In this document: piece by piece, positions 1-64,000 of the stretch | How positions within the stretch are numbered: position 1 is the first letter of the stretch | Layout: every line of letters begins with the position of its first letter | IMG/VR virus record: IMGVR_UViG_3300025121_000038 | Span: 1 to 64,000 of that record | Length of the DNA stretch: 64,000 nt | Source: a virus | Reading direction: 5' to 3' (one strand) | Program-made: the position numbers and the translations under genes | Notes under the pieces: generated by a model | The model's input: the letters and a program-made list of their open reading frames with translations, nothing else | Databases searched by the model: none | What the model was told of the DNA's origin: nothing

Positions 1-239
1 GCTATCGTTATGAAGGTCTTTACAAAACCATGTTCGACCTTCATGCATATAGGCCCGTTGTAAATGACGTTCGGCTTGTGCAAGTTTTTTTGTTCGTTTA
101 CACTCGATGTATTTTTGGACTTCTACTAAAACATGACCAGCATACTCCCAGAAACCTGGATCTGATCCCCAGGTACTAAATCTTTCCAATTTCTTACACA
201 TCGTAAAAATTTCTTGGTCAGTCATAACTTTTATCCTTT

Positions 240-587
240 TCAAAAAGCTTTAGTAATAAGAACCTTTTTCATATCCAGCCATCGAGGGCCATTAGGGTAA
301 TAACCGCCTATCACAATACGGCGATATGTGTCTCCCTTCTTGATCTTATTGTTGTGGTCTTTTCGGGCCACTTGAATTGTAGACCTACGAATAGTCTGTA
401 CTTTAGAACCAGTACCACACTCAGAACATTTCATAGTATCGAGATCATTTCCTTCCCATGACCCAGTCCCGCAGACACACTCATACTTCTCAAGACATGA
501 ACAGTCACGTTCAGAGGCATGATACCTGTCTCCACATCTGCCACATGTATTATAAAAAGAATTCCAATCAGGGGGTAGGTTAGACAT
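240..587 (-). CDS. Cys-rich (Zn-binding) hypothetical phage protein
   Basis: 115-aa ORF with several CxxC/CxC pairs; GAGG RBS and promoter motif upstream. Confidence 0.6.
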   Translation of the reverse strand: MSNLPPDWNSFYNTCGRCGDRYHASERDCSCLEKYECVCGTGSWEGNDLDTMKCSECGTGSKVQTIRRSTIQVARKDHNNKIKKGDTYRRIVIGGYYPNGPRWLDMKKVLITKAF

Positions 588-622
588 GATGTAACCCTCA
601 AATGTTTATTTATTATTTAGTC

Positions 623-649
623 AACGATTTTATGAAAATCGAAATCAGA
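623..649 (-). promoter_or_regulatory. Putative phage promoter motif TCTnA-N18-CGTT (first of 16 copies)
   Basis: Minus strand reads TCTGATTTCGATTTTCATAAAATCGTT; same spacing at 15 other sites (see findings). Confidence 0.7.
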
Positions 650-754
650 GAGTTTTAGAATAGATACTGAACTTTTTAATGTGTTGTTATCCTTTTATAT
701 TTATATTTCTTAGTTAAGACAGGGTGTGCCTGAAAACAAAATACAAGGATATGT

Positions 755-1111
755 ATGACAAAGGATAGATTGTTAAAGTTAACGGCAGAAATTAATAGAT
801 TTGCAGCGGAAGACATCAAAAAACATTTGAATTTCTCTGGGTTTGAAAGAAAAGCATTTCCAGAATCAGAATGTACTGAACCAGATAAAAGGGAAAAAGG
901 TATCTACAAGGCTTCCACTAATTATGTATGCTATTGTATAGACTCAAGATTTAAAGATCAAGCTTATGTTAGAATATTGATCCCTTATGTTTATAAAGAA
1001 AGTAAAGAAGTATTCTATGGTTGGGAAGACAAAGATGGAAACATTTTTGGACACTTCGAAAAAGAAGTAAATATTGAGGATCAAATAGTAATAGCTTGGA
1101 AAAAGATTTAA
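755..1111 (+). CDS. Hypothetical protein
   Basis: 118-aa ORF with AAGGA RBS; one of few plus-strand genes. Confidence 0.6.
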   Translation: MTKDRLLKLTAEINRFAAEDIKKHLNFSGFERKAFPESECTEPDKREKGIYKASTNYVCYCIDSRFKDQAYVRILIPYVYKESKEVFYGWEDKDGNIFGHFEKEVNIEDQIVIAWKKI

Positions 1112-1416
1112 AAATAATTTCTGAAATAGACCTTAAGCACTGGGTCCAAAATTTCTGGATCAATTCTCTCAACTCCATAGCTTACCAGTGTATTCCTATT
1201 TCTATAGAACCAATCATAAGATATGGCATATAAATTTATATGCAGATGATGATCATCTTTATTCCATACTATTTGTACATAATTTTCGGTCTGTCCTATT
1301 TGAGAATACTCTGGTACAGAATGTTGTTTAAAACATTCAAATAATAACCTTAAAGGACGCTCGTAACCTAAGAAATAGTTGGAGGTGTTTACGTGGATGG
1401 AGATTTCGGTGTGCAA
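1108..1416 (-). CDS. Hypothetical protein
   Basis: ORF in a tightly packed minus-strand run. Confidence 0.5.
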   Translation of the reverse strand: MHTEISIHVNTSNYFLGYERPLRLLFECFKQHSVPEYSQIGQTENYVQIVWNKDDHHLHINLYAISYDWFYRNRNTLVSYGVERIDPEILDPVLKVYFRNYF

Positions 1417-1423
1417 ATATGAG

Positions 1424-1657
1424 TCACTTTAGATATTGAGGGTCTACACCAAACGATCTACCTTTTGTGAAATTCTGCTTGTATAAAGGTATGTTTGGGT
1501 CAATATGGATTGGGAACTTTTGTCGGATCATATGACCCCAGTCAGGCTTACCTTTCATCTTTAATCTTTCAACATACCTTCTATATTGTCTGCTAGTATT
1601 AGCTTCGTCATATAGCTCATATTGTTGTTCAACTGTTTCTGTCTGTGTGTTTTCCAT
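1424..1657 (-). CDS. Hypothetical protein
   Basis: 77-aa ORF with AAGGA RBS. Confidence 0.55.
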   Translation of the reverse strand: MENTQTETVEQQYELYDEANTSRQYRRYVERLKMKGKPDWGHMIRQKFPIHIDPNIPLYKQNFTKGRSFGVDPQYLK

Positions 1658-1702
1658 TTAACTATCCTTATGTATGGGTTACATTGATAGAATAGTCAAA
1701 TT

Positions 1703-2125
1703 TCAGTTCCATATACAAACTAAAATTTCTATATCTGTATCATCAAAAATCTGATGTATCTTTTCTCTAACTTGACCCCATTGTAGCCTGTCCAAGCCAC
1801 ATCCTATCTTTGGCATGGCTATTTTCTTAATATTATTCTCTATAACCTGCTTTTTCATTAAATGAAGGGTTGCTTCTAATGATTGAAGAGTAGGCTTGCC
1901 ACTGCTTCTAGATTTGGTAATAAGGTTGAATATACGGCCTGTCAAAATACAAGTAGGATTATCTGTAGACAGGCCCGTGTGTTCAATTTTGGATCGTAAA
2001 GAAAACTTCTTTTGCATGGGAACGGCTATACCAGCCCCCATCCGTAAATCCGAAGCTATACAATGAGCAAGGTAATAGTCTTCATTAACGGTAAAGATGT
2101 CTTTATACTTTTCTTGGTAGTTCAT
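1703..2125 (-). CDS. Macrodomain ADP-ribosylhydrolase (TARG1/Poa1p/DarG-like)
   Basis: Motifs LAHCIASDLRMGAGIA, IFNLITK and IAMPKIGCGLDRLQW are typical of TARG1-type macrodomains. Confidence 0.85.
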   Translation of the reverse strand: MNYQEKYKDIFTVNEDYYLAHCIASDLRMGAGIAVPMQKKFSLRSKIEHTGLSTDNPTCILTGRIFNLITKSRSSGKPTLQSLEATLHLMKKQVIENNIKKIAMPKIGCGLDRLQWGQVREKIHQIFDDTDIEILVCIWN

Positions 2126-2640
2126 AAAATTCTGGTCTCATTATTTCGTTCGGGTAATTCAAAAAGATCTGTTGTCAACGTGCCTACTGCCATATCATAA
2201 CATTGTTCGTTTCTGTGTTTTGCACGACTACTTCTATATCTTCGAAAAGTAATTTCATCGCATCTTCTAACTCTCCATCTATACCAAGTAGCTATCTCTA
2301 ACAAAACTTTTGTATCGGGACAATCTTCAGGTATTAAAATTTCAACTTCATGAATACGGTATAAATTTGAAACGCTACGAGTATTAGGCCACTCTATGGC
2401 ATTACATCTAAGTAGCTTTAAGCTAGGACTGTATTCTGTTTTTAAACTATTATAAAGACCTAAAGAAGGCGAGTTAGGCTCTCTATAAAACAACAGATAT
2501 TTGAAAAACCACATCTCGTCCGTTAGTGGGTCTACTAGACGTTCTTTGACTTGTATATCACAAAAAACCTTCAATGGGGTTCTTTCTCGAGATGTATCAG
2601 CCAAGAAAGTGGAATTATTATCCTTATCCGAGCATGACAC
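2122..2640 (-). CDS. Hypothetical protein
   Basis: ORF with ATGA overlap onto the macrodomain gene; start uncertain. Confidence 0.5.
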   Translation of the reverse strand: MSCSDKDNNSTFLADTSRERTPLKVFCDIQVKERLVDPLTDEMWFFKYLLFYREPNSPSLGLYNSLKTEYSPSLKLLRCNAIEWPNTRSVSNLYRIHEVEILIPEDCPDTKVLLEIATWYRWRVRRCDEITFRRYRSSRAKHRNEQCYDMAVGTLTTDLFELPERNNETRIL

Positions 2641-2904
2641 TTAGAACATACAACATGATCCCCTAAGTGTCCTACATCGTCTAATTTAATGTCTTGTATA
2701 GTGTAGACAAGTGTTAAACCACACTCACAATTAACTCGTTTCTCTGGATATTCTATATACAAAATTTAATCTCCATCCCTGCCCATATGGGGAATTTTCT
2801 TCGCATCACACTTTTCAAGAAGTGCCCTCTGCCCAAGAAAAATCAGTTACAAAGTCTCGAACCTTGTTCTCCCAAGAGAGCTCCAAGTAAGCTAACTGAG
2901 GAAA

Positions 2905-3243
2905 TTAAACTAGACCTTTTTGAAGCTTATATTCAATAATAGCGTCTCTGGCCTCTTGTACCGCTCTATTCATCTCTTCCCAATTCACATCTACTCTATC
3001 ATTTGCAGTCCAAGACACGTTTTCTAAGGTAACGGTCATCACTATATTAGCATTTGCTTCTTTTCTTATTTCGACAGCTAGTTTGCCAGTCTTTTGACCT
3101 ACAAGTTTTGCTTTCCATTTAAGACGATCCTCTCTACTCATATTGGAGGTATAAACTCCAAGAGGAGCCCCGTCTGCCGAAATGGACTTCCAATCGTCTA
3201 TAGGCATTGTTTTTTCTGTCTTGCCCCAAAATAACAATCCCAT
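2905..3243 (-). CDS. Hypothetical protein
   Basis: 112-aa ORF coupled to the upstream ORF. Confidence 0.6.
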   Translation of the reverse strand: MGLLFWGKTEKTMPIDDWKSISADGAPLGVYTSNMSREDRLKWKAKLVGQKTGKLAVEIRKEANANIVMTVTLENVSWTANDRVDVNWEEMNRAVQEARDAIIEYKLQKGLV

Positions 3244-3554
3244 TATTTATCCTCATATTTGAAAAAGTATGCATACCCTCTTGAGGTATCTAGCATATTA
3301 CTTGATCCATCTTCCTCACACCACTCATGTTTATACCATGCATAATGTCCATCTCCAGAGAAAAATCCAGGGTCTTTACCCTCAAAACCTTCAAAGGTAC
3401 TTTCTATACTATGAGTTTCATATTTAAGTCTTATGTCTCTCATATTGTCATCTTTTGCCCAAAAGACTACGAATTTTTCTCCAGGTTTTAATTGGAATAA
3501 TTCAGAAATGGGTAATTCAGGTCGTGAAGATTTAGAAGGATGTTGGACTGACAT
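3243..3554 (-). CDS. Hypothetical protein
   Basis: 103-aa ORF in operon-like run. Confidence 0.55.
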   Translation of the reverse strand: MSVQHPSKSSRPELPISELFQLKPGEKFVVFWAKDDNMRDIRLKYETHSIESTFEGFEGKDPGFFSGDGHYAWYKHEWCEEDGSSNMLDTSRGYAYFFKYEDK

Positions 3555-3561
3555 CTATTAC

Positions 3562-3882
3562 TCACTCTAAAAGTTTGGTAAAATCTACACCATTACAATC
3601 GAACTTACAACTTCGTACAGATTCCCACGTAATTTCAGATGTATGATAATCTCCGCCTCCGGGACACATATTGATCTTCAGGGTGTCTAAGAGTTCAGAC
3701 AATTCAAATAATTGTACAAAGGTCAAATCACGCTTGAGTTCTGTAAGTTCAAATTTCAGATGTCCTTCAGGACCATAGTATAAAATTTCAATGGGAGTTC
3801 CTCCAAAGAAATTGCCCAAAACATAGGCAATCTTACGAAGATCCTTTTCATAATTGGTTTCAACCAGATATTGGCGTTTCAT
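3562..3882 (-). CDS. Hypothetical protein, tandem paralog of 3924..4217
   Basis: Shared motif EGHLxFxLTxL...QLxxLSxLLxTxKI...PGG...CKF.C..VDFTK. Confidence 0.7.
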   Translation of the reverse strand: MKRQYLVETNYEKDLRKIAYVLGNFFGGTPIEILYYGPEGHLKFELTELKRDLTFVQLFELSELLDTLKINMCPGGGDYHTSEITWESVRSCKFDCNGVDFTKLLE

Positions 3883-3923
3883 GACAATCCCATACTTGTT
3901 AGACTAACCTTCTAAATTTTAAT

Positions 3924-4217
3924 TCAAATTTTTGTGAAATCCACATCTTGACAATAAAATTTGCATGTATGGGTTTGTGTCCATTTGAATTTTTCTCCGC
4001 CAGGTTGAAATTGGATTTTTCTAGTATTTAGAAGGTCGGATAGCTGAGACAATTGATCAATACTCAACTTTTCATAAAGATCTGTTAATTTAAAAGTCAA
4101 ATGTCCTTCTAGAGTATACTCTAGGATGACCACAGTGGCGTCGTTAAAAAGGTTACTAATGACGGCTTCTACCTTTTTAATATTGATCTTAGGCCCTGTT
4201 TCTTTAGAAGACTTCAT
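3924..4217 (-). CDS. Hypothetical protein, tandem paralog of 3562..3882
   Basis: Shared motif as above. Confidence 0.7.
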   Translation of the reverse strand: MKSSKETGPKINIKKVEAVISNLFNDATVVILEYTLEGHLTFKLTDLYEKLSIDQLSQLSDLLNTRKIQFQPGGEKFKWTQTHTCKFYCQDVDFTKI

Positions 4218-4278
4218 AATTGATATCCTGTATTAAGGTTATTTTATTATCAACGTATGAAGTATGTCTGACATAAGA

Positions 4279-4590
4279 TTATTTCTTGATTCCTCTATGA
4301 TATTCTTTATGCCATGCTTTTACCAGGTTCTCTATATGACTTCGTAGATTATCATCTATATTAAGCAGTGATAAACTCTGTACCGTTGAATCTCGACAAA
4401 ATAAAAGTATCCTCGCTCTATGAGCTTTATTCTCTACCCTGGAGGCAGATTTCATAAGCTCAAAGTAATTGGTAAGGTACCTACCTACTTTTTGCCTGAC
4501 ATGTTTTCTTTGCTTCTCATTTACTATTTCGGCTATGATGTTGGATATAGATCTGGAAACAGGCATTCCACCATGAGTGTACGGATCCAT
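4279..4590 (-). CDS. Hypothetical protein, paralog of 26186..26491
   Basis: RARILLFCRDS vs RQRIAILCRDE; strong GGAGGAG RBS. Confidence 0.65.
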   Translation of the reverse strand: MDPYTHGGMPVSRSISNIIAEIVNEKQRKHVRQKVGRYLTNYFELMKSASRVENKAHRARILLFCRDSTVQSLSLLNIDDNLRSHIENLVKAWHKEYHRGIKK

Positions 4591-4592
4591 GT

Positions 4593-4823
4593 TTACTCCT
4601 CCTTTTCATTCTTGTTCTGGGTACGCGGACGTCCAGCTATAACAAATTTGCGAGACAAATGACTCGTTCGTCTCTCACAACGAGATATTCTACGTTTCCA
4701 CTTAGCCCTTGAACGAGCAACATGTGTTGAATTACACCCCGCTCCTGGGTTACTGTTTTCCCATCTCGGACCATGCTCTGTCCGCTTTTCGTCGCCTGTC
4801 CTTGGGTTATTTCTATTACTCAT
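4593..4823 (-). CDS. Small basic hypothetical protein
   Basis: 76-aa Arg/Lys-rich ORF directly after rtcB. Confidence 0.55.
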   Translation of the reverse strand: MSNRNNPRTGDEKRTEHGPRWENSNPGAGCNSTHVARSRAKWKRRISRCERRTSHLSRKFVIAGRPRTQNKNEKEE

Positions 4824-4826
4824 GCC

Positions 4827-7220
4827 TTACCCTTTATATGTCATAATCGGCTTGAGACTAGCCACTGGGGCTATGAGTCTGGCCTTTACTTGAGCCTCTA
4901 TGACAGGGCCTATAGGTTTATATGCGTCTGGCCTTTCTTCTATAATACGATCTTCATTGAGGGTTATACACTCGAAACATCGTTCTTCATTATGCTCTTG
5001 AGAAGAACCTTTACGTCCCATCTCAAATCTTGTTTTAGATCGCCCAGCTCCATGAGAACATGATGATACATAATCTTGATTTGCTCGTCCTATCATTAGA
5101 TAGGATCTGTCCCCCATAGAGCCTGGTATCAAAACTGGTTGTCCAAGATGAGCTGGAGTGGCACCTTTTCTATGTACATTCATGTTGTCTTCTTGAAAGA
5201 CAACATTGTGGGGCAAATCATATATAAGAGGAGCTTCCATATCTCCAAATATTTCTCTCACTCGGATCCTTATCAACTCTGCCAGCAACAGTCTATTCAC
5301 ATATGCATAATTTGCAGCAGTATGCATAGCCGTTAGATAATTAGAAACTGCCTCGCCGTGCAGAGGAAAAATTCCAGAAGAAGGATATTTCTTGTCTTTA
5401 GGCCATTGTTCTTTAGCTATTTCTGACCATCTACGCCCAATATGATTGCCTACAGCTCTTGAACCAGTATGCAACATGAATGTGATTTGTCCAGGTTTAA
5501 TGCCCCATTGGTATGCTATAGAATTATCAAATACTTCATCTACTACCTGGAACTCTGCAAAATGGTTCCCACCACCAAGAGTCGCTAAACTGCCGTCTCG
5601 AATATATTGGCGATCCTCAGGAAGCAAATCCTCGGGAGCGTATTTTTTATCCCCTATTTCACTTCCACGACGATATATTTTAGATAACTCTTGAGCTATT
5701 TGATCAAGGTTAGATTTTGCAAGCGTACCTAATGTCTCTTTGGATGATTGTCGTATATCATCTAACCAAGCTTCTACACCCCACTCAAATATATTAGACA
5801 TGGCACTCAAAGTCATAGGAAAATCTCTTGTGCCTAAAAGCAAATCACCTTTCAATAGAGAGGTTAGTTCTTTCTTACCCGACATAAATCTGTCTAAAGC
5901 TAAGTCCATGATATGCAAACGCATTCCGCAATTATGAACAAATACTCCGGCAGACAGAGCAAAATTTTCATGTTCTGGAACTCGTAAACAATAAACAGAT
6001 TCTTTTTCCTCTAGAATTTCTACAGCCAACACTTTATGATTTGTGCCATCACTTTCAGTGGGTTTGCATCTATTCACATGATTTCGTACAAAAAATCCGC
6101 TTCGGCCTTGTTTACCACAATGAGGACAAGTGCGATATCTAAGAGCAACTTCAGAACTTTTGGCTTTTCCTTTTTCACTCAAATTATAAGCTTCTAAATA
6201 TTGCTTACCTCGTTGTCCAGCTTTAGAGCATGCTTCTGCCCATTCCTCTTTTCGTTCAGTCCTATATGCTATTAAATTTTTGGTTCCTCGTTTAGAATAA
6301 AACTCATAACCTTCTGGAGTCTGAGCTTTCTTTTTTATGGCGTCTAATCTCTTTTGTTCAAATTCTGGAGATTGCCAAACTTCGTTCCTACATTCTAGAG
6401 TGTGGTATCTTCTATGATCTTTATGACCCATAAATTTCAAATTTTCTGGGCTATTATTTGCTTTATCAAAATTGATATGATGAATAATGGTTTTTTGCCC
6501 ATCAAACGAGGGTATGGGACCTAAAACATTCGTTCTAGCTAACGCCCAATGAGACCTTTGCCACTTATTTAAATAAGGCTGTTTTACAAGAACGTATCCG
6601 TCTTTGTCCTTTTCACTATAGAAAGGCATCAAAGAATCTGAAACTTTCAAATCTCTCGCTTTCACCCAAGATCCATCTCTTCTCATGAATAGGTGGTCTG
6701 ACGTACACTTAATATATTGGTTATTATCTAAAGTTATTTTTAGAAGAGAAGCATCATCTCGTGTTTTTATAGCTGTTGCTTTAGATCCTGTAATTTTATG
6801 ATCTGTTGTAATAGACCACACCCAAAATTCTCCCCCATGCTCAAATAATTCTTGTAAAGTCTTTTCTGTTCCATCCAGTAAGGGAATTTTTGTGTCTCCT
6901 GTAAAACAGTTTATATCCGTGCCCGTTGCTTGGGGTATGACTATTTCTTCGTCGGTAGCTATAACAGACCCTATAGGTACAACGTCACCTGGATGGAAAT
7001 CCGGAGTGGCACATGCTTTGACCACGACTCCTCCGTCAGGGTGACGGACAGAAGCAAAATTGATGAGTTGATCAACCGCCTTCTTCTCTAATGGTAAGCC
7101 GTCAGGGAGGAGAATACGTATAGTCGGATGCAAATCCGACGTAATAAAATAGACGTCACCATCTCTTTCAAGTTGGATTCCGTCTTTAAGATATGCTTTT
7201 TTAATTCGGTCAAATGACAC
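4827..7220 (-). CDS. rtcB: RtcB-family RNA ligase containing an intein
   Basis: Motifs PDFHPG..PIG, DIN/CG, TLGGGNHFAE, HTGSR, HN, HRKGA, IPGSMG, SHGAGR, E.P.AYK and C-terminal YKG. Confidence 0.92.
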   Translation of the reverse strand: MSFDRIKKAYLKDGIQLERDGDVYFITSDLHPTIRILLPDGLPLEKKAVDQLINFASVRHPDGGVVVKACATPDFHPGDVVPIGSVIATDEEIVIPQATGTDINCFTGDTKIPLLDGTEKTLQELFEHGGEFWVWSITTDHKITGSKATAIKTRDDASLLKITLDNNQYIKCTSDHLFMRRDGSWVKARDLKVSDSLMPFYSEKDKDGYVLVKQPYLNKWQRSHWALARTNVLGPIPSFDGQKTIIHHINFDKANNSPENLKFMGHKDHRRYHTLECRNEVWQSPEFEQKRLDAIKKKAQTPEGYEFYSKRGTKNLIAYRTERKEEWAEACSKAGQRGKQYLEAYNLSEKGKAKSSEVALRYRTCPHCGKQGRSGFFVRNHVNRCKPTESDGTNHKVLAVEILEEKESVYCLRVPEHENFALSAGVFVHNCGMRLHIMDLALDRFMSGKKELTSLLKGDLLLGTRDFPMTLSAMSNIFEWGVEAWLDDIRQSSKETLGTLAKSNLDQIAQELSKIYRRGSEIGDKKYAPEDLLPEDRQYIRDGSLATLGGGNHFAEFQVVDEVFDNSIAYQWGIKPGQITFMLHTGSRAVGNHIGRRWSEIAKEQWPKDKKYPSSGIFPLHGEAVSNYLTAMHTAANYAYVNRLLLAELIRIRVREIFGDMEAPLIYDLPHNVVFQEDNMNVHRKGATPAHLGQPVLIPGSMGDRSYLMIGRANQDYVSSCSHGAGRSKTRFEMGRKGSSQEHNEERCFECITLNEDRIIEERPDAYKPIGPVIEAQVKARLIAPVASLKPIMTYKG
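5931..6908 (-). mobile_element. Intein (326 aa) with HNH-like endonuclease in RtcB
   Basis: Starts CFTGDT, has block B CTSDH, ends VYCLRVPEHENFALSAGVFVHN before the +1 Cys; internal IHHINFDKANNSPENL HNH motif. Confidence 0.92.
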
Positions 7221-7427
7221 GGTTTAACATCTCTAAAGGTTTTATAGAGATGTTAAACGAGGTGGGAGTATTAAAAGTTAGAAGATATCAGAATATAAAA
7301 AGGCCACCCATATGGGCCACATTAAAATATAGGAACATGTATTGTAGGTCAAACTATTACTAATATTGCATGTGGAAGCTTCTTAATGCATATGTAAAGA
7401 CGAGTAGAAAAGCTAGATTTTGTAAAT

Positions 7428-7799
7428 CTATTTGGAGAGGATTAATTTTATCTCTTCTAGGTTCATTTCCCAAACAGACCCATGTTCTTGTTCATAGGCT
7501 CTTATCTTCATCGCATCCTCAAATGAAAAATGATCCCCTTGTTTATTGATCGTGACTTGAAACATTTTCAAGTCATCCTGGTGCATCGGACGTATGTCTA
7601 TGACTTCGCCTTCTTCTAATCGAGAAGACCAGTCTAATACGCCACCATTTTGGTCTACAGCTATGAAACTATGATATCTAAGACACTGTGTCTCTTGTTC
7701 ATTTATAACATCTTCCAATCTAGTATGTTGTGATCCAGAATGATAGATATAACAGGTCCTAGGTCTTCCATTGAAATTGAGAGTGCAGGTTTTAGTCAT
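7428..7799 (-). CDS. Hypothetical protein
   Basis: 123-aa ORF overlapping the upstream gene end. Confidence 0.55.
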   Translation of the reverse strand: MTKTCTLNFNGRPRTCYIYHSGSQHTRLEDVINEQETQCLRYHSFIAVDQNGGVLDWSSRLEEGEVIDIRPMHQDDLKMFQVTINKQGDHFSFEDAMKIRAYEQEHGSVWEMNLEEIKLILSK

Positions 7800-8310
7800 T
7801 TTTCAACCTTTGGAGGATATTTTCAAAAATGGAAGGAGATACAGTAATGGTATTTGTGATACCATCTTTAGTCTTTTGTACAAGAACAACATTATTGTCT
7901 CTGGTTCCACAGTATACAGAACACTCAGGGTCAGAATAGAGGACCGTTTTCTGATTGAAGTCTTTCTGAGACTTCAATATTTTAAGATGCTCTTCTAATT
8001 TTTGAATGTCTTGACAAATTGTCTCTCGTTTACGAGCAAACATTAAAAATTCGGGCATACCCAAATCATTTTCACTATCTGGTAAAAGAACTTTAATTCT
8101 CTCATTAGCAGAAGTACTCTGACCAGGTGTTGCAAGTCGGAGATACTGCCCCAAATGTGGACTTGCATCCTTGTTCTCCCACGAAACTATATACTGGTCC
8201 ATTCCTCCGATAGAAGATCGGATTCGAAGTATTTCTCCGAGACCGTAAGGATTTGTTTCCCGCTCTGTTCTACCAAAAAATACTTTATCACCGACTTTAA
8301 AACTGTCCAC
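7792..8310 (-). CDS. Hypothetical protein, paralog of 18930..19454
   Basis: FK(V/I)GD start, NxxxKVLLP and LxQKT shared. Confidence 0.65.
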   Translation of the reverse strand: MDSFKVGDKVFFGRTERETNPYGLGEILRIRSSIGGMDQYIVSWENKDASPHLGQYLRLATPGQSTSANERIKVLLPDSENDLGMPEFLMFARKRETICQDIQKLEEHLKILKSQKDFNQKTVLYSDPECSVYCGTRDNNVVLVQKTKDGITNTITVSPSIFENILQRLKND

Positions 8311-8463
8311 AAAAACTCTCTCTTTCTAATAAGATATAAGTAAATAGATAAATGTCTGCACCCCTTTTTGCAGTTTACGACATTGATGCGCACCTAGCCT
8401 TATGTGGGGGATGGAGGATTTGTACCTCCGCTGCTCCTCTTGCAAAGGAACTCAATGTCACAT

Positions 8464-8844
8464 TTATTCTTTTCTTTCAAGAAGGTCTTTATCAACTATG
8501 TTGTTTCCTTTTGCTTCATTACACTCTGCACACATGGTTTGATAATTGCTTAATATATTCTTACCTCCTCTGGATTTAGGGACAATATGGTCTTTTGTCA
8601 TCAAAATATCTTCAGTAGTGTACAAGTTGAAATGAGCTGAAATAGACTCAGGGTCAGTCTTTTGCAACTTCATAACTATACCAACACACCCACAAGCTAC
8701 ACATATAAGGCTTTTTTTGAACAACTCATACCGTTGAGAATACGTTTTGACCCTATGACCTTCAATAAGAAGATATTTCTTCTTTGTTTTCAGTTTTCTT
8801 AGAGTTTTATCTACAGGAAATTCACATAGAGTAATATATGCCAA
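8464..8844 (-). CDS. HNH endonuclease
   Basis: CVACG ... TKDHIVPKSRGGKNILSNYQTMCAECNEAKGN. Confidence 0.85.
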   Translation of the reverse strand: MAYITLCEFPVDKTLRKLKTKKKYLLIEGHRVKTYSQRYELFKKSLICVACGCVGIVMKLQKTDPESISAHFNLYTTEDILMTKDHIVPKSRGGKNILSNYQTMCAECNEAKGNNIVDKDLLERKE

Positions 8845-8946
8845 AAGCCATCTCCAAGTTTATATTTTCATATTTGTCTGTGGACAATCACATTATTACG
8901 TATGGAGATAGGTATAACCTGAAAGACGCCGCATTGGACGACTCGC

Positions 8947-9375
8947 TTAATCAAGAGAATTTATCAAATCTCCAAGTTCTGCCAAAACTTTCAAGCTACC
9001 ATCTTCTTTGAGTAAACCATATATTTCACGAGCCTCAGCGATCACTTCTCTGACATCATCTGGAGTGTAAATTAGATCAAATGAATCATCCCTATCGCTA
9101 AGTCTTTGGAGTCTATCCATTATAACGAGCGCTCTTGTATGAATTTGTTCTTTCAAGTCAAATCGAATCAGTCTTTCCTCTAAGTATTTGATCTGATTAA
9201 GAGTTATTCGTTTGCTGTAATCTGTGTAGCTTTCGTTATTAGGACAATTCAAATATCTCAAACTTTCATTAAGGTCTCGAGGCCAAGTACCATCTTCCAT
9301 AGCACTTAAACGGTCACGTTCTATATCCAAAGATTCTTGGGTTCCCTGACGTGTGGTTAAATCTGTGATGGCCAT
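8947..9375 (-). CDS. Hypothetical protein
   Basis: 142-aa ORF, AAGGA RBS, promoter motif at 9419-9445. Confidence 0.6.
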   Translation of the reverse strand: MAITDLTTRQGTQESLDIERDRLSAMEDGTWPRDLNESLRYLNCPNNESYTDYSKRITLNQIKYLEERLIRFDLKEQIHTRALVIMDRLQRLSDRDDSFDLIYTPDDVREVIAEAREIYGLLKEDGSLKVLAELGDLINSLD

Positions 9376-9458
9376 GGTTTTCCTTATTTTAAATAGGGAC
9401 TTTTATTCTTGTAAAGTTAACGTTTGATGTTTTTGACAAATAAGAATAAAAACAGATT

Positions 9459-9680
9459 TTAAAGGAAGTCTTTAAGGTATTTATGATTTTTACAAGTATG
9501 ACACAACTCATCCAGTACATACCCTTCAGATCTACGAAAAGACCATCCCTCCTCTGTCAAACATTTAGCAATTAAGTCCCAGGTATTCATCATTTCTTCT
9601 TGTGGAGATCTTCTGTCCATAAAGATCAACTTTTGACATGTTACACAGGTTATAATGAGCTCTGGGCTTAATAAAATCAC
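9459..9680 (-). CDS. Hypothetical Zn-binding protein
   Basis: Two CxxC pairs. Confidence 0.5.
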   Translation of the reverse strand: MILLSPELIITCVTCQKLIFMDRRSPQEEMMNTWDLIAKCLTEEGWSFRRSEGYVLDELCHTCKNHKYLKDFL

Positions 9681-9952
9681 GCTTCATCTTTCATTTCGTA
9701 ACAAAGCCTAAAAGTAAATTCTGTTATGGTCACTACATCATTACCATCTCCTGATTGATATTTTACCCACCCATCTTGACAGCTTACTATTTTCGCTTGC
9801 AAAGCTATATCCGGACACACTGATCCTTTCACCGACCATACCTGATTTTCACGTATAGGACATAACTCACTCGGTACGAATATTTTATCTTTTGACTGAA
9901 ATATTTTACGAAATAGATTTCTCATTAACTCAGTCATTCTTAATCCTTTCAT
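9677..9952 (-). CDS. Hypothetical protein
   Basis: ORF with GTGA overlap. Confidence 0.5.
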   Translation of the reverse strand: MKGLRMTELMRNLFRKIFQSKDKIFVPSELCPIRENQVWSVKGSVCPDIALQAKIVSCQDGWVKYQSGDGNDVVTITEFTFRLCYEMKDEA

Positions 9953-10010
9953 TCCATGAAATTATCCGTTACGTCATTGATATCAATGTCTTCTGATCTT
10001 AATAATCTTA

Positions 10011-10319
10011 CTAGTCAGGCATACATTTCGTACACCACCAATAACTCCAATTAAAATGGATCCACCCAATAGAAAAGGAACAATGTGGGCCATCGTAATA
10101 AGTGTGTTCCGGCCCTAGTATAAAATATTTAGTCAAAGAAACATTGAAATAATTACTACAAGATTGCCATTCAGGCTTCTCACTTTTATGGAAGATGACC
10201 TGACGTTGTAAAGAAATTGAAAAAGCTACCACTTCAACTATCCATCTCCAACCACGGAGACCTACATTATCAAATTCTACCTTGTCTTCATGTGTCTCTC
10301 TGAATTTACACAAAATCAT
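10011..10319 (-). CDS. Hypothetical protein
   Basis: ORF with ATGA overlap to the exonuclease gene. Confidence 0.55.
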   Translation of the reverse strand: MILCKFRETHEDKVEFDNVGLRGWRWIVEVVAFSISLQRQVIFHKSEKPEWQSCSNYFNVSLTKYFILGPEHTYYDGPHCSFSIGWIHFNWSYWWCTKCMPD

Positions 10320-10816
10320 ATTTTTAGACCCATTTTATCTACCATGTAGATAAATGCTTCTGCATTACCTTTTGCGTCATCTACTGGGTTATGCGTATGT
10401 TTGGTCTTTCTAAGATGTTTGAAATCTCTTCTCATGGTCTTTATCATGCCTTTATAAAGAGATCCCAAATTTACAGAACTATGTCCAAACACATTGCGAC
10501 CCAAAAAATGATGCATATAAAAAGCCACAAACATCCAGTCAAACCCATTATTATCAGAAACAAAAACGGGTTTTCCTCTGGTAGTAGCTTTAATCCACTC
10601 TTCAAATTCGGACATTACTTCTTTTGGGTCTCTAAAGGTCAGGGTATGTTCTCTCGTAAACGTAGAAACGGCGAGGGCTTCTGGAATAAATTTATCACTG
10701 ATTGGTTTCAACTCTCCATAAAACATCCTATCCAGAGCCGGCTCGACCAAGACTGCCCCAAAAGAGATCATTGAATAATCTCCAGGGATAGGTCCGTCCG
10801 CTTCTATGTCTATCAT
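10316..10816 (-). CDS. DEDDh 3'-5' exonuclease (DnaQ/RNase T superfamily)
   Basis: DIE, N..FD and HNPVDDA motifs. Confidence 0.8.
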   Translation of the reverse strand: MIDIEADGPIPGDYSMISFGAVLVEPALDRMFYGELKPISDKFIPEALAVSTFTREHTLTFRDPKEVMSEFEEWIKATTRGKPVFVSDNNGFDWMFVAFYMHHFLGRNVFGHSSVNLGSLYKGMIKTMRRDFKHLRKTKHTHNPVDDAKGNAEAFIYMVDKMGLKI

Positions 10817-11049
10817 GTAGTAACTCAGTTTAAATACTCCATAAATTATTTACTCAACACGACCCGTCACATCCCTTGTATCCGCACGTATCACAGGATA
10901 CTGGCGAGTAGTAACATCCATCAGCCGCCTCACCATTTATAGTGGGACCTCCACAATCCTGGCATTCTCCATTAACTTCTGTCTCATCATACTCATAAGC
11001 GGCACAGCACATAATTTCTTCTTCCTAAAATAGAAATGTGTTTCGTATC

Positions 11050-11373
11050 TCAAAGGTACTCAAACGTACCATCATTAGTCGTATACTTCACATTCGTGAT
11101 GCCAGCCCTCTTCAAATGCAACTGACAATGGGCGCATGGCTTGGCCATCGCTACAGTTCCGTCCTTACGCCAACGAAGCACCTCAATTTTATCTCCAGGC
11201 TTTGCATATCGTACCGCTTCCATCTCTGCGTGAGTACACGAAGCTACGATTTTAACATCCTTTGTATAAAGCCGAGTAAAATTCTTTCTCTTCCGGTCAC
11301 TGTTGGTCGTAATCATAGGCTTGTTACCGCGCCAGAGGATCGCTGCTACATGGAACTGATGTCCATTATTCAT
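11050..11373 (-). CDS. Zn-dependent cytidine/nucleotide deaminase-fold protein
   Basis: HAE ... KPCAHC signature. Confidence 0.75.
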   Translation of the reverse strand: MNNGHQFHVAAILWRGNKPMITTNSDRKRKNFTRLYTKDVKIVASCTHAEMEAVRYAKPGDKIEVLRWRKDGTVAMAKPCAHCQLHLKRAGITNVKYTTNDGTFEYL

Positions 11374-11474
11374 AGCAGCTTCCTTGGCGCTTTCATAGTA
11401 GAGAGCGGGTAGACATCTGTTTGCTCCTTATATTATTGTCTTGGTAATGATACAACGAGATTTGGAATAGAAAA

Positions 11475-12047
11475 TTAAGATAAATTAGACAGAGAAAGTG
11501 CAGATAGTAAAGATGAAGTTTTACATCCACCTGGTGGTATCTTTGGATCTGACTCTCCAGTCCAAAAAGTAGTGATTACCACGAACTTAGACTTACCATA
11601 CCTCTTAAAAGAAGTGGTAAGCCCCAATTTCTTATCTACCCAAGTAATAGGGTTGCTTCGCATTAGGTCTTCTTCAAGCTTCTTATATGTAAAGTCATTT
11701 CTGGATTTGGCGTCATGATAAAACTTCATGAAATTCTGAAGTGAAGATCTTATTAGCGGTATGGAAATATTCCGATAGTCCATTCTAGCTTGAGCATGTT
11801 CTACAAATTCGATGTCAGTATTTGCTGGCCCTTTAACGATAAGAGGATCATAAATCATCTGCTCGTATTTTTTATCTAACTTTCCGTCATCTGCCAGATC
11901 TATTTCTATTAATTCTTGATATTTTGGATTCACTTCTTGTCGTGCCCTGTCTAACAACAGGCATGGACCATCAACAGTAAATAATCCAAGATTAGGATTA
12001 AGATCTTTGGCAAGTTTGTGTATAAGAGAAGATAGTTTCATAGTCAT
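11475..12047 (-). CDS. Hypothetical protein
   Basis: 190-aa ORF; HA..RM..R.I motif resembles DUF4258/RelE-like folds (weak). Confidence 0.5.
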   Translation of the reverse strand: MTMKLSSLIHKLAKDLNPNLGLFTVDGPCLLLDRARQEVNPKYQELIEIDLADDGKLDKKYEQMIYDPLIVKGPANTDIEFVEHAQARMDYRNISIPLIRSSLQNFMKFYHDAKSRNDFTYKKLEEDLMRSNPITWVDKKLGLTTSFKRYGKSKFVVITTFWTGESDPKIPPGGCKTSSLLSALSLSNLS

Positions 12048-12084
12048 CTCACAAGGTAATTAATGACTATGACTAACAAACAGT

Positions 12085-12567
12085 CTATGGATGAAAAATA
12101 GATGGATCTGGATAATAAAGGATACGGATTAAATCATGTTTTTCGTGAGGATTCTGCTTTTCCCAGTTAAGAGTTCCTTTATTATAATTCCAAGAATACC
12201 CTCCGGCTTCCATATAAAAACAATCAGATAAAGCCACAACAACAGCAAGACAGATAGGATAACCACACCCTATAGTGGACAATAGGTCTGATACCGAAAT
12301 ATTAAGTTGACCCGTCATATCTCCATCAGCGGTTATCGAAGTCAACAATCGTTCTTCTTGTGTCTCAGAATTAGGACTATAATGAGCTAATTCTACCGAC
12401 GTTTCGTAGAAGGTATTCTTAGAATTGAATAAGGGAGAAGTGACCGTAAACCTTACTATTTCTAAAAGATCAGAAATACCTTGCTTATCAGTATCTGTAA
12501 CATACATAGTAGGCCGTTTACGTATGTTCTCATGAATAGACAATGTTTTAAGGTTTTTTATGTCCAC
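12085..12567 (-). CDS. Protein resembling the N-terminus of type II topoisomerase B (GyrB/ParE), degenerate
   Basis: IKxLxxLxxxENIRKRPTMYV start, VVVALS and YYPDPSIF; only 160 aa, and ATP-lid motifs are not intact. Confidence 0.55.
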   Translation of the reverse strand: MDIKNLKTLSIHENIRKRPTMYVTDTDKQGISDLLEIVRFTVTSPLFNSKNTFYETSVELAHYSPNSETQEERLLTSITADGDMTGQLNISVSDLLSTIGCGYPICLAVVVALSDCFYMEAGGYSWNYNKGTLNWEKQNPHEKHDLIRILYYPDPSIFHP

Positions 12568-12642
12568 GATGACTCAAAAAATACAAAGTGAAAATTATAG
12601 GTGTTGCCATTGCTATAAAGGCAGCAGATTTGATAAATTGTT

Positions 12643-12912
12643 TCATAATAGTTGAGACAAAGTCTCCAAGTCTTCTTCATGAAGGATTTTAGAAAAATCC
12701 AAATCTATTTTCTTTAGATAAGAGAAGTCAAAAACTTCATTCACAATATTGAAATCTTCTTCATCGTGGATATAAACATATGGGGCTTTAGCGGGATACC
12801 AGGCTACGACCCAAGAGTCTGGGTATTCTACCGACTCGCCTAATACGTAACCTTTAGAATTTTGGAACAAACCATCAAACTTTGTGACAGGACGAACAAC
12901 CTTGCCTTTCAT
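12643..12912 (-). CDS. Hypothetical protein
   Basis: 89-aa ORF, AAGGA RBS. Confidence 0.55.
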   Translation of the reverse strand: MKGKVVRPVTKFDGLFQNSKGYVLGESVEYPDSWVVAWYPAKAPYVYIHDEEDFNIVNEVFDFSYLKKIDLDFSKILHEEDLETLSQLL

Positions 12913-12933
12913 AATCCTTTCTTTCTGGTATAA

Positions 12934-13329
12934 TTATTCAGTTACTTCTCTAACATGCATTTCTGCGACGCGGGCTAAACAAATCTTTGACCAAAAAACA
13001 GAGCTGGCAGCCTTCTTATTTAGAATAACATCTGAAGACTTCAAGTCTGTATACCAAACCTTACTATCTTTCCCGGCTAACTCAGTGAGGATAGGTGTTT
13101 TATCTCTGCCGTTCACAAGTACGTGTGTGCATCCGTTTTCATGAGTATAATCCGTATACACATCCCAGGATCCGGTCATCAATTTTACTCTATATAACTT
13201 CCCATATTCATTATACAGAGTTACCCATACATCTTCTTCACCATTCTTAGCTCGTTTACATGCATCCCAAATGGACTGATTATACCTGTGTCTGTTTTGC
13301 TCTTTCTTGAATTGTCCAGGCTTTCTCAC
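12934..13329 (-). CDS. Hypothetical protein
   Basis: 131-aa ORF with GTGA overlap. Confidence 0.55.
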   Translation of the reverse strand: MRKPGQFKKEQNRHRYNQSIWDACKRAKNGEEDVWVTLYNEYGKLYRVKLMTGSWDVYTDYTHENGCTHVLVNGRDKTPILTELAGKDSKVWYTDLKSSDVILNKKAASSVFWSKICLARVAEMHVREVTE

Positions 13330-13607
13330 TTAGATTCCTTGGGTTGAGGCAGTACATAATAAGTCCAGCCAAAAGCATGACTTGTAGTTATTAGGCCTTC
13401 TCTTTCTAAGTCTTTCATCATTTTTAGTTCAGCAGAGTCCAAATCAGCAAGACATAAAGCTTCGCGCTTTAGAGCTTGTAACGCACCTTCTCGGGTCAAG
13501 ACATACCTTTCGTCATACATAAGAATTCTCCCATTTTGTATAAAACATGAAAAGAGGAGGGAAAATAATCTCGATAGATTAAATTCTAGAGGTGGCACTA
13601 CGTACAT
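13326..13607 (-). CDS. Hypothetical protein (start probably 13520)
   Basis: GGAG RBS precedes the internal MYDERY. Confidence 0.5.
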   Translation of the reverse strand: MYVVPPLEFNLSRLFSLLFSCFIQNGRILMYDERYVLTREGALQALKREALCLADLDSAELKMMKDLEREGLITTSHAFGWTYYVLPQPKESK

Positions 13608-14280
13608 TCCAACAATTATTGATAAAAGTCAAAAATCCAGATCCATCATAATGTTTGAACAATTTTCTAAACACCCACCATAGAGTAACCGTGAATAACC
13701 AAAATCCAAACTCAAATCCAATTCTATATAATACCTTACCTAATATACCGGACTCTCTGTATTTAGCATATACAGAATCCTCATGGAATTTTACGTGACC
13801 ATATTCATCAGATAGTATCTGAGTTACTACATTTCGGATAACTTGGTCTTTGGTACCCTTCTTAATGTTCCTATAAACTGGTATAACAACTATCTCTCCG
13901 GTTAACAACATCAAAATACGAAACATAAGTGGACCAAAATTCACTAACCAAACCAATAAAGAAATCACCTTGTTATCTTCCGTGATTTTCACCTCGAAAT
14001 ATTTCAACAATTTGTCTAACAAAACACCATGATAATATTCTTCTTTTGCATACCCCTCTAAACTTTGACCATAATCTAAGTCATTCGTAGAACTAGCAAG
14101 GGCAAGCCCCATACCACCTTCGGATTTTTCTCCTTGATATAGCAACGGAATAACTCTTGTTTCTTCCGTTGAAAAATTAGGACGAGAAGTTAACCCAAAC
14201 AGACCATCAATAGGTTTATTTTTTCTGCTTTGAAAATATTGGCTCCATCGACTAGAATTAAAATCTATTGCATGTCGCAT
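13579..14280 (-). CDS. Ferritin-like di-iron protein
   Basis: Paired E...ExxH motifs (GE...EEYYH; GE...DEYGH). Confidence 0.7.
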   Translation of the reverse strand: MRHAIDFNSSRWSQYFQSRKNKPIDGLFGLTSRPNFSTEETRVIPLLYQGEKSEGGMGLALASSTNDLDYGQSLEGYAKEEYYHGVLLDKLLKYFEVKITEDNKVISLLVWLVNFGPLMFRILMLLTGEIVVIPVYRNIKKGTKDQVIRNVVTQILSDEYGHVKFHEDSVYAKYRESGILGKVLYRIGFEFGFWLFTVTLWWVFRKLFKHYDGSGFLTFINNCWNVRSATSRI

Positions 14281-14455
14281 TCCTAAACTCCATTTCTATT
14301 TATATTCCAGAACACCAATACGAAGCCTGTACAAAAGCATAGGATAATACATATCATATAGTATAATGTTAAGTGGTTATGAAAAGGAATACTTAAGTAT
14401 ATTTAAAGAAAGGATGGGAGGTATAATTTATATGCAGTGATTCTGTAACTTATTT

Positions 14456-14478
14456 TGGTGACGGACCCAGGACTTGAA
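14456..14478 (-). repeat. Displaced tRNA 3' end (TTCAAGTCCTGGGTCCGTCACCA), direct repeat of 15155..15174
   Basis: 19/20 identity with the 3' end of the tRNA at 15155; this copy carries CCA. Confidence 0.9.
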
Positions 14479-14507
14479 TTTTTCTTTTTATATTTGGTAC
14501 CTTTATC

Positions 14508-15173
14508 ATGATAAAATTATTTACAGAAGAAGAGTATAAGGCCGTTAAGTCTCGTCACACTTTACCCTTACAATGTATGAATTGTGGAACCATTTTTTAT
14601 AAAACTCGTATAGACATACATCTGGCAGAACTAGCTAAAAGAAATCAAAAATATGAATTTTGCAATAGATCTTGCAATAATAAGAAAAGATGTACCGTTT
14701 GTTGTAAACAATGTTTAAAAATATTTGAAAAAACTACGGGTGAAATGAAAAAGGGTTCCAATCATTTTTGTACTAAATCCTGTGCAGCAAAATACAACAA
14801 TGCTCATAAAACAAAGGGTACAAGAAGATCTAAACTTGAACAATGGTTAGAAATAAAATTACTTGAACTTTATCCAGACCTTGAGTTTCACTTTAACAAG
14901 ACAGACGCTATTAATGCTGAACTTGATATTTATATTCCAAGTCTTAAACTGGCTTTTGAATTAAACGGTATCTTTCATTATGAACCAATCTATGGTCAAG
15001 ATAAATTAGATAAAATTCAATCTAATGACCACAGAAAATTTCAAGCATGTATAGAACACAATATATCACTTTGTATTATAGATACAACATCACTCCTTCA
15101 TTTTAAAGAAAATAATGCGATAATATTTTTAAATATATTAACATCAATCCTTAATGACGGGCCCAGGACTTGA
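14508..15173 (+). CDS. Free-standing Zn-finger plus Vsr/DUF559-like endonuclease inserted at a tRNA T-loop
   Basis: CxxC clusters then ELDIYIPSLKLAFELNGIFHY; C-terminal half nearly identical to 32997..33710. Confidence 0.8.
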   Translation: MIKLFTEEEYKAVKSRHTLPLQCMNCGTIFYKTRIDIHLAELAKRNQKYEFCNRSCNNKKRCTVCCKQCLKIFEKTTGEMKKGSNHFCTKSCAAKYNNAHKTKGTRRSKLEQWLEIKLLELYPDLEFHFNKTDAINAELDIYIPSLKLAFELNGIFHYEPIYGQDKLDKIQSNDHRKFQACIEHNISLCIIDTTSLLHFKENNAIIFLNILTSILNDGPRT

Positions 15174-15233
15174 ACCTGGAAGCTCGTAAGCCACCCTGTT
15201 AGGGGTTGAGTTTACCAATTTCTCCAGCCCGCC
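15155..15233 (-). tRNA. tRNA-Leu-like with an aberrant 6-nt anticodon loop (CTAACA), no encoded CCA
   Basis: Cloverleaf GGCGGGC.../GCCCGTC-A, long variable arm, TTCAAGT T-loop. Confidence 0.65.
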
Positions 15234-15567
15234 GTATTTTAAAACATTTTTGGGACATATTCAGTGCGAACATGATTTCATATTTCGATATATACTTAGA
15301 TCAACCTTGGACAGTACAAAGGGTAAGGTCAACTTTATAGGACATAACCTCTTGTGCAGTTACCTTAGTCTCAGGGTAAAGTTTCCCTTCTCGGACATTT
15401 CGTTCTACAACTTCATCAATTTTTGCTTGCATTTGAGATTCTGAAAGACTTTCAAGATGAGCCTTTCTATAAATCTCATCTTTAATGGCTAGGGCTAACA
15501 GCTTAAAATTGAACATAATACCCTCAAGATTGTTGTTACTATACAAACGAAAAAGTCTAGATAATAT

Positions 15568-16827
15568 TCAGACGGAAAATTTAGTAGGAGCGAAACAGGA
15601 CAACATCTCTCGAAGGCTGTATTGTGTAGTGGGTCCGATAGCGATTGATTTGTTCTTATTATAGAACTCCATAAAGCTACTTACCACTTTGTTGAATTTG
15701 AATGCCTGAACATAGTTGGAGATTGTTTGTCTAAGATCTGTTAAGTCTAGTTCAACGAATCCTTCCTTAGAAGTCCATTCGTCAAATCTCTTAAAAAATC
15801 TTCGAATACCAACAATGTTGTTGTCGTTCCAGTCACCTCCATCAAAATAGTGGCCAAGGAACATAAGATAAAATCTAAGTTCGTCTGGATCATAGTCATC
15901 TGGGTTAACTACATTACCTTTGGATTTAGACATCTTCTCACCTTTGTAGGTGATCATACCTTGATGAATAAGTCTCTTGAAAGGCTCCTCTTCTTTTGCA
16001 ATGCCAAGGTCATACAGAAACATGTTTATAAACCTGGCGTAAATGAGATGCATACAAGCATGCTCATTACCACCTACATACAGGTCTACTTGCTGATATG
16101 CACCCTCAGATAGAAACTCTGTATCGGATCCTGTCAAGTATCTGAGATAATAGAAAGAACTGTCTACAAACGTGTCTAATGTATCCTCTTCACCTTCAAG
16201 AGGTATAGGGCACCCCCACTTACGTTGGCGTGAGACACACCAGTCATTAAGGTTCTCAAGCCAGTGACGCTGTTGCTTCTTGGTCTTTTCTGGGTAATCA
16301 ATCCAATCTAGATTTTTGATCAAACGGTCTTTGTAATCTGTGATCCTGAAGAACCATTGATTAAGCTCTCTACTCTCTATAATAGTAGAACAGCGCTCGC
16401 ATCGATCGTCTTTGACCTGTTCATTAGCAATAACAGTATTACACGATGGACAGAAATTAACTGGAGAGAATTTCTTGTAAGCTAGACCTTTCTCATGAAG
16501 TTTCAAGAACAGCCATTGAGTCCACTTATAATAAGACGGGTCTGAAGTTACAACTCTCTCTTCATATTGGGTATTCAGTCTAGTCATCTGTCTACGAAAA
16601 TTGTCTATATTCTCGTAAGTGACTTCTCTTGGGTCTCTGTTATGTTTAATCGCATAGTTCTCGGCCGGGAGGCCAAAAGCGTCATACCCAAAAGGTTGGA
16701 ATACTTCTACACCACGATATCTCTGCCATCGACAGTAACTATCCATAATGGCATAGTTATAGCAATGTCCTACATGGAGTCCGTCTCCTGACGGATAAGG
16801 AAACATTACCAGTACATACATAGTCAT
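15568..16827 (-). CDS. leuS: Minimal leucyl-tRNA synthetase (no CP1 editing domain, no C-terminal domain)
   Basis: MFPYPSG.GLHVGH, GYDAFGLPAENYA, DWCVSRQR.WG.PIP, DTLDTFVDSS, GG.EHA..HL.YARF, KMSKSKGN. Confidence 0.92.
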   Translation of the reverse strand: MTMYVLVMFPYPSGDGLHVGHCYNYAIMDSYCRWQRYRGVEVFQPFGYDAFGLPAENYAIKHNRDPREVTYENIDNFRRQMTRLNTQYEERVVTSDPSYYKWTQWLFLKLHEKGLAYKKFSPVNFCPSCNTVIANEQVKDDRCERCSTIIESRELNQWFFRITDYKDRLIKNLDWIDYPEKTKKQQRHWLENLNDWCVSRQRKWGCPIPLEGEEDTLDTFVDSSFYYLRYLTGSDTEFLSEGAYQQVDLYVGGNEHACMHLIYARFINMFLYDLGIAKEEEPFKRLIHQGMITYKGEKMSKSKGNVVNPDDYDPDELRFYLMFLGHYFDGGDWNDNNIVGIRRFFKRFDEWTSKEGFVELDLTDLRQTISNYVQAFKFNKVVSSFMEFYNKNKSIAIGPTTQYSLREMLSCFAPTKFSV

Positions 16828-17339
16828 TCCTCAAGTCGAATAAGCCACGGTTCTATATTTGGAGCCCAAACCTCTGATAGAGGTAAACTAAAGTCATTTG
16901 TTTCTCTATCAATACCGATAGGAACCACTTCGTCATTTACAGTTTGGTACTTTAAATGTAAAATTCCCAAATCTCGAAATAGCAATAAGAGGGTTCGACC
17001 AAGCTCTAATCTTTCTTGACCATCTATATCATTATTGAGACCGACTCCAAAGTCTCTCCAGAAAGACCCCATTTGGTCCAGCATGCTCCAACAAGATTTG
17101 AATACTTTAGGCTTTGCCCAATCTTCTGTGGATCTAATATTTCTAACACAATCTTCAGGCTTTTGAACATCGTACCGTTCTGCAAATCCATCTAAAATTG
17201 CGAGACATTTGTGGACATAATCTCTTTCTGGACTGATTTTGGCTTCTTTATACGGCAGAAGAGTCAAGTAATAGCTGGCTAGAAGGCCTTCAAACTCTTC
17301 ATATCGAAAGTCTGTATTAGGCATACATCCGGAATTCAT
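16824..17339 (-). CDS. Hypothetical protein, translationally coupled to leuS
   Basis: 171-aa ORF with ATGA overlap. Confidence 0.6.
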   Translation of the reverse strand: MNSGCMPNTDFRYEEFEGLLASYYLTLLPYKEAKISPERDYVHKCLAILDGFAERYDVQKPEDCVRNIRSTEDWAKPKVFKSCWSMLDQMGSFWRDFGVGLNNDIDGQERLELGRTLLLLFRDLGILHLKYQTVNDEVVPIGIDRETNDFSLPLSEVWAPNIEPWLIRLEE

Positions 17340-17629
17340 AGGTCCCTCTTACTCATAGATTACAGAAATAAATTTGACGTTATCATTTCTATGAACTTTT
17401 TTCCAAGCTTCTACTGCTTTGTAATGTTGATTTTTGTCTTCAAAACAATAACGTTCAAAGCGTTGTTCCCAATATCTATCCTCTTTCTGGAACCAGAACT
17501 TTACTACATAAGATTCCGACAATATGGGAGTATGTGTTTTATGTGTATGTTTCCGTTTCATACAATCTCTTATTCTGGTTTTTATATTAAGATATGACGA
17601 TAAAAGGATGGGATAAGTAAGAAACGAAA

Positions 17630-18007
17630 TTAAGTAAGAAGAGACCATTCACAAGGTATGACATTAAGATTGTAATCAATCCTGATAGGACGTATTAGGT
17701 CTCCATCATCCATTTCATTAGCAAGAGATCCGCAACCCCAAGCCTCTCCTGGTTTATCTCGTTTATAATAAACCATAGAGAGGAAATCATCCAATCGAGT
17801 CTCTATAAAAAACTGACCGTGACGAACGGATGGGGTTAATTTCATTAAGGAGGTAAATTCTTGTATTGGACCGAGACTTGTATATTCTTCTGATCCTTCG
17901 TCCCATTCAACTTTGGAATATACTTGCCAGTAATGAGGCCATTCGAGGTCTTCTACGTCAGGGAGAGTAGGTCTAAAAAAAGACATATCCATAAATATTG
18001 AACACAA
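17630..18007 (-). CDS. Hypothetical protein
   Basis: Acidic 125-aa ORF. Confidence 0.5.
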   Translation of the reverse strand: MCSIFMDMSFFRPTLPDVEDLEWPHYWQVYSKVEWDEGSEEYTSLGPIQEFTSLMKLTPSVRHGQFFIETRLDDFLSMVYYKRDKPGEAWGCGSLANEMDDGDLIRPIRIDYNLNVIPCEWSLLT

Positions 18008-18031
18008 AATATAGGATTATAAAAGGGAAGA

Positions 18032-18330
18032 GAAGTCAGGGGAGTTTGCAAGACTCCCAACATCCAACTTAGTAGAATATTTCAGTCACTCATATCAGAT
18101 TATATGTTTGCGCAAACATATAATCGTCATTTATGAGGAGAGCCTTTACCCTCAATGCAGCCGACCCATAGCCTAGTAACGACTGCATATCCGACCCGAT
18201 ATAACTGCTCTCATTAGCCTCGTACAATCGGTCTATCGGTACTTTATTCACCCAAGCCATCCGCACCCCTCTTTAAGAGCGAGAGGGTACATTTCCTCCG
18301 GAGTCAGAGGAACATTCTGTCACTGACTTC
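18032..18330 (-). ncRNA. Candidate structured ncRNA (about 300 nt) downstream of tRNA-Pro
   Basis: Closed by GAAGTCAG/CTGACTTC; internal hairpins and a 28-bp perfect palindrome; no ORF of 60 aa or more. Confidence 0.55.
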
Positions 18331-18334
18331 TCCA

Positions 18335-18412
18335 TGGTATGAGTGAGAGGAGTCGAACCTCCATGATGTCCTGTTTCCAAAACAGGCGACTTAGCCATTA
18401 GTCCACACCCAT
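18335..18412 (-). tRNA. tRNA-Pro(TGG)
   Basis: CCTGT-TTTGGAA-ACAGG arm, TTCGACT T-loop, CCA. Confidence 0.9.
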
Positions 18413-18489
18413 TGGTCGAGGCGAAAGGAATTGAACCTTCATGATGTCCTGCTTCCGACGCAGGCGACTTACCATTAGTCCACGCCTCG
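18413..18489 (-). tRNA. tRNA-Pro(CGG)
   Basis: CCTGC-GTCGGAA-GCAGG arm, CCA. Confidence 0.9.
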
Positions 18490-18509
18490 ATTTTTAGATA
18501 CTTAAAACA

Positions 18510-18585
18510 TGGTGGAGCTGGTCAGGGTCGAACTGACATCCTCTTGATTGCAGGTCAAGTGCTCACCCAATTGAGCTACAGCCCC
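18510..18585 (-). tRNA. tRNA-Ala(TGC)
   Basis: G3:U70, CTTGA-CCTGCAA-TCAAG, CCA. Confidence 0.9.
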
Positions 18586-18929
18586 AATTTATCAATACAT
18601 CACATACTCTTTAGTAGGGTCACCATTTGGGCGTCTACGTCCACTTTGGGGGTTACGCATCCATCCATCAGGCTCTCCTACCCCATCCCATGCTTCAAAA
18701 ACTGCGACCGCAGTCGAATATTCGTCGTATCACCAACTATCATCATAAAACATCTCGGAGCCTATGGCTATACGACCCCTTCCAAAAGTCAAAGGAAATA
18801 CAGATAAAACTTTCCCTGTAGTCAAAACTTTTTGTTTAACAGACATATAAGATCCATTGGTAAGGTCTTCAATAAATACTTATCCGTATAAACAAAGATC
18901 AGGTCAAAAAGTGCGAATGGAATATCTAA

Positions 18930-19454
18930 TCAGGCTAGAAAAATCTGAGCTATCTTGCGAAAATCTGAAAATGACATATGAACATCTTTGATGTCTGGTC
19001 CAGTCTTCTGTAATAGAGTAATTCTGTCGTCTTTTATCAATAAATCTAACGTGTTTGTAAGTTTAGTCTTATGACCTTTCTTCAATAAAGTAGCCACAGA
19101 GTCTAACTCTTGTTCTAATTTTGTTTTCTCTCCAATCAAAGATTCAGATAAAGCTAATGTTTTCATAAGATCCGAGAGTTCGAAATCTTCTATCTCTTCT
19201 GGTAAAAGAACTTTTAATTTGTCATTTATGGGTGTAGATGGAAATGCTACTTTAACAGGTGCTGTAAGATCGCCCTGAGTATATTTAAGTCGTTTACAAT
19301 TGTGGCGCTTTATAGTTTTAGAGTCCCACTCTACCGTTACACCATATGTATCAATACCTATCACCACACCTACAGCCCCCAGAGGGATACCGTATCTTCT
19401 CACAGAATCATTTAAAAGAACAAAATCACCAATCTTGAATTTGTGTATAGGCAT
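18930..19454 (-). CDS. Hypothetical protein, paralog of 7792..8310
   Basis: Shared motifs; GGAG RBS. Confidence 0.65.
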   Translation of the reverse strand: MPIHKFKIGDFVLLNDSVRRYGIPLGAVGVVIGIDTYGVTVEWDSKTIKRHNCKRLKYTQGDLTAPVKVAFPSTPINDKLKVLLPEEIEDFELSDLMKTLALSESLIGEKTKLEQELDSVATLLKKGHKTKLTNTLDLLIKDDRITLLQKTGPDIKDVHMSFSDFRKIAQIFLA

Positions 19455-19471
19455 CTAAAGACTCCGAAGTG

Positions 19472-19699
19472 TTAATTGCGATCGGGAACTAACTCATGAA
19501 CTATACCACGCCACCCACATGCACATACAGCTCTGTTGTTGTCTACTGCTGTCTGTAGATCTGTAAATATGACACCTTTACAAGTAGTTTCCACATCTTG
19601 AGACCCACATGTTGGACAACACCTATGTATATTGTGATATTGGGTATAAACAGACTCTCTAACAGTCGGCTCTGGTATTGAAGATATTAGTATAATCAT
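19472..19699 (-). CDS. Small Zn-ribbon protein whose ATG abuts a tRNA CCA
   Basis: CPTCGS...CACG; sequence reads CCA-ATG. Confidence 0.55.
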   Translation of the reverse strand: MIILISSIPEPTVRESVYTQYHNIHRCCPTCGSQDVETTCKGVIFTDLQTAVDNNRAVCACGWRGIVHELVPDRN

Positions 19700-19773
19700 T
19701 GGAGCGGAATAAGGAAATTGAATCCTTAACTACGGCTTGGGAAGACGTCGTGTTACCCTTACACTAATCCCGC
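19700..19773 (-). tRNA. tRNA-Gly(CCC)
   Basis: GCGGGAT/ATTCCGC-T-CCA, TTCCCAA loop. Confidence 0.85.
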
Positions 19774-19829
19774 ATATACTAGCATACTGAACAATATGAA
19801 GGTAAGCAAAATTTGAGATTTAGTCTAAA

Positions 19830-20090
19830 TTAATTTGACGGACCACATTCTAGTTCGTAGTCTATAATGGCTTGTTGTATTCTGGTGAGATTAACGAAAG
19901 AAATTCTACCCATTTGTTCAGAGGATAAAAAAGCAAAAGCTGTGTTAGCAAAACTAGGGGAGATATGTGTTACACACGTAAAATCTAAAATAATACTTTG
20001 GGATCCAGACAGGAACTTTTCTCTAAAGGTCTTACCGCCGTCTCTGCCCGACAGTCTAGATTTAAACTCAGAGGCAATGTCTATAAGCAA
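19830..20090 (-). CDS. STAS-like (DUF4325-type) protein
   Basis: L..R..G...R ... IILDF..V..ISPSFA..AF. Confidence 0.65.
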   Translation of the reverse strand: MLIDIASEFKSRLSGRDGGKTFREKFLSGSQSIILDFTCVTHISPSFANTAFAFLSSEQMGRISFVNLTRIQQAIIDYELECGPSN

Positions 20091-20373
20091 TTGTACACTC
20101 CACTTGTTGAGGGGTTAGAGAGCCTATACCTTTCCATCTTGCGGAATTGTCTTCAATTTCTATTAAACCGGAGTCTCTATACGAAGATAAAGTGTCGTAT
20201 AGTAGGTCTCCTAAAGTGTTGTTGGTCCAAAAGATATGTTTATTATCTCGAAACTCTTGAAATTTATCTTCCGAAGAACTAACACCTTGGAAAATACCTA
20301 GAGTAACTCCTAAATAATAAGCAGCTACATCAAGATCTGTCCAATCCGTAAGATATTCTTTAAGTCTTTTCAT
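20068..20373 (-). CDS. Hypothetical protein
   Basis: 101-aa ORF with ATGA overlap. Confidence 0.55.
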   Translation of the reverse strand: MKRLKEYLTDWTDLDVAAYYLGVTLGIFQGVSSSEDKFQEFRDNKHIFWTNNTLGDLLYDTLSSYRDSGLIEIEDNSARWKGIGSLTPQQVECTIAYRHCL

Positions 20374-20777
20374 AATTTTGAACTCAAAACAAAGACCATT
20401 GTGGTCCCCTCTATAGCCGTGATGTCAACTATTCTCAAAATCTCTTGAGTGTTATCCATAAACTCTACATTCAAAGATTTAACAAACATCGCCTTTTCAA
20501 AAGTATGCTCAAGATGAGTTTTACACCCTAGGTACCACCATGCGTTTGGGTGTTTCTCATCGTTCTCACTCAAAGTTATGTCATCAGAGTTTGTTTTTAG
20601 CAAAACTCGTTTAAGGATATATTTGTCGGGTACCTTTATATCCTCTCTTGCTTCTGCTTCTTCTATATCTATACCTAGAAGGACTTCCATTCTAGAATAT
20701 AAGTCATCCATAGAGATGAACATTTTCTTATTTAACGCGTCATGAAATTCTGGATCGTTGTATCTAGGTATATTCAT
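20370..20777 (-). CDS. Hypothetical protein
   Basis: 135-aa ORF with ATGA overlaps. Confidence 0.55.
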   Translation of the reverse strand: MNIPRYNDPEFHDALNKKMFISMDDLYSRMEVLLGIDIEEAEAREDIKVPDKYILKRVLLKTNSDDITLSENDEKHPNAWWYLGCKTHLEHTFEKAMFVKSLNVEFMDNTQEILRIVDITAIEGTTMVFVLSSKL

Positions 20778-21244
20778 GAATCAAACCTTATATCAAACAT
20801 CTGTCTATGACTATATTCTCTATAATCTTGTATAACAAGATCAAATTTGTGATTGTGTACTATGGGAATATCCGACCAAAATACTTTTAAATATGCTGGG
20901 TTTGACCGTGGATAATCACTTGATACTACACATGCCAATTTTTCTGGCAGATCCTCACACAAATGCCCTTTAACAAAACCAGCAGAAGAAAATATATTCC
21001 ATCCTTCATATAAAAGCTCTTCAAAAGAGAATTTCTTGATACCAGAGTAGGAATTTCTAACCTGGATAGAAGCAGCTTTAGACAAATGGATAGTTTGTGG
21101 AGCTATATTAGAATAGACGACATATATGGTCTATGACAAAAGGCGTACACCGGGTAACATAACACGCATCAACAGGTAGAGTAATTATGGTTTTAGAATT
21201 TCTATGAATCCAAGGACCTATATTAGAAAAATTACTTCCACAAT

Positions 21245-21598
21245 TCATGGAATTGGTACTCTAGAATCACCCCAACCACCGTGTTCTAAGCCACCCAATA
21301 AGGGTTTTACGGGCCTGCCTAGTTCTATTAGAACCTTTTCTATTTCTTTATATGCTCTATTTCTATTTGGAAGTACTTTCTCAGGTACAGGTAGAGTTAT
21401 AGTCAAAATACCTATCAACACACTAAGGTTGTCTTTAAGGTCAAAGGCATGGTCCGCGAAGATACCACATAAATCATCAGAAATTTTGAACTCCCCTTTC
21501 CGGTGTAAGTCATCTAACTCACCGAACATTATATCCAGAGCACCCTCTATTAGGGGTTCTGCAAGTATTTTGTTATAAAGTTCTTGAGCTTCTGTCAT
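21245..21598 (-). CDS. Hypothetical protein
   Basis: 117-aa ORF. Confidence 0.55.
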   Translation of the reverse strand: MTEAQELYNKILAEPLIEGALDIMFGELDDLHRKGEFKISDDLCGIFADHAFDLKDNLSVLIGILTITLPVPEKVLPNRNRAYKEIEKVLIELGRPVKPLLGGLEHGGWGDSRVPIP

Positions 21599-21657
21599 AA
21601 TTTATTCTAAGATTGATATATTATTAGATAACACTATTCAAAATGGATTAGTGTAGA

Positions 21658-21698
21658 ACAAAGAAGGGGATTAGAATTATTCTAATCCCCTTCTTTGT
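21658..21698. terminator. 20-bp perfect inverted repeat, probable terminator
   Basis: ACAAAGAAGGGGATTAGAAT-T-ATTCTAATCCCCTTCTTTGT. Confidence 0.7.
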
Positions 21699-21699
21699 G

Positions 21700-22160
21700 A
21701 TGAAGTTGCCTGTTCCCATCTCGATCGGCTTTTTGCCAACTTACATGTTAGTAAGTGTAATCAACCTCATCAGACCTTCTGCGTGTCCTAGCACTGGTTT
21801 TATCCAGTTGCAGAATTGCTCTTCCATAATCTGGCACTTAGCAGGCTTATCTATCAGATTGAGCTAGGCTCTCGAAGTCCTAGCACCGAAAGTGCTCCCA
21901 TGCTCTTGTGTGGCACGAAAGGTATCAGTTAAGGTATAGGATGAGTTACTCCGTCGGACATTTCTTAGGAAACATACACGGTTAAAATCCGCAGTAAACC
22001 TAAGCCGTCTTCCCAACCAGTTTTACTCTCAAACTTCTTTTCACAGAAATTTCGCAGTCCTATACTACGGCTTTGACAAGCAGCCCGTCTTTTCCAGGAG
22101 CAACCCTGGTTCTCATCGTGAGTTGTAACGGCTCTCACTAGCTGGAAGCTAACCAGCACG
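21700..22160 (-). ncRNA. Candidate large structured ncRNA (about 460 nt) between tRNA-Met and a terminator
   Basis: GC-richer than flanks, many short hairpins (GCTGGTTAGCTTCCAGC, CCAGGGTTGCTCCTGG, AGCACTTTCGGTGCT), no convincing ORF. Confidence 0.55.
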
Positions 22161-22161
22161 T

Positions 22162-22240
22162 TGGTAGCGGGGGCTGGATTTGAACACAGCGATCTTTTGG
22201 TTATGAGCCAAATGAGATGACCAAGCTTCTCTACCCCGCT
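22162..22240 (-). tRNA. tRNA-Met(CAT)
   Basis: TTTGG-CTCATAA-CCAAA arm, AGCGGGG/CCCCGCT-A-CCA. Confidence 0.85.
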
Positions 22241-22246
22241 ATATGA

Positions 22247-22328
22247 TTTTCTGAAAGGGATTCGAACCCCTAAGTCTTTCGACCGGACCTTTTATGGGCC
22301 CTTTGTTTACCAATTTCATCATCAGAAA
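22247..22328 (-). tRNA. Atypical tRNA-Leu-like (TAA, A33), no CCA
   Basis: AAATTGGTAAA D-loop, GGGCC-CATAAAA-GGTCC, GTCGAAAGAC variable arm, TTCGAAT. Confidence 0.55.
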
Positions 22329-22332
22329 ATTG

Positions 22333-22418
22333 CGCCTTGGAGAGGGGTTTTAACCCTCACGCCACGTCTGGCAGAGTATTTATAGTACTCCACGTCTGTC
22401 TTTTCCGTCATCCAAGAC
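22333..22418 (-). tRNA. Atypical class II tRNA-like gene with ATA anticodon
   Basis: GTCTTGGA/TCCAAGGC stem, GAGTA-CTATAAA-TACTC, long variable arm, degenerate D and T loops. Confidence 0.45.
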
Positions 22419-22541
22419 TAAAGCCCGCATTTTGTTGGGTGCCAGCCCTTCTCCATGCACTATATAACTGGCATATATAGTGAGTTCAAGCCACTTACCA
22501 TGTGTGCATGGTAGTAATACTATCTACCTCAGGCTCTTTTT

Positions 22542-22644
22542 ATACTCAAGGAAGGGTTCGAACCTTCAACCTAACAAGTGTATTGTTAGGTGCCTTAATG
22601 ACTAAAGCCATTAATTGATATGTTTTACAACATTTCTTGAGTAT
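22542..22644 (-). ncRNA. tRNA-like RNA with 9-bp acceptor stem and long arms
   Basis: ATACTCAAG/CTTGAGTAT, GAAGG-TTCGAAC-CCTTC T-arm, three internal hairpins. Confidence 0.55.
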
Positions 22645-22732
22645 GTATCAAGTATCAGAGACCAGGGTCAGTCCACCACTGGAACGTCTGAACTAGGAAT
22701 AGAATGAAGTCCATTTGTGTATCCTTTCTGTG

Positions 22733-22951
22733 TTAGTTGTTTAGCTTTTGAAGCTCGCTCTCAGCCCAGTTTTTGAGGCTAGTCCAGTGTCTACACTGCT
22801 CGTCCAGACTATATTCTGAAGGGCCTTCTTCAGATCCGAAAGTATCTTGGCCCAAGTTACAATGGGTCAAACTACTATTTGCAGTAGTAAGCATATGCTC
22901 AAACTCAGTACGACGACTTTCGGTAGATTCTGGTTCACGAGAGCTAAACAT
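22733..22951 (-). CDS. Hypothetical protein
   Basis: 72-aa ORF, AAGG RBS, promoter motif at 23006. Confidence 0.5.
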   Translation of the reverse strand: MFSSREPESTESRRTEFEHMLTTANSSLTHCNLGQDTFGSEEGPSEYSLDEQCRHWTSLKNWAESELQKLNN

Positions 22952-23026
22952 GGGTTTTACCTTTTGTTAATATTGATGTATTTAGTCTTCTTGCAACATA
23001 TATACAACGATATAATCAAATCAAAA

Positions 23027-24047
23027 TTAAGAGCGTTTCTTAAGTTTTCTATAATCTAAACCGTAATCAAAAGCCCATTTTCTGATCGCATTATCTGAAA
23101 CACCGTATTTTAACCCAAGTGCGGGTATAGTATTAAATTTTATATCTTGTTCGAGTACTTTTTGATGGTCTTCCACATCTTCTACGACTTTTTGAAAAAC
23201 ATTCTTGAGAACATGTTTTCATAGTGGGTCTTACTTTTAAGACCTGTTTTCCACAAATACATACAAAATATATTTTAGGTTTCAAGTCAACATCTTTCTT
23301 TTCTTGAAGAGATTTTGCTTGAAAAGCATCATATATTATATCGAATTTTTCTGAACATAAATCTTGGAATTCTTCTATGTTTTGAGTATTACTCAATTGA
23401 GTAAGTTGTTTGTACCTAACAAACAAGAGTTTTATATCATTAGATGATAATATCCTTTGTAATTTGTCTAAATCATACGCGGAGAAAAATCCCTTTACTT
23501 CTACATACAAATCATAATTAGGCAAATAAAAATCGGGAGCATATGTTTTTAATACATCGCTTGATGAAAGGTACTTTAGGTATACTTTTCTAATCCATAA
23601 TATACCTTTAGAGTTAAACCATTCTGCTACTTTTACTTCCCAGGTTCCTCTACATACATATTCTTCTCCTTGTATGTTTTTAATAGTGTACCACTTCACA
23701 TCTTTAAATCCACCTCCACCTTTTTCTTCCAAAAATTTAGATCTTGCTGCGGATATTTTCTCTTTAGCTTCTTTCGACATTATCTTTGTAGGTTGTAGTT
23801 TAGCTTTTTCTGATCTTTTAGCTTTAATAGAAGCAAGATTGGGGTTTAGAGAGCATTTTAAAGTATGTGCCCCCAACCGGACCCAGTCAAAAGATTGATG
23901 GCAAAATTTACACGAATAAATATTCGAAAGCTGTGCTAGAAATACTTCTCTATGAATGGTTTTGGATTTTTGTGAGTGAGAATTATTATGGCCGCCTAAT
24001 TGGGCCACCGTATCAAAAGTTTTATCGCATTTTGAACATTTATACAT
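23027..24047 (-). CDS. Zn-finger plus PD-(D/E)XK endonuclease with a frameshifted C-terminal HTH
   Basis: C2H2 finger, YAPDFYLP...VEVKG; after the A5 run at 23159-23163 the +1 frame gives ...LGLKYGVSDNAIRKW...KRS*. Confidence 0.75.
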
Positions 24048-24064
24048 ACCCGTCCTAAAATAAA

Positions 24065-24094
24065 AAAGGGCTCTGAAATGTTTCAGAGCCCTTT
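24065..24094 (-). terminator. Intrinsic terminator
   Basis: AAAGGGCTCTGAAA-CA-TTTCAGAGCCC followed by a T-run on the minus strand, directly after a CCA end. Confidence 0.75.
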
Positions 24095-24179
24095 GGTCCG
24101 AGTCGCGGGAGTTGAACCCGCATCCAACCAGTTACCTCATTATAATGGACCGCTTATAAGACGGGAAGGTTACACTCGG
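24094..24179 (-). ncRNA. Rearranged tRNA-like RNA with TAT anticodon-like loop and CCA end
   Basis: Acceptor stem, T-arm and ACCA present; ACCT/AGGT encloses CCGT-CTTATAA-GCGG; D-loop-like AACTGGT lies 3' of the anticodon arm. Confidence 0.65.
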
Positions 24180-24223
24180 ATATTAACTTTTCTAACTGCA
24201 ATCTTCTGTACACTATCAAAATC

Positions 24224-24298
24224 TGGTGACCCTAGAGGGGATCGAACCCTGCGTTACCGGATTGAGAATCCAGCGTTCTACCATTAAACTATAGGGCC
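24224..24298 (-). tRNA. tRNA-Glu(CTC)
   Basis: CTGGA-TTCTCAA-TCCGG, CCA. Confidence 0.85.
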
Positions 24299-24685
24299 GT
24301 ATTTATCTTACTTCTATATAACGTTTCTATCTTAAAAAAGTTAAGAGAGAAAAACAAAAATTCGAGAAAAATTTGAGATCGATTGGATTTTAACCAATAC
24401 CTCGACGATGCCCCCTCGACAACGTGCGAAACTTTTAGGGTTTCTCTAGAGGCTGTCCTGTGAATAATCACCCCGTTCGCATCCTTTTTTACATCGGCTT
24501 TTCATCTATGGATAACCTTTGTTGATTATGTTTCTACCATAGATCCGAAAACTGAGGCAGTGCCCTCTACCTGTACTCTCCACGAGCTACGATCTCAAAG
24601 GATTAAAAAATCACGGTCTCCCTTAGATTGTTATTGCCAAGTCTGGTGGCCAGCCGTGACAATCAACACGTTATATGTGGGTTTT

Positions 24686-24757
24686 TGGTAGGAGAGCAGG
24701 GAATCGGACCCTGTAAACATCCTTATAAGAGACGCGTCTGCAACCAGCAACTCTCCC
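24686..24757 (-). tRNA. Atypical tRNA-Ile(TAT)
   Basis: GGGAGAG/CTCTCCT-A-CCA, CTTATAA loop, compact D-arm, TCCGATT T-loop. Confidence 0.65.
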
Positions 24758-24992
24758 ATTATAACTTATCTAGCTCAACATTCCTCTGGGTTCTCCTACA
24801 TACGTATCTATTATAGCGTCCACTTATACGGGATCAACTTAATAGCCCTACCTTATGTAAAAGGTGCAATACCCCTTCTCAGAGCCTTCGTTTAAACTGC
24901 ACTTGGTTCTTACTCTAGCTCAATGGCTTAATCCTCCATGTACTCACTAATGTTAGAGTAACGAAAGGTCTTAGCAAAAAGTAAGAGATTTA

Positions 24993-25175
24993 TTAAAATC
25001 CGTCAAATTCAGGTAAAGCTTTATATTTGTCTTCTTCCATTTCTTCGACATGGATAATTAATTTACTGCTTTGACATAACTCTGTTAACTCTTGAGTTAC
25101 AAATTGTCCTATTGCATCTGCACTGGTATCTATGTAACCACCTTTTTCACTGTCTAAGACTCTATATACAATCAT
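24993..25175 (-). CDS. Hypothetical protein (start at MIVYRV)
   Basis: GAGG RBS before the ATG; the longer ORF call runs through a tRNA half. Confidence 0.55.
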   Translation of the reverse strand: MIVYRVLDSEKGGYIDTSADAIGQFVTQELTELCQSSKLIIHVEEMEEDKYKALPEFDGF

Positions 25176-25196
25176 TTGTATTGCCTCTTTATGTTT

Positions 25197-25235
25197 TGGC
25201 GGTCCCAGAGAGAATCGAACTCTCGTTTTTTCACG
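25197..25235 (-). pseudogene. 3' half of a split tRNA-Asp-type gene
   Basis: CGTGA-AAAAAC-GAGAG-TTCGATT-CTCTC-TGGGACC-G-CCA. Confidence 0.85.
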
Positions 25236-25303
25236 TTTTATTAATGTTATATAACAAGCAAATTTGACTTCATTTAAAATAAATCGTACATTCATGGATA
25301 AAC

Positions 25304-26155
25304 ATGCAAAAACAATATATTAAGAGTAGGCGTAAAGATCAAAAAAGAGAGATGCTAACCTACAAAGGTGGATCATGTCAATTATGTAATTACGCGATAT
25401 GTGCTAGAGCAATGGATTTTCATCACAAAGACCCTACTCAAAAAGACTTCGGAATATGTGGTATGAATAAATCTTGGGAAGAAATTAAGACAGAATTAGA
25501 CAAATGTATTTTAGTCTGTAAAAACTGTCACGGAGAAATACACGATGGCCTTCACGACCAATTTAAAATACTCAATGTAAAAGTGCGCTCAAACTATGCT
25601 AATAGAATATATTATTATCGAAAACAATTCAAACACAATTTAGTCCAATACGCGGGTGGGTATTGTGCTATTTGTACTTACAAAAAGAGTTACAGATGTT
25701 TATCTTTTCACCATTTGAACAAATCAACAAAAACATTTGAAATAAATGAAGCTACTCAGAAAACTTTGGAAGAGATAGCAGTAGAACTTGATAAATGTAT
25801 TTTATTATGTCTAAACTGTCACTCTGAGGTACATGACGAAATTTCTGACATAAGCGATGTTAAACCAATAAAAAATCTTGAATATCTCGATATCATAAAA
25901 TCTCTCATTCAAAAAGATGAAAAACCATTAATAATAGAAAAATATTATTGTTTAGATTGTAATGTGGAAAAGAAAACATCCGCCGCAAGATGTGTTCCTT
26001 GCAGTCAAAAATACCAAGAGAAAGTGAAATGGCCAGAAATAGAAGAATTGATAGAAATGTTAAAAACAAGTAATAAAGTGTTATTGGCTAAACAACTCGG
26101 TGTTTCAGAAGCTGCTATACGGAAAAGGTTGTCAAAATATATGTTCAATACATGA
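25304..26155 (+). CDS. Double-HNH endonuclease with C-terminal HTH, inserted in a tRNA anticodon loop
   Basis: Two GGxCxxCxY...FHH...ELDKC.L.C.NCH.E.H units; KWP...AKQLGVSEAAIRKRL. Confidence 0.85.
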   Translation: MQKQYIKSRRKDQKREMLTYKGGSCQLCNYAICARAMDFHHKDPTQKDFGICGMNKSWEEIKTELDKCILVCKNCHGEIHDGLHDQFKILNVKVRSNYANRIYYYRKQFKHNLVQYAGGYCAICTYKKSYRCLSFHHLNKSTKTFEINEATQKTLEEIAVELDKCILLCLNCHSEVHDEISDISDVKPIKNLEYLDIIKSLIQKDEKPLIIEKYYCLDCNVEKKTSAARCVPCSQKYQEKVKWPEIEELIEMLKTSNKVLLAKQLGVSEAAIRKRLSKYMFNT

Positions 26156-26181
26156 CGTACTAACCACTGTACGATGGAACC
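26151..26181 (-). pseudogene. 5' half of a split tRNA-Asp-type gene
   Basis: GGTTCCA-TC-GTAC-AGTGGTTA-GTAC-G-TCATG; pairs with the 3' half at 25197. Confidence 0.85.
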
Positions 26182-26185
26182 CTTT

Positions 26186-26491
26186 TTAATGACAGCCAGT
26201 TTCTTTCATAGTCTTTCTAAACATAGAAACTATGCTTGAACGACATAATATTTTCACATCTTCAGGTAAGCGTTTATCTTTATTGACCCGTTTCAAAGAC
26301 TCGTCTCTACACAAAATAGCAATTCTCTGTCTCATATGATTGTCTTGTATATCCCTTATCGCAGACATACATTCAGACATATACGTAAGACAATGGGTTA
26401 CTTTTTTAAATACTGCCTCCTTGTTTTCATCCATTCTATGGATAGCTTCTTTTAGTTCGGAGGTTATTAAAACATGTTCCATAATTTTCAT
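26186..26491 (-). CDS. Hypothetical protein, paralog of 4279..4590
   Basis: Shared R.RI...CRD motif. Confidence 0.6.
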   Translation of the reverse strand: MKIMEHVLITSELKEAIHRMDENKEAVFKKVTHCLTYMSECMSAIRDIQDNHMRQRIAILCRDESLKRVNKDKRLPEDVKILCRSSIVSMFRKTMKETGCH

Positions 26492-26549
26492 TTTTAAAAT
26501 ATCTGGTTAAACTACAAATCATCCTAAGCATTAACCTATGGAACCTTAG

Positions 26550-26783
26550 CTACCAGGTCAGTAGTCCACTTTTATCCCCACTAAACCATTTGCCTTGATG
26601 AACCGTATCATGTCCCTTTATTTGGTGACATACAACCTGTTTGTTATCTTTATGTTCTTCACCACAAAGACCCAAACCTTGAGCCATTTTTGAAAAATTG
26701 GGAGTAGGTAAATAAGGAGTCAAAGGTAAATCAGACTGGAGATATTGGTTCATTAATAAGTCCATGTCTTTAGAGGAAATCAT
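26550..26783 (-). CDS. Hypothetical protein
   Basis: 77-aa ORF. Confidence 0.5.
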   Translation of the reverse strand: MISSKDMDLLMNQYLQSDLPLTPYLPTPNFSKMAQGLGLCGEEHKDNKQVVCHQIKGHDTVHQGKWFSGDKSGLLTW

Positions 26784-26827
26784 TATTAAATATATCCGTT
26801 TTAGTTGTTAATCAAAATTATGTAACC

Positions 26828-27052
26828 TTAAACATCAACAACAGTATAACCGTGATCCTCTAAGATGGATGTCAATAAATTTACGTGATAATCAGAACCT
26901 TGAAATGAGGTATTCACACAAAGGTACGAATGTAATGGCTCTAGAGTCTCTGGTAAGGCTCTAGACAAAATCTCTTGCCTTATGGCTCTAACCTCAGGAT
27001 CCAACTCTTTGAGGTCTGAGATTACTTTTTTATTCCAACATACTCTTTTCAT
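26828..27052 (-). CDS. Hypothetical protein
   Basis: 74-aa ORF. Confidence 0.5.
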   Translation of the reverse strand: MKRVCWNKKVISDLKELDPEVRAIRQEILSRALPETLEPLHSYLCVNTSFQGSDYHVNLLTSILEDHGYTVVDV

Positions 27053-27055
27053 AGC

Positions 27056-27241
27056 TCACCACTGAACAGAAGAAAAAACTACAACACAGGTACGTAGAAA
27101 ATCTTCCCGAGCTTTACGTTCATTTGGGTCATAGCCCCACTCCGTCGCGGCTTTGTCTTTAGCCTCTTCTTCACTAAGAGCTTTTATCATCTTAGCGCCA
27201 TCTTCGGTATATTCTGGGTCGTAAACAAAGTAGCAATTCAT
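27056..27241 (-). CDS. Hypothetical protein
   Basis: 61-aa ORF, AGGAGG RBS, promoter motif at 27266. Confidence 0.6.
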   Translation of the reverse strand: MNCYFVYDPEYTEDGAKMIKALSEEEAKDKAATEWGYDPNERKAREDFLRTCVVVFSSVQW

Positions 27242-27312
27242 GTCTAAGTTCCTCCTAAGGAGGAAAACGATTTGGTAGGAGAAAGACTTAGAGAGTTTTT
27301 GAAGATATAGAG

Positions 27313-27401
27313 CGGAGACGGAGAGATTCGAACTCTCGGACCTTTTTAGGGGCCACTTCCTTAGCAGGGAAGTACCTTAAACCAGACTCAGACACGTCTC
27401 C
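27313..27401 (-). tRNA. tRNA-Ser(GCT)
   Basis: CTTCC-CTGCTAA-GGAAG, long variable arm, G73; no CCA. Confidence 0.9.
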
Positions 27402-27406
27402 ATAAA

Positions 27407-27495
27407 TGGCGGAGAGTTGGGGAATTGAACCCCAGAACGGGTATTAGCCGCCAGCCGCCTTCCAAGCGGGTTCCTCGACCAACCGGACACTCTCC
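27407..27495 (-). tRNA. tRNA-Ser(GGA)
   Basis: CCGC-TTGGAAG-GCGG, long variable arm, GCCA. Confidence 0.85.
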
Positions 27496-27551
27496 AAAAA
27501 TCAGCAAAATCTAATAATTTAAACAATAGTGTAGCAATAGTTTAAATTATT

Positions 27552-27608
27552 TGGTCAGGGGCTATCCTGGATTATAGCAGGTGCCATAAGCCGCTCGACC
27601 ACCCTTCT
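27552..27608 (-). pseudogene. tRNA-Ser-like 5' remnant
   Basis: AGAAGGGTGGTCGAGCGGCTTATGGCAC resembles a Ser 5' end and D-arm; no T-arm. Confidence 0.4.
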
Positions 27609-27613
27609 ATAAA

Positions 27614-27687
27614 TGGAGCTCCTGAGAGGAATCGAACCCCTATCCTCTGAGTACAAAACAGACATTCTACCGTTGAACTACAGGAGC
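27614..27687 (-). tRNA. tRNA-Thr(TGT)
   Basis: TTTGTAC loop, GCTCCTG/CAGGAGC-T-CCA. Confidence 0.9.
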
Positions 27688-27689
27688 AT

Positions 27690-27763
27690 TGGAGCGGGTA
27701 GAGAGAATCGAACTCTCAATTGTAACTTGGAAGGATACCGTGTTACCTTTACACTACACCCGC
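27690..27763 (-). tRNA. tRNA-Gly(TCC)
   Basis: CTTCCAA loop, GCGGGTG/TACCCGC-T-CCA. Confidence 0.88.
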
Positions 27764-27847
27764 AATCGATTCGAACCCCGACCAAACATCAAAATTTAAT
27801 CTTTTTATACTTCTCTTGATTAGACTAAATAATTGACGAGAAGTTAA

Positions 27848-28588
27848 ATGCACATAACAAAAAATTTTTCTGAAGAAGGATTTGTTAAAAATATTAAATG
27901 TTCTGACTCGGACTTCATAATTGCTGTAAATAAAACCATAAGTATCGCAGAATTACTAAGATACTTAAACATACCTCAACATAGGGGCAGGCATTATGAG
28001 TCTGTTAAATTTAAAATAAAACAATTAAAATTAGACACATCTCATTGGGGTCCTTATGTTAAACGTAATGGTCATAAAAGAAAAGATTTAAAAGACATTC
28101 TTACAATAGGCACTTCCATATGTCATTTAAAAAGATTATTAGATGAAAATGTCTTAAAAAATGAATGTTATGAGTGTGGCCTAATACCCTATTGGAAAGA
28201 AAAACCTCTTAAATTACAAATTGACCATATCAATGGTATAAATACAGACAATAGACTTGAAAATCTAAGACTATTGTGTCCCAATTGTCACTCTCAAACA
28301 GACACGTTTTGTGGTAGAAATGTAACAAAACGACATAAAAAGCCAACTTGCATAGATTGCAATACACAAATAAGCAGGAAATCTTTAAGGTGTACTATTT
28401 GTCAAGCAAAAATTAATAAAGTTACTACAAAAATTACATGGCCAGAAACAAGAGATCTTATAAAGATGATAGAAAATAGTTCTGTATTGGCCACTTCAAG
28501 AAATTTAAAGTGTTCTGATGCAGCCGTATATAAACACTTAGAATCAAGAGGGTTTGTAGTAAAAAACAAAAAAGTTTATAAAGACTGA
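27848..28588 (+). CDS. HNH endonuclease with C-terminal HTH
   Basis: CYECG...LQIDHINGINTDNRLENLRLLCPNCHSQT; stop codon lies in a tRNA-Gly 5' half. Confidence 0.88.
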   Translation: MHITKNFSEEGFVKNIKCSDSDFIIAVNKTISIAELLRYLNIPQHRGRHYESVKFKIKQLKLDTSHWGPYVKRNGHKRKDLKDILTIGTSICHLKRLLDENVLKNECYECGLIPYWKEKPLKLQIDHINGINTDNRLENLRLLCPNCHSQTDTFCGRNVTKRHKKPTCIDCNTQISRKSLRCTICQAKINKVTTKITWPETRDLIKMIENSSVLATSRNLKCSDAAVYKHLESRGFVVKNKKVYKD

Positions 28589-28613
28589 CACACTACCATT
28601 GTGTTATACCCGC
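28581..28613 (-). pseudogene. Orphan 5' half of tRNA-Gly, cut at the anticodon loop
   Basis: GCGGGTA-TA-ACAC-AATGGTA-GTGT-G-TCAGT-CTT. Confidence 0.8.
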
Positions 28614-28619
28614 ATAAAT

Positions 28620-28739
28620 TTTATCAGAGCGTAGGTCGAATTCCACTCCACCGTGTCCAGGTCTTTACCCTATTGGACCCTGTCTGCGAATGCCCGGTTC
28701 GACTCACGCATCCACCTTCACAGATTACGGTATGATAAA
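28620..28739 (-). ncRNA. Candidate pseudoknotted small RNA
   Basis: TTTATCA/TGATAAA, ACCGT/ACGGT, TCTGTGAA/TTCGCAGA, GTCCA/TGGAC, and crossing GTCGAA/TTCGAC. Confidence 0.55.
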
Positions 28740-28744
28740 ATTGT

Positions 28745-28818
28745 TGGCGGTCCCAAGGGGAATCGAACCCCTACAGTCTCGTAGACAGCGAGACATACTG
28801 CCGTTATATTATGGAACC
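28745..28818 (-). tRNA. tRNA-Asp(GTC)
   Basis: TCTCG-CTGTCTA-CGAGA, GCCA. Confidence 0.9.
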
Positions 28819-28822
28819 AAAT

Positions 28823-29267
28823 GCTACTTAAGCGTGCTTTTACGCCAAAGACCTCAAAGGGTTGATTAGGAAGTCCCAGAAATACCCCTATCCTATTACC
28901 TGTATTTCTAGTCAGACCCTCAGTTCCTCTGGTACTGTGAGGGCAATTCCTAACCCGCTACTGCTATGTTTTACAGATCTTTACCTTACGAGGGGAACTT
29001 CAGCTATTGCTAACTTACTAAACCTCCGACAAAGATCCATAACCCATCATTCACACGCCCATTCGTAGTTTAATCTTACATATTCCGGAGCACATAGAGT
29101 ATATGTTAAGGTCTTAAACCTTCAAACCTCTATGAGGGTCTCCCCGCTTATTAATTCGGATCAACAACCAAGTAAGATATCTTGATTTCGGATGCGCTTT
29201 CCTACTTTCTTCTACATTTCGGTCACTCATTAAGGGTGGACGCTTCTAATCCTACCTCTTAAGTAGC
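28823..29267 (-). ncRNA. Candidate large structured ncRNA (445 nt) between two tRNA-Asp genes
   Basis: Closed by a perfect 10-bp GCTACTTAAG/CTTAAGTAGC; starts exactly after CCA; no minus-strand ORF of 60 aa or more. Confidence 0.6.
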
Positions 29268-29341
29268 TGGCGGTCCCGAAGGGAGTCGAACCCTCAAATC
29301 TTGATAGACAATCAAGCATTTTACCGTTAAATTACGGGACC
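29268..29341 (-). tRNA. tRNA-Asp(GTC)
   Basis: CTTGA-TTGTCTA-TCAAG, GCCA. Confidence 0.9.
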
Positions 29342-29489
29342 GTTACCTGTGTAATATGCTCCTCAGGCCGGAGTTTTAAGGTTTAGATAGAGCTCCAAAG
29401 CTCTAGTTTCTTAACAGATTGAAGGTTTGGAGTCCCTCGTGTGTTAATTGACTAAAGGATCTGTCCTTGCGGTACAGTACCCTATCTAA

Positions 29490-29564
29490 TGGTGGTCTCG
29501 GAGAGGATCGAACTCTCTTCTCCAGGTTGAAAGCCAAGCGTCTTAGCCAATGGACCACGAGACC
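29490..29564 (-). tRNA. tRNA-Glu(TTC)
   Basis: CTTTCAA loop, GGTCTCG/CGAGACC-A-CCA. Confidence 0.88.
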
Positions 29565-29773
29565 AAAATTGTAAACTCACAAACAGATAATCGCATTCCC
29601 AAATGCGCGCTCTTGTAATGTAAAGAGGGGTCTTGTTCTCTTTACTTTTCGTTTACTCACTTATAACGTTCTTAAGTTGCACAAAGTTAGATGTTATTTT
29701 AAAATAAAGCGGAACAGGTGGTGCGACCCACACTCGGATCCTAGTTCACTTCGCGCTAGCTGTGACTGTCCGC

Positions 29774-29848
29774 TGGCTGGGGTAATAGGATTCGAACCTA
29801 TAATAAGAGATTCAGAGTCTCCTGGTTTGCCAATTAGCCTATACCCCA
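29774..29848 (-). tRNA. tRNA-Gln(CTG)
   Basis: GGAGA-CTCTGAA-TCTCT, TGGGGTA/TACCCCA-G-CCA. Confidence 0.9.
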
Positions 29849-29854
29849 ATTATC

Positions 29855-30214
29855 TTATGCTATAAGATGTTTACGCATCTTATCATATTCAAGGTTTAGA
29901 TACTCTATGTGTTTCTTTAGTCTTTCACAATTTTCCTCTACTAAAGAATTATAATGTCTTACACATTCTTCTTTATTGTCAAATATACATATAAATTCTG
30001 GAAATCTAGTATTATCCCACATGGGAATCTTCTTTCCAGATTTAGTTTTAATCTCTTTCAAATTTGGTTGATAAATTTGCGGCACGACAAGACATGTTAC
30101 TTCTGTAGGTTTTACATGTCTTGTCGGAGTATATTTACGTACATCAGAAAATCTATAATCACATACCCAATATGTCATACCTTCTTGAAGGGTAGTGTCT
30201 GATAAAATTTTCAA
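29855..30214 (-). CDS. Hypothetical protein (start uncertain)
   Basis: ORF between tRNAs; the called 5' part overlaps a tRNA remnant. Confidence 0.55.
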   Translation of the reverse strand: MKILSDTTLQEGMTYWVCDYRFSDVRKYTPTRHVKPTEVTCLVVPQIYQPNLKEIKTKSGKKIPMWDNTRFPEFICIFDNKEECVRHYNSLVEENCERLKKHIEYLNLEYDKMRKHLIA

Positions 30215-30232
30215 AATAATTCCTATAAATGT

Positions 30233-30301
30233 TGGATGGGGAGGAAGGATTTGAACCTTCAACCTCTTGGTGCTGAGTCTGATGTAGTGCCACTTCTGCT
30301 A
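30233..30301 (-). pseudogene. 5'-truncated tRNA remnant downstream of an HNH gene
   Basis: D-arm, T-arm GAAGG-TTCAAAT-CCTTC and CCA present; 5' acceptor strand replaced by the ORF end; anticodon stem unpaired. Confidence 0.7.
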
Positions 30302-30976
30302 TAATTTAAACAGATGTTTTCTTATAGCCGCCTCAGAAACCCCTAATCTTTTGGCAACCGTAGTTCTATTTGTTAATTTTATTTCTTCCAATAAATCTAT
30401 ATCAGATGGCCAAATTATTTTCTTTTTCTTAGGGAGACTGTTAAAACACTTTTTGCATGTTGAAGCATTCAACGTTATTGTCTTTTGACAATGTGGACAC
30501 TTATTACCAACAAAATCTGTCTTTTTCTTATTACGACCAGCAAAAGTAGGAGTTTGACTATGACAATTTGGACACAACAATCTTAAATTTTCTAACCTAT
30601 TGTCGGTATTAACCCCATTGATATGGTCAAGATGTAAAACCAAGGGTTCACCTTGCCAGATTGAACTTACCCCGCATTTCTCACACTTCTCTTGTATTAT
30701 ATTATCTCGTATCAATTTTGTTTTCAAATCACGAGGTCTAAAGTTGGAATTGTCCCGTAATGGTTCTAATTTTAGACTTTTTCTATCATTAGGTTTCTTC
30801 AAGTCTGAAAGAGACAGGTTTTCTTCAGCCATTCTATTTTTTAATGTCTGACAATTTCCACCGGCTTGTTGCAGACCATAATGTGCTAGAATTTCAGTTA
30901 AAGTCTCACAACTTAAAACAATGTTTTTAAAATTCTCAGAAGAATCTTTCCAAATTGGACTTCGTCGTTTATTCAT
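30299..30976 (-). CDS. HNH endonuclease with C-terminal HTH
   Basis: LHLDHINGVNTDNRLENLRLLCPNCHSQT; AKRLGVSEAAIRKHL; ATG directly follows a tRNA CCA. Confidence 0.88.
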   Translation of the reverse strand: MNKRRSPIWKDSSENFKNIVLSCETLTEILAHYGLQQAGGNCQTLKNRMAEENLSLSDLKKPNDRKSLKLEPLRDNSNFRPRDLKTKLIRDNIIQEKCEKCGVSSIWQGEPLVLHLDHINGVNTDNRLENLRLLCPNCHSQTPTFAGRNKKKTDFVGNKCPHCQKTITLNASTCKKCFNSLPKKKKIIWPSDIDLLEEIKLTNRTTVAKRLGVSEAAIRKHLFKL

Positions 30977-31056
30977 TGGCAGACGTGGTAGGATTCGAAC
31001 CTACATAAATGACCTGGGTTCAAAGCCCAGCGCAACGCCAATTTTGCTACACGTCT
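30977..31056 (-). tRNA. tRNA-Gln(TTG)
   Basis: CTGGG-CTTTGAA-CCCAG, GCCA. Confidence 0.88.
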
Positions 31057-31254
31057 AAAACCTTTTAAAATTACTTCAAACCTGAAATTGTGCTACTCCC
31101 CAATTATGTTGAGGTCACCTAATTTTCATGTTTGATACACCTCAAGGTCTCAAACACTAGATGGTTTCGTTATCCATCTCCATATTTGCCTTCATGTTCT
31201 CCAAAACACATCTCACATATCATTTTTTACCTTTAATTTCTTCCAAATCTTTAG

Positions 31255-31338
31255 TGGCTGTGGAGAGACTCGAACTCTCACATCCTTTCGGACCCTGGTT
31301 CTGAGCCAGGTGCGTCATACCAATTGCGCTACACAGCC
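31255..31338 (-). tRNA. tRNA-Leu(CAG), long variable arm
   Basis: CCTGG-CTCAGAA-CCAGG, GTCCGAAAGGAT arm, A73; ends CTA. Confidence 0.9.
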
Positions 31339-31342
31339 AAAT

Positions 31343-31368
31343 TGCCTCTACCGTTGGGCTACACCGGC
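31343..31368 (-). pseudogene. Orphan 5' fragment of a tRNA-Leu
   Basis: GCCGGTG-TA-GCCC-AACGGTA-GAGGC-A; D-arm like the tRNA at 33947. Confidence 0.65.
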
Positions 31369-31569
31369 ATTTTTCAAAATAACAAATTACAAATGGTTTG
31401 AAACACTAACAAAGCCATCAAATCATAAGTAACAACGTTAACAAAGACTCCATTCAAAAGTAGGTTCTCAAATGCTTCTTTTATTTTGGTCGTTTCGTTA
31501 TATAACCTTAGTTTAAGGGTTCAAGTTGATAACGAAATCTGTTTCAAGTATCTAAGATATAAAGTTTAT

Positions 31570-31646
31570 TGGTCGGAACGGCGGGATTTGAACCCACGAC
31601 CCCTACCACCCCAAGGTAGTGCTCTACCAAGCTGAGCCACGTTCCG
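31570..31646 (-). tRNA. tRNA-Pro(GGG)
   Basis: CTACC-TTGGGGT-GGTAG, CCA. Confidence 0.92.
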
Positions 31647-31722
31647 TGGTCTAGGTGACTGGATTCGAACCAGCGTGAACCTGCTTCCAACGCAGGTAGG
31701 TCAACCACTGCCTTACACCTAG
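31647..31722 (-). tRNA. tRNA-Pro(TGG)
   Basis: CCTGC-GTTGGAA-GCAGG, CCA. Confidence 0.88.
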
Positions 31723-31725
31723 ATA

Positions 31726-31929
31726 CTAATCTGTAACAGTCGAATCAATCTCGATGCGGTAATCTCCGCCGTCATAAAGATCATAGCCGAAACATTGAAA
31801 CTGCTTATAATCGATATCAAGGCTAACCTTGGAGAGATCTACATCATCCCCGTACTTGGCCTTAATTGCGTCAATAAGGTCCTGAGCGGTAACCTGGATC
31901 GAACTGCCACACATCAAAAGAGCATCCAT
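31726..31929 (-). CDS. Small acidic hypothetical protein
   Basis: AAGGA RBS, promoter motif at 31969. Confidence 0.6.
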   Translation of the reverse strand: MDALLMCGSSIQVTAQDLIDAIKAKYGDDVDLSKVSLDIDYKQFQCFGYDLYDGGDYRIEIDSTVTD

Positions 31930-32012
31930 GATAAAGTTCCTTTTTGGTTTTAAGGTTTGTTTATCGTAAACGTTCTTTCCTACAAAGAAATCAGATAAGT
32001 TCTGAAATAAAT

Positions 32013-32086
32013 TGGAGCGGATGGAGAGAATCGAACTCTCACCTTCTGCATGGCAAGCAGATACACTACCATTGTGTTACACCCGC
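32013..32086 (-). tRNA. tRNA-Gly(GCC)
   Basis: TCTGC-TTGCCAT-GCAGA, TCCA. Confidence 0.9.
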
Positions 32087-32160
32087 AAATGTGAGATGGT
32101 TACAACCAACGGCAGTGAGCTGTAGCAACGACGGGCCTACTAATTATCCGTCTCATCTCA

Positions 32161-32235
32161 TGGTCAGGGTGGCTGGGATCGAACCAGCGACCGCCTGCTT
32201 CCAAGGCAGGAAAGCTACCACTGCTCTACACCCTG
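32161..32235 (-). tRNA. tRNA-Pro(TGG)
   Basis: CCTGC-CTTGGAA-GCAGG, CCA. Confidence 0.9.
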
Positions 32236-32425
32236 ATTGCGGACACCGTGAAAACGATGTCTGAACTCCTTGTACACATGGTACATGAGCTAAAGCTTAT
32301 TATCAATCACTAATAGAAGCCATCTGTCAAGGTTTTCACAATTGAATAGATTTAGATCCTATTAGCTGAGCTAGTTGCATCCCTTATGTCCCTTAATGGG
32401 ACTCTGGTTAGCAAATAATAAGCTA

Positions 32426-32512
32426 TGGTAGCTGTGGTCGGATTCGAACCGACACGTCCATTACAGACACGGATTTTGAGTCCGCTTCGTCATGCCAATT
32501 GCGTACACAGCC
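32426..32512 (-). tRNA. tRNA-Leu(CAA), long variable arm
   Basis: GCGGA-CTCAAAA-TCCGT, long arm, ACCA. Confidence 0.88.
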
Positions 32513-32710
32513 ACAAAATTAATTGTCGAGTTTACCTTTACATCAAATCCGGTGCCACCGTAGGTTTCCCGGTTTGGTACTGGAACCACAAGAGGATTGG
32601 TTACCCCTACTTTTTCGGCTTAGTGCCTATGCCTCTAGTTGGGCTATGTGGTTTAAAATGAGGTGCAAGTTGTTAACATTTTATTCTGTCCATACACCTG
32701 TGTTTTAATA

Positions 32711-32790
32711 TGGTGGAGCACCTGGGATTTGAACCCAGCTAAATATCCGAATTGCAAGTCCGGCGACCACCCCTAGCAGTCTCGTGCCCC
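32711..32790 (-). tRNA. tRNA-Ala(TGC)
   Basis: G3:U70, CCGGA-CTTGCAA-TTCGG, CCA. Confidence 0.88.
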
Positions 32791-32812
32791 ATAAATATGT
32801 TTCTACCAAAAC

Positions 32813-32889
32813 TGGTGGCCGTGAGAAGATTTGAACTTCCACTGAACAGGCTCTCAACCTGCTTCCTCTGCCAGTTGGGATACACGGCC
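32813..32889 (-). tRNA. tRNA-Leu(GAG), short variable loop
   Basis: GCAGG-TTGAGAG-CCTGT, 5-nt variable loop TCAGT, ACCA. Confidence 0.88.
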
Positions 32890-32942
32890 AATTTGAGTGT
32901 GATGTTCACACTCGTTTCTATATTCAATTGTCAAAGATCTAA

Positions 32943-32965
32943 TGGGGTGCTATGAGAGAGTTGAA
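32943..32965 (-). repeat. Displaced tRNA-His 3' end with CCA; 21-bp direct repeat of 33650..33670
   Basis: gggtgctatgagagagttgaa is identical at both sites. Confidence 0.92.
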
Positions 32966-32996
32966 AACTAATTTTCTCTTTATAACTTACCCATTT

Positions 32997-33710
32997 ATGA
33001 TAAAAAAATTTACATATGACCAATATAACCAAGCTAAAAGTCTAGATAATCTATTACTAGAATGTCTATTTTGTAAACAAGATTTTCTATGTACAAAACG
33101 AAATATTAAGCATGCATTACTCAACTCAACAAAAGACAAACGAAAATTCTGTACATTAAAATGTAGCAAAGAATATTTAAAGTCACTAAACTTCATTATT
33201 TGTTCTTATTGTAACAATAAATCACATAGACAAAAAGCTCTTATAAATGTTGGCAATAATTTTTGTACTCAATCATGTGCGGCAAAATACAATAATGCAC
33301 ATAAAACAAAAGGTACTAGAAGATCCAAACTTGAACAATGGTTAGAAATAAAATTACTTGAACTTTATCCAGACTTAGAATTTCACTTCAATAAAACAGA
33401 TGCTATAAATGCTGAGCTTGACATATACATACCAAGTCTTAAACTGGCTTTTGAGCTAAATGGTATCTTTCATTATGAACCAATCTATGGTCAAGATAAA
33501 TTAGATAAAATTCAATCTAATGATCACAGAAAATTTCAAGCATGTATAGAACATGACATATCCCTTTGTATTATTGATACATCAAATCAACTTTATTTCA
33601 AAGAACAAACATCTAAAAAATATTTAGACATTATAACTAATATAATTGAGGGTGCTATGAGAGAGTTGAACTCTCGTATTCGGATCCACAAACCGACGTT
33701 CTACCGTTGA
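32997..33710 (+). CDS. Free-standing Zn-finger plus Vsr/DUF559-like endonuclease inserted at the tRNA-His T-loop
   Basis: Start MIKKFT parallels MIKLFT of 14508; near-identical nuclease half; C-terminus reads antisense through tRNA-His. Confidence 0.8.
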   Translation: MIKKFTYDQYNQAKSLDNLLLECLFCKQDFLCTKRNIKHALLNSTKDKRKFCTLKCSKEYLKSLNFIICSYCNNKSHRQKALINVGNNFCTQSCAAKYNNAHKTKGTRRSKLEQWLEIKLLELYPDLEFHFNKTDAINAELDIYIPSLKLAFELNGIFHYEPIYGQDKLDKIQSNDHRKFQACIEHDISLCIIDTSNQLYFKEQTSKKYLDIITNIIEGAMRELNSRIRIHKPTFYR

Positions 33711-33722
33711 ACTAATAACACC
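33651..33722 (-). tRNA. tRNA-His(GTG)
   Basis: G-1:C73, TTGTGGA loop; CCA not encoded. Confidence 0.9.
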
Positions 33723-33946
33723 ATAATTTAGAACTGATATTAACAATTACCTTGAGTTGTTAATACCTATAGCAGAGTCTAGAACTTAAGATCTGCCTCG
33801 TAGTGTTCACACCATACCATTTTTATTGGTAGAGAGGTGTCGTCCACATCTCTTTTCAGAAATGCACTCCCCTAAGTATAGGATGCAGAGTGTCAAGGGT
33901 TTCGCATCCTTAGTGTTGAAGTCAGTAGTTCCGTACCGTATCAACT

Positions 33947-34022
33947 TGGTGCCCCTCCCCGAATTCGAATCGGGACTTTACAGATTTTAAGTCTGTTGCC
34001 TCTGCCGTTGGGCTAGAAGGGC
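33947..34022 (-). tRNA. tRNA-Leu(TAA), short variable loop
   Basis: ACAGA-CTTAAAA-TCTGT, 5-nt variable loop AAAGT, ACCA. Confidence 0.88.
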
Positions 34023-34099
34023 ATATTGTCTTGCTTACTCATTATACAACATACAGGCTTATAAGTGCGAATGGTCTATAAACTTATTCAGCCTATTTT

Positions 34100-34134
34100 T
34101 GGTGGTCCTGGAGAGTATCGATCTCTCGCTACTG
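34100..34134 (-). pseudogene. Displaced 3' third of a tRNA-Glu-type gene
   Basis: CAG-TAGC-GAGAG-ATCGATA-CTCTC-CAGGACC-A-CCA; the ORF stop lies within it. Confidence 0.8.
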
Positions 34135-34818
34135 ATAATGTATCCATTTATATATCTTCTTAGACTTTATAAGAGTCACAGTACTTCTAGACACTCCGTA
34201 TTCAAAAGCTAATTCTTTATGTAATTTATCAGTATGATATATCTCTAATGCTTGTTCTTTCGTTAATTTTAAAGGTTTGCCATCTAGACCATGAGTCCAA
34301 ACATCCCCTTTTTCTGACATAATTCTATTCGTATTATACAATCCAAAACAAGACTTTGAACAAAAAGGTAGTACATTATATTTGACATCTCTAGAAAAAA
34401 TCTTTTGACAATATGTACATTTAAACTCATGTTTAGGTTTAAAATTATCATATAAAATGTGATAATTTTTTGTTCCAAATTTATTCTTTACATAATCGAA
34501 AGCGAACTGTAAATCTTTTTCACGCAAAACTATTACTGTAAAACCATGATGTTCTGCTACTTTAGTTTTTGCTTCTACCTTCGAAGGAAGTTCATACCCT
34601 TTTATTTCTATTATGGTTTTATAGTCATCAAGTAAAAAATCAGGGACATACTTCAACCCATTATTTTCTAATATGCCAGAAAATCTTGTAAAGTTAATAT
34701 TATGGTCTAAAGCATATACTACCCAACATAATTCATATGTTGACCCACAATAAATACCTTTATAATAACCATGTTTTGATCTTCCAGATCCTTTTCTATA
34801 CCCACCAATTTGTTTCAT
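34129..34818 (-). CDS. PD-(D/E)XK endonuclease with Zn-ribbon and HTH
   Basis: STYE...YVPDF...IIEIKG; CTYC..FCSKSC; LAFEYGVSRSTV; ATG abuts a tRNA CCA. Confidence 0.82.
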   Translation of the reverse strand: MKQIGGYRKGSGRSKHGYYKGIYCGSTYELCWVVYALDHNINFTRFSGILENNGLKYVPDFLLDDYKTIIEIKGYELPSKVEAKTKVAEHHGFTVIVLREKDLQFAFDYVKNKFGTKNYHILYDNFKPKHEFKCTYCQKIFSRDVKYNVLPFCSKSCFGLYNTNRIMSEKGDVWTHGLDGKPLKLTKEQALEIYHTDKLHKELAFEYGVSRSTVTLIKSKKIYKWIHYQ

Positions 34819-34892
34819 TGGTGCTCTCGGAGGGTGTCGATCCCTCGTTACCAGATTGAAAGCCTAGCGTTCTACTGTTGAACTACGAGAGA
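34819..34892 (-). tRNA. tRNA-Glu(TTC)
   Basis: CTAGG-CTTTCAA-TCTGG, ATCGACA T-loop, ACCA; 1:72 mismatch. Confidence 0.82.
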
Positions 34893-34907
34893 AAACTTTC
34901 AAAAAAC

Positions 34908-35012
34908 TAGTGAGTACGGGAGGAATCGAACCTCATTGCACCCTTGCCATCTGTAGGAATCGAACCTACAATTACAGACGTCTCTGTAGTCACCTGACTT
35001 TCATACTCACTA
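34908..35012 (-). ncRNA. tRNA-mimic RNA with two T-arms
   Basis: TAGTGAGTATG/CGTACTCACTA stem; TGTAGG-TTCGATT-CCTACA and GAGG-TTCGATT-CCTC. Confidence 0.65.
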
Positions 35013-35055
35013 AAAATGGTGGCGTTTAATGGATGCTACACGCCAAAGTCTAATC

Positions 35056-35179
35056 ATGAACATTAAGGATTCGAACCTCAGTCTCTGAAGAGCGATAAAG
35101 GCCTCCGATGGCTTCGGGATTCGAACCCTCTTTATCGACTTATAACATCAGTGCTCTCCCGTTGAGCTATTTTGTTCAT
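35056..35179 (-). ncRNA. tRNA-like RNA with a second T-arm domain nested in the anticodon arm
   Basis: D-arm GCTC-AACGGGA-GAGC, two GGTTCGAATCC loops, internal CGATAAAG/CTTTATCG stem. Confidence 0.65.
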
Positions 35180-35189
35180 TTTAAAACGC

Positions 35190-35930
35190 CCCTGCATTGT
35201 TTCAACATAGTTTCTCTCGGGTCAAGAGCTATGCTATGTGTAGATAAAACAATGCTGCATCCAACCCTGCTCTCTGTCAGTCCGGTTTCTCGTGGGTCAC
35301 AAGCTATGCCGGGTTTTACAACAATGAGCTAATACCTACTTAATAAACTCTACTGAGTGGGTTTCAACAAATGACCCTTTATGTATTTTAATACATAAAG
35401 TAGTAAAAGTTGGCCTTGTTAGGGCTCATTTACTCTACACAAATGTTTCTACCTCGTCTAACCTATTATACTACAGTTACATAACTGTAGTATACTCTAA
35501 AATATATAACATATAATAACAAAATATAAGATAAATTTGGAGGAAGTTGGTCTTATGAGGACGCGTCCTCCGTTTTTTATTAGTTGCTAACTCTTCTAAA
35601 TCTCTACAATGGGTTAGCATTCATTGTAGCGGAAGCATTACTTTCAACAAGCCCTCAGTCACTGTTACACCTTTTACAGTGTCCATCAACGCGTCCTAAA
35701 ACGCTCAGACGTACTTTATCAGTACCGTTTTAAGGGCTCTCCAGTTTTTCTTCCGTCGCTCACAAGTGCTTGTCTTTTCCCCGCGTTACTTTGCATTTCT
35801 CGCGATTATTTAAGTCAAAACACTAATTTGCTTTTTTGCCCTTTGGAAGTGGATAATGGCTCGACCCTTTCAGGTATTAGCAACTGGGTCCATTATGCCG
35901 CTTTTGTTCCGCTCTTTACTTCCATCGTTC
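35190..35930 (-). ncRNA. Long ORF-poor structured region, candidate ncRNA(s)
   Basis: About 740 nt with no minus-strand ORF of 60 aa or more, several perfect hairpins, promoter motif at 35941. Confidence 0.45.
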
Positions 35931-35999
35931 ATATAATACTAACGAACTACTATCAAAGTTAATCAGAGAGATTCTAAATTATTTTAAAATTATCCAAAA

Positions 36000-36290
36000 T
36001 CATTCAGACAAATTCTTGAACCCAGGTAAAAATCGAACCCCCACCGTCGCAACAATAGAAGGTCTCCATACCATGCCACATTTTTGACATGCATGAGTAT
36101 GATGTGCTTTTGTTTCAAACTCACCCGTATCTATATGTCTTTCGCCACATGAAGGACACCATAGCAACATCGGTATAGGCCTGGACAATACAAAGACTGC
36201 CTCTGTAAGGTCTTTTAAAGTAAACAGTACAGGGGCAGTCTTAATAGTTTCTACGCCCTCAATTATCTTGCGCAGATAGTCCTGGTTCAT
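36000..36290 (-). CDS. Zn-binding hypothetical protein coupled to tuf
   Basis: [16 protein letters not shown]; ATGA overlap. Confidence 0.6.
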
Positions 36291-37480
36291 ACATTACCAA
36301 TATTAGTGATCACCCCAGCCCCAATGGTACGACTACCTTCTCTAACCGCGAAGCGAGAGTTCACCTCAAAGCCAGCTGGTTTATTCAGTTCAACCTTGAT
36401 AGTAGTACGGTCACCTGGGTTGACACACTCTAACCCTTCTGGAAGAGTGATTACCCCAGTAACATCTGTAGTACCGAAATAGAATTGAGGTCTATACCCA
36501 CTCTTGAATGGTTTCTCACGACCCCCTTCTTTTGCGGTCAAGGTATAAAACTCAGCCTCGAATTTTGCATTGCTTCTAATAGACCCAGGAGCGGCCAAAA
36601 CTTGACCTCTCCGTATCTCGTCTCTCTTAACCCCACGGAGCAACATACCGATGTTCATACCAGCAAGACCTTCCGGTACATCTTTACGGAACATCTGGAC
36701 TCCTGTAACGACTACCTTTCTGGGTTTGCCACCCTCGTCTTCGGTAAGACCTACTATCTCAACCTCGTCTCCGATCTTGACCTTACCACGGTCAATACGG
36801 CCTGTAGCTACCGTACCACGCCCAGATATTGTAACAACGTCTTCTACCGACATTCGGAACGGAGAGTCCATATCTCTAACAGGCTCTGGAATAGTATTGT
36901 CCAAAGCATCCATCAATTCTGGGATGGATCCGATCCAAGGGCTAGTCCAGTCTCCTGCATTAGCCGCTTCAAGAGCCTTAAGAGCGGATCCTCTCACGAA
37001 CTTGACATCAGTATACCCATAGCTCTCGAGGATTTCGTTTGCTTCCATTTCTACGAGAGACAAGAGCTCTTCGTCTTCACAACGATCAACTTTGTTCACG
37101 AAAACAACGATATGCTTTACCCCTACTTGAGATGCAAGCAATACGTGTTCCTTGGTTTGGGGCTCAGGTCCTTGAGATCCATCGACCAAAAGTATAGCAC
37201 CGTCCATCTGAGCAGCACCCGTGATCATGTTCTTGATGTAGTCAGCATGTCCTGGACAGTCAATATGTGCATAATGTCTGTTCTTTGTTACATACTCTAC
37301 GTGAGCGGTATTGATTGTAATACCACGAGCTTTTTCTTCAGGAGCTTTATCTATTTGATCATAGTTAAGGGCTTGCCCACCATGTTCTTTAGCCTGTATC
37401 TTTGTGATAGCTGCCGTAAGAGTGGTTTTACCATGGTCGATGTGACCTATACTTCCGACTGTTAACATTACTCTACCCAT
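36287..37480 (-). CDS. tuf: Translation elongation factor Tu
   Basis: [53 protein letters not shown]; GGAG RBS before the ATG at 37480. Confidence 0.97.
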
Positions 37481-37581
37481 CTTTTTCTCCAAATTTAATT
37501 TACCACAGAACAACTAACGGATAATAACAATATTCCTTTTATGAAGTACTTCATCGAACCTAAAATTCATGGAGACTTCAT

Positions 37582-38499
37582 TTGCCAAATAACATTTCTA
37601 CACGCACTAGGATTTGTCCAAATTGTCAAAACTCATATCTCTTAAATGTGACTATTGACGGAGAACGAATAGCCCTCCACAAACGTAAATATTGCTTAGA
37701 TTGTTCTCCTTTTATCAAAGGTAGCAACAAAATAAGTAACCGAAAGACCTTAGAAAAACACAACAAGTCTGAATCTTTTTGCAAAGAATGTAACTCAATA
37801 AAACCTATAGATCAATTCTATTTTAGGCACAGTGGACTACCCTTGTCTATCTGTAAAAAATGTCATCACGAAGAATCTAAACAACAAACTAAATCTTATA
37901 AGGAGCAGGCAGTCGCTTATAAAGGCGGATCCTGCGAGCTTTGTAATTATAGCAAATGTTTAGATGCAATGGACTTTCATCACAAAGACCCTACTCAAAA
38001 AGATTTCACTTTTAGTAGAAGATTTCCATGTTTCAAAACAGCTAAACCAGAACTCGATAAATGTATGCTCTTATGTGCCAACTGTCACCGCGAAGAACAT
38101 CAGCGTATGGCAGACATAGATTTTAAAAATTCTGACCACGGGCAGCTTGACCCATTAGGCCATAGATGTCGTAGATGCAACCTACATAAAACTATAAATT
38201 CTTTCCCTATAGATAAAGGAATACCAAAACCTTGGTGTAAGTCATGTACTCGTTTATATGGTAGACAAGGTAGAGCAAAAATCAAACAAGAAATTATCTC
38301 CTATAAAGGAGGGGTTTGTGAAATATGCTCCTATAACAAAAACATTGCTGCATTAGATTTACATCACAAAGACCCAACTCAAAAATCTTTTGGCATTGCC
38401 GAAATGAGAGATAAATATCTCTCTGAAATCAAAGATGAGGTAGATAAGTGCATTTTAACCTGTGTAAACTGCCATAGAGAACAACACGTTAAACCTTAA
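37582..38499 (+). CDS. Double-HNH endonuclease inserted into the 5' end of tuf
   Basis: Two YKGG.C..C.Y...HHKDPTQK.F...DKC.L.C.NCHRE.H units; same family as 25304..26155. Confidence 0.85.
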   Translation: MPNNISTRTRICPNCQNSYLLNVTIDGERIALHKRKYCLDCSPFIKGSNKISNRKTLEKHNKSESFCKECNSIKPIDQFYFRHSGLPLSICKKCHHEESKQQTKSYKEQAVAYKGGSCELCNYSKCLDAMDFHHKDPTQKDFTFSRRFPCFKTAKPELDKCMLLCANCHREEHQRMADIDFKNSDHGQLDPLGHRCRRCNLHKTINSFPIDKGIPKPWCKSCTRLYGRQGRAKIKQEIISYKGGVCEICSYNKNIAALDLHHKDPTQKSFGIAEMRDKYLSEIKDEVDKCILTCVNCHREQHVKP

Positions 38500-38542
38500 T
38501 CTCCACGTGTCCTACCGTCCCTGTGTTAACATGAGTCTTCAT
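38489..38542 (-). pseudogene. tuf: Displaced original N-terminus of EF-Tu (MKTHVNTGTVGHVE...)
   Basis: AAGGA RBS then ATG AAG ACT CAT GTT AAC ACA GGG ACG GTA GGA CAC GTG GA, matching the EF-Tu HVNxGTxGHVD motif. Confidence 0.85.
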
Positions 38543-38569
38543 AAGGTCCTTTCTAGGTTTTTTGATTAT

Positions 38570-38630
38570 GCAAACATTTGGATTCGAACCCTTGACCTAT
38601 TTAGTCATCATACCTATCTCATATGTCTGC
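38570..38630 (-). ncRNA. Mini tRNA-like RNA (T-loop plus closing stem)
   Basis: GCAGACAT/ATGTTTGC stem with GG-TTCGAAT-CC; starts right after a CCA. Confidence 0.45.
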
Positions 38631-38709
38631 TGGTGCCGGAAGTGGGGTTCGAACCCACACTGTCCACCTTCTGAAGATGGCGACTCCTTGCCAATTGGTC
38701 TATTCCGGC
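38631..38709 (-). tRNA. tRNA-Leu(CAG), short variable loop
   Basis: CCATC-TTCAGAA-GGTGG, 5-nt variable loop ACAGT, ACCA. Confidence 0.88.
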
Positions 38710-38715
38710 ATATAT

Positions 38716-39176
38716 TTATTCTACTGTCGTAACATAAGTACGAACAATACGTTCATATCTCTCAAGCCTTACTAACTTTATTCTGATATTATTTTTCTCC
38801 CCAAATTCGACAGCTCGTTGTTTCAACAATTGTAACACTCTTTGATTTCTTAGAGTAAAGTCTCCTTCATCTTCTGTATCTGAGCTAAAAAGATTGCTAC
38901 ATCTTTGCAACCTTCTCCAGTTATAGTACAAACAACAGACCCGTATTCACTATACACATAATCGAGTTCAAATATGGGATCATACTCTTTAGATTCTGGA
39001 AAATGCTTATGCCAGAATTTCTTGGCATCCTTTGCATATTTCTCACATTTCCCATGGTAGTGTTCGCCAACATAACCAGTAAGATATGAGGTCATATCTC
39101 GTTCGAAATTACCAGCATAACTGTCCGTCTCTATGATCAATGCCTGTGATATTTGTTTTGCAAAATTTGATACCAT
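38716..39176 (-). CDS. Hypothetical protein, possibly frameshifted across two overlapping ORFs
   Basis: ORFs 38850..39176 (GGAGG RBS) and 38716..38931 overlap by 82 nt in different frames. Confidence 0.45.
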
Positions 39177-39344
39177 TTAATCCTCCATCAGATCATACCA
39201 GGAAACAATAGGCTGAGCAAAAGCTTTCAAGTTAGACATGTACGTATCTAACTGACCTTTCAATCTAATTCTTTCTTCATCTTCCAATCCAAACTGGATT
39301 GCGTCTTCTAATGAGTCATGTTCACTAGAAGATCCATTCTCTTG

Positions 39345-39539
39345 TCAGCCCCATCCAGTATAATCACAACCAGCTCTGACTACACCATATTTGCCATTCT
39401 GAAGACAAAATAGACCTATCCAATTAGGTCCATCATTATCTCCATCTTCTTGAGCTATAGACTCAATGACGTCTTCTCTTGAAAAAGAAGCATATTTGAA
39501 AACTTCTGCCCAATCGGAATCGTCAATATCTAATATCAT
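39345..39539 (-). CDS. Hypothetical protein
   Basis: GGAGG RBS directly after a tRNA CCA. Confidence 0.6.
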   Translation of the reverse strand: MILDIDDSDWAEVFKYASFSREDVIESIAQEDGDNDGPNWIGLFCLQNGKYGVVRAGCDYTGWG

Positions 39540-39548
39540 AAATCCTCC

Positions 39549-39625
39549 TGGTGCCTCTCCTCAGATTTGAACTGAGACTGTGTAGATTTTGAGTCTACTG
39601 ACTCTAACCGTTGGTCTAGAGAGGC
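39549..39625 (-). tRNA. tRNA-Leu(CAA), short variable loop
   Basis: GTAGA-CTCAAAA-TCTAC, 5-nt variable loop ACAGT, ACCA. Confidence 0.88.
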
Positions 39626-39821
39626 TTTTAAGGGAATAGGTTATCACCCTTTATGCACGAATCAACCTAGACGTGCTTTCAGAAATTGATTGATCGGAAC
39701 CAATTTCCACAATGTCCCTCGTTCTATCCGATCCTGAGTATTAAACTACATCCGCAACTATGGGCATAATGCCGTGTCTCAAACCGGATGCCAGGATTTC
39801 ATACCTGGATTAAGGGCCTAA

Positions 39822-39904
39822 TGCGAGAGGTGGGATTCGAACCCACACGATCTTTCGATCGCCAGCCCCTCAAGCTGGTGCGGCTACCATTACGCCACTC
39901 TCGC
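39822..39904 (-). tRNA. tRNA-Leu(GAG), long variable arm
   Basis: CCAGC-TTGAGGG-GCTGG, CGATCGAAAGATCG arm, A73; no CCA. Confidence 0.9.
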
Positions 39905-39908
39905 ATAT

Positions 39909-40232
39909 TTATCGTCTGCTGCTTCGAAATCTGGGTCTAGGATCATGAACGTGTGAACCTTTTTTATCCAAAACAGTCACAATAGCTTTTTCTATACATA
40001 CGAAAACACAATCATCACTAACATAGAAACTATATTTTCTATCATAACCATACCGTTCACCAAGATAAATCATGAAAGGAGTGTTATTCAAATATGTTCT
40101 GTCTTCTTTAGACCTTTTATATAATTCAACAGCCACTGCTTTATATACGTCGCCATCAAATTCATCAACCTTTTTTGGAAACCGTTCTTTAAATCGATTT
40201 AAGGCATGATATCTAAAACTAAAAGACTTCAT
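39909..40232 (-). CDS. Hypothetical protein (HA..RF.ER motif, possible RelE-like fold)
   Basis: 107-aa ORF. Confidence 0.55.
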   Translation of the reverse strand: MKSFSFRYHALNRFKERFPKKVDEFDGDVYKAVAVELYKRSKEDRTYLNNTPFMIYLGERYGYDRKYSFYVSDDCVFVCIEKAIVTVLDKKGSHVHDPRPRFRSSRR

Positions 40233-40411
40233 TTCAGTCTACCAAGTTTTTAGTGTTCCTTCTACTTTTAATCTTTCATGATCAGACATCTTGTACCACA
40301 AAACATCCAGTTCATCTAGCAAATCATCTTCCTCTTTTGAATCGATTCCGTTATTCTTTCTACGTATCTCTAAAACTTGTTTTGCTAATGCTAAACATGC
40401 CTCAACTAACA

Positions 40412-41167
40412 TCATATCTCCACAACGAAGTCAGATATAAAACCTGACTTCTCTTTAGGGTAACCTCGGGGGTTAGACACAATCCTAGTCTGTCCTAACA
40501 TGTAATCATTATGATCATGTATATGACCGTGTATCCATAACTCAGGTTTAAAGGTTTCGATATATGTCTCCATGTTAGAGGCATATGTTGGAGACAACTC
40601 ATCGGATTTCCACCCAGGCTCTAAAGACTTGGCACTTGGAGCATGATGTGTAATAACAACCTTCTTACCTGTATACGAACTATCTATCTGTTTTTCCAAC
40701 CAAGATTTAGAAAATGCATTTATAGCTGCTGTATCTCTTGTCCTAAGTTTCCTAAAGTCTGAACTAACACGTATTTTTCTGTAGTCATTCATTCGATCTT
40801 GAGCGGCAGTATAACTAGAGACCGAAGTACCAAAAAGATCAAAATCTGTCCAAAGGGTACACCCATAAAATCTGGTATTATCAATATCTATGAACTCATT
40901 CTCTAAAAAGATTACGTTCGAGGTTTTGGACGCAGCCTCTCTCAATTTCTCAGCAAACCTAGGATAAGAGTTACTATAATACTCATGATTACCCGCTATG
41001 TATAGGACCATCTGATTTGGGAAAGACTCAGATGCCCAGAGAATGCCTCGTATACCCTCAATAGTATCACCCGCCAATATGACCACATCTGCGTCTGTAT
41101 TGACAGGTTTATACCAGTGATTGGTAATCCCTATATGTAAGTCTGACATTATCTGTATCTTCACCAT
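40412..41167 (-). CDS. Calcineurin-like metallophosphoesterase
   Basis: SDLH, AGD, GNHE, THH.P, HGHIH. Confidence 0.9.
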   Translation of the reverse strand: MVKIQIMSDLHIGITNHWYKPVNTDADVVILAGDTIEGIRGILWASESFPNQMVLYIAGNHEYYSNSYPRFAEKLREAASKTSNVIFLENEFIDIDNTRFYGCTLWTDFDLFGTSVSSYTAAQDRMNDYRKIRVSSDFRKLRTRDTAAINAFSKSWLEKQIDSSYTGKKVVITHHAPSAKSLEPGWKSDELSPTYASNMETYIETFKPELWIHGHIHDHNDYMLGQTRIVSNPRGYPKEKSGFISDFVVEI

Positions 41168-41180
41168 TGCCCCATAAAAT

Positions 41181-41215
41181 AAAAAGCCCGTCTTCTGTAT
41201 TAGAAGTACGGGCTC
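41181..41215 (-). terminator. Intrinsic terminator
   Basis: GAGCCCGTACTTCT...AGAAGACGGGCTTTTTATTTT. Confidence 0.75.
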
Positions 41216-41580
41216 TTAAAGGTCTCAATCTTAACAAGATCCTCTAAGGCCCTCCATCCAACAGATCTTCCAGAGATAGGAAGATCTGTTCTAAACTATC
41301 TAACGATAGCGAATATGGAATGGTAAGAGATATAGGTACGGAATTAATCATGTAGGCTTAAACTGTTCTTCTGTCGAGAAAGTTGTATCAAGGTCAAAAG
41401 ATTTATTCAGAAGGATCTAACAAAAGTTTCTCTAATTCATTAGCTGCTTCAACAGACAAGAATATGGTTGGGACTTGTGTCATACCTGAAACAGCTTTTA
41501 AATACACGGTCCTATATGAAACACCTATACCATGTATAGTAGGGCCGATAGCTAATACATGTTCTGGGTCTATTAGAAAA

Positions 41581-41850
41581 TCACTTACTTGTACAAACAT
41601 TATTATCCTCTATATGTAGTTCTATGCGTTTATCTAATTTTCCGCCTACGGCTTTCAAAATAGTGTTTATAGTTTCATATGCTCCAGAAGATGTTAGTTT
41701 TTGGTTATCTTTGGCATTTACAGAGAGACGTAAAGTCAAAAAAGACCCCTCATCAACTAAAGAGGAATGAACTTCTGCCGGGCTGTCTACTATAGACTTG
41801 ACTAGTTGTTCAAGAAGCTTATCTGGGTTCATGTTTAATATGATTGTCAA
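41581..41850 (-). CDS. KH-domain (KhpA-like) protein
   Basis: LLEQLVKSIVDSP.EV...L.LSV...D...TI.TIL.AVG; GxxG loop degenerate. Confidence 0.65.
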   Translation of the reverse strand: MTIILNMNPDKLLEQLVKSIVDSPAEVHSSLVDEGSFLTLRLSVNAKDNQKLTSSGAYETINTILKAVGGKLDKRIELHIEDNNVCTSK

Positions 41851-42409
41851 GAGCGTTTAATATTATTTTCCAGATGTAAGTACCAATAGGAGCGGGAGGT
41901 TTTAAAATGTTATTACCTACTGCCAATTCTTGACTAGTAGGCAACCCTCCAAACCAATTAGCAACATTAATAGCTGGTTCCCAAGTATCCCACCCAGCTA
42001 TCCACATTTCTACACATAAAGCACGTATGTCAACATGCTTTATCTTTTCTTGCATAGCATGTGTAGGCGGCCATGTAAAACCCAGTGCGGTATGGACTCT
42101 GGCTTCCCACTTTTCTTCAATGGCACAGTAGTCTGGAAGTACTTCTTTCAAACCTTTCGGTAAATCGTTTATATAACTCTCGTGTAGATCATGGGCAGCA
42201 CAATAAGCTATCTCTTCTACAGAGTACCCGTATAGCTGAGATAGGCCCGTGCATATAGCACTATGTTGCATAATGCTTACGAGGTTTTGACCGGAGTACC
42301 TTATATTACGTTGACCGGCGTATATGTCTTCTAAAAGAATTTGAGTTTTCTCTGGGTATAGATACCAAATAGGTTGGCCAGAGGCAGTTCGTATGTTTGT
42401 TTTTTGCAT
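41819..42409 (-). CDS. HD-domain phosphohydrolase (YfbR/DatZ-like)
   Basis: RYSG...S..QHS...HDLHESY..DLP..LK...D...L..E. Confidence 0.8.
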   Translation of the reverse strand: MQKTNIRTASGQPIWYLYPEKTQILLEDIYAGQRNIRYSGQNLVSIMQHSAICTGLSQLYGYSVEEIAYCAAHDLHESYINDLPKGLKEVLPDYCAIEEKWEARVHTALGFTWPPTHAMQEKIKHVDIRALCVEMWIAGWDTWEPAINVANWFGGLPTSQELAVGNNILKPPAPIGTYIWKIILNALDNHIKHEPR

Positions 42410-42482
42410 GTGTTTCCTTTTAATTTTAATATCTTATCAAGGAAACATGCAAAAAAGAAAGGCTTATATAAATGTAGGAATA

Positions 42483-42806
42483 TTAGACAGAGAAGCTCTC
42501 TCCACACCCACAAGATTTGGTAGCATTAGGGTTCAGAAACTTAAACCCTGTTTCCATTAATGACTCTACATAATCTAATGTAGTACCAGATAAATATATG
42601 TGACTTTTAGGATCTACGAATATTTTAAGTCCTTCAATGTCCCATATTAAATCGTCTTCCTCTGGGTCCTCCGCAAACTCTATTAAATAGCTTAAACCCG
42701 AACAACCACCCCCACGGACACCTATCTTAAGTCCGTAATGCGGTATATTATCTTGTTCTTTGAGATATTTGATTTTAGTCGATGCTTTAGGAGTGATATT
42801 TATCAT
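42483..42806 (-). CDS. iscA: A-type Fe-S carrier (IscA/HesB)
   Basis: GGGCSGLSY...F.NPNA..SCGCGESF. Confidence 0.93.
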   Translation of the reverse strand: MINITPKASTKIKYLKEQDNIPHYGLKIGVRGGGCSGLSYLIEFAEDPEEDDLIWDIEGLKIFVDPKSHIYLSGTTLDYVESLMETGFKFLNPNATKSCGCGESFSV

Positions 42807-43186
42807 TTGATTTGTTTCTTCTTGTAGTCAGTTATAGCTGCTAATATGGCATCTTGAGACAACACACTGCAATGAATTTTTACAGGAGGAAGAGACAACT
42901 CTTGAGCTATTTCTTGATTGGATATTTTTGAAGCTTGGTCTAAACTCTTACCATTAATTAATTCAGTCACATAACTAGAACTGGATATCATTGCCCCACA
43001 CCCAAAAGCTTTAAACCTTGCCTCTTCTATTATACCTTTCTCATTCACTCGTATTTGTAATTTAAGTAAGTCCCCACAACTCGGAGCGCCTACTAAGCCT
43101 GTACCTACATTTGGGTCAGACTTATCTAAGGATCCTACATTTCTGGGGTTTTCGTAATGGTCTAAAACTTTTTCGCTGTATGCCAT
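42803..43186 (-). CDS. iscU: Fe-S scaffold IscU
   Basis: MAYSEKVLDHYENPRNVG, GAPSCGD, FGCG, LPPVKIHCS. Confidence 0.95.
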   Translation of the reverse strand: MAYSEKVLDHYENPRNVGSLDKSDPNVGTGLVGAPSCGDLLKLQIRVNEKGIIEEARFKAFGCGAMISSSSYVTELINGKSLDQASKISNQEIAQELSLPPVKIHCSVLSQDAILAAITDYKKKQIK

Positions 43187-43399
43187 GGAGGGTCTCCGTA
43201 TATATCGCTTAAACAAAGGTATATACGGAGTATGATTTAAAATAAGGCAGGAAAGTTGCTAAGGATCTCCAGAATCTTTTGAACCACATCCCAAGCCACA
43301 TTTGTCAGCATATTGCACCCAGCTATTGTGTTGAAGGTTGACCAATAACGGGTAAATGTAAGGGCTTTATGGCACAAGTAAAGCAAACTCGTCTAATGA

Positions 43400-43741
43400 C
43401 TATTCATCGTCTAACCGTATTTCTGAAACTTTTTTCCAAGATAAGTTTTTATATACCAAGTCTCTTTCTGGAACATTTAAAACACCATTCTCATCTTCTA
43501 TATTTATTAACTCTGAAATGTCTTCCATAGACAATAAAGTGGTAGATAGAATAGATACTCTTTCTTCAGAAGAAAGAGTATCGAAAACTTGGTCTGTGTA
43601 GTCATAATCATAAGCATCAGATAAGTCTATGTTCCAAGGTACTTCTTTATTCCCGTCATGGGTAGGTATTTCTTGTGTTAAGACATACTCTGTTTTAGAC
43701 AGAATTTTTATCTTTTTGATAGTTCTAAGATCAGGCATCAT
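43400..43741 (-). CDS. Hypothetical protein
   Basis: 113-aa ORF with ATGA overlap. Confidence 0.55.
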   Translation of the reverse strand: MMPDLRTIKKIKILSKTEYVLTQEIPTHDGNKEVPWNIDLSDAYDYDYTDQVFDTLSSEERVSILSTTLLSMEDISELINIEDENGVLNVPERDLVYKNLSWKKVSEIRLDDE

Positions 43742-44376
43742 ATCCTCACAATACTACGCATGAACTTACTGTTGTTGCGTACCGTGTCATCAATTCTATC
43801 CGCAACTTCTTCTACAGATAAATAATTATTCCAATCCAAAGTCAATACAGGCACGAAGTTTCCAATTTCTGAGATAAAAGTTTCATACCCTTCATAAAGA
43901 TCCTCTAAATAAGAGAGTGGTATACCTGCCTCACAATCCCTTGAACGTTTGTTTATTCTTTCCAAGGCTAGCTCTGGGTACACCTTCAAATATACTATAA
44001 CATCAGGGTATTGAAGAAATCTCTTCATGACGTTGAAATGACTTATGTAGGTGTTATAGTCTCTCTCATCCATCAAACAGTCTCTATAATGCATTCTGGC
44101 AAAGATAGTATCTTCATATATAGTACGGTCTTGTACCACACCAGAACCTATTTGATGACATGGATCCCATATTACTTCTTGATGTTGCTGGTATCTTTTA
44201 GCTAAGAGGAACATTTGCATAGGGAAGGTCCATCTAGACATATCCTTGTAAAAGTCTTCTAAGTATGGGTTTGTTTGAACAGGCTCGTAATAAGCTTTAT
44301 AATTTAGATGTTCCGCTAAAGATTTTGTAAGGGTAGACTTACCGACTCCAATCAATCCAGAAATGCCTATAAACAT
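43738..44376 (-). CDS. Deoxynucleoside kinase
   Basis: GLIGVGKST, EP, DRTIYED, RI.KR.R..E. Confidence 0.9.
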   Translation of the reverse strand: MFIGISGLIGVGKSTLTKSLAEHLNYKAYYEPVQTNPYLEDFYKDMSRWTFPMQMFLLAKRYQQHQEVIWDPCHQIGSGVVQDRTIYEDTIFARMHYRDCLMDERDYNTYISHFNVMKRFLQYPDVIVYLKVYPELALERINKRSRDCEAGIPLSYLEDLYEGYETFISEIGNFVPVLTLDWNNYLSVEEVADRIDDTVRNNSKFMRSIVRI

Positions 44377-44427
44377 TAAATCCTCTTATATGGTGGGGTT
44401 CTAACAGCATTTTCTGGTCAGGTAGAA

Positions 44428-44979
44428 TTAGCTCTGATCTTCGAAAGTATCTTCAAAAGATTCAGCACTCACTGAAGTCTCGGTCGGAGTTACAGACTTA
44501 CGTAAAATACCTTTCAGATCCTCCTCATAAACTGCCTTCATGATCTGGTAAGCATCCCGTAATTCGTCAAGGACGAGTCCGTTTCTCTTTATAACGTCTG
44601 GGTAAAACGCAATAGGGTAAGGGATTGACCAATAATGCATGTCTCCGCCCTTGTCGTCTTCTTCTCCTGTAATACCAGACAACAAAGTATCTACCCAGTA
44701 TCGTCTTTGAGCTACAGAATATTCCTGCCATATATCATATCCAAACTCTAATACTAAGTCTTTCTTAGTTAGAAGTTCATACTTTCCAGCTCCCATCTTA
44801 GTAAAATTGCCGGGTATTACTTGAGTAGTTTCTCCATCTAGGGTCAGATTTTTTCTAGATGCTTTATCTTTGAAAAGATACGCAATCTTAGCGCTCGCCA
44901 AATATGGATGAGCGTTGGCAATTAGATCTTCAGCTAGTTCTTTTAATTCGTCACTTTCCCAATAATCAGCCATTGTCAT
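44428..44979 (-). CDS. Hypothetical protein (phage metallopeptidase-like fold, catalytic motif absent)
   Basis: H..L..AKI.YLF...W.......R...VD pattern; no HExxH. Confidence 0.5.
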   Translation of the reverse strand: MTMADYWESDELKELAEDLIANAHPYLASAKIAYLFKDKASRKNLTLDGETTQVIPGNFTKMGAGKYELLTKKDLVLEFGYDIWQEYSVAQRRYWVDTLLSGITGEEDDKGGDMHYWSIPYPIAFYPDVIKRNGLVLDELRDAYQIMKAVYEEDLKGILRKSVTPTETSVSAESFEDTFEDQS

Positions 44980-45416
44980 TTTCTCCTGACACGTAATGCT
45001 CGTTGTTTGTTTTCGATAACTGCTAGTAAGTATGATACTTCATCGCCTATTGTAAAATCATCATACATTACATCCGCAAAGTGGAAAAACACGTCTCCTT
45101 TTGTAGAACCTACAAATCCATATCCTAGATTGTCAAACTTTTTGGTTATTAATCCGATTTGGGTTGGAAGTGTTAAAGGATTTAGTCTTCTAACCCTTAG
45201 AGCTGAAGGTCCACGCCTAAAGTCATGTAGATCATATTCTACAAGCTCTCCAGGAATCAAAATGTCAGAAGGGTCTCCTTCATTCTCTAATATATTAGAG
45301 ACATGAACGAATACATCTGCATCTAAGGTCTGAATATATCCAGAAGTATCTTGAGAAGATTTATGGATAAATCCACTTCCGTTTTTTGTTTTGAATGATT
45401 TGACTTTTCCGAACAC
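44976..45416 (-). CDS. Tandem cold-shock-domain protein
   Basis: G.VK.F....G.GFI/DVFVH and GYGFV/DVFFH (RNP1/RNP2 twice). Confidence 0.85.
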   Translation of the reverse strand: MFGKVKSFKTKNGSGFIHKSSQDTSGYIQTLDADVFVHVSNILENEGDPSDILIPGELVEYDLHDFRRGPSALRVRRLNPLTLPTQIGLITKKFDNLGYGFVGSTKGDVFFHFADVMYDDFTIGDEVSYLLAVIENKQRALRVRRK

Positions 45417-45486
45417 TGATACCTCGTTCTAGAAAAAAGCGTCTACGGTAGGTTACAACAATAAAGATTAGATTGGATATGGAATT

Positions 45487-48400
45487 TTAATAAGAACGAT
45501 CTTGCACTCTTTCTAAGTGTACAACGTACAGTACTCTTATTCTACTTACATCTGCAATTGCATACTCAGCGTCTCTACCGCCATATCCATTATTGTCTAC
45601 TTTCTTGGGCCAGTAAACGCTATCATACCCGGCTGAGTTCCAAGACCTCTTTTGATGATCGTTTTTGTCATTTAAGATCAAACAATTACCTAAATCTACT
45701 TCACAAATTAAAAAGGCTCCGGATTCAGTATATACCCCAAACCCACCGCTGATATATTGAGCACTCTTGCTTCCGCAATCTGTAAAATATATACCATCCC
45801 CCAACATTCTACCGCTCTTCGCGGTAGTCATGACTTTGAAATGATTTTGTATAATTAATCCAGCTGCAAAGTAGTGAGTGCCATGTATCAATGTTTTTAC
45901 ATTTGTAGTGGGGTTTTTCCTCTTCTCATATTCTTTTTGAGGAGGGTTAACAACCTTAAATACACTTTTGATATTTGGTTTGATACCTCGATCTGCACCT
46001 TTCCAGGTATCCTTTATGAATTTTTCAATCTTATCATGTTCATCGTTAGCTACCGCGTCTATTCTAACCGTAGATTTAGATGCGTCTGCTTCTGGTTTAA
46101 TAAAATCAAAAACTCTAAGAGGATTTGATAATAACCATCCTCGAATGTCAGTATCCGACGCACGTTCAAGGGACATACTGAACAATTCTTTGTGCGTGAT
46201 AGTCCTAGATTTGGATTTGATAAGATTCAAAAACTCAGAGGTCTTGCTAGAATCATTAGTTCCAAGAGTAAATTCTGTATCTAAAGGAGCTGATAAAGGT
46301 ATGGCTCTTTCTACTAAACTTTGTAGTAATGTTTCTGTGGTACTTCTGTTATTGGTCTCATCAAGCCATTTTTCTTTAGCAGACTGAGTCTTTAAGCCAT
46401 CCCAATAATCTAGTACACTTCCAATTTTCTCTGAGCGAACTCTACCAGACCCATTGAATTTTTCATTTAAAGGGGCTGAGTCTATCTTAGTGACTATAGG
46501 AATCATGTCCAGAGTAAACTGCTTCTTTCTTAATTTGAACTCCTTAGACAACAAGAATGTTAGCAAAATATTTTTGAAGTCTGAGTCTAGATCCAATTTT
46601 TCAAGAAAGGCTTCTCTCACCTTAGGACCAAAAGTACCTTGTACTTCGTAATAATATTTGAAGAGATCTAATGTCTGTGTGGAGTCAGCCCTCTCAATCA
46701 TAGATGCTTTAGTTCTAGTATCCTCTGTAACATAAGATGGGTTTGGCCATTTTACACCCTTAACTTCCATAATACCTTTACCACGCATATATTCTATCAT
46801 GCCAGGTAAGCGTGTGTCAAATTCCCATTTCGGACATGCCTGTATTAAAAGGGTTCTAGAGTTTGTATCAAACTCCCACAAAAAGTCTAAAAGCTCTTTG
46901 GATCCATACTGTACAACTGCCATTTTAAACCCAAAATTTACAGATTTGGATTTCAAAAAATTGGTCAGTACCGTATGAGAAGCGGTATCTAGTGCTGTTG
47001 TACCAGGCTTCCATAAGAGGTTTGCACAAGAAACGGGATCTTGATTTGTAATAGCTTCTGTTATCAAATCAGAATGACTATGTTCTTTCTCTTTTTCTCT
47101 TAAGGTCTGCCTACGTCTCAATTCTTCTTCAAATCTTCCTCTCGGACCCCAACCTAACTCATAATCTTTAGACGCTTTTACAAGGTCTGCGTCATCTACC
47201 GCAGAAAGCCATACAGGGTGTTTAACATAAAAGCTAAAACATACATCTACTAAATCTCGGAATACCGGGAAAAGTGGTAGTATTGGGGACCTGTACATAT
47301 CCCAAATAGGGAACCTTGAAGTTAGTTCGGTGAGAGATAAATTATCTAGTATAAATCTACAGTTATTCTGTCCAATATTGTAAAGATCTTTATCCTTTAA
47401 AGATACGATCCGCATCACAGTATTGGGTCCGAATGGTCTCATAGATCTTATGCAAGCTTGTACATCTAAAGTTGTAGCATTACCAAGAGCCAGAGCCCCT
47501 AACGCTGACTTAAATTGGTCATCCGACATCTTTAATACAGCTTCATCAAATCCAATTAAAGATGATTGCCAATTCCCATCCATACGATAGGAATAAGAAC
47601 TAGCCATTCGTTCTAAATGTGCGTTCAGATACATTGGGGCGTTTTCAGCAAAATCATCTCTACCAAAAACACCATTTATTATTGGGTTAGAGGATGCGGT
47701 TATTGTACTCACAACAGTATTAGAGTCTACTCCAATAACTGCTGCTGCTTGGATTAAGTGTGATGAGGATCCAATATAATTGGCGGCTATATCAGGCATT
47801 GTACGTATGATACAAGCTATAGTAGCATCTCTAGTGTCTGGTCCTACCTCTCTGACTACGGCTCTATCTTCTAACAGAGACAAAATATACTGTTTATCTG
47901 TTTTAGAGAATTCAGTTATTCTGTTGCAAATTTGTGAAATTAATTTATATTTAGACTTCTTAACTTGTTTGATTAACTCATCTGGCGGTATATTGTTACC
48001 TACCCATGCTTGTATACCATCAACCTCTATGTCCAATAATTCCAAATAATCTCCAGGACGTAATCTAGGCAGAACTACTTCAAGGACATCTCTTGTATAA
48101 TAGAACATATTATGCATGGTCAAAAATTTAGCTAAAGTAGCTACAGACGCTCTTCTTGCTACACATATATCAATATCGGATGATCTGCTATATCTTGTCA
48201 ACAAGGCATACTTATCTACTAATTTGTCAGGATCTAAACATTCGAAATATTGCAATAACTGAGAGGAAGACATACTATTGATATCTGAGTATCTTCTTTC
48301 CATTTCTTCAGCTTTTACCTTCAAGCCCTTTGATTTCAACTCTATCGCATCTGACAATTTAGCATGTAAAGGGTCGGATGCATCTACAGACTCTTGCAAA

Positions 48401-49929
48401 ACGTCTATATATTTAGACGGCAAAAAAGTAAATAACCATATGTGAACCGGATTAGATGAAACACGCCATATATCTGAGATATAAGCAAGAGACCCACCCG
48501 GATAAGACCCTAAACTATTTTCTAAATAATCTATGAATCCTTTCTTAAAAGTAGTCTCTTCAAGGAAGAGTATGTCTTCTCTAGACAATTTTTGGAAAAA
48601 AGTAAGAAACAAATTGAGGTCTACTGCACTACGAGACCATCTATCAGCTCTTACAGCTTTGATTATCTCACCCCAAGGTCTTCCAAAGATGCTGTTTATG
48701 AATGTCGCATCTTTCACAAGATTAGCTTTTAACAAGGGTTCTATTTCTGCTCGGGTACAGTCAAAAAGCCACAATACTTCAAGGTTTCTATCACTGTTAC
48801 CATTACGTACAATTTCATTGAATAAAGTTATTCTCTCCGGCTTAGAGAGTCTGTGTATTAATGGATCTGGATCGGGAGCGTAACCCCATATTTGGGAGAT
48901 TTGTGCATTTGTCCACCGTTCTGGACTTACTACAATCACAGCAGCTTTATAAAAATCAGAATTAGCAAACAAACTGTAATCCATCATCTTAAGAGTTAGA
49001 CTCTCTCTTCCTTTTAGGAGCGTTTTATAAGTTGCTTCCCAGTTTTTCGGAAACTTAGATCTCCAGCCGTAATTCCCTAAAGTATATCGTAGATACTCAA
49101 ATAATATATCATCTTTGAGTTTAGAGAAATTACCTACTGTTACAAGTCCATTTGCCTCATACTTAGGCATTAAATAACCTTGCATGTATCCACGAGCAAA
49201 CAAGGCACTTAATACACTCTTATCACCTTCATCTGCTATGGTCGCTAAATTCTTTAATGTCTGATCATCTGTAGTATGTTGAGCAAGGTATAATCTATCG
49301 CCTTTGGACATTACCCGTATATCAGCTAAATCCGCTATAAAGTTAGTTGGGATACCAGTTTCTGTCGGCTGTGGAGCAGAAGCCACCATTTTGTCTAGGT
49401 CCAACAAAATCATATCCAACATTCTTCGTATGCGTGGGTTACGGAGATTATCTAAGGACTCAATCAACTGTAGCTCTACATCTTTGTTAGGAACAGACCC
49501 ATTCCTGAAATAAATCGTTGCAGGAATCAATACAGCTCTTAACTTAGGAACATGGACATGTTTAATATCATCTCGTATAGATGTGAATATTCTCTTTAGA
49601 GAAGGAGCATGATAGTTACCCGCTGCAACACGGGTCTGCACTTGATCAAATAAAGCTTTTACTTCTCCATACTCACCTGGATTCAAAATACTTTGGAGGA
49701 ACTCATAAAACTCTGTAGAATTATTCTCCAAATGCTTGTATCTATTCATAGTGGTTATGAATTGACTACCATTGTAGAGAGTAGTAGCGTCTATAGACTT
49801 TGAGTCATTTTTATAGAAATCAGACTTCGAGAATATGTACAATATCGCCAAGAATTGGACTATTTCAATCCACTCTGATCTATATTGATCAATTGGGTGT
49901 AAAGAAGGATCAACAGCTACTTTATTCAT
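45487..49929 (-). CDS. 1480-aa protein with a C-terminal PARP-like (H-Y-E) ADP-ribosyltransferase domain
   Basis: LIHGT...GRMLGDGIYF...KS.QY...CEVDLG...YDSV...AEY. Confidence 0.8.
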   Translation of the reverse strand: MNKVAVDPSLHPIDQYRSEWIEIVQFLAILYIFSKSDFYKNDSKSIDATTLYNGSQFITTMNRYKHLENNSTEFYEFLQSILNPGEYGEVKALFDQVQTRVAAGNYHAPSLKRIFTSIRDDIKHVHVPKLRAVLIPATIYFRNGSVPNKDVELQLIESLDNLRNPRIRRMLDMILLDLDKMVASAPQPTETGIPTNFIADLADIRVMSKGDRLYLAQHTTDDQTLKNLATIADEGDKSVLSALFARGYMQGYLMPKYEANGLVTVGNFSKLKDDILFEYLRYTLGNYGWRSKFPKNWEATYKTLLKGRESLTLKMMDYSLFANSDFYKAAVIVVSPERWTNAQISQIWGYAPDPDPLIHRLSKPERITLFNEIVRNGNSDRNLEVLWLFDCTRAEIEPLLKANLVKDATFINSIFGRPWGEIIKAVRADRWSRSAVDLNLFLTFFQKLSREDILFLEETTFKKGFIDYLENSLGSYPGGSLAYISDIWRVSSNPVHIWLFTFLPSKYIDVLQESVDASDPLHAKLSDAIELKSKGLKVKAEEMERRYSDINSMSSSQLLQYFECLDPDKLVDKYALLTRYSRSSDIDICVARRASVATLAKFLTMHNMFYYTRDVLEVVLPRLRPGDYLELLDIEVDGIQAWVGNNIPPDELIKQVKKSKYKLISQICNRITEFSKTDKQYILSLLEDRAVVREVGPDTRDATIACIIRTMPDIAANYIGSSSHLIQAAAVIGVDSNTVVSTITASSNPIINGVFGRDDFAENAPMYLNAHLERMASSYSYRMDGNWQSSLIGFDEAVLKMSDDQFKSALGALALGNATTLDVQACIRSMRPFGPNTVMRIVSLKDKDLYNIGQNNCRFILDNLSLTELTSRFPIWDMYRSPILPLFPVFRDLVDVCFSFYVKHPVWLSAVDDADLVKASKDYELGWGPRGRFEEELRRRQTLREKEKEHSHSDLITEAITNQDPVSCANLLWKPGTTALDTASHTVLTNFLKSKSVNFGFKMAVVQYGSKELLDFLWEFDTNSRTLLIQACPKWEFDTRLPGMIEYMRGKGIMEVKGVKWPNPSYVTEDTRTKASMIERADSTQTLDLFKYYYEVQGTFGPKVREAFLEKLDLDSDFKNILLTFLLSKEFKLRKKQFTLDMIPIVTKIDSAPLNEKFNGSGRVRSEKIGSVLDYWDGLKTQSAKEKWLDETNNRSTTETLLQSLVERAIPLSAPLDTEFTLGTNDSSKTSEFLNLIKSKSRTITHKELFSMSLERASDTDIRGWLLSNPLRVFDFIKPEADASKSTVRIDAVANDEHDKIEKFIKDTWKGADRGIKPNIKSVFKVVNPPQKEYEKRKNPTTNVKTLIHGTHYFAAGLIIQNHFKVMTTAKSGRMLGDGIYFTDCGSKSAQYISGGFGVYTESGAFLICEVDLGNCLILNDKNDHQKRSWNSAGYDSVYWPKKVDNNGYGGRDAEYAIADVSRIRVLYVVHLERVQDRSY

Positions 49930-50147
49930 TCAACATCTCCAACTTGTTTTGCTTCAACATAGGCATACGGGTCTTTTATTTCTATTACTTCTTCCTCGTC
50001 TGTGACGACACACTCTCTACCTAAGCCTTGTAGGCTGCTCCTATAAAAAGGACAGCGGAAACAATCCAATAATACCCCGTGTCTAACAGCGTCTTCCTTC
50101 ACACAATAGAGATAGCCATCTGGGTTAGCGTGGCTGTAATATTTCAT
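49926..50147 (-). CDS. Small Cys-containing protein coupled to the PARP-like gene
   Basis: ATGA overlap. Confidence 0.55.
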   Translation of the reverse strand: MKYYSHANPDGYLYCVKEDAVRHGVLLDCFRCPFYRSSLQGLGRECVVTDEEEVIEIKDPYAYVEAKQVGDVE

Positions 50148-50148
50148 A

Positions 50149-50844
50149 TTATCCTCTTAATAAGTCTAATTTCCCATCTTCCCAATCTTGTAGTCTAATC
50201 TTTTTATCAGTCCTATGATCAAATACAAAACCATCTTGATACCTTATGGTTCTAATTTTATCCCCACGCATTCCAGAACCTACTTGACTCTGTCGATGTT
50301 GAGATATTTCTGATTTATTCTTCGATTCCATTTCTTCATGTATTCTTGATCTAAGAACAGATAATGCCATCTTTTTATTGGCATTTTGAGACTTAGAAGC
50401 AGAGTATGCTGTAATCTTTGTTGGCACATGAGTTATACGTACCGCAGAGTCTGTAGTATTCCTATGTTGTCCACCTGGACCTGATCCTCTCATAGTTTCA
50501 TATATAAGATCCGAAGGTTTTATTTGCAAATCAAAGTCTGTAGGCTCTTTCAATACAGCTACTGTGACGGTAGAAGATTGTCTTCTACCTTTCTTTTCAG
50601 TAGGAGGAACTCTCTGTACTCTGTGCCCTCCAGCCTCGTTTACTAAAAGATTATAAACATCTCTACCAGTTACCATAAACGATATCTCATGGTAACCTTT
50701 AGAGGCTTCTTTCATTTCCAATATTTCAGTATCCCATTTATGGATAGAACAATATCGGACTAACACTTTAAACATATCATAGACAAATAATTTTGCATCA
50801 TCTCCACCTTCGGCGGATCTGATTTCTATAATGACGGTATCCAT
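50149..50844 (-). CDS. prfA: Class I release factor, RF1-like, lacking N-terminal domain 1
   Basis: EIR...GG.DA.LF, E.GGHRVQRVPPTE (PxT), GSGPGGQH.NTTDSAVR.TH, KIRT. Confidence 0.85.
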   Translation of the reverse strand: MDTVIIEIRSAEGGDDAKLFVYDMFKVLVRYCSIHKWDTEILEMKEASKGYHEISFMVTGRDVYNLLVNEAGGHRVQRVPPTEKKGRRQSSTVTVAVLKEPTDFDLQIKPSDLIYETMRGSGPGGQHRNTTDSAVRITHVPTKITAYSASKSQNANKKMALSVLRSRIHEEMESKNKSEISQHRQSQVGSGMRGDKIRTIRYQDGFVFDHRTDKKIRLQDWEDGKLDLLRG

Positions 50845-51100
50845 ACTCCAATTCCTTTCTTGTTATTTGAGATTTCTAGTTTCTTTTTATCTAGAAAATT
50901 CAACTACAAGAAAGGAAGAAGATGGACTTGTATCTAACTTTGAGTGACTTTAGGCGAGGCGATAGGATTTTTTGGTACAGCAACAAGTGCTGGTTCTGGT
51001 TCATATTGTTTTACTTCTGGCTGATCAGTCTTTATATAAGATCTATTCACGAATGTACGAGGCGGTCTTAGTATCTTGCCACCTTTTTTATCAGACATTG

Positions 51101-51325
51101 TCAACTCCAATTTACAGCAGTATGTATATTTTCTATAGGCTCTATTTTAGAAAAGTGATCTATAGCATCTTGTAACAGGTCTATCATTGTTTGTGGACTA
51201 TATTGAGTACTTACTATCCAATTGCCTGTATCAGAGTCCACATAAAACTTGATCAAACTATCATATGGGATCTGTTGACCGTTGATTTCAACAAACTTCT
51301 GCTTTCCTTTTTCAAGCTCTCGCAT
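51101..51325 (-). CDS. Hypothetical protein
   Basis: AAGGAG RBS. Confidence 0.55.
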   Translation of the reverse strand: MRELEKGKQKFVEINGQQIPYDSLIKFYVDSDTGNWIVSTQYSPQTMIDLLQDAIDHFSKIEPIENIHTAVNWS

Positions 51326-51409
51326 ATCGTCTCCTTATAGAGACAAGCGATTACAAACAGATTAGGCTTCAGCAGGATTTTAGGTTTTATGCTTCTGTTC
51401 GAAAAGATC

Positions 51410-51790
51410 TCAGACTTTGGATAAGTCTGCTATTTGCTGACACACCAGGATCAATTCTGAAATAGAATTTGACAAGTCATCATATGTAGAATCAATAATG
51501 AACTCTCCCCCTATACGTTTTACTTTAAACCTGCTACAAATTTGCTCTATAGCCTCGCCCTTCTCACAAAGAGCCTTAAAGTCAATAAACACGTTTAACA
51601 AATAAGAAATAGTATGTCCAAGGTCAGTCAATAAGATTTTATCTCTCTGGTCCAAAAATAAATCTATGTTATCCTCATCAGGATACAAGAACGGAGTTTG
51701 CATCCTCAACATACCATTAGCTATAATGTCACATTTGACTACTAATGATTCAGAGACAAAATCATGTATGTTATTACAGGTAATCAGCAT
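51410..51790 (-). CDS. DUF1828-like protein
   Basis: TPFLYPD.D.ID.F....LTD.G.T. Confidence 0.65.
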   Translation of the reverse strand: MLITCNNIHDFVSESLVVKCDIIANGMLRMQTPFLYPDEDNIDLFLDQRDKILLTDLGHTISYLLNVFIDFKALCEKGEAIEQICSRFKVKRIGGEFIIDSTYDDLSNSISELILVCQQIADLSKV

Positions 51791-52047
51791 AGTAATTCAG
51801 AAACTTCTTTACGCATAAAATCTTGCAACCTGCGAAGCAATGTGGATGCATATAATCTTGCTTCATGAGGCCAAGGATCATCTTCATCTATAGGTTCAGT
51901 CCGTGGGTATTCTATAATAGAAAGGACTTCCTCTATAGACAACTCTGGCATTTTCACATAAGTATCTGCGGGACCTACCAATACTTTTGCTTCATACATA
52001 AGATGTTGAACAACTTTTTGCAAATCATTTCTTCTCACTTCAATCAT
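51784..52047 (-). CDS. Hypothetical protein
   Basis: Coupled ORF. Confidence 0.55.
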   Translation of the reverse strand: MIEVRRNDLQKVVQHLMYEAKVLVGPADTYVKMPELSIEEVLSIIEYPRTEPIDEDDPWPHEARLYASTLLRRLQDFMRKEVSELLC

Positions 52048-52969
52048 GAATTAACTCTCTAAGTTTAAAATCTGCTGTGTTTACTTCTTCCGCCAAATAA
52101 TCTCTGTCTTGAGGACATTTTCTATACCAATACGGGTCTTCAATATCCCCACCTACTGTAGCCGTGTTAAACTTTTGATGAAATTTCTGGTACACTAAAT
52201 GAGCCAAATCCTCGGGTAAAAACAAACCCCACTGCTCATGAAAGAATATTCCTTTCTTTCGGTCTTCATCATGTTTTCCTATCAACTCTCGTGCTTCTAC
52301 CTCGACAGCCTTTAACATATATTGGGCTGCTTTACATACAGCCATTTCGAAAGTTTCAGCATATATTGTTTCAGGATTCATATATGAGTAACCACACGGT
52401 ATGCTTACCGGAGCAATCCATTTTATTTTATGGTTGTAAGATTTCCATCTTACAAAAGTTTCAATATCCTCATCTTCAAAATATTTTTCTATAGGTAGAC
52501 ACCAGAATTCAAATTTTTCACGTTTATCTACTCGGTATCTACATGGATAAGGATAACGACTGTCTTTTTGTCCAGTTTGAAGTTTATTTAAAGCAGTGTA
52601 AACGTGTTTTGCATATTCTGGATTAGTGCTATATGGGTACGGATAACCACCTCTGTTGAACATTAATGTATGGATGTTCATGTCCAATTCAGAATATTTC
52701 GTCTTATTGTCTAAAACGTACCTAGTATATTTATTTTTTACAGTTAGTATATGATCATCTATTAAGGTTCGGCCTTCCTCAAAAGTATAACATTTACCAT
52801 GCTCTCCAAATACACGCCACGTATGCCAACCATAACCAAGCTCTAGACCATAGACTCGTCCATAATTATTCCAACGTTCCCATCTTTCCCAAGAACTACA
52901 AAGAGGGTTGAAAATCCAAGGTCCAATTTTTGTGACAAATTTACGTTTCATGAACGCCCAACATACCAA
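52040..52969 (-). CDS. Hypothetical protein
   Basis: 309-aa ORF. Confidence 0.6.
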   Translation of the reverse strand: MVCWAFMKRKFVTKIGPWIFNPLCSSWERWERWNNYGRVYGLELGYGWHTWRVFGEHGKCYTFEEGRTLIDDHILTVKNKYTRYVLDNKTKYSELDMNIHTLMFNRGGYPYPYSTNPEYAKHVYTALNKLQTGQKDSRYPYPCRYRVDKREKFEFWCLPIEKYFEDEDIETFVRWKSYNHKIKWIAPVSIPCGYSYMNPETIYAETFEMAVCKAAQYMLKAVEVEARELIGKHDEDRKKGIFFHEQWGLFLPEDLAHLVYQKFHQKFNTATVGGDIEDPYWYRKCPQDRDYLAEEVNTADFKLRELIHD

Positions 52970-53328
52970 GAAAGGTTACGAAAAATAGGTACTCCATTCA
53001 AATCCGTGCCGTCATTTCTACAGTAAGGTCCATTACTATATACGGTTATTACATCGCCTGTCTGTACTTTATACCCACCTATATTAATTTTAAGGCCATA
53101 TTCTAAAGTACACCAAGCGCCATTTCCGATATATTCAACTTCTAAAACTTTGTAATTTTGTTTAGGAACATCTTCCCATCTAGGCCCGGTAGAAGGCATA
53201 GAAACAAGATGTTGATTAAACTGGCTTTCGACAGTATTTTTAACACCTTTTGGGTCTGCTGAAAATGTCACTTCCAAAACAAGTTCCCAAAATAAGTCGT
53301 ATCTTGACACAGACTTCTCCTCGAACAT
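52948..53328 (-). CDS. Hypothetical protein
   Basis: 126-aa ORF; promoter motif at 53339. Confidence 0.55.
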   Translation of the reverse strand: MFEEKSVSRYDLFWELVLEVTFSADPKGVKNTVESQFNQHLVSMPSTGPRWEDVPKQNYKVLEVEYIGNGAWCTLEYGLKINIGGYKVQTGDVITVYSNGPYCRNDGTDLNGVPIFRNLSWYVGRS

Positions 53329-53369
53329 TTATTTGGATAACGGAATTGGAAATGTATGATTAAGAGATA

Positions 53370-54416
53370 TTAAGTGGGGTCATCTAGAAAATCTGTCAAA
53401 TTACGAGTACCTGTTCTTGGGTTGGGTGCTTGAACAACAGAACTACCCTTTGGAACCATAGCTACAGATTTTTGTACGAGGTCATAATTTACTGCGCCAT
53501 AAGCGGTACTGCCTCTCCTTGATTGATAAGAAGAGTTGAAGACCTCGTCTTGATCGGTTCGTCTAGCTACACTAGCTAACATAGTCTCTACCACAAGGTT
53601 AGCTCGGTCCAGTTGTAAAACACGGTCAGGCCCTAAGGTAGTATCCCAATACTGGCGAATAAGTCTAGGGCTGTACTCAGGCATATCCGTTTCTTTAAGT
53701 ATCACAAACACTTCCATTTTTCGAAGCAACGCTTGAAATATGTGCCGCACTTCCACAAGCTCTGGTTTCAAGGTCAGGGCCACAGATCTCTTTAGGTTAG
53801 AGGCTAATATTCTAGGAGCAGCAGCTTCATCCGTGATAATGTACGCATATACATGTTTAGCGCTGCTTACATCAACACTCTCTAGAAGATAGTATGCGGC
53901 GAGCTCTGGCGATTCTTCACCATCTCCACCACCACTCATCTTGGTAAAAGCCTGAAGATGAGAATCTAGTTCTGGACCACTTCCAAAAGTAGCTATTTGT
54001 ATAGTATCTCCGTACTTTACATCCCCAAAAGCGATAAACAAAATCTCCAAACTCTGGCCTAGAAGAGTTTGACTCTCTTCATAGAGATTTACCAGGAATT
54101 TGAATATGTCTTCTCTCCATTGACCCATGGACCCAGTCATATCCATCATGACTATGAGTACATTTTCTTTCGTGCTCTTAAGTACCTTAGCACGGAGATC
54201 TGTATATGCGTGGACTGGTGGGGGTACTGCTACACTACCCATCAAGAGGTCTAGTCTGTCCAGAGGACCGCTGTCTGGGGTTGAGGATCTAGTACCATAT
54301 TGTGACCTCGTTCGAGGACTATCATATGCCCTACGGGCACTAGAAAAGTCATCTCTGTCATTCTGGGGGTTATAAGAAGATCTATCATTACCGCCCCATC
54401 CATGTGCTCCACTCAT
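53370..54416 (-). CDS. von Willebrand factor A (MIDAS) domain protein
   Basis: DMTGSM, FGD, GGGDGEES, ITDE. Confidence 0.8.
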   Translation of the reverse strand: MSGAHGWGGNDRSSYNPQNDRDDFSSARRAYDSPRTRSQYGTRSSTPDSGPLDRLDLLMGSVAVPPPVHAYTDLRAKVLKSTKENVLIVMMDMTGSMGQWREDIFKFLVNLYEESQTLLGQSLEILFIAFGDVKYGDTIQIATFGSGPELDSHLQAFTKMSGGGDGEESPELAAYYLLESVDVSSAKHVYAYIITDEAAAPRILASNLKRSVALTLKPELVEVRHIFQALLRKMEVFVILKETDMPEYSPRLIRQYWDTTLGPDRVLQLDRANLVVETMLASVARRTDQDEVFNSSYQSRRGSTAYGAVNYDLVQKSVAMVPKGSSVVQAPNPRTGTRNLTDFLDDPT

Positions 54417-55246
54417 ACAGGTCTCCTTTTAAAAGATTCTAGGCACTCAGTACGATCAAACATTCTTTTTCGTAAATCCGCTAATTGAGTTCGAAGTTCA
54501 TTGGCATTTGATGGTCTAGCCATAGGGTCCCTGCGTATGAGAGACATCAAAAACTCTCGTAATGGTGGTCTCATATTAGCTGGTGGCTCTCCTTGTTGTA
54601 TATTTCCTCCGGCCAGAGCAACCCCTATCTTGCCTACAGAGTAAAAGTCAGACTGAGCTATAGGCGGTAGCCCTAATGCAAACTCTGGCGGCAGATAGCC
54701 CGGAGTCCCACCCTTTGCTAAAGTATCTGCATCGGGTCTTGAAGCTGCCATGCCGAGATCTACTAAGACTACCTCATGGTTTTCTATATTTATAATACAG
54801 TTACCTGGTTTTAGATCACAGTGTACTATCTGGTGTCTACCATGCAAATAAGCCAGACCATATAAGATACGATCTAATACCCAACAAATATGTTCATCAT
54901 CTATGTGTCTACCAGGATAGTCTCTACCACTAATAGGCCCAGACTCCAGTATTTTATCTAGTGACTCTCCTTGTATGAAGGATAGAACTATAAATCTTTC
55001 TAAACCTTCTTTACCAGGTATCTCTAAGTAATTTTGGAAAGATGGTAAAGCAGGATGTCTCATTTTAGATAAGAGGATAGCCTCTTCCTTGAACATCCTA
55101 ATAAAAGGCTCTTGCTGTGTCTTCTCCCTTTTCAGACAGACCGGTACTTCTGTTCCAAGTATAGAATGGTGTCCTGTATATATCCACCCAAAAGACCCTT
55201 CTCCAAGGGCTCCCGTGATATAATAATTACCAACTAATTTTGGCAT
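54413..55246 (-). CDS. Hanks-type Ser/Thr protein kinase
   Basis: GEGSFG, LK, E, HCDLKPGN, DLG, GTPGYLPPE, SDFYSVG, R. Confidence 0.92.
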   Translation of the reverse strand: MPKLVGNYYITGALGEGSFGWIYTGHHSILGTEVPVCLKREKTQQEPFIRMFKEEAILLSKMRHPALPSFQNYLEIPGKEGLERFIVLSFIQGESLDKILESGPISGRDYPGRHIDDEHICWVLDRILYGLAYLHGRHQIVHCDLKPGNCIINIENHEVVLVDLGMAASRPDADTLAKGGTPGYLPPEFALGLPPIAQSDFYSVGKIGVALAGGNIQQGEPPANMRPPLREFLMSLIRRDPMARPSNANELRTQLADLRKRMFDRTECLESFKRRPV

Positions 55247-56397
55247 GTTTGTCTCTTAGCTAAAGATGGAAAAACAGTTACTAACTCTTCTGTCAATGCA
55301 GACATAGAATCTACATAATCGCGATTTTCTTTTACATTAGAAAACGTGAAGACACGTCCGTATCTATCTTTACGAATACGATTACGTAAAGTTTCTATCT
55401 TATTTTCGGTAGACAAATCTCTGGAATTATTCAAGGATATAAAATCCTCTGAATAATTGCTTCTCGCAAATTCATCCCTATTTGGACTATCTACTACTAT
55501 CATGACATTATTGGTCCAGCTAGATAAATTATCTTCTAAAAGGCGACCATAATCCACTAAAATAGTCCCCGCAAAAGATGTTGCTAATCTCTCCCTATAT
55601 AATCGATGTACATGCGGGAGAATTAACTTCCAGATTTCATCTTTGGCTTCAGGCCCAGCTTTCGTTACGGCCTCTATTAGTTTGACCTTATCTACGGACA
55701 AACTATCTTCCGATAAAACATCATCTTGGAACATAGCGTTCAAATTGTCTCTAACTAACTGAGCCCCAGGTGTGGCTTCTTGAAAAAGTTTTTGAATCAA
55801 ATCATCTATAGATATAAATTGGACAACATGACCTGTTTTATACCGGATATAAGACGATAATCTCTCACAAAGGTATGACTTGCCACTTCCTAAACATCCA
55901 GTGACCCCTATCAAAAGATGTTTGTGCATGCGTTTTTCTAAACTAGCTTTTACAGACAGCCTCACCATTGGCGAGACGTCAACATGATGCCAAGCAAAGG
56001 ATTTGATTAATGTAGAAGAGATATGGACTAATTCTGGGTTGGCCAATATATATTGAACATTTAGATGTGGGTATATCAATTTATGAAAAGACATCTGTTT
56101 GTCTTCATATGCTTTGTCAGATTCGTTACGTATACCACGGAAGAGAACGTCACAACCTTCTCGTAGATACATATCTACAAGTGGTAGATTGCCAGTCACT
56201 ACTTCATACTTTATACCCGCAGCTCTTATTAATTCGACTCTCTCTTCTTGAGAATATAAATAAGATCCTCTCTTCTCATCATTATCAGTGATATATATGA
56301 CGAAACTTTGACATTTAGAGGAAGCCACTTGGAACAGATGTTCATGTCCTAAATGAACTGGGTCTCCAGATAAAGCTACCATCCCACGTCGATACAT
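55234..56397 (-). CDS. coaD: Phosphopantetheine adenylyltransferase / dephospho-CoA kinase fusion (CoaD-CoaE)
   Basis: DPVHLGH, RGIR...D..YE, ISST, followed by IGVTG.LGSGKS and D.D. Confidence 0.8.
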   Translation of the reverse strand: MYRRGMVALSGDPVHLGHEHLFQVASSKCQSFVIYITDNDEKRGSYLYSQEERVELIRAAGIKYEVVTGNLPLVDMYLREGCDVLFRGIRNESDKAYEDKQMSFHKLIYPHLNVQYILANPELVHISSTLIKSFAWHHVDVSPMVRLSVKASLEKRMHKHLLIGVTGCLGSGKSYLCERLSSYIRYKTGHVVQFISIDDLIQKLFQEATPGAQLVRDNLNAMFQDDVLSEDSLSVDKVKLIEAVTKAGPEAKDEIWKLILPHVHRLYRERLATSFAGTILVDYGRLLEDNLSSWTNNVMIVVDSPNRDEFARSNYSEDFISLNNSRDLSTENKIETLRNRIRKDRYGRVFTFSNVKENRDYVDSMSALTEELVTVFPSLAKRQTCQN

Positions 56398-56789
56398 TAC
56401 TCTCTTTCTGCTTTCTTCTTATTGATGCCAGTTCGTAAAATTTGCCCAGTCAGATATAGGTTTTCACCGAACATACCTGTGGGCCAGTTAGGGCATGCTC
56501 CATATTTATTAACTGTTACTGGTAAGGCTTGTGTAGTATGAGTTTCTTCGTCAGACTCCTCATACTCAAATCGGACTTCATCTTGGGCTAAAACGCCTTG
56601 AGCTACTAGTAGTCTGAGAGCATTGAAAAGATCGATGTTTTCGATTTTGATTTCAGAGATACGACCTTCTCTATAGTCTTCCAAAATGACCTTAGCTCGT
56701 TCTTGGGCGGATTGGTCAGGATTTTTTAATCTTATTTTTAACATGTTTTGCCTTGACAGACGGGTGAAGCCAGTCGTACATCTTCTCAA
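56397..56789 (-). CDS. Hypothetical protein (start probably 56744)
   Basis: Coupled ORF. Confidence 0.5.
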   Translation of the reverse strand: MRRCTTGFTRLSRQNMLKIRLKNPDQSAQERAKVILEDYREGRISEIKIENIDLFNALRLLVAQGVLAQDEVRFEYEESDEETHTTQALPVTVNKYGACPNWPTGMFGENLYLTGQILRTGINKKKAERE

Positions 56790-56915
56790 TCAATGGATGC
56801 CCACAATACCTACAGAACGCATAGTTTCCATCCATAGTTGGAAAGCCGGGTGCATCTTTTGGAATACATTTTCCAGAGTACCTACATGATGTTTTCTTAA
56901 CCATTGGATACATTA

Positions 56916-57116
56916 CTATCCTCGCATCGCTACCACACGATTTCCGACTTTAACTCGTTTGGCTGCATACACCCCGCTCTGTCCGACCCAATCAACCACC
57001 TTCTGAGCCTTGCTGCGGTCAGGGTACACAGTAGCCTTCATGATGTCAGAAAGCCAGGATTCAGTCTTCTTGTCCCAATACTGACTATTTCGAATTACAA
57101 CCCATTCAAAGCCCAT
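56916..57116 (-). CDS. Hypothetical protein
   Basis: AAGGA RBS. Confidence 0.55.
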   Translation of the reverse strand: MGFEWVVIRNSQYWDKKTESWLSDIMKATVYPDRSKAQKVVDWVGQSGVYAAKRVKVGNRVVAMRG

Positions 57117-57137
57117 GATATATTCCTTTCAAAAGGT

Positions 57138-57347
57138 TTAGCGGTTGGGGTCAAACATATAAGAAGGGAGCCGGGTCTCGATATAAATCGGTTTTGTGGG
57201 CTGGCTAGGTGTTAGGTCACGCTTGTTGTCTTCGTAGTTTGAGTACCGGAAGTCGTCATCACGGTTTTCGTCACCGTACTGGTCAAGCTCGTTATCGTAG
57301 CTCATTGCTTCTTCATCCTTATGCTTTCGGTTACTGTTCATGTTCAT
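57138..57347 (-). CDS. Small acidic hypothetical protein
   Basis: Promoter motif at 57354. Confidence 0.5.
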   Translation of the reverse strand: MNMNSNRKHKDEEAMSYDNELDQYGDENRDDDFRYSNYEDNKRDLTPSQPTKPIYIETRLPSYMFDPNR

Positions 57348-57374
57348 AAAGATAACGATGTGTGGTTAGATTAT

Positions 57375-57866
57375 TTAAGACAAGAAATACATCTTTCTTG
57401 CTTCTGAGGAAGATAAAAGATTCATGCCGAAAATGTTTTCTGGTATTAGTTTATTGGCTCTATTAGCGATATTCATAGTCATGAATGTACCACTGTACAT
57501 TTTCTTTCCAGTCCAAAAAGCGGCTACCGTGTCACTTAATTCTACTATATGTTCATTCCGAGCACGGTATGTAACTCGACTGTCATGTACTATATCTGCT
57601 GTGTCACATACAGACATGTCTACCTTTTTCTTATCATAAGGTAGAGTCACTATCCTCTTAATGTGAGGATGGTTTATATAGAACCAATGATGGACATAGA
57701 CATCGATACCTATACACCCACCTGTAACTATCGTGTCCGGTTGTAGTCTTAAGAATAAATCTTCCAAACACGCATCGACATATGCTTTTTCACCATTACG
57801 AAGGGTCTGAGTTCCTGTAAATCCTAAGATCATGTTTTTAAGACTTTTGGCCAAAGTTACTTTCAA
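57375..57866 (-). CDS. SLOG/DprA-YspA-like Rossmann-fold protein
   Basis: GFTG, VTGG..GID, Y.ARN..IV..SD...AFW.G....GT..T. Confidence 0.7.
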   Translation of the reverse strand: MKVTLAKSLKNMILGFTGTQTLRNGEKAYVDACLEDLFLRLQPDTIVTGGCIGIDVYVHHWFYINHPHIKRIVTLPYDKKKVDMSVCDTADIVHDSRVTYRARNEHIVELSDTVAAFWTGKKMYSGTFMTMNIANRANKLIPENIFGMNLLSSSEARKMYFLS

Positions 57867-57882
57867 TTATAAGTCTATGTGC

Positions 57883-58179
57883 TCAATCATTTTGATTTCC
57901 ACTTTGAATAATATCGCTTTGCTTAACGTGTTTTATCAACCACGGTCTGAAAGTGTTTATAAACACTTCTCTATCTAAAATTTCTAGTATCGCGCGATCT
58001 TCGGAATAACGAACCACACACCCACGCAACTCTTTAAAAGCGTCTTTAGCATATTCAGCTTCCGTCCGGCCTTTGAATAGCTCTTCGTTGAACTCAACCT
58101 CCGCTATAATTCTATAGATGTCGTCCAAACTCGGTCGACCTAATACCATATTCATAAAATTATTCAAAAACTTTTTCAT
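57883..58179 (-). CDS. Hypothetical protein, paralog of 58242..58463
   Basis: F..EL..GRTE.E.A..A..EL.G shared. Confidence 0.65.
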   Translation of the reverse strand: MKKFLNNFMNMVLGRPSLDDIYRIIAEVEFNEELFKGRTEAEYAKDAFKELRGCVVRYSEDRAILEILDREVFINTFRPWLIKHVKQSDIIQSGNQND

Positions 58180-58241
58180 CTAAACTAACCCTTCCATGAA
58201 TGATGTGACTAATAACACTTGAGTTCTCGTAAACCCTAAAA

Positions 58242-58463
58242 TCACTGGTCTACAACTAGCTTGTTTAGGTATTTTTCAAACCACGCATCCATACCTGCTA
58301 CAAACGCATCTGCATCGACAATACGCAATTCCAAAGCCCCAACAACCTCAACTCCAGGCAGCTCCGAAATAGCTTCTTGAGCTACTTCCTCTTCAGTCCG
58401 CCCTGCCAAAAGCTCCGGTTTGAAACTCATTTTCGTAAAAATCGAAGTCAAGTCTTTAGACAT
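58242..58463 (-). CDS. Hypothetical protein, paralog of 57883..58179
   Basis: Shared motif. Confidence 0.65.
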   Translation of the reverse strand: MSKDLTSIFTKMSFKPELLAGRTEEEVAQEAISELPGVEVVGALELRIVDADAFVAGMDAWFEKYLNKLVVDQ

Positions 58464-58474
58464 GTTACTACCCT

Positions 58475-59323
58475 CTAAAATTTAGTTTCTCCATGTATCG
58501 GATGATAGACAGACCTAGCATCCAAATCAATTAAGACGTATTTAGGCGGACAAGCCCCAGGTTGTATAGCTAATGTATCTCCTATACTCGTATACCATTG
58601 TCCTGTGGTCCTTGGAGACTCATGTATATGTCCGTGGAGACTAAGCAAAGGTTGGTGCTTTGCTATGTAATCCAATCCTGCTTTAGATCCTACACGCTCT
58701 CCATTACTGATTACGTCTAAACCTCCGTGTGAGGGAGGTGAGTGCATAACGAAAATGCTTTTGGAAAAATCAGGTGAACCAGGTAACTTTGACAGTCTTT
58801 CTTTAAGAGTTGGTCTTCTGGCTATTTCATCCTCCCATGATCCACTTAGTTTTACAAAATGGAATTGGTCTGTGATAACTGGATCACTATATTGAACAAG
58901 ATTTGGAATGGGTTCTAAGTCTCCACAAACCCAGTCTTTTAAACCAAAGGGATAATCAGGAACCCAAGGCATACCTAAAATCCAATACTCACCGAACCGA
59001 ATCCATCCTCTTTCATCTAAACGAATCATAGTACCAAGACTATCTGCTTTATCTAAAAGATGGACAATGCCTTTTGCATCGTCATTACCAAATTGAGTAT
59101 AGAACCGGATTCCATTTTGTCTCAATCTCTCAGCTTCGGGTAATAACCAGGATTGAAAAAATTCCTGCTGTGACTTACTAAAAGGAGTTCCTGATTTGAA
59201 ATTCTTGGGTAATATATCTCCACCGTTTACTATTACTTGACATTTAAAATCAATAGCCGCTTGGAACGCTTCTTTATATGCACTATGGTTACCATGAAAA
59301 TCTGTGATATAAATAAATCTCAT
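58475..59323 (-). CDS. Metallophosphoesterase (Icc-like)
   Basis: TDFHG, GGD, GNDD, H.PP, HGHIHE. Confidence 0.88.
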   Translation of the reverse strand: MRFIYITDFHGNHSAYKEAFQAAIDFKCQVIVNGGDILPKNFKSGTPFSKSQQEFFQSWLLPEAERLRQNGIRFYTQFGNDDAKGIVHLLDKADSLGTMIRLDERGWIRFGEYWILGMPWVPDYPFGLKDWVCGDLEPIPNLVQYSDPVITDQFHFVKLSGSWEDEIARRPTLKERLSKLPGSPDFSKSIFVMHSPPSHGGLDVISNGERVGSKAGLDYIAKHQPLLSLHGHIHESPRTTGQWYTSIGDTLAIQPGACPPKYVLIDLDARSVYHPIHGETKF

Positions 59324-59596
59324 TTATTCCTCAAAAATTAGGTCTAGTTTGTTTACATGTCTAAGAAACTGTGAAGGAATTCCATATACAGGGTTCTTCT
59401 TTTTACCGTCTTGTATGACCGCTACTATACCGGGACAATCTGAAACTCCAAAATCACAATCTCGATAAAGTTTTACAGGATGGAATTTAGACCCTTTGAA
59501 AAGCGTTACAGAATTGGTCCATATTTCATAATCTTGGGTGAGAATATAAACTTGACTAGATATTTCTCGTATTTCTGTATTACGAACTCTCCCCAT
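59324..59596 (-). CDS. Hypothetical protein with C-terminal KLDLIFEE
   Basis: Related to 59679 and 60424. Confidence 0.6.
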   Translation of the reverse strand: MGRVRNTEIREISSQVYILTQDYEIWTNSVTLFKGSKFHPVKLYRDCDFGVSDCPGIVAVIQDGKKKNPVYGIPSQFLRHVNKLDLIFEE

Positions 59597-59678
59597 CTAA
59601 AACCCTTTTTCTAATCTTATGAGATGTCAACATTATAAGCATTGTGATTGCCGTGAAAATCCATGATATAAATAAATC

Positions 59679-59966
59679 TCATATATCCTCAAACAAAAGA
59701 CCTAATTTTGTTACACTATAAACAAGTTTTAATTTTTGTGATGGGAACCCACGTACTTTTGATTTTGTTATATTATCAATATTCACAACAGCCACATAAT
59801 CTGGGGCAACGTCTAAACAATGTCCAAAAGGTTTATCTGGATATATTTTGACAAGTTTGACTTTATCTCCTATCTTAAAATCAAACTTACTACCAAAGTC
59901 CCAAGAGTGAGACTCTACTACCTCATAAGTTTCTTCAGAAACTCCCAATATATCAAGAAACATCAT
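59679..59966 (-). CDS. Hypothetical protein with C-terminal KLGLLFEDI
   Basis: Related to 59324 and 60424. Confidence 0.6.
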   Translation of the reverse strand: MMFLDILGVSEETYEVVESHSWDFGSKFDFKIGDKVKLVKIYPDKPFGHCLDVAPDYVAVVNIDNITKSKVRGFPSQKLKLVYSVTKLGLLFEDI

Positions 59967-60414
59967 TAACCAACCGGTCTCTAATATTATGTAGCCTAGA
60001 GCAAAACTCTGTTTCTGTTAAAACCGTGTCTGATTTTTTGCTTTTACCCATACTATGAGTCAGGACAGCATTACCTGTAGAAAGAAGTGCTCTTCGAAAA
60101 CCCTGATTTTTAGACAAAGCATCAAAAGCTCTATCCAATAAGTCTTGATACTCTTCAGAATCTCGTTTGTAAGCTACATCATTCCACCACAGAGTCTGAA
60201 CAGATTTCCAGGCTTTATTACGTTTCTGTCCTCTGCGCTTTGCGGCTAAACCAACAAGCTTACATACTTCTACCTGGATGTGGATCTTATCAAACTTAAA
60301 GGACTGTAGGAGGCCTTCAAAACTGTTACATTCTACTCCATCAAACACGAACGGATGAGGAGCAAAATTACTCAAAGAGCTAGAAGCTCCTCCACTTTTT
60401 GACCCTATGTTCAT
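59953..60414 (-). CDS. NADAR-family protein (T4 gp30.3-like)
   Basis: LSNF..HPF.FDG.EC.S.EG.LQS.K...AK..G...TL.W...ALL.TG...L.H. Confidence 0.8.
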   Translation of the reverse strand: MNIGSKSGGASSSLSNFAPHPFVFDGVECNSFEGLLQSFKFDKIHIQVEVCKLVGLAAKRRGQKRNKAWKSVQTLWWNDVAYKRDSEEYQDLLDRAFDALSKNQGFRRALLSTGNAVLTHSMGKSKKSDTVLTETEFCSRLHNIRDRLVNDVS

Positions 60415-60423
60415 GATTTTCTT

Positions 60424-60756
60424 CTACTCCTCAAATAATAAAGATTCCCGTGTTGGTAAATTTGACCATAAAGTCAAACTACTTCTAAGTATTCCCATAG
60501 CCCAACACTTTGGCTGAGGTATAAAATAGTCTTTTACTGCTAAAACATAAGACGAATTCCACTTATAAAAACCATAGGGCACATCATCTTTTTCACGTAT
60601 TAGTCTAACTCTTTCACCAACATAGAAATTATATTCTATTACGCCAACTGTCATAGGTGTTGTTATGATATATATTTCAGGAGAACATTCCATGACCACT
60701 ATGCTTCCATCTGTAGAATGATTACAAACGTTAGCATATATCATATCACAAGTCAT
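60424..60756 (-). CDS. Hypothetical protein with C-terminal RESLLFEE
   Basis: Related to 59324 and 59679. Confidence 0.6.
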   Translation of the reverse strand: MTCDMIYANVCNHSTDGSIVVMECSPEIYIITTPMTVGVIEYNFYVGERVRLIREKDDVPYGFYKWNSSYVLAVKDYFIPQPKCWAMGILRSSLTLWSNLPTRESLLFEE

Positions 60757-61058
60757 TTTTTGAATTTCCTGGGATTATACTGAGCTTTATAACACAAAGC
60801 AATATAGAGACCTTTATCTATCCCCATTCCTTTCCAAAATCTCTTCTCAGCCTCTACGAAGAGATTCCCATAAATATCTTGGGATTTTTCCAGAAAAGAG
60901 TAATACAGGGTCGTCATACGTCTTATGTCCGCCACTGTATATTTTGAATATGCAGCCTTAATAGCTATACCTTTTTCAGACTGCGACATTTCTTCGTAAA
61001 GTTTTGAAGAGACAATAGACTTAGATAGGTCGGTCAATCTAGAAGGAACATCAGACAT
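60753..61058 (-). CDS. Hypothetical protein
   Basis: GGAG RBS. Confidence 0.55.
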   Translation of the reverse strand: MSDVPSRLTDLSKSIVSSKLYEEMSQSEKGIAIKAAYSKYTVADIRRMTTLYYSFLEKSQDIYGNLFVEAEKRFWKGMGIDKGLYIALCYKAQYNPRKFKK

Positions 61059-61097
61059 AGGTCACTCCATATTTTTATGTTATGGAGTACAAACGCA

Positions 61098-62279
61098 TTA
61101 CAGCCCAATAAGATAAGGAGCAAATGTTTGCGGATGCAGATTAATATACCAGGCACCATAACCAATCACAACACAACATATCAAACCCACAAAGGCATAT
61201 CCTACCAGGCTCTTCGCGGGTATCTCAAACAGTTTGATCAATACCCATAGTCCAAGAGCTGTTCCTGCGTATTTTGATAGACCCACAAAGTCAAAATACT
61301 GCCCGAAGAAAACCATACCTAAAGCACCACCTACCATCAGGAGGTTAGCGAGAAGCCGCTCCGGATCAAACCCGTCACTGTAGTACCATTTAGCAGAGTA
61401 AATTAAGAGTCCGCCGAATCCTGCTATGGAACATATGTGGAAAACGCCTGGCTCAAATATAGATACAAAACCTAACTGACTACCTCCTAGCCTAAACATC
61501 ACGAATGCGGATAACATAAGAAGGGCTGTGATGGTAGTACGAGGTACTAGTCTCTCAAACATTTTACCATACGCGTCGCTAAACCAAATGGACAACATTA
61601 AGGTCAATATAGCTACAGCTGCGGTCAGTTGGGATCCAAAATATATAGCTAGGATCGCAGTCCCTACCCCGTGTATAAATAGTAAAACCGGACCAGCGTC
61701 TTCTAATTTGACATTGATGTGCAAATACGAGCTGAGCGAAAGTCCACATCCAAACAGTACCGAGGCTAGTAATGTCAAGTATGTTTGTACAGCCGGGTCA
61801 GAACCTGGAAGGATAGATACTACATAGGCTATGAGCGCATAAAGTCCTAACTCCCAAACCACTTTAGGCACAGCTAGTATCACCTCTGATAGATGGAAAA
61901 GTATCACCCCTAAACAGAATACCCCAAGCCCTATTACAAGGACCCATACAAAATTAATGAAAGTGATGTATGCGGCCACCTTTTGCATCACATTTAATTC
62001 GGGTGTTGTCTCTAACCCCACTTTCAAATTCATTAAAGATTCAATATTAAGAGTTGACTTTGTCAAACTAGAGGCATCTTTAAGATATTGATTTATAATA
62101 GGTTGGGCTTGTCCTTCTGTGATAGCTTGGCCAGAAACCATCTTTTGAACTGTATCTACTCGTATTTGAAGAACAGCTATGTCTCTTGGATTTGGAGAAC
62201 CATTTTGACTTTGAGCCGACAGGGGTACGGTTAACATACAGAAAAACAAACTTAACATCCAAACCAATCTTTTCAACAT
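61098..62279 (-). CDS. Multi-pass membrane protein with signal peptide
   Basis: MLKRLVWMLSLFF... signal-like start after AAGGA; about 10-11 hydrophobic segments. Confidence 0.7.
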   Translation of the reverse strand: MLKRLVWMLSLFFCMLTVPLSAQSQNGSPNPRDIAVLQIRVDTVQKMVSGQAITEGQAQPIINQYLKDASSLTKSTLNIESLMNLKVGLETTPELNVMQKVAAYITFINFVWVLVIGLGVFCLGVILFHLSEVILAVPKVVWELGLYALIAYVVSILPGSDPAVQTYLTLLASVLFGCGLSLSSYLHINVKLEDAGPVLLFIHGVGTAILAIYFGSQLTAAVAILTLMLSIWFSDAYGKMFERLVPRTTITALLMLSAFVMFRLGGSQLGFVSIFEPGVFHICSIAGFGGLLIYSAKWYYSDGFDPERLLANLLMVGGALGMVFFGQYFDFVGLSKYAGTALGLWVLIKLFEIPAKSLVGYAFVGLICCVVIGYGAWYINLHPQTFAPYLIGL

Positions 62280-62629
62280 ACTTTTCCTTTCATAGAATGT
62301 GTATTGCATCTGACTCCCAAATAATCTGATCTTGAATAAACCCATATAAGACGACATCTAAATGTATGTAATGACTAGAGGATCTACGTCTATCATCAAT
62401 ACGGTATGTACCTTGATGATATATAAATTCTAGTCCTGGATTGCTTTTATCTAAACCCCTCAATATGTTCTTTTTTCTGAGGATTATACGTGACCCTTCA
62501 GATAAAACTTCAAACCCAACAAATAGTTGATCATTACAGATAAATACAGATTATACAGAAAAGACTCTAAAGCCTCTTCTGTATAATCTGTCTCTTCTTC
62601 AAAAAGTAAGCTTAGTCTATCCATATAGG

Positions 62630-62702
62630 TGCCCCTGGTGGGTTTTGATCCCACTGCCTTGGTATTTAAAGTACCTCGCTCTTCCAATTGAGCTACAGGG
62701 AC
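62630..62702 (-). tRNA. tRNA with TTA anticodon (ochre-suppressor-like)
   Basis: GTCCCTG-TA-GCTC-AATTGGAA-GAGC-G-AGGTA-CTTTAAA-TACCA-AGGCA-GTGGG-ATCAAAA-CCCAC-CAGGGGC-A. Confidence 0.75.
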
Positions 62703-63079
62703 ATTTTTAATTTTATATCTTCTAATGCTTCCTTAATATGTTTTGGAAGACACAAATCTCTCATCCATTTAGGGTATTGTCTTAGCTCTTTATAGTCCAG
62801 GTCAACCCTATACACCCACCATCCATATCTATCATGACCATTCGGAAAGGGTAGTCTGAGCTGTTCGATATAATCTATTATCCATTCTATACACTCTGAA
62901 CATGTAGGAGCATTTGACGTTGTCCAGACGCAACTCCCTATGTTCATATAATATAACCTTAAACCACATCTAAAATAGATACTTCCGAATTTGTCTACTC
63001 TATCTATCATGTGGATAGGTTCTTCATCTTGTTGATACCAACATTGCGATATTGGGTAATGTCCTACGTCTATCATCAA
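62693..63079 (-). CDS. Hypothetical protein
   Basis: 128-aa ORF whose stop lies within the tRNA 5' end. Confidence 0.55.
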   Translation of the reverse strand: MMIDVGHYPISQCWYQQDEEPIHMIDRVDKFGSIYFRCGLRLYYMNIGSCVWTTSNAPTCSECIEWIIDYIEQLRLPFPNGHDRYGWWVYRVDLDYKELRQYPKWMRDLCLPKHIKEALEDIKLKMSL

Positions 63080-63513
63080 TCGAACAATAACTCCATGCGT
63101 GACGTAAGTTCTGCTTGAGTCAAACCTTCAGTATTCGGACCCAGATAAACATCACATTCCATCATGTTTACATCTTTAAGCTTTGCCCAGAATAGACCCG
63201 CTTTAATAACTTTTTTGCCAGTTCCATTCCAGTCAAGGTGTTTTACACTGAAAGTAAGACTGTCGTACGTATCCGCTGTTCCCTGACGGATATATACTCG
63301 CCTCACCCGAAAGATGGTGCCTTTAGGTAATGTTACAGATACCACGACATTTACCATGTTTTCTCCGTAAAGTCCCCAATTAGCCCTAATATCTGTAAAG
63401 TGTCCAAGCTTTTGCCCAAAAGACATATTGCGTCGTTCTGGGTACAGGCGAAACGTCCAAGGAGCGGTAAGTATTAGCTCTGTTTTACAATTAGGCACGA
63501 ACAATTTCATCAT
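63076..63513 (-). CDS. Hypothetical protein with C-terminal RMELLFD
   Basis: 145-aa ORF with ATGA overlaps. Confidence 0.6.
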   Translation of the reverse strand: MMKLFVPNCKTELILTAPWTFRLYPERRNMSFGQKLGHFTDIRANWGLYGENMVNVVVSVTLPKGTIFRVRRVYIRQGTADTYDSLTFSVKHLDWNGTGKKVIKAGLFWAKLKDVNMMECDVYLGPNTEGLTQAELTSRMELLFD

Positions 63514-63908
63514 ATCTCCATCTTCAATCGAGTTGTTGGTATCACTATGGCTTTTACTTCACACACTTCTAATATAGCAACTATCTTCTTAGACTCGTCT
63601 TTACTCCAATACCCAAGAAGGAAAGGACCTACCATAGAAGCCATTGCTTCTACCTTTATCTTTGCATCGTATAGTCCGATATCAAAAATCTTTCTAAAAG
63701 CTTTGATTAAATGTAGTTTCCCTCTATGCTCCTGCACTATAACTACGTCATCTTCTCTATATGCATTATCGAATAACGTTTCCGACCCAGGTGAAAACTC
63801 AGACAAATCTCTGTCAAAATACTTAGAATCTTTAAGTAAGTAGAATATTTCACCTACTTCTTCTAAGTTACTGTTCAAAAGGTATGTCAGAACTTCTTCT
63901 TTAGTCAT
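63510..63908 (-). CDS. Ribosomal protein bL12 (L7/L12) C-terminal-domain-like protein
   Basis: KLHLIKAFRKIFDIGLYDAKIKVE...SKDES.KI...LE resembles the bL12 KI.VIK.VR...GLGLKEAK.LVE motif. Confidence 0.6.
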   Translation of the reverse strand: MTKEEVLTYLLNSNLEEVGEIFYLLKDSKYFDRDLSEFSPGSETLFDNAYREDDVVIVQEHRGKLHLIKAFRKIFDIGLYDAKIKVEAMASMVGPFLLGYWSKDESKKIVAILEVCEVKAIVIPTTRLKMEI

Positions 63909-64000
63909 TGAAGTAATGCGAAAATACCGGCCAGTTCAGAGTCTACAACGGGAGTCTGTCCATCCGGAACCAGGGTTCCATTTAAGCAGTCCGTCTTACC

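Follow-up and report, generated by a model that had tools for sequence, protein, structure and literature searches.

Selfish genes for DNA-cutting enzymes usually ride in self-splicing introns. The known systems that come closest to the cassettes described here are SegB of phage T4 and the mobile ORFs (mORFs) of fungal mitochondria that are accompanied by duplicated gene ends; an mORF with a duplicated gene end at atp6 is said to have been described in the original Allomyces study. In the excerpts of two papers, SegB of phages T4 and T6 is a free-standing GIY-YIG homing endonuclease of the tRNA gene cluster that recognizes GGTTCRANTCC, a conserved motif of the T arm, and cleaves tRNA genes at their 3′ end; segB and the neighbouring tRNA genes are preferentially inherited, and SegB is linked to many tRNA isotypes and drives changes in tRNA gene copy number (PMC2330249, PMC13096335). 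Fungal mORFs with a duplicated gene end are described, in part of a further paper, in Glomus (atp6, atp9, cox2 and nad3), Rhizopus (atp9) and Mortierella (cox2): the endonuclease ORF brings a foreign copy of the end of the interrupted gene, and the native end is left as a remnant that is closer to relatives than the inserted copy (PMC3630166). Two more distant points of reference, likewise taken from excerpts, are I-Bth0305I, whose gene lies in a group I intron of recA (PMC3239194), and the HDV-like theta ribozymes that follow phage tRNAs (PMC10879173); the available portion of the latter text contains no mention of 'endonuclease', 'homing' or 'duplication'.

The window, a stretch of 64,000 nucleotides, is a fragment of the genome of an uncultured jumbo phage from groundwater. 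Its minus strand carries 33 tRNA genes, tuf and a MetRS-like gene, and seven nuclease cassettes (C1 to C7, Table 1) interrupt tRNA genes or tuf. This confirms the observation of an earlier note on this DNA and supports its interpretation of the cassettes: all seven ORFs that it reported are present at the coordinates given, its HNH, Vsr-like and PD-(D/E)XK types are borne out (four ORFs are HNH, two combine a zinc finger with a Vsr-like part, and the seventh is PD-(D/E)XK-like), and each ORF overlaps a fragment of a tRNA gene or tuf or lies at most 7 nt away from one. The claim that every ORF end overlaps its target fails for C4, whose stop codon lies 7 nt from the decayed part of the remnant and 33 nt from its clear part. 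Each of the seven ORFs has a fold known from homing endonucleases, namely HNH (C2, C3, C4 and C7), Vsr-like (C1 and C5, at weak E-values) or PD-(D/E)XK (C6, on weak matches); the GIY-YIG family is absent from their Pfam and PHROG matches.

The ORFs stand apart from introns and inteins, and five run antisense to their target; together with one shadow ORF inside tuf, these five are the only plus-strand ORFs of at least 150 aa between 13 and 40 kb. As the earlier note had stated from inspection, integrases, transposases and intron cores are missing: scans of the cassette ORFs and of 10 ORFs next to them turned up neither an integrase nor a transposase domain, and no group I intron or other ribozyme family was matched by Rfam within 13000-41000 at E-values up to 10, in a search able to detect Intron_gpI (L080 1225-1440, 75 bits). 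An eighth nuclease-like ORF occupies 23133-24047. The window also holds orphan tRNA fragments without a nuclease, such as a tRNA-Leu 5′ fragment (31342-31373) and T arms at 22551, 34953 and 35064, and such fragments are also common in related arrays.

Table 1. Coordinates of the cassette ORFs, the gene remnants beside them and the genes that they complete or replace
Feature	Coordinates	Strand	Basis or remark
C1 remnant: displaced copy of last 20 nt of tRNA (T loop to discriminator base)	14459..14478	-	19/20 identical to 15155-15174
C1 zinc-finger + Vsr-like nuclease ORF, antisense to array	14508..15173	+	
tRNA-like gene completed by C1 cassette	15155..15233	-	ARAGORN 'tRNA-???'
C2: 3′ fragment of split tRNA-Asp(GUC) (T arm, acceptor 3′ strand, CCA)	25196..25227	-	
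C2 double-HNH nuclease ORF, antisense, no replacement tRNA	25304..26155	+	phrog_2255 at 6.8e-40
C2: 5′ fragment of split tRNA-Asp (acceptor 5′ strand, D arm)	26157..26182	-	
tRNA-Gly(UCC), present form	27690..27763	-	ARAGORN, Rfam, X7 comparison
C3 HNH nuclease ORF, antisense	27848..28588	+	Pfam HNH_3 1.1e-6; phrog_10822 7e-39
C3 remnant: native 5′ 33 nt of tRNA-Gly(UCC), through first anticodon base	28581..28613	-	
C4 native 3′ remnant of tRNA-Gln(UUG) (variable loop, T arm, acceptor, CCA)	30233..30265	-	
C4 HNH nuclease ORF, same strand as array	30299..30976	-	Pfam HNH; phrog_10822 3e-38
Cassette-borne whole tRNA-Gln(UUG)	30977..31056	-	ARAGORN; Rfam 60.3 bits
C4 native 5′ remnant of tRNA-Gln(UUG) (acceptor 5′ strand, D-arm start)	31086..31102	-	
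C5 remnant: displaced tRNA-His 3′ end (T loop to end)	32945..32965	-	21/21 identical to 33650-33670
C5 zinc-finger + Vsr-like nuclease ORF, antisense	32997..33710	+	reads 61 nt into tRNA-His
tRNA-His(GUG), intact	33650..33721	-	ARAGORN; Rfam 62.2 bits
C6 remnant: T arm, acceptor 3′ strand and CCA of another tRNA-Glu	34100..34128	-	D3
C6 PD-(D/E)XK-like nuclease ORF, same strand as array	34129..34818	-	ATG directly after CCA
tRNA-Glu(UUC) upstream of C6	34819..34892	-	ARAGORN; Rfam 52.6 bits
tuf (EF-Tu), complete	36287..37480	-	Pfam GTP_EFTU 2.5e-59, plus domains 2 and 3
C7 double-HNH nuclease ORF, antisense	37582..38499	+	phrog_2255 at 9.9e-60
C7 remnant: native tuf start codon and 13 further codons	38500..38541	-	

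Six of the seven cassettes bring a spare for the part that they break, and to these the earlier idea of a 'target-repairing' element applies. The spares come in three grades: a whole gene, a 5′ or 3′ part, or a tuf 5′ end. A whole new tRNA is found for Gln and Glu and new 5′ two-thirds for Gly, while the tRNA-His and unassignable tRNA cassettes carry a copy of tRNA nt 54-73 and the tuf cassette a new 5′ end; the cassette in tRNA-Asp brings no replacement. Six intact replacement copies had been claimed; the spares are there, but the tRNA-like gene at C1 and the tRNA-Glu at C6 are doubtful as working tRNAs, the latter on account of a U1.C72 mismatch. The gene at C1 had been called 'Leu-like'; a tRNA-like gene with a long variable arm and an acceptor stem that pairs (by eye) is present, but the Leu label does not hold, as the anticodon is unassignable and the Rfam tRNA search gave no match.

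The HNH cassettes illustrate the range of these arrangements. C2 and C7 are paralogs with two HNH modules each (D5, D7), and C3 and C4 match Pfam HNH and HNH_3 as well as phrog_10822 'HNH endonuclease' (E about 1e-38). At C2, the acceptor strands of the two tRNA-Asp fragments pair with each other. At C3, the fragment noted earlier is present and its owner, here corrected, is tRNA-Gly(UCC): the present gene consists of the cassette-borne 5′ portion (27718-27763) and the native T arm and 3′ end (27690-27717), the last 8 nt of the ORF overlap the native anticodon stem, and the acceptor strand of the displaced remnant pairs perfectly with the 3′ strand at 27690-27717. At C4, the ATG of the ORF directly follows the CCA of the new tRNA-Gln, which diverges strongly from the native allele, and the native 3′ remnant may continue as a decayed stretch to about 30292. 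In a relative of the C3/C4 family (L124), the nuclease gene is flanked by a 5′ remnant of roughly 30 nt on one side and an intact tRNA-Arg(cct) on the other.

The same logic extends to a protein-coding gene. C7 lies between a 5′ remnant of tuf, which breaks off after GHV in the P-loop region, and the complete tuf, whose first ~13 codons deviate from the clade consensus. An N-terminus of the form ..H-x-N-x-GTIGH-x-DHGKTT occurs in 25 of 26 relative loci, and thereby in all 25 that have a P loop; it is kept in the remnant of the window but not in its complete tuf. The remaining locus (L022) has a truncated HNH gene fused to a tuf without P loop.

C1 and C5 are paralogs, with 90% identity over 300 nt (D1) and 64% identity in alignment A1. 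Three CxxC-type zinc-finger units at the N-terminus precede a C-terminal nuclease domain, and E140, D142, E153, H159 and D176 are invariant in the family. The best Foldseek matches of the AlphaFold model (pLDDT 86) are Vsr, PvuRts1I and the catalytic domain of I-Bth0305I (1vsr, 1cw0 and 3r3p among them), with probabilities of 0.98-1.0 but E-values of only 5e-3 to 8e-2 (7e-3 to 8e-2 for these three structures). C1 breaks its target after TTGAA of the T loop, and the last 19 nt of its ORF overlap the tRNA 3′ end. The PD-(D/E)XK-like ORF of C6 has the invariant residues E29, P59-D60, E71 and K73 (E..PD..ExK); its fold matches are weak and mostly to PD-(D/E)XK nucleases, and it has no match in Pfam, PHROG or NCBIfam. 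Its remnant displays an unusual ATCGAYA T loop that it has in common with the neighbouring tRNA-Glu, and the acceptor strand of the remnant shows no pairing with that gene's 5′ strand. The adjacent tRNA-Glu(UUC), self-consistent apart from U1.C72, is probably cassette-borne.

Uninterrupted alleles, which the earlier note had proposed to look for in related phages and whose absence would by its own criterion have refuted it, were found at C2, C3 and C4, and these sites are thus polymorphic between relatives for the presence of a cassette. The empty alleles are Logan contigs of one run (X7, from another groundwater study) at low depth (6.2, 4.1 and 2.9), and they represent a relative of the window phage with roughly 90% identity. 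One contig of 754 nt is syntenic with three segments of the window and skips 30266-31085, that is, the C4 ORF and its tRNA-Gln (820 bp), with 27 nt in between. A second contig joins 25227 to 26157 via a 19-nt anticodon arm at the C2 site, and a third joins 27717 to 28581 with 13 nt in between at the C3 site. When the joints are combined with the window flanks, ARAGORN predicts tRNA-Gln(ttg), tRNA-Asp(gtc) and tRNA-Gly(tcc) in all three cases, with canonical cloverleaves. For tRNA-Gly and tRNA-Gln, the X7 relative aligns with the native remnants but not with the new parts; the cassettes have replaced tRNA genes. Flanking synteny is seen for the C4 joint only, and the Asp and Gly joints could be orthologous tRNAs elsewhere in the related phage. 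No empty alleles of C1, C5, C6 or C7 were seen in the contigs of relatives; the alignment of a syntenic X7 contig ends at exactly 32965, the edge of the C5 remnant.

A wider view of the nuclease families reveals a consistent preference for particular positions. At least 135 relatives of the Vsr-like family occur in uncultured phages (IMG/VR), and 80 of these loci were fetched for inspection. Of 83 nuclease matches, 50 have an antisense tRNA 3′ end at -10 to +160 nt relative to the end of the match, with many isotypes represented. Exact repeats of the last 17-21 nt of the tRNA are found upstream of the ORF in C5 and in L044, L061, L091, L074 and L071. Every one of these repeats ends at T[CT]GAA in the T loop and corresponds to the 3′ end of whichever tRNA the cassette has entered (among them His, Ile, Met, Pro and Lys). 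Of 72 distinct loci, 42 have T[CT]GAA at 16-90 nt upstream of the start, compared with 186 of 720 control windows. The family occupies tRNA nt 53/54 to 73; L015, a locus of the tuf clade, has an anatomy like that of the Vsr-like cassettes. Several remnants at related loci have drifted far from the neighbouring tRNA. Eleven relatives of C1 and C5 share a conserved structured element that begins at the first base past tRNA nt 73; it is absent from C1 and C5 themselves, and no Rfam ribozyme family was matched in 20 related loci. In the PD-(D/E)XK family, tRNA-Glu(ttc) is directly adjacent in 11 of 13 loci, and L110 has the same layout as C6, with a T-arm remnant immediately past the stop codon. 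That each nuclease family returns to the same tRNA site, nt 53/54-73 for the Vsr-like enzymes and tRNA-Glu(UUC) for the PD-(D/E)XK enzymes, supports targeted insertion.

Most probably, these units are free-standing, intron-less homing-endonuclease cassettes that sit inside the tRNA gene or tuf that each interrupts. In a co-infected cell, the nuclease would recognize a conserved stretch of the allele without a cassette (from T loop to 3′ end, the D loop, the anticodon arm or the P-loop-coding DNA) and cut there. Recombination-dependent phage repair would then copy the cassette from the occupied genome, with the two flanking remnants serving as homology arms. The spare, be it a whole tRNA, part of a tRNA or a tuf 5′ end, would maintain the function of the gene, and where its sequence has diverged it would additionally remove the recognition site. 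Such immunity of the spare copies is inferred, as are cleavage of the empty alleles, the direction of transfer, ongoing homing and expansion of the array by the cassettes. It is important to point out that the presumed target of C5 is identical to the C5-completed tRNA along the whole tRNA, so that divergence would not explain an immunity to this enzyme.

The fragments could instead be debris of unequal recombination among similar tRNA genes, with the nuclease genes as bystanders in the gaps. The orphan fragments of the window and of related arrays speak for this and suggest that part of the debris has other causes or has lost its nuclease, but all seven nuclease ORFs lie at a fragment boundary, the junction falls at the same tRNA position per nuclease family in unrelated phages, and each of the three X7 joints differs from the window by exactly one cassette, which renders mere debris very improbable. 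In genomic islands, integrases use the T-loop position within tRNA genes. The C1 and C5 units have a layout reminiscent of attL and attR, with an intact tRNA at one end and, at the other, a direct repeat from T loop to 3′ end. That they are miniature integrative elements served in trans by a tyrosine or serine integrase, with the 20-nt repeats as att sites, is nevertheless improbable in the extreme: the repeat matches whichever tRNA is occupied and is therefore derived from the target rather than a fixed attP, the nuclease is the sole conserved cargo, and the scans for integrase domains in the cassettes and neighbouring ORFs were empty.

The cassettes could also be old, fixed insertions that are inert or domesticated and no longer home; possible domesticated roles are the exclusion of related phages and a SegB-like, break-induced amplification of tRNA genes. 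Runs X3, X5 and X6 (two studies) carry the cassettes as the window does, so that the cassettes may be fixed in this population, several remnants at related loci have drifted far, and SegB has such a secondary role in phage T6, according to an excerpt (PMC13096335). This reading, compatible with a homing origin of the cassettes, appears unlikely: none of the seven ORFs is closed, three of the cassettes are missing from the X7 relative, and the exact repeats at C5 and at five related loci point to recent events.

Two mechanisms familiar from tRNA genes do not fit the cassettes: a tRNA group I intron, as no Intron_gpI match was found in 13000-41000, and an integrase-mediated tRNA island, as the cassettes are single ORFs without an integrase domain and their repeats follow each host tRNA. 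Islands and prophages that carry an integrase and insert at tRNA genes restore the 3′ part of the tRNA and leave a direct repeat at the far end. C1 and C5 resemble them in both features, but the cassettes have no integrase, a target-derived repeat across isotypes and a length of about 0.7 kb with a single nuclease gene. C1 and C5 resemble I-Bth0305I, as far as the excerpt describes it (PMC3239194), in being multidomain, phage-borne proteins with a C-terminal nuclease domain, and their model gives Vsr-fold matches at weak E-values, but they are free-standing, have N-terminal zinc fingers and lie at tRNA 3′ ends; sequence searches gave no link to I-Bth0305I or the EDxHD family. The structured element right after tRNA nt 73 in the relatives of C1 and C5 is a candidate counterpart of the theta ribozymes (PMC10879173); the window's own cassettes do without it, and Rfam finds no ribozyme at the 20 related loci.

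SegB, as excerpted, has in common with the cassettes that a free-standing nuclease gene resides within a phage tRNA array. It has a GIY-YIG fold, which none of the seven ORFs has, and lies between tRNA genes, and the excerpts describe neither broken tRNA halves nor a replacement part (PMC2330249, PMC13096335); the cassettes, in contrast, lie inside their target, part of which they duplicate or replace, and one has entered tuf. The combination of an ORF, an inserted copy of a gene end and a retained native end relates C7 (tuf), C3 (tRNA-Gly) and C1 and C5 (nt 54-73) to the fungal mORFs, as does the fact that in tuf, tRNA-Gly and tRNA-Gln the native remnant is nearer to relatives than the spare. 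In the part of the source at hand, mORFs are organellar, have protein-coding targets, duplicate the C-terminal end and usually form an in-frame fusion (PMC3630166), whereas the cassettes reside in a phage, mostly target RNA genes and often have an antisense ORF, and their spare corresponds to the 5′ portion, the 3′ portion or the whole of a gene, with C2 lacking one. Most cassettes carry a spare for the part that they break, probably because they are unable to splice out, and cassettes of this kind represent an alternative to self-splicing introns.

Contigs of four public metagenome runs (X3, X5, X6 and X7) were aligned to window positions 19000-38999, and in X3, X5 and X6 the nuclease cassettes are present as in the window. 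X7, which comes from a separate study, holds a relative of the window at ~85-93% identity. A 754-nt X7 contig (depth 6.2) aligns to 31587-31341 and 31178-31086 and then jumps to 30265 with 27 other letters, thereby skipping the C4 ORF together with the adjacent tRNA-Gln. A pair of further joints, each on a single contig (depths 4.1 and 2.9) and seen without flanks, leads from 25227 to 26157 with 19 letters and from 27717 to 28581 with 13 letters. Set between the window flanks, the X7 letters yield a tRNA-Gln(ttg) of 77 nt, a tRNA-Asp(gtc) of 75 nt and a tRNA-Gly(tcc) of 74 nt in ARAGORN, all of which span the joints and possess full acceptor stems. The earlier note had interpreted the cassettes as intron-free insertions, and these three uninterrupted tRNAs, each from a single low-depth contig, support that interpretation.

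The same joints indicate what happened to the targets. Based on one low-depth contig, C4 is a ~0.8-kb insert with its own tRNA-Gln in the D loop of the resident tRNA-Gln. The joint across C2 (one low-depth contig, flanks not in view) implies that the anticodon arm of tRNA-Asp was replaced by the cassette, which brought no spare; in the window the acceptor strands of the split tRNA-Asp still pair and the anticodon arm is gone. The joint across C3, again one low-depth contig with its flanks out of view, assigns a new 5′ two-thirds (27718-27763) to the cassette, and it shows an arrangement in which this C3-borne part would now work with the native tRNA-Gly T arm and 3′ end; the D stem in the new part is swapped in a compensatory way. 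X7 cover is absent over the C5, C6 and C7 ORFs, a lack that is not counted as evidence, and one X7 contig, whose alignment breaks off precisely at 32965 and leaves 19 nt over, at most hints at an empty tRNA-His allele. Two other joints are treated as cross-mapping: 25223 to 27689 in X3, X5 and X6, which lies within an 18-nt T-arm repeat, and 31282 to 32470 in X3, where one side measures 22 nt. Likewise, a cluster of SNPs at 33299-33461 in X3, X5 and X6 is not taken as strain variation, as it fits contigs of the C1 paralog placed on C5. The X7 relative also skips 31179-31340, next to a 5′ fragment of tRNA-Leu that has no nuclease ORF nearby and may represent a tRNA replacement whose nuclease was lost.

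Features of the window and of related loci (Lnnn); C1-C7 are the nuclease cassettes of the tRNA/tuf array
Feature	Position	Strand	Target or setting
C1 ORF	14508-15173	+	unassignable tRNA
C1 nuclease half	14750-15049		
MetRS-type class I aminoacyl-tRNA synthetase, 419 aa, phage-encoded	15568-16827	-	within tRNA array
tRNA-like sequence	22540-22660	-	missed by ARAGORN
Eighth nuclease-like ORF	23133-24047	-	
tRNA-like sequence	24090-24200	-	missed by ARAGORN
C2 ORF	25304-26155	+	tRNA-Asp(GUC)
C3 ORF	27848-28588	+	tRNA-Gly(UCC)
C4 ORF	30299-30976	-	tRNA-Gln(UUG)
tRNA-Leu 5′ fragment	31342-31373	-	3 nt upstream of intact tRNA-Leu(CAG)
C5 ORF	32997-33710	+	tRNA-His
C5 nuclease half	33245-33544		
C6 ORF	34129-34818	-	tRNA-Glu(UUC)
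tRNA-like sequence	34910-35023	-	missed by ARAGORN
C7 ORF	37582-38499	+	tuf
tRNA with anticodon UUA (ochre-suppressor type)	62628-62702	-	remote from main array
Truncated HNH gene	L022:9882-10120		directly upstream of tuf
Group I intron (Rfam, 75 bits)	L080:1225-1440	-	locus with two Vsr-like nuclease copies
~55-nt element	~3650-3740 in most loci	tRNA strand	L028, L029, L037, L044, L045, L058, L061, L064, L071, L074, L091

C5 is flanked by a 21/21 direct repeat of the tRNA-His 3′ end and C1 by a 19/20 repeat of the 3′ end of the neighbouring tRNA; both repeats span the first T-loop base to the discriminator base, with the break after TTGAA. The last 8 nt of C3 overlap a 33-nt 5′ remnant of tRNA-Gly. 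The ATG of C4 and that of C6 stand immediately 3′ of the CCA of an intact tRNA, and 3′ of each ORF lies what is left of the 3′ end of a second tRNA, whose isotype matches that of the intact neighbour; a search upstream of 34892 revealed no C6 5′ remnant (expected acceptor strand GGTCCTG). At C7, 14 codons of the tuf 5′ end abut the stop codon on the side facing away from the complete tuf. The idea that the T-loop remnant acts as a -35 box of the nuclease gene is unsupported: a sigma-70 scan left both cassette 5′ ends without a promoter and counted no more sites there than in shuffled sequence.

All seven nuclease ORFs of the earlier note are present as described in the ORF listing of the window, and its view that intron cores, integrases and transposases are missing also held, with zero Rfam matches to intron or ribozyme families in the cassette region and neither integrase nor transposase domains in the cassettes and the ten neighbouring ORFs scanned. 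The plus-strand ORFs of at least 150 aa in 13-40 kb are the five nuclease ORFs, bar a shadow ORF inside tuf. C3 and C4 are HNH proteins (Pfam; phrog_10822 at ~1e-38), and C2 and C7 form a paralogous pair in which either protein contains two HNH modules (phrog_2255 at 7e-40 and 1e-59). C1 and C5 are likewise paralogs, whose C-terminal nuclease halves are 90% identical in DNA over 300 nt and whose zinc-finger N-termini have diverged, a pattern that suggests recent gene conversion or, alternatively, the swapping of DNA-binding modules between paralogs in different tRNAs. An alignment of their family (43 sequences) contains invariant cysteine pairs and invariant E140, D142, E153, H159 and D176, and the top matches of its AlphaFold model (pLDDT 86.2) are PvuRts1I, Vsr (1cw0, 1vsr) and the catalytic domain of I-Bth0305I, at probabilities of 0.98-1.0 yet in no case at E <=0.001. 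C6 has no family match in Pfam, PHROG or NCBIfam searches; its family alignment (11 sequences) shows the PD-(D/E)XK pattern of invariant E29, P59-D60, E71 and K73, and the fold matches of its model (pLDDT 82.5) are weak and mostly to PD-(D/E)XK nucleases. Sequence searches of C5 and C6 against PDB chains returned designed repeat proteins and noise only, and an NCBIfam search yielded nothing of use. The eighth nuclease-like ORF, missing from the earlier list, has a PD-(D/E)XK-like domain as well as a C2H2 zinc finger (phrog_15137 'endonuclease' at 1e-9; Pfam endonuclease I as a weak match), and no clear target remnant was found beside it.

The Vsr-like family of C1 and C5 comprises at least 135 confirmed IMG/VR relatives, 80 loci of which were fetched for analysis; in 50,697 GenBank phage records it has four partial matches only. 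For 50 of the 83 tblastn matches, the 3′ end of an antisense tRNA lies -10 to +160 nt from the match end, and Rfam adds adjacent tRNAs missed by ARAGORN at L038, L040 and L047. The isotypes concerned are Met, Pro, Ile, Trp, Glu, Leu, Arg, Lys, Gly, Gln, Ser, Thr, Asp, Cys and His. Exact repeats of the tRNA end occur upstream of the nuclease ORF in L044, L061 and L091 (20 nt each), L074 (18 nt) and L071 (17 nt), and all five end in T[CT]GAA. A repeat score of at least 15 is reached in 6/50 tRNA-adjacent rows vs 2/50 rows for controls (20 windows per row). Of 72 distinct loci, 42 have the motif that ends the T-loop remnant at a distance of 16-90 nt upstream of the start, vs 186 of 720 control windows, and with a following A the motif occurs in 26/72 vs 63/720; this count supersedes a comparison of upstream regions with a pool of 391 tRNA 3′ ends, which has little power (14/72 vs 9/216 controls at >=24 bits). 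Elsewhere, for example in L050, L053, L062 and L065, the remnants are unlike the neighbouring tRNA. One Vsr-like locus, L080, contains a group I intron.

Eleven relatives carry a further conserved element of ~55 nt on the tRNA strand, which begins at the first base past tRNA nt 73, in the gap that separates the tRNA from the nuclease stop. The opening 7 nt of the element co-vary with a 7-mer ~30 nt downstream: among 13 related loci with a gap of 49-67 nt from the tRNA to the nuclease stop, all seven positions pair in 8 trailers and at least six in 11, compared with 3.3% and 32.5% of shuffled trailers. The element looks like an HDV-type (theta-like) ribozyme that would free the tRNA. A gathering-score Rfam scan of 20 related loci matched no ribozyme family (117 tRNAs, one tmRNA and one group I intron were found), so that it is the pairing count that speaks for the element. 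C1 and C5 of the window do not have it.

The PD-(D/E)XK family of C6 is represented by 13 loci, some near-identical (L108 = L109; L116 = L117 = L118). A tRNA-Glu(ttc) directly adjoins the nuclease in 11 of the 13, in either orientation, and in L110 a T-arm remnant follows the stop codon immediately, in the same layout as C6. The diversity of these tRNA-Glu sequences suggests targeting of the isotype, as opposed to one travelling unit. L124, a relative of C3 and C4, is flanked by a 5′ remnant and an intact tRNA-Arg(cct).

In 25 of 26 relative loci tuf starts with the motif ..H-x-N-x-GTIGH-x-DHGKTT, and four begin MKTHVNVGTIGHVD. The tuf remnant in the window reads MKTHVNTGTVGHVE before the break, and the first 15 residues of the complete tuf differ from the remnant start. 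Since the remnant keeps the motif of the relatives and the complete gene does not, the remnant is the native start, and the start of the working gene is foreign or recoded. The one relative locus without the P-loop motif, L022, has a truncated HNH gene fused to a tuf that starts just past the P loop and misses the first ~20 codons. Judged by this gene arrangement, L022 adds to the window an independent case of an HNH/tuf breakpoint in the P-loop region, and P-loop-coding DNA thus emerges as a recurrent breakpoint beside HNH genes, in 2/27 tuf loci including the window.

The source record is 81 kb long, of which the window is the first 64 kb, and ~35% complete (CheckV); the public runs containing the window are groundwater metagenomes. 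ARAGORN finds 34 tRNA genes in the window, 33 of them on the minus strand at 15,155-39,905, and Rfam supports 27 of these 33 at gathering score, the six others being at 15155, 22245, 22332, 24686, 27407 and 32711. Three additional tRNA-like sequences were missed by ARAGORN. One of them shows a paired acceptor together with a T arm and CCA, and a terminator hairpin comes after it; another has an acceptor of 8 bp and a D region with a large insert, and the remaining one contains two T arms (Rfam tRNA-Sec, 26.7 bits). The tuf gene inside the array is complete (Pfam GTP_EFTU 2.5e-59, plus domains 2 and 3). Relatives of it, at 49-66% protein identity, occur on 26 other IMG/VR contigs (many measuring 190-620 kb), again within tRNA arrays, which places the cassettes in a clade of huge phages whose translation-gene islands are large; these arrays contain homologs of every nuclease type and many tRNA fragments. 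Near relatives are scarce: the GenBank phage collection offers only a 63-nt DNA match, the best tuf in IMG/VR stands at 66% identity, a metagenome scan with tuf returned 80 loci, all at <=65% identity, mostly ordinary tuf and none a near relative, and a scan with C7 detected no relative.

On sequence grounds, intron-less homing is the simplest reading of the cassettes. The remnants would serve as homology arms and the spare would keep the interrupted gene working; diverged spares (tRNA-Gln, the tRNA-Gly 5′ part and the tuf start) would also destroy the recognition site. Ordinary double-strand-break repair does not explain the exact 20-nt duplication of the Vsr-like family. The repeat is the end of whichever tRNA is occupied, so its source is the target rather than the element, which argues against an integrase-type att site. 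It might originate from two staggered nicks, 20 bp apart, and their fill-in, or from microhomology capture and subsequent short-patch conversion from the remnant. A more ambitious reading combines three proposals: that the supply of spare parts is a third strategy, and a general one, by which homing nucleases persist within essential genes, that the Vsr-like family moves by a transposition-like step (nicks 20 bp apart on opposite strands, at tRNA 53/54 and 73/74, whose fill-in would give a true target-site duplication of nt 54-73 and make an integrase unneeded), and that an HDV-like ribozyme recreates the tRNA 3′ end in many relatives. We consider it rather unlikely that this combination holds in its entirety.

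The usual view is that homing endonucleases gain access to essential, conserved genes only where an intron or intein takes them out of the product, and otherwise stay intergenic. The phage array presents another route, in which the cassette breaks the gene and supplies a substitute for the broken piece. In tRNA genes the substitute amounts to 20 nt, two-thirds or all of the tRNA, and in tuf to the first codons. Three unrelated nuclease folds within 24 kb suggest strong, repeated selection. Spare-part cassettes offer a specific mechanism by which the large tRNA arrays of huge phages could turn over fast and become mosaic, and complement the amplification of tRNA genes driven by SegB. Two sizeable uncultured nuclease families with predictable targets are thereby defined (tRNA nt 54-73 and tRNA-Glu(UUC)), a third candidate would be aimed at the P-loop-coding DNA of EF-Tu, and the predicted nucleases may serve as sequence-specific enzymes.

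Several known systems come close. SegB recognises a T-arm motif, cuts at tRNA 3′ ends and spreads together with neighbouring tRNA genes (PMC2330249); it drives tRNA-gene amplification in T6 and is tRNA-associated across phages (PMC13096335). HNH genes have been noted beside bacterial tRNA arrays (PMC8421152), fungal mitochondrial mORFs carry along a duplicated C-terminal gene end (PMC3630166), and I-Bth0305I defines the Vsr-like homing family (PMC3239194). The cassettes resemble SegB-type tRNA-targeting homing genes and, in their duplicated gene ends, the mORFs. The literature searches turned up no account of nuclease cassettes that bring spare parts into tRNA genes or tuf of phages, and the supplementary neighbourhood data on SegB (PMC13096335) might show similar remnants. 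Compared with these precedents, four features are new: the spare-part design occurs in a phage, for RNA genes and for tuf; three nuclease folds employ it in close proximity; the duplication of nt 54-73 is stereotyped across a large family from uncultured phages; and one nuclease family is linked to tRNA-Glu(UUC).

Follow-up and report, generated by a model that had tools for sequence, protein, structure and literature searches.

How two nuclease genes came to lie within the tRNA array of a huge phage, each abutting a tRNA whose 3′ end is duplicated on the other side of the gene, is the question raised by this locus. The stretch of DNA analysed (64,000 nucleotides, hereafter the window) belongs to a record of 80,998 bases with a CheckV completeness of 35%. 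It carries an array of 34 tRNA genes, and both nuclease ORFs are antisense to it. The two units, called here W1 and W2, each adjoin the discriminator of a tRNA devoid of encoded CCA; because 26 of the 34 tRNAs of the window do encode it, these two hosts are exceptions. Three HNH genes are also found inside the array.

Anatomy of the two elements

On the minus strand, W1 is bordered by a displaced tRNA 3′ fragment (14456-14478) made of tRNA positions 54-73 (14459-14478) followed by CCA (14456-14458, read as TGG on the plus strand). A leader of 29 nt (14479-14507, plus strand), forming the left end of the element, leads from this fragment to the start codon of P0001 (14508-15173, plus strand), an ORF of 221 aa encoding two treble-clef zinc fingers and a Vsr-like nuclease domain. 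The final six codons and the TGA stop of P0001 are antisense tRNA. They overlap a CCA-less tRNA-like gene (15155-15233, minus strand) with a type II, Leu-like body, of which 15155-15174 is the second repeat copy. The element proper extends from 14479 to 15154.

W2 (32966-33650) is built likewise. The displaced fragment, from a tRNA-His, occupies 32943-32965 on the minus strand (positions 54-73 at 32946-32965, CCA at 32943-32945, again TGG on the plus strand). After a 31-nt leader (32966-32996, plus strand) comes P0002 (32997-33710, plus strand, 237 aa), with the same architecture of zinc fingers and Vsr-like nuclease. Its start at 32997, rather than at the upstream ATG 32952, is supported by the family. 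The last 20 codons or so are an unconserved read-through of the antisense tRNA-His, and the pLDDT falls below 50 at residues 231-237. The host is a CCA-less tRNA-His(GUG) at 33651-33721 on the minus strand (62.2 bits with the Rfam tRNA model), with G-1 encoded at 33722 and the second repeat copy at 33651-33670.

The repeats are identical at 19 of 20 positions in W1 (14459-14478 and 15155-15174) and at 21 of 21 in W2 (32945-32965 and 33650-33670); in the His repeat, base 21 lies at position 74 and matches by chance. Among 200 random 310-nt windows, one matched the score of the W1 repeat and none that of W2. Read on the tRNA strand, both repeats span T54 of the T-loop (TTCAA) to the discriminator N73. 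TTA (W1) and CTC (W2) stand after the complete tRNAs in place of CCA. A first-pass annotation of this DNA had described direct repeats starting at TTCAA, with the CCA-bearing copy displaced and the intact tRNA CCA-less; this description holds at both elements. The element lies directly after N73, and its far side carries a second copy of positions 54-73, the old CCA of the tRNA and the downstream flank. The complete tRNA lacks an encoded CCA because the old one now lies beyond the element. The host of W1 is abnormal, with a 6-nt anticodon loop and the ARAGORN label "???"; it reaches 33.7 bits with the Rfam tRNA model (gathering threshold 29) only if the stretch is searched alone, and is absent from the whole-window scan. 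The idea that the tRNA stays functional is therefore less secure for W1.

The encoded nuclease

The C-terminal domain is predicted to adopt a Vsr-type PD-(D/E)xK nuclease fold. For the AlphaFold2 model (pLDDT 83), the VIA-align scores are Z 10.2 against Vsr (1cw0_A, rmsd 3.6, 126 aligned), Z 10.1 against the catalytic domain of I-Bth0305I (3r3p_A, rmsd 2.8, 97 aligned), 9.8 against 3hrl and 9.7 against 1vsr, the next unrelated row being at 8.3. Foldseek probabilities are 0.98-1.0. The earlier label "Vsr-like" is thus justified at the level of the fold. In hhalign with E. coli Vsr, D142 falls on the aspartate of the Vsr PDF motif, with a non-significant E of 0.33. Across 36 sequences, D142, E153, N155, G156, H159 and D176 are invariant, as are eight cysteines of the N-terminal fingers, with CxxC...C...C spacing. 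In Pfam, the N-terminus yields only a weak zf-FCS finger (E 9.8e-5 and 0.034), and no NUMOD or helix-turn-helix repeats; a PDB profile search matches MYM-type zinc fingers. PHROG matches are to the "homing endonuclease" families 9084 and 3339. No recombinase domain was detected in either ORF by Pfam or PHROG searches, nor any transposase (DDE, HUH, serine or tyrosine), the sole protein being the Vsr-like nuclease. With a core dN/dS of 0.013/0.59, the nuclease gene is conserved and under purifying selection.

A large family next to tRNA genes

Of 4700 candidate proteins, 4625 belong to the family at E<=0.001, and relatives are encoded on 264 viral-contig stretches. A convergent tRNA 3′ end is found at the ORF end (within -90 to +130 nt) in 43 of 73 distinct viral loci; for the control, made of the remaining ORFs of 150 aa or longer in these loci, the figure is 8 of 154. 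Of 368 neighbouring tRNAs, 330 lie opposite to the ORF and 38 share its strand. Where no tRNA was called (30 loci), a T-arm and an acceptor strand can be recognised at this place in several cases, by eye or with relaxed ARAGORN settings. Adjacency to a tRNA is also observed in most of 28 loci from genome collections. Cyanobacterial tRNA arrays hold a short form of the family, at one conserved site beside tRNA-His and without repeats. The protein tree is star-like and covers many hosts. W1 and W2 are best read as belonging to a large family, so far without a name, of selfish single-gene elements of about 0.7 kb residing at tRNA 3′ ends in the tRNA arrays of huge phages.

Repeats of 19-21 nt beginning at the discriminator occur in 10 of the 73 viral loci (W1, W2, L028, L035, L046, L052, L089, L049, L054 and L011) and in 4 of the 28 genome-collection loci (L097, L119, L098 and L094). 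Homologs thus carry the same duplication of positions 54-73, the association on which the first-pass annotation had staked its reading. The repeat is usually 20 nt long (19-23 nt across the 14 loci), and its hosts include nine named isotypes (among them Met, Gly, Ile, Arg, Thr, Gln, His and Ser) and the Leu-like gene. In this respect the 14 loci resemble DNA transposons and insertion sequences, with their target-site duplications of fixed length at differing targets. Wherever the repeat extends into the T-loop (17 loci), its inner edge is 53|54. The outer edge varies, since in L094 CCA is included in both copies. Some pairs are imperfect (W1 19/20, L049 19/21, L011 17/19, L054 15/20). Left ends begin directly after the GAA of the T-loop with a shared A/T-rich motif, then TATTTA-like letters; the right end is either the first base of a ribozyme or the ORF tail. 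At 58 of the 73 viral loci no clear repeat or remnant is seen, as expected if remnants decay, and equally if insertion occurred without duplication. Pattern scans found no empty (unoccupied) allele, so that mobility is deduced from the anatomy only.

A self-cleaving ribozyme in part of the family

At 19 of the 73 loci, the space separating the tRNA from the ORF holds an HDV-like (theta) ribozyme, its first base right after the discriminator. Rfam RF02682 matches L046 (33 bits, E 0.018), and a ribozyme model built in this analysis, R1, has 26 matches, 22 of them distinct. In these matches, 88.6% of cells are paired and both-side changes affect 24 of 26 pairs, a result reached by none of 500 shuffles. 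P2 (97.4%) and P1.1 (90.7%) are paired, though outside the R1 model, and covariation among the 26 matches is found in P1, P2, P3, P1.1 and P4. W1 and W2 lack the ribozyme: nowhere in the window does R1 match at E<=0.1, or an Rfam scan report an HDV family at E<=0.5. Ribozyme-bearing and ribozyme-less members are intermixed on the protein tree. In bearing members, the repeat ends exactly at N73. In the seven R1-scanned viral loci having both repeat and ribozyme (L028, L035, L046, L052, L089, L049 and L054), no R1 match lies beside the displaced copy, and therefore at these loci the ribozyme came with the element. The ribozyme also often occurs apart from the nuclease gene: when R1-confirmed ribozymes were collected from a nuclease-independent pattern, 6 of 8 came from retrieved loci devoid of an ORF of the family.

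Possible modes of insertion

Several models may be considered. In the one we favour, to which we give an even chance, W1, W2 and their relatives are homing-type elements of a single gene, whose insertion behind the discriminator would duplicate 20 bp of the target, at a site cut by the nuclease in a pattern that we infer. The nuclease would recognise the tRNA gene as DNA, through the T-arm, the acceptor strand and position 74, and would cut near 53|54 and 73|74, one strand at each, with a spacing of about 20 bp. An occupied allele would then serve as template, and the element would be copied in by recombination-dependent repair. Retention or filling of both 20-nt single strands would create the fixed duplication and keep the tRNA whole irrespective of its sequence, with a dead, decaying remnant in the form of the displaced fragment. 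In relatives with a ribozyme, self-cleavage would free the CCA-less tRNA, because the first base of the ribozyme comes after N73; the ribozyme-less W1 and W2 would need the cell to process the 3′ end and to add CCA. To our knowledge, a 20-bp stagger is unprecedented for the Vsr-like fold. The one characterised homing enzyme of this type, I-Bth0305I, leaves 2-base 5′ overhangs (PMC3239194).

An ordinary break of that kind would suffice in a second model, possible though less probable, where the element brings its own replacement end. A single break would occur in the T-loop near 53|54, and the mobile unit would comprise tRNA positions 54-73, the ribozyme if present, and the nuclease gene. The donor would be an occupied orthologous tRNA, and the displaced fragment would be the unresected 54-76 end of the recipient. 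The repeat copies would then stem from two genomes and not from a staggered cut. Free-standing endonuclease genes of fungal mitochondria likewise bring a new 3′ end to the gene and leave the old one behind. The constant 53|54 inner edge of the displaced copy is what would be expected of a cut site, and the slight differences within the repeat pairs of W1, L049, L011 and L054 point the same way. Only in members associated with tRNA-Met is the N-terminus more alike than expected, which fits lineages staying at one tRNA. Since neither W1 nor W2 is a recent copy of the other (see below), the pair does not exemplify a jump from one tRNA to another. However, arrival at a new tRNA species would yield a chimeric acceptor stem, whereas the repeats fit their own tRNA at nine named isotypes and the Leu-like host, nine of them perfectly. 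Moreover, in unrelated lineages the left end meets the displaced copy at one conserved position of the element, which suggests a defined terminus more than a fortuitous junction. Self-immunity would still need recognition past position 73, since the occupied tRNA retains a complete T-arm.

It may also be imagined that nothing moves: the gene would be a resident nuclease of tRNA arrays, acting for instance in array maintenance, in exclusion of co-infecting phages or in segmental amplification as with SegB of T4/T6, and the short repeats would come from local recombination among tRNA genes. Array inheritance and amplification of the SegB type have been published (PMC2330249, PMC13096335). The pattern scans revealed no presence/absence polymorphism, and the cyanobacterial copies sit, repeat-less, at their one place beside tRNA-His. 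We nevertheless consider this model unlikely, given the fixed 54-73 repeats at unrelated tRNAs around a unit with conserved ends, the antisense orientation to 330 of 368 neighbouring tRNAs, the ORF tails entering tRNAs as junk, and the star-like tree spanning many hosts.

Relationship between W1 and W2

The first-pass annotation had seen a near-identical stretch shared by two proteins with divergent N-termini, and proposed that one element family was recently retargeted to two tRNAs, possibly through its variable N-terminus. Such a scenario would involve recent duplication of one element, with divergence of its N-terminal fingers changing the target. The observation is accurate: at 63% identity overall, W1 and W2 differ at 2 of 99 core residues (87-185) and at 58 of 83 aligned N-terminal residues. 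The whole-protein tree pairs them with 98% SH-aLRT, and for the core only they are mutual best matches (98%, against 80% for the next). An N-terminal dN/dS of about 0.73 and some correlation of N-terminus with target in the family would also suit retargeting. This scenario is however quite improbable. Over the N-terminal 86 residues, W2 is only 34th of 68 among the relatives of W1 (about 28% identity, the family median being 30%), and for the C-tail their ranks are 6th and 53rd of 68. Outside the 99-codon core they are thus no closer than random members, which indicates two separate lineages with a homogenised core. The dS is 1.1-1.8 in the flanks as compared with 0.59 in the core; even the shared core is therefore not recent. 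The N-terminus of W2 is only 25% identical to that of the His-associated member L076. Finally, a database protein, P0003, joins the W2 N-terminus and core to the W1 tail, and would be either a product of recombination between W1 and W2 copies or an assembly chimera. From these sequence comparisons, near-identity of the core is best read as gene conversion between two otherwise unrelated members in one genome. What stands of the initial interpretation is the existence of discrete small elements of one family at tRNA 3′ ends, with no recombinase; the recent retargeting is not supported.

The absence of a recombinase was confirmed, with zero matches to Phage_integrase (PF00589) or Resolvase (PF00239) across the record, and a miniature integrative element that would depend on a distant gene for its tyrosine or serine recombinase, with repeats as attL/attR and a T-loop crossover, is very improbable: the repeat from T-loop to 3′ end does have the attL/attR-like geometry of tRNA-integrating islands already recognised in the first-pass annotation, and an enzyme could lie outside a record only 35% complete, but the only gene is a conserved nuclease under purifying selection, each of nine named isotypes and the Leu-like host would need a matching attP, and the repeat stops exactly at N73 in ribozyme-bearing members.

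Comparison with known systems

tRNA-integrating islands and prophages use tyrosine integrases with crossover in the T-loop and leave a displaced copy downstream. The present elements resemble them in the direct repeats, from T-loop to tRNA 3′ end, that flank the insert on both sides, and differ by the lack of an integrase, by a 0.7-kb insert with one nuclease gene and by a repeat without CCA.

EDxHD homing endonucleases such as I-Bth0305I and phage Hef-type enzymes share the Vsr-like C-terminal fold (Z 10.1 to 3r3p_A). Like them, the W1/W2 proteins associate an N-terminal DNA-binding module with a C-terminal catalytic domain; EDxHD enzymes occur in phages, some as free-standing members (PMC3239194). 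In contrast, the W1/W2 family has two zf-FCS-like fingers instead of NUMOD/HTH modules, and, with no intron or intein, its target is the end of a tRNA gene, and a 20-nt duplication flanks the insertion.

Nuclease genes inside tRNA arrays are known from T4, where SegB has its cleavage sites in tRNA genes and promotes the inheritance of this region (PMC2330249), and from the HNH genes linked to cyanobacterial arrays (PMC8421152). Although similarly located, the W1/W2 family is distinguished by its fold, fixed site after N73, antisense orientation, 54-73 duplication and optional ribozyme.

Theta ribozymes were reported with cleavage sites at phage tRNA 3′ ends, mainly of Met, Sup and Leu hosts, with CCA encoded in only 4.5% of the associated tRNAs (Kienbeck et al., 2024; PMC10879173). 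The 19 of 73 relatives with a double pseudoknot after the discriminator of a CCA-less tRNA are similar units, but with a ribozyme that forms one end of an inserted nuclease gene, the insertion having displaced the old tRNA 3′ end. The terms "endonuclease", "homing" and "duplicat" do not occur in the main text of that report, and in our literature search no publication connected the W1/W2 family with duplicated tRNA sequences or with theta ribozymes.

Lastly, by analogy only, R2 retrotransposons of rRNA genes also combine site-specific insertion into a structural-RNA gene with zinc fingers and a restriction-like endonuclease, R2 RLE chains appearing as weak Foldseek rows. In R2, an HDV-like ribozyme at the junction of host RNA and element processes the co-transcript (PMC11331408). 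Unlike R2, the present elements have no reverse transcriptase, their ORF is antisense to the co-transcript, and the ribozyme would free the host tRNA, not the element RNA.

Two nuclease genes behind tRNA genes of the window

Two elements of the tRNA array, named W1 and W2, each carry one ORF on the plus strand. In W1, ORF P0001 (221 aa, 14508-15173) is antisense to a Leu-like tRNA and its TGA stop is located inside the T-loop. In W2, ORF P0002 (237 aa, 32997-33710) runs for about 20 junk codons into an antisense tRNA-His. The two proteins are 63% identical overall. The first-pass annotation had pointed to a near-identical stretch behind divergent N-termini, and this is what is observed: residues 87-185 differ at 2 of 99 positions, against 58 of 83 aligned residues in the N-terminal region. 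The direct repeats that it had placed at 14459-14478/15155-15174 and 32945-32965/33650-33670 are likewise found there, with 19/20 and 21/21 identical letters, respectively. Random windows matched these scores in 1/200 cases for W1 and 0/200 for W2. On the tRNA strand, each repeat extends from T54 to the discriminator, N73. In both elements, as had been noted, the copy that completes the tRNA lacks CCA, and CCA is carried by the displaced copy, on the far side of the element.

The IMG/VR record, the first 64 kb of which form the window, is 80,998 bases long with a CheckV completeness of 35%, which indicates that the window is a fragment of a huge phage. Its GC content is 34-43%, and the public runs containing this stretch are groundwater metagenomes. 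ARAGORN places all of the window's 34 tRNA genes on the minus strand; 26 of them encode CCA. The domain of the CCA-adding enzyme (PF01743) was not found in the 81-kb fragment, a result that is uninformative for a record 35% complete. The tRNA-His host of W2 is well formed (62 bits with Rfam); that of W1, with an anticodon loop of 6 nt, scores 33.7 bits, and this only if searched by itself. Besides these hosts, a tRNA with a UUA anticodon, of the ochre suppressor type (62628-62702, Rfam 57 bits), ends with CC, the final A being missing. Leu-UAA, Tyr-AUA, Ile-UAU, an 80-nt Ala and Ser-GGA, reported by ARAGORN (22245-22418, 24686-24757, 32711-32790, 27407-27495), were not called by the Rfam tRNA model in a whole-window scan at E≤0.5; they may be degenerate or unusual.

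Other nuclease genes are found in the array. An HNH ORF (25304-26155, plus strand) lies inside a tRNA-Asp-like gene spanning 25197-26183, whose minus-strand halves, a 3′ part with CCA (25197-25227) and a 5′ part (26157-26183), lack the anticodon arm. Both halves align with a contig of the sequencing run X7 carrying an intact tRNA-Asp, possibly from another organism (side of 25 nt). A second HNH ORF (30299-30976 in the region 30299-31056, minus strand) begins at once behind the CCA of tRNA-Gln(UUG). Further genes encode an HNH protein (27848-28588) and an endonuclease I-like protein with a C2H2 finger (23133-24047). Finally, a 229-aa ORF with no Pfam or PHROG match (34129-34818, minus strand) begins right behind the CCA of tRNA-Glu (34819-34892), and its end adjoins a CCA-ended T-arm and acceptor fragment (34100-34128). 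Because its sequence is unlike that of tRNA-Glu, this fragment is part of some other tRNA. In a whole-window scan, the only stray tRNA tails are those of W1 and W2, together with the tRNA pieces at 25197-26183 and 34100-34128.

A family attached to tRNA 3′ ends

A word-index search gave 4700 candidate relatives, 4625 of which belong to the family at E≤0.001, many of them on contigs of at least 300 kb. Relatives are encoded by 264 stretches in IMG/VR. The viral set was built from 79 fetched loci, 9 earlier ones and the 2 window copies, 90 in total; L016 and L082 were dropped (no start codon found by the script) and 15 loci with identical ORF DNA were collapsed, leaving 73. An opposite-strand tRNA 3′ end occurs between -90 and +130 nt of the conserved ORF end in 43/73 loci, versus 8/154 control ORFs, namely the remaining ORFs of these loci with a length of 150 aa or more. 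tRNAs neighbouring family ORFs are antisense in 330 cases and sense in 38. The distances from ORF end to tRNA form two groups, from -7 to +28 (21 loci, called tight, resembling those of the window) and from +57 to +104 (22 loci). Of the 30 loci where no tRNA was called, several have a T-arm and acceptor strand at this place, as seen by eye or with relaxed ARAGORN, and the C-terminal peptides of many family proteins are translations of an antisense T-arm.

In bacteria and archaea, with one genome per species, only 28 loci were found, mostly on phage-like MAG contigs. A short form, matching residues 67-223 with one finger group, is antisense within long tRNA arrays of filamentous cyanobacteria (L105-L121, on contigs of Microcoleus, Nostoc, Tolypothrix, Kamptonema, Microseira and Phormidium). 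There, 8-11 nt separate the gene from a CCA-less tRNA-His, and no repeat remnant was found at these loci. Against phage records, blastn gave 0 matches and tblastn only four SPbeta-like staphylococcal phages, covering 25% of the protein.

Duplication of tRNA positions 54-73

When the flanks and target tRNAs of the homologs were collected, as the first-pass annotation had proposed, the 54-73 duplication was seen to recur in relatives at many tRNAs. Counting repeats of 19-21 nt from the discriminator to the T-loop, it is found at Leu-like (W1, 19/20), His (W2, 21/21), Met (L028, L035 and L089, each 20/20), Gly (L046, 20/20), Ile (L052, 20/20), Arg (L049, 19/21), Thr (L054, 15/20) and Gln (L011, 17/19) tRNAs. 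Loci from the genome collection add Ser (L097, 20/20; L119, 21/21), Met (L098, 19/20) and Gln (L094, 19/23, the repeat including CCA). Shorter remnants occur in L022, L031, L021, L025 and L014, and 58/73 viral loci have no clear repeat or remnant. In all 17 loci whose repeat reaches the T-loop, its edge is exactly at 53|54. The element starts directly past this edge, usually with AA and then an A/T-rich motif that the loci have in common. The letters following the displaced copy are CCA in W1, W2, L046, L097 and L098, and CAA in five others.

Two side observations concern the left end. Right behind the displaced T-loop, unrelated members share a motif made of AA, a few bases, a ATTTTCGA-like stretch and TATTTA (for instance L014:2476-2500, L021:2453-2480 and window 32966-32990), which may be a promoter or a terminal recognition site of the element. 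At another locus, two partial copies of a tRNA-Gln 3′ end (L005:2605-2620 and 2852-2870) precede the nuclease ORF and enclose a small ORF on the minus strand, which suggests nested or repeated insertions.

The nuclease

Pfam detects only a weak zf-FCS finger, and PHROGs assigns the proteins to 'homing endonuclease' and 'HNH endonuclease' families. In an alignment of 36 family members, eight cysteines forming two finger-like groups are invariant and the block ELDIYIPSLKLAFELNGIFHYEPIYG is almost invariant. An AlphaFold2 model (pLDDT 83), also searched with Foldseek, matches Vsr (1cw0_A, Z 10.2; 1vsr, Z 9.7), the catalytic domain of I-Bth0305I (3r3p_A, Z 10.1) and NGO0050 (Z 9.8), the next unrelated structure having a Z of 8.3. 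Profile comparison with E. coli Vsr using hhalign is not significant (E 0.33); it aligns the invariant D142 with the catalytic aspartate of Vsr. A profile search of PDB sequences returned zinc fingers and spurious repeats, and nothing else.

An HDV-like ribozyme in relatives

Loci of the +57 to +104 group have a spacer that, on the tRNA strand, encodes a conserved structured RNA. The Rfam HDV ribozyme model RF02682 recognizes that of L046 below threshold (33 bits, E 0.018). A covariance model built from 17 spacers, R1, was run on 86 sources and gives 26 matches (22 distinct ones); the window has no match. An HDV-like double pseudoknot is paired in 88.6% of cells with two-sided changes in 24/26 pairs, which was reached by 0/500 shuffles; P2 and P1.1 are paired in 97.4% and 90.7% of cells, though neither is part of the model. 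The ribozyme is located on the minus strand after the discriminator of a CCA-less tRNA (L028:3013-3094, L035:3117-3197, L046:3148-3225 and 20 further loci). Its first base, usually the G of a G-U pair, comes directly behind the discriminator, and its ACUAA junction includes a conserved C. It stands between tRNA and ORF in 19/73 loci, with two further possible variants seen by eye, and on a quick protein tree the ribozyme-bearing and tight members are intermixed.

This RNA is known from Kienbeck et al. (2024; PMC10879173) as the theta ribozyme, of which 1753 unique examples are published. According to that paper, the cleavage sites lie at the 3′ ends of phage tRNAs, mainly Met, suppressor and Leu tRNAs, and only 4.5% of the associated tRNAs encode CCA; endonuclease, homing or duplication are not mentioned in its main text. 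Our literature search found no paper combining the theta ribozyme with a homing endonuclease.

Did the nuclease gene land behind a tRNA that already had its ribozyme? At the seven viral loci with both repeat and ribozyme that were scanned by R1, no ribozyme was found beside the displaced copy. The idea of a ribozyme native to the tRNA is therefore rejected for these seven loci, where the ribozyme arrived together with the nuclease gene. At ribozyme-only loci, a native ribozyme is possible. A pattern search independent of the nuclease, covering 78 loci, confirmed 8 ribozymes; an ORF adjoins 2/8, both on contigs already in the set, which counts against a strict linkage of ribozyme and nuclease. 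At one of the other six, L192:6806-6940, a ribozyme stands behind tRNA-Pro with no nuclease ORF, followed by letters resembling an antisense ORF tail and the left-end motif. This could possibly be the footprint of a nuclease-gene loss.

Origin of the twin core

The first-pass annotation had explained the twin stretch by recent retargeting of one element to two tRNAs. This explanation is rejected, since, apart from their core, W1 and W2 are ordinary members of the family with no special relation to each other. Among 68 proteins, the partner ranks 34th and 25th for the N-terminal 86 residues, which is the family median, and 6th and 53rd for the C-terminal tail. For the core it ranks first, at 98% versus 80% for the next relative. 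Between W1 and W2, dS amounts to 0.59 for the core versus 1.1-1.8 for the flanks, and with a dN of 0.013 the core is under strong purifying selection. To judge from these comparisons, gene conversion between two resident copies would be the simplest reading, rather than a recent jump with rapid divergence. The database protein P0003, on a 29.5-kb contig, is 91% identical to P0002 and joins the N-terminus and core of W2 to the tail of W1. It could be a recombinant of the two copies, its junction being the one that a tandemly duplicated or circular 18.5-kb array segment should have, or an artefact of assembly.

Among the 42 members with a called tRNA, pairs sharing an anticodon have N-termini more similar than their cores predict (residual +0.071 versus -0.004; 0/2000 label permutations). 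The tRNA-Met group supplies most of this signal, which kinship confounds; no such signal is seen in His, Gly, Glu and Leu pairs.

Search for unoccupied sites

Pattern scans of viral and metagenome contigs revealed no unoccupied allele. Two probes, in which the displaced copy was continued by the adjoining letters of the tRNA, gave 0 matches. Neither viral nor metagenome contigs contained the His 21-mer, and the W1 20-mer gave 0 matches in metagenome contigs; the tRNA bodies of L035 and L005 retrieved from viral contigs the known occupied ones only. In sequencing runs, which are groundwater metagenomes stored as contigs, the sites are occupied in X1, X3 and X5, contigs bridging the left junctions and breaking within the repeated core. 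In X7, which holds a relative with about 90% likeness, 14200-15527 and 33456-34100 are not covered. The alignment of one X7 contig (761 nt) breaks off at 32965, where the displaced His fragment stops, and 19 more letters follow; this contig is not readable as an empty site. The X7 joints across HNH genes have sides of 25-34 nt with 88% likeness, possibly belonging to tRNAs of other organisms.

Proposed mechanism and relation to known systems

The unit is discrete, has conserved ends and stands behind N73 of many different tRNAs, with a 54-73 copy at its far side, a conserved nuclease gene and, optionally, a ribozyme at the tRNA junction. The nuclease would recognize the tRNA gene and cause unoccupied alleles to receive a copy of the unit. 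With the cuts spaced by about 20 bp, a true target-site duplication would result, a reading that is favoured because the tRNA is made complete again at nine named isotypes and the Leu-like host, with nine perfect repeats, and because the element ends are fixed. The main rival is a single cut at 53|54, the element bringing its own 54-73 segment. It requires known enzymology only, I-Bth0305I being described as leaving 2-base overhangs; the restoration of so many different tRNAs argues for the staggered cuts. An integrase acting in trans is an unlikely author of these insertions, and a non-mobile resident gene an unlikely explanation of a unit recurring with the same ends. An RNA-mediated (retro) route, brought to mind by the CCA on the displaced copy, was dropped, as 26/34 array tRNAs encode CCA and no reverse transcriptase is present.

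It may be proposed, as an idea falling a little short of probable, that these units form an undescribed class of mobile elements: a single zinc-finger/Vsr-like nuclease gene inserted past the discriminator of any tRNA gene, ahead of its CCA, with a structure-defined 20-bp duplication (54-73), the host tRNA being kept usable by the duplication and, in the full form, by the HDV-like ribozyme. If so, many theta ribozymes and CCA-less tRNAs of phage arrays would be footprints of such elements; ribozyme-only tRNAs would have lost the nuclease gene and the window copies the ribozyme. This would explain where theta ribozymes come from and why CCA is so seldom encoded beside them, left open by the 2024 paper. 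Nuclease genes aimed at tRNA genes would shape the tRNA arrays of huge phages and cyanobacteria, and an enzyme that reads tRNA genes by structure-defined position, possibly with cuts 20 bp apart, would be a novelty in enzymology. In the annotation of phage arrays, 20-nt fragments of tRNA tails, ORFs entering tRNAs and CCA-less tRNAs can be read as a single feature.

In the full form, as far as our searches show, a ribozyme class already described is for the first time linked with a mobile gene. The best description of the geometry is that of a variant of homing-type nuclease elements. End duplication, with ribozyme release in the full form, would be a third route, besides introns and inteins, for a homing-type nuclease gene to enter an essential gene without killing it. 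If the units do form a class of their own, the ribozyme would play the functional part that the self-splicing intron or intein has in classical homing elements.

Follow-up and report, generated by a model that had tools for sequence, protein, structure and literature searches.

Among described enzymes, the leucyl-tRNA synthetase (LeuRS) of M. mobile (3ZIU) comes nearest to the protein considered here: it is bacterial-type, is naturally without the CP1 editing domain as well as the leucine-specific domain, and is reported to be active and to mischarge (PMC3643597). A second LeuRS copy is described in Sulfolobaceae, where LeuRS-I, an archaeal-type, full-length paralogue whose editing domain is damaged and whose C-terminus is aberrant, binds tRNA-Leu and forms leucyl-adenylate but does not aminoacylate (PMC9437257). 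On the tRNA side, leucine identity in E. coli requires A73, A15-U48, G18G19 and A20a and not the variable arm, and tRNA-Leu variants without this arm remain active (PMC9976931). Human mitochondrial LeuRS likewise charges a tRNA-Leu(UUR) without a long variable arm, with A73 and A14 as identity elements (PMC9976931). In S. coelicolor a type I, i.e. short-arm, tRNA-Leu(CAA) with a 5-nt variable loop coexists with long-arm isoacceptors; it is charged in vitro by the single LeuRS of this organism (ScoLeuRS), a normal, full-length enzyme, which depends on its leucine-specific domain for the reaction, it needs U8-A14, and elbow integrity is less important for it than for type II tRNA-Leu (PMC6614811, Fan et al. 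2019). The same tRNA is not charged by the E. coli LeuRS or by one Streptomyces LeuRS (PMC6614811), so some host enzymes reject type I tRNA-Leu and there is room for a helper enzyme.

The window analysed here, a stretch of 64,000 nucleotides (positions 1 to 64,000 of IMG/VR record IMGVR_UViG_3300025121_000038), comes from a huge groundwater phage and carries a gene for a strongly reduced LeuRS, mini-leuS, together with a large tRNA array (Table 1).

Table 1. Features of the window discussed in the text
Feature	Position	Strand	Support and remarks
mini-leuS, 419-aa LeuRS: catalytic core, ZN1 and helical anticodon-binding stub	15568..16827	-	
Type I (short-arm) tRNA-Leu(GAG), 77 nt	32813..32889	-	ARAGORN; RF00005 48.9 bits
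Type I tRNA-Leu(UAA), 76 nt	33947..34022	-	ARAGORN; RF00005 57.2 bits
Type I tRNA-Leu(CAG), 79 nt	38631..38709	-	ARAGORN; RF00005 49.8 bits
Type I tRNA-Leu(CAA), 77 nt	39549..39625	-	ARAGORN; RF00005 53.1 bits
Type II (long-arm) tRNA-Leu(CAG), 85 nt	31254..31338	-	ARAGORN; RF00005 55.4 bits
Type II tRNA-Leu(CAA), 87 nt	32426..32512	-	ARAGORN; RF00005 38.3 bits
Type II tRNA-Leu(GAG), 85 nt	39821..39905	-	ARAGORN; RF00005 54.1 bits
Doubtful AT-rich long-arm Leu(UAA)-like tRNA	22245..22329	-	ARAGORN only; fails RF00005 gathering threshold; R1 37.7 bits
Leu-like long-arm tRNA, 6-nt anticodon loop	15155..15233	-	ARAGORN; fails Rfam; R1 38.2 bits
EF-Tu gene within tRNA array	36287..37513	-	GTP_EFTU and domains 2 and 3; context
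RtcB tRNA ligase split by intein with HNH endonuclease	4827..7220	-	Context

Our data show that the catalytic site of the mini-LeuRS is intact and conserved. The protein bears HVGH, KMSKS and the ZN1 cysteines and matches PF00133 and PF09334, and among 33 aligned members of its family (mean column identity 68%) H18/G20/H21, K298/M299/K301 and Cys126/129/143/146 are invariant. The domain losses were mapped by aligning the protein in pieces to the Thermus LeuRS 1h3n (Tt) with phmmer. Residues 3-191 correspond to Tt 35-225 and residues 191-210 to Tt 417-436, so that residue 191 joins Tt 225 to 417 and CP1 is missing; residues 206-293 correspond to Tt 487-578, thus the second Zn region is missing, and residues 294-350 correspond to Tt 633-693, thus the leucine-specific domain is missing as well. 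Residues 367-391 match Tt 730-754, and the C-terminal domain of the Thermus enzyme, which is the tRNA-elbow-binding part of LeuRS, has no matching part in this alignment. At the CP1 site QRHW is followed by the five residues LENLN and then by DWCVSRQR, and the protein ends in ...CFAPTKFSV, about 7 residues past FAP. The half-size enzyme and its domain losses, as described in the sequence-only reading, were therefore borne out by the alignment, and for the C-terminal domain also by comparison with relatives: P0132 and P0165 (45-49% identity, also without CP1) keep this domain, while the window enzyme, P0128 and P0129 all stop before it. The stop codon of mini-leuS is a TGA with 88 in-frame codons beyond it; these codons have no counterpart in the relatives, whose genes stop at the same place by TAA, TAG or TGA, which leaves no conserved read-through extension.

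The nearest solved relative of the mini-LeuRS is the M. mobile enzyme (phmmer E 1e-89), which is also the top Foldseek match (TM 0.90 on the query, 35% identity), and the AF2 model has a pLDDT of 89.5 and a pTM of 0.89. In both proteins the leucine-specific domain is replaced by a 4-residue linker, GKDG in M. mobile and YKGE in the phage. However, the M. mobile LeuRS (637 aa) still has three parts that are absent from the mini-LeuRS, namely the second Zn region, a full anticodon-binding domain and the C-terminal elbow domain, and it is the sole LeuRS of a cell, whereas the mini-LeuRS is viral and auxiliary. The human mitochondrial LeuRS, with the same domains as the E. coli enzyme (PMC6614811), is not a stripped core either.

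The mini-LeuRS represents one conserved huge-phage lineage, often adjoining tRNA-Leu clusters of both types. The best 120 clusters share 66-100% identity, 119 of them are 410-477 aa long, and the contigs that bear them reach 607 kb; at 50% clustering the family is reduced to one full-length representative and fragments. KMSKS and DWCVSRQR are kept across the family; the former, among its roles, keeps the tRNA 3' end in place, while the latter touches the acceptor end. The gene adjoins Leu tRNA clusters at six loci (L002, L003, L004, L007, L012 and L501), its neighbours being long-arm Leu tRNAs as often as short-arm ones, and a search among the neighbours found no conserved partner gene. We found no published description of this lineage in the literature, and the mini-LeuRS is more novel than the short-arm tRNAs.

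One could argue that such a reduced protein does not charge tRNA at all, and that, in the manner of LeuRS-I, it merely activates leucine or binds tRNA-Leu, be it for regulation, for sensing or to hand leucine to another acceptor. Deletion of the C-terminal domain is indeed reported to abolish aminoacylation by both the Thermus and the E. coli LeuRS (PMC3561953), and a natural LeuRS without this domain may be unable to charge tRNA unaided. LeuRS-I itself offers a precedent (PMC9437257), although it differs from the phage protein, a putative LeuRS, in its archaeal type and full length. Furthermore, TIGR00396 leuS_bact, by far the top NCBIfam match, gives 408.8 bits, below its curated cut-off of 548.4 bits, and in one cluster (P0074, 616 aa) the mini-LeuRS is fused with a dephospho-CoA-kinase-like domain. 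Against this, the motifs that contact the tRNA 3' and acceptor ends are conserved, the gene is repeatedly linked with Leu tRNA clusters, and the M. mobile enzyme is active without two of the same domains (PMC3643597). Thus we regard a non-charging protein as unlikely, though a possibility to be taken seriously.

By ARAGORN, the minus strand of the window bears 34 tRNA genes and the plus strand none, and the count for the whole 81-kb contig is 43; Rfam RF00005 accepts 28 of the 34. The parallel sets of three long-arm and four short-arm tRNA-Leu proposed from the letters alone are real, as all seven pass RF00005. In all four short-arm tRNAs position 73 is A, the CCA end is encoded and the D stem has 3 bp, and the variable loop in the ARAGORN structures is 5 nt long and of the NNAGT form, so the shared A73 and loop motif that had been noticed are common to the whole set. 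Two further Leu-like tRNAs, at 22245 and 15155, are additions to the earlier list; the latter, directly downstream of mini-leuS, has A73 and a Leu-type D arm and is possibly a decayed tRNA-Leu(UAA). Among the UAA isoacceptors of the window, the short-arm tRNA-Leu(UAA) alone exceeds the Rfam threshold, and UUA is the most frequent leucine codon of the phage. The GAG, CAG and CAA anticodons are each present in short-arm and long-arm form, and such duplication hints that the two forms may differ somewhat in function. Unlike the S. coelicolor tRNA, the short-arm tRNAs of the window are phage-borne and cover four anticodons.

Short-arm tRNAs with leucine anticodons could in principle carry another amino acid, leucine codons being recoded or ambiguous, since the short-arm shape is not textbook for leucine and the window also encodes a truncated release factor as well as a tRNA of suppressor type, with a UUA anticodon. 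However, the E. coli-type leucine identity set (PMC9976931) is complete in all four (A73, U8-A14, A15-U48, G18G19, A20a and a Leu-type D loop). One type I tRNA-Leu, that of S. coelicolor, has been leucylated in vitro (PMC6614811), and the UAA isoacceptor detected in each of three whole actinobacterial genomes is the short form of the same family. The standard code, moreover, suits the ORFs of the contig, in which all three stop codons are in use. We therefore give recoding hardly any credence.

A search with the D-arm pattern of these tRNAs places them as ordinary members of a widespread type I tRNA-Leu family. The pattern matches at least 120 viral stretches, and 80 loci were fetched; of the 88 pattern-bearing tRNAs in these loci, 84 have Leu anticodons and all 88 are shorter than 81 nt. 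A73 is found in 104 of 110 short Leu tRNAs, and U8 together with A14 also in 104. In bacterial genomes, mostly of Actinomycetota, 80 of 81 pattern-bearing tRNAs have a Leu anticodon. The premise that bacterial tRNA-Leu is always class II therefore fails, type I tRNA-Leu being native in Actinomycetota and, in S. coelicolor, charged by a normal LeuRS (PMC6614811). Cultured phages have the family as well, in 21 records, 19 of which annotate a tRNA-Leu; of four records opened, three give tRNA-Leu of 74-76 nt and the fourth is without tRNA annotation. Felixounavirus, Mycobacterium phage Rey, cyanophage P-RSM6 and Pseudomonas phage vB_PseuGesM_254 are examples, and they share with the window tRNAs the D arm (TAGCCCAA..AGAGGC type), an NNAGT-like variable loop and A73. 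These phages, of 83-192 kb, encode no LeuRS, unlike the window phage, so host enzymes must charge their type I tRNAs.

The sequence-only reading went further and took the mini-LeuRS, without its elbow-binding domain, to be specialised for the short-arm set as a partly orthogonal, phage-private pair that may evade host tRNA-targeting defences. Both traits do recur together: besides the window, 5 of 7 mini-LeuRS genomes that are near-complete or given by a whole record have short-arm tRNA-Leu, compared with 5 of 21 control large phage contigs (4 of the 13 with a completeness of 90% or more), the control count being a lower bound. Short-arm tRNA-Leu is thus somewhat more frequent with the mini-LeuRS, in small numbers and among mini-LeuRS phages that are interrelated. 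A second, distant mini-LeuRS lineage of 508 aa (LR756501.1) likewise has Leu tRNAs as neighbours, two of them short-arm and three long-arm, and the weaker elbow dependence of the S. coelicolor type I tRNA, together with its rejection by the E. coli LeuRS, would suit such a pair (PMC6614811).

The tRNA family, however, does without the enzyme. A LeuRS relative was found in 1 of 78 viral records bearing type I tRNA-Leu and was missing from 77, and among those at least 90% complete it was found in 1 of 21 and missing from 20, with 5 of 5 positive controls detected; in G080, a genome of 448 kb that is 100% complete, five short-arm Leu tRNAs are present while a LeuRS is absent. None was found in the 21 cultured-phage records, E. 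coli Felixounavirus included, when their host genera, as read from the organism names (Bacillus, Mycobacterium, Streptomyces, Escherichia etc), were compared with LeuRS matches. The sole shared genus was Pseudomonas, with one LeuRS record from a different phage (phage Y3). Conversely, G001 (100% complete) and G113 (97%) hold the mini-LeuRS with long-arm tRNA-Leu only and no convincing short-arm one, and the other mini-LeuRS genomes examined that have Leu tRNAs all carry long-arm ones, often adjoining the gene, except G004 (the record of L011). Joint gain and loss, as an orthogonal pair would have it, is not what is seen (the enzyme in 1 of 78 records with the tRNA family; no such tRNAs in 2 of 7 genomes with the enzyme). 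The mini-LeuRS and short-arm tRNA-Leu are therefore separable traits, which counts against the pair by the refuting observation that the sequence-only reading had itself named, while the domain losses, the parallel sets and their recurrence in relatives stand. The enzyme may nevertheless favour short-arm tRNAs by degree, and the short arm may have a part in escaping defences. In addition, ScoLeuRS needs for type I charging the leucine-specific domain that the mini-LeuRS is without (PMC6614811), and mutual non-charging sits poorly with a tRNA family that thrives in genomes with a normal LeuRS alone and with an enzyme gene that adjoins long-arm tRNA-Leu. As short-arm tRNA-Leu is common in phages and actinobacteria without an enzyme of its own, there is probably no private pair; the proposal is partly supported overall, and we hold it to be quite improbable.

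We favour, with confidence somewhat above even, the explanation that the mini-LeuRS is a putative auxiliary LeuRS charging any tRNA-Leu and that the short-arm tRNAs are ordinary type I tRNAs charged by cellular LeuRS. Most likely the protein is a non-editing auxiliary enzyme, a LeuRS of which the Rossmann core, ZN1 and a short bundle of helices are left and that most likely still forms Leu-AMP. Its charging of tRNA and its choice of tRNAs are inferred: leucine would then be passed to any tRNA-Leu, the phage long-arm and short-arm ones and perhaps those of the host, with no post-transfer editing by the mini-LeuRS. Type I tRNA-Leu would be charged by the normal cellular LeuRS, as is presumed for many phages and bacteria without a second enzyme, and the short-arm tRNA-Leu(UAA) would read the UUA codon. 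Enzyme and short-arm tRNAs would occur together in this clade because each is frequent in large tRNA arrays, and not out of mutual need. For a genome with at least seven tRNA-Leu genes, in which leucine makes up 9.5% of codons, the mini-LeuRS may provide extra leucylation capacity, and the window would hold two separate features of a phage translation-takeover module.

The 419-aa leucyl-tRNA synthetase of the window (mini-LeuRS, gene mini-leuS) belongs to a large and tight family. When clusters are drawn at 90% identity, the 120 best share 66-100% identity with it and 119 of these measure 410-477 aa, while clustering at 50% identity yields one full-length representative of the family together with fragments. 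The HxGH and KMSKS motifs and the four zinc cysteines are invariant in 33 aligned members. The domain losses described from the sequence alone are borne out by our data: among NCBIfam models, bacterial leuS scores highest (408.8 bits, under the cut-off of 548.4), and the alignment to Thermus LeuRS leaves residues 226-416 (CP1 editing domain), 437-486 (second Zn region) and 579-632 (leucine-specific domain) unmatched and stops within the helical anticodon-binding domain, before the C-terminal domain. Leucine makes up 31 of the 419 residues (7.4%); family members range from 4.0 to 9.6%, and the remaining ORFs contain 9.5%. TTA is rare in mini-leuS (2 of 31 Leu codons versus 250 of 762 in the other ORFs), and CTT accounts for 12 of the 31.

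The AF2 model of mini-LeuRS is confident (pLDDT 89.5, pTM 0.89), and the best solved relative both by sequence (E 1e-89) and by fold (Foldseek TM 0.90 on the query, 35% identity) is the LeuRS of Mycoplasma mobile, an enzyme that is by nature devoid of CP1 and the leucine-specific domain and is active but prone to errors (PMC3643597). However, the M. mobile enzyme has a C-terminal domain and mini-LeuRS has none. This domain is also retained in the CP1-less protein clusters P0132 and P0165 (45-49% identity), and mini-LeuRS and the clusters P0128 and P0129 all terminate before it. Deletion of the C-terminal domain abolishes charging by the Thermus and E. coli enzymes (PMC3561953). Therefore charging by mini-LeuRS is open to doubt, and the main concern is that a LeuRS without this domain may not charge tRNA at all. 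That mini-LeuRS is a non-charging protein is nevertheless a reading we consider unlikely.

We also considered whether the missing domain could be supplied by other means. The stop codon of mini-leuS is TGA and the relatives stop at the same position with any of the three stops; the 88 in-frame codons past the TGA are unconserved (best E 0.18), and a search for a conserved partner gene, by tblastn with the five ORFs next to mini-leuS at 17 related loci, gave no homologue. Thus neither a read-through nor a trans-acting C-terminal domain is supported. The mini-LeuRS of the viral genome record G001 carries an extra charged C-terminal tail of 59 aa (locus L002, 11267-11446), absent from the rest of the family, which by eye only looks low-complexity and unlike a LeuRS C-terminal domain. 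A second, distant lineage is represented by the 735-kb phage LR756501.1, whose 508-aa enzyme (locus L501, 2986-4512; HMGH/KMSKN) is 35% identical to mini-LeuRS and lacks CP1, the leucine-specific and the C-terminal domains, with the second Zn region kept; its gene adjoins a group of five Leu tRNAs, of which three have the long arm and two the short one. In the 616-aa cluster P0074 a mini-LeuRS is fused with a dephospho-CoA-kinase-like domain (PF01121, PF13238), and the window harbors a separate CoaE/cytidylyltransferase-like gene at 55234-56397.

The window comes from a viral contig of 81 kb, of which it makes up the initial 64 kb. Its GC content is about 37%, and it is present in groundwater metagenome DNA sequencing runs; no RNA run is listed for it, which is uninformative as to expression. 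No near-identical DNA was found in the phages collection. Uncultured huge phages are its nearest relatives: a protein 69% identical to mini-LeuRS is encoded by LR745206.1 (634,780 bp), and proteins with 51-75% identity come from 16 IMG/VR contigs, which reach 508 kb in length. ARAGORN called 43 tRNA genes in the contig, 34 of which lie in the window; every one is on the minus strand, and 28 of the 34 pass the Rfam tRNA model at its gathering score. The surroundings form a translation module consisting of RtcB, EF-Tu, a release-factor fragment and a tRNA with a UUA anticodon. RtcB stands beside a tRNA array in Mycobacterium phage Rey as well. A 1480-aa protein at 45487-49929 (minus strand) has a single Pfam match, to a PARP catalytic domain at its C-terminus (E 5.8e-17).

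Translation-related features of the window
Feature	Position	Strand	Remarks
RtcB tRNA ligase	4827-7220	-	split by intein with HNH endonuclease
Leu-like long-arm tRNA	15155-15233	-	6-nt anticodon loop, A73, Leu-type D arm; fails Rfam threshold
mini-leuS	15568-16827	-	419 aa; HVGH and KMSKS
Long-arm Leu-like call	22245		fails Rfam
Long-arm tRNA-Leu (CAG)	31254
Long-arm tRNA-Leu (CAA)	32426
Short-arm tRNA-Leu (GAG)	32813
Short-arm tRNA-Leu (UAA)	33947
EF-Tu	36287-37513	-	full three domains; mid tRNA array, between short-arm tRNA-Leu genes
Short-arm tRNA-Leu (CAG)	38631
Short-arm tRNA-Leu (CAA)	39549
Long-arm tRNA-Leu (GAG)	39821
Release-factor fragment	50149-50844	-	231 aa; PCRF and RF-1
tRNA with UUA anticodon	62628-62702	-	sound; RF00005 57.2 bits

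Stop-codon recoding was tried and rejected, as read-through of TAA, TAG or TGA extends frames unspecifically, the longest ORF is hardly altered and all three stops terminate ORFs. The contig keeps the standard code. The tRNA with the UUA anticodon would decode the UAA stop, yet 34 ORFs of at least 100 aa terminate in TAA.

The two parallel tRNA-Leu sets of the sequence-only reading were recovered, four short-arm (type I) and three long-arm (type II) genes, with GAG, CAG and CAA in both forms. The short-arm genes all encode CCA and share A73 and a 5-nt NNAGT variable loop; their D arm is of the Leu type and its stem has 3 bp. UUA is the commonest Leu codon of the window ORFs (250 of 762); since the long-arm calls at 22245 and 15155 fail Rfam, the short-arm gene at 33947 is the only sound UAA isoacceptor in the window. 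The call at 15155 lies directly downstream of mini-leuS; it could be what is left of a tRNA-Leu(UAA) after decay, or else a tRNA mimic with a regulatory role.

The expectation that enzyme and short-arm tRNAs co-occur in relatives was often borne out from the side of the enzyme and hardly ever from the side of the tRNA. Short-arm tRNA-Leu is found in five of the seven near-complete or whole-record mini-LeuRS genomes (LR745206.1 and the records G003, G085, G063 and G111, these four at least 97% complete) and in several fragments. Neither G001 (482 kb, 100% complete) nor G113 (476 kb, 97%) yielded it, apart from a single doubtful AT-rich 74-nt call (50.6 bits) in G113; in both, long-arm Leu tRNAs directly adjoin the mini-LeuRS gene. 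Long-arm tRNA-Leu is present in every mini-LeuRS record having Leu tRNAs except one (G004). The covariance model used for scoring (R1) was trained on the same short-arm family it detects, and therefore the final tRNA calls rest on ARAGORN.

For the opposite direction we searched with a D-arm pattern derived from the short-arm tRNA-Leu alignment. At least 120 viral stretches matched, and among the matches listed (80 viral loci) 84 of 88 pattern-bearing tRNAs have Leu anticodons. A LeuRS relative is encoded in just 1 of 78 searchable viral records with the short-arm family (positive controls 5/5 found) and in 1 of 21 records that are at least 90% complete; in G080, a complete 448-kb genome with terminal repeats, five Leu tRNAs are of the short-arm form and no LeuRS was found. 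Among cultured phages, 21 records contain the family (annotated tRNA-Leu in 19). Their hosts include Escherichia, Mycobacterium and Prochlorococcus, and none of these phages is among the 52 phage records with a LeuRS-like gene. Control contigs of at least 100 kb, sampled via a generic Leu D-loop pattern, gave the mini-LeuRS enzyme in 0 of 21 and short-arm tRNA-Leu in at least 5 of 21 (a lower bound from the 30 best loci); a short-arm copy was present in 10 of 32 arrays with Leu tRNA. tRNA-Ser was long in all 60 cases and tRNA-Tyr in 31 of 34. Bacterial tRNA-Tyr is normally long-armed; tRNA-Tyr(GUA) of 72-78 nt without the long arm was seen at two IMG/VR loci (L100, L108) and in Mycobacterium phage Rey (L176, 504-581). 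Three further IMG/VR loci (L059, L075, L113) hold solitary tRNAs with a type I tRNA-Leu body and, by ARAGORN, a 4-base anticodon 'tcaa' in an 8-nt loop, which are candidates for quadruplet or frameshift decoding.

The same pattern matched at least 120 bacterial-genome stretches, mostly from Actinomycetota. Among the matches listed (80 loci, L291-L370), 80 of 81 pattern-bearing tRNAs have a Leu anticodon; the gene typically stands alone and most often reads UAA, and such lone short-arm genes are widespread in actinobacterial chromosomes. For three actinobacteria whole genomes were examined, and in each the UAA isoacceptor detected was short-armed and the other anticodons were long-armed. Fan et al. 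(2019, PMC6614811) showed that the single full-length LeuRS of Streptomyces coelicolor charges both a type I and a type II tRNA-Leu, and that neither the E. coli enzyme nor the LeuRS of another Streptomyces could charge this type I tRNA. Leucine identity in E. coli resides in A73, A15-U48, G18G19 and A20a, not in the long arm, and variants lacking this arm remain active (review PMC9976931); all these elements are kept by the short-arm genes of the window. The short-arm tRNAs are probably members of an ordinary, common type I family served by normal LeuRS enzymes, and mini-LeuRS is probably a clade-specific auxiliary enzyme linked to tRNA-Leu genes generally.

The sequence-only reading had instead proposed a phage-private, partly orthogonal leucylation pair, possibly evading tRNA-targeting defences. 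The mild enrichment of short-arm tRNAs with mini-LeuRS, the failure of E. coli LeuRS on S. coelicolor type I tRNA-Leu and the unexplained duplication of the same anticodons in both forms argue for such a pair, which we regard as distinctly improbable. Al-Shayeb et al. (2020, PMC7162821) go no further than the general statement that tRNA variants of phages may be charged by phage synthetases; our search found no paper on a phage LeuRS without the C-terminal domain and no discussion of short-arm tRNA-Leu in phages, although Supplementary Tables 6-7 of that study, with its synthetases and tRNAs, may name these genes.

A very unlikely joint scenario is that mini-LeuRS would be the smallest natural working LeuRS, charging without the C-terminal domain and tuned to phage type I tRNAs, with the short copies escaping class II-selecting toxins and the enzyme keeping them charged. 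The long arm would be the class II mark recognised by host toxins and the short arm would evade them, for which reason phages would hold a short-arm copy of each Leu isoacceptor beside the long-arm one. The candidate toxins would be AbiE/MenT-type nucleotidyltransferases, and mini-LeuRS might charge the escape copies where the host LeuRS handles type I poorly, as was the case for E. coli LeuRS with the Streptomyces type I tRNA (PMC6614811). The abortive-infection toxin AbiEii is reported to have a likely preference for class II long-arm tRNAs, like MenT3 (bioRxiv 10.64898/2026.01.19.700257).

Returning to the common type I family, short-arm tRNA-Leu does not signal a private system: phages and Actinobacteria commonly have this tRNA type, which has received little discussion, and its presence in other phage genomes should therefore not be taken to indicate orthogonality or recoding. 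Paired short-arm and long-arm copies of one isoacceptor are frequent in phages. If active, mini-LeuRS would put to the test the view of the C-terminal domain as essential in bacterial-type LeuRS. A conserved natural LeuRS this small (about 420 aa), from which the editing, leucine-specific and C-terminal domains are all absent, would lower the known minimum that a LeuRS requires for charging tRNA and would be a compact scaffold for engineering.
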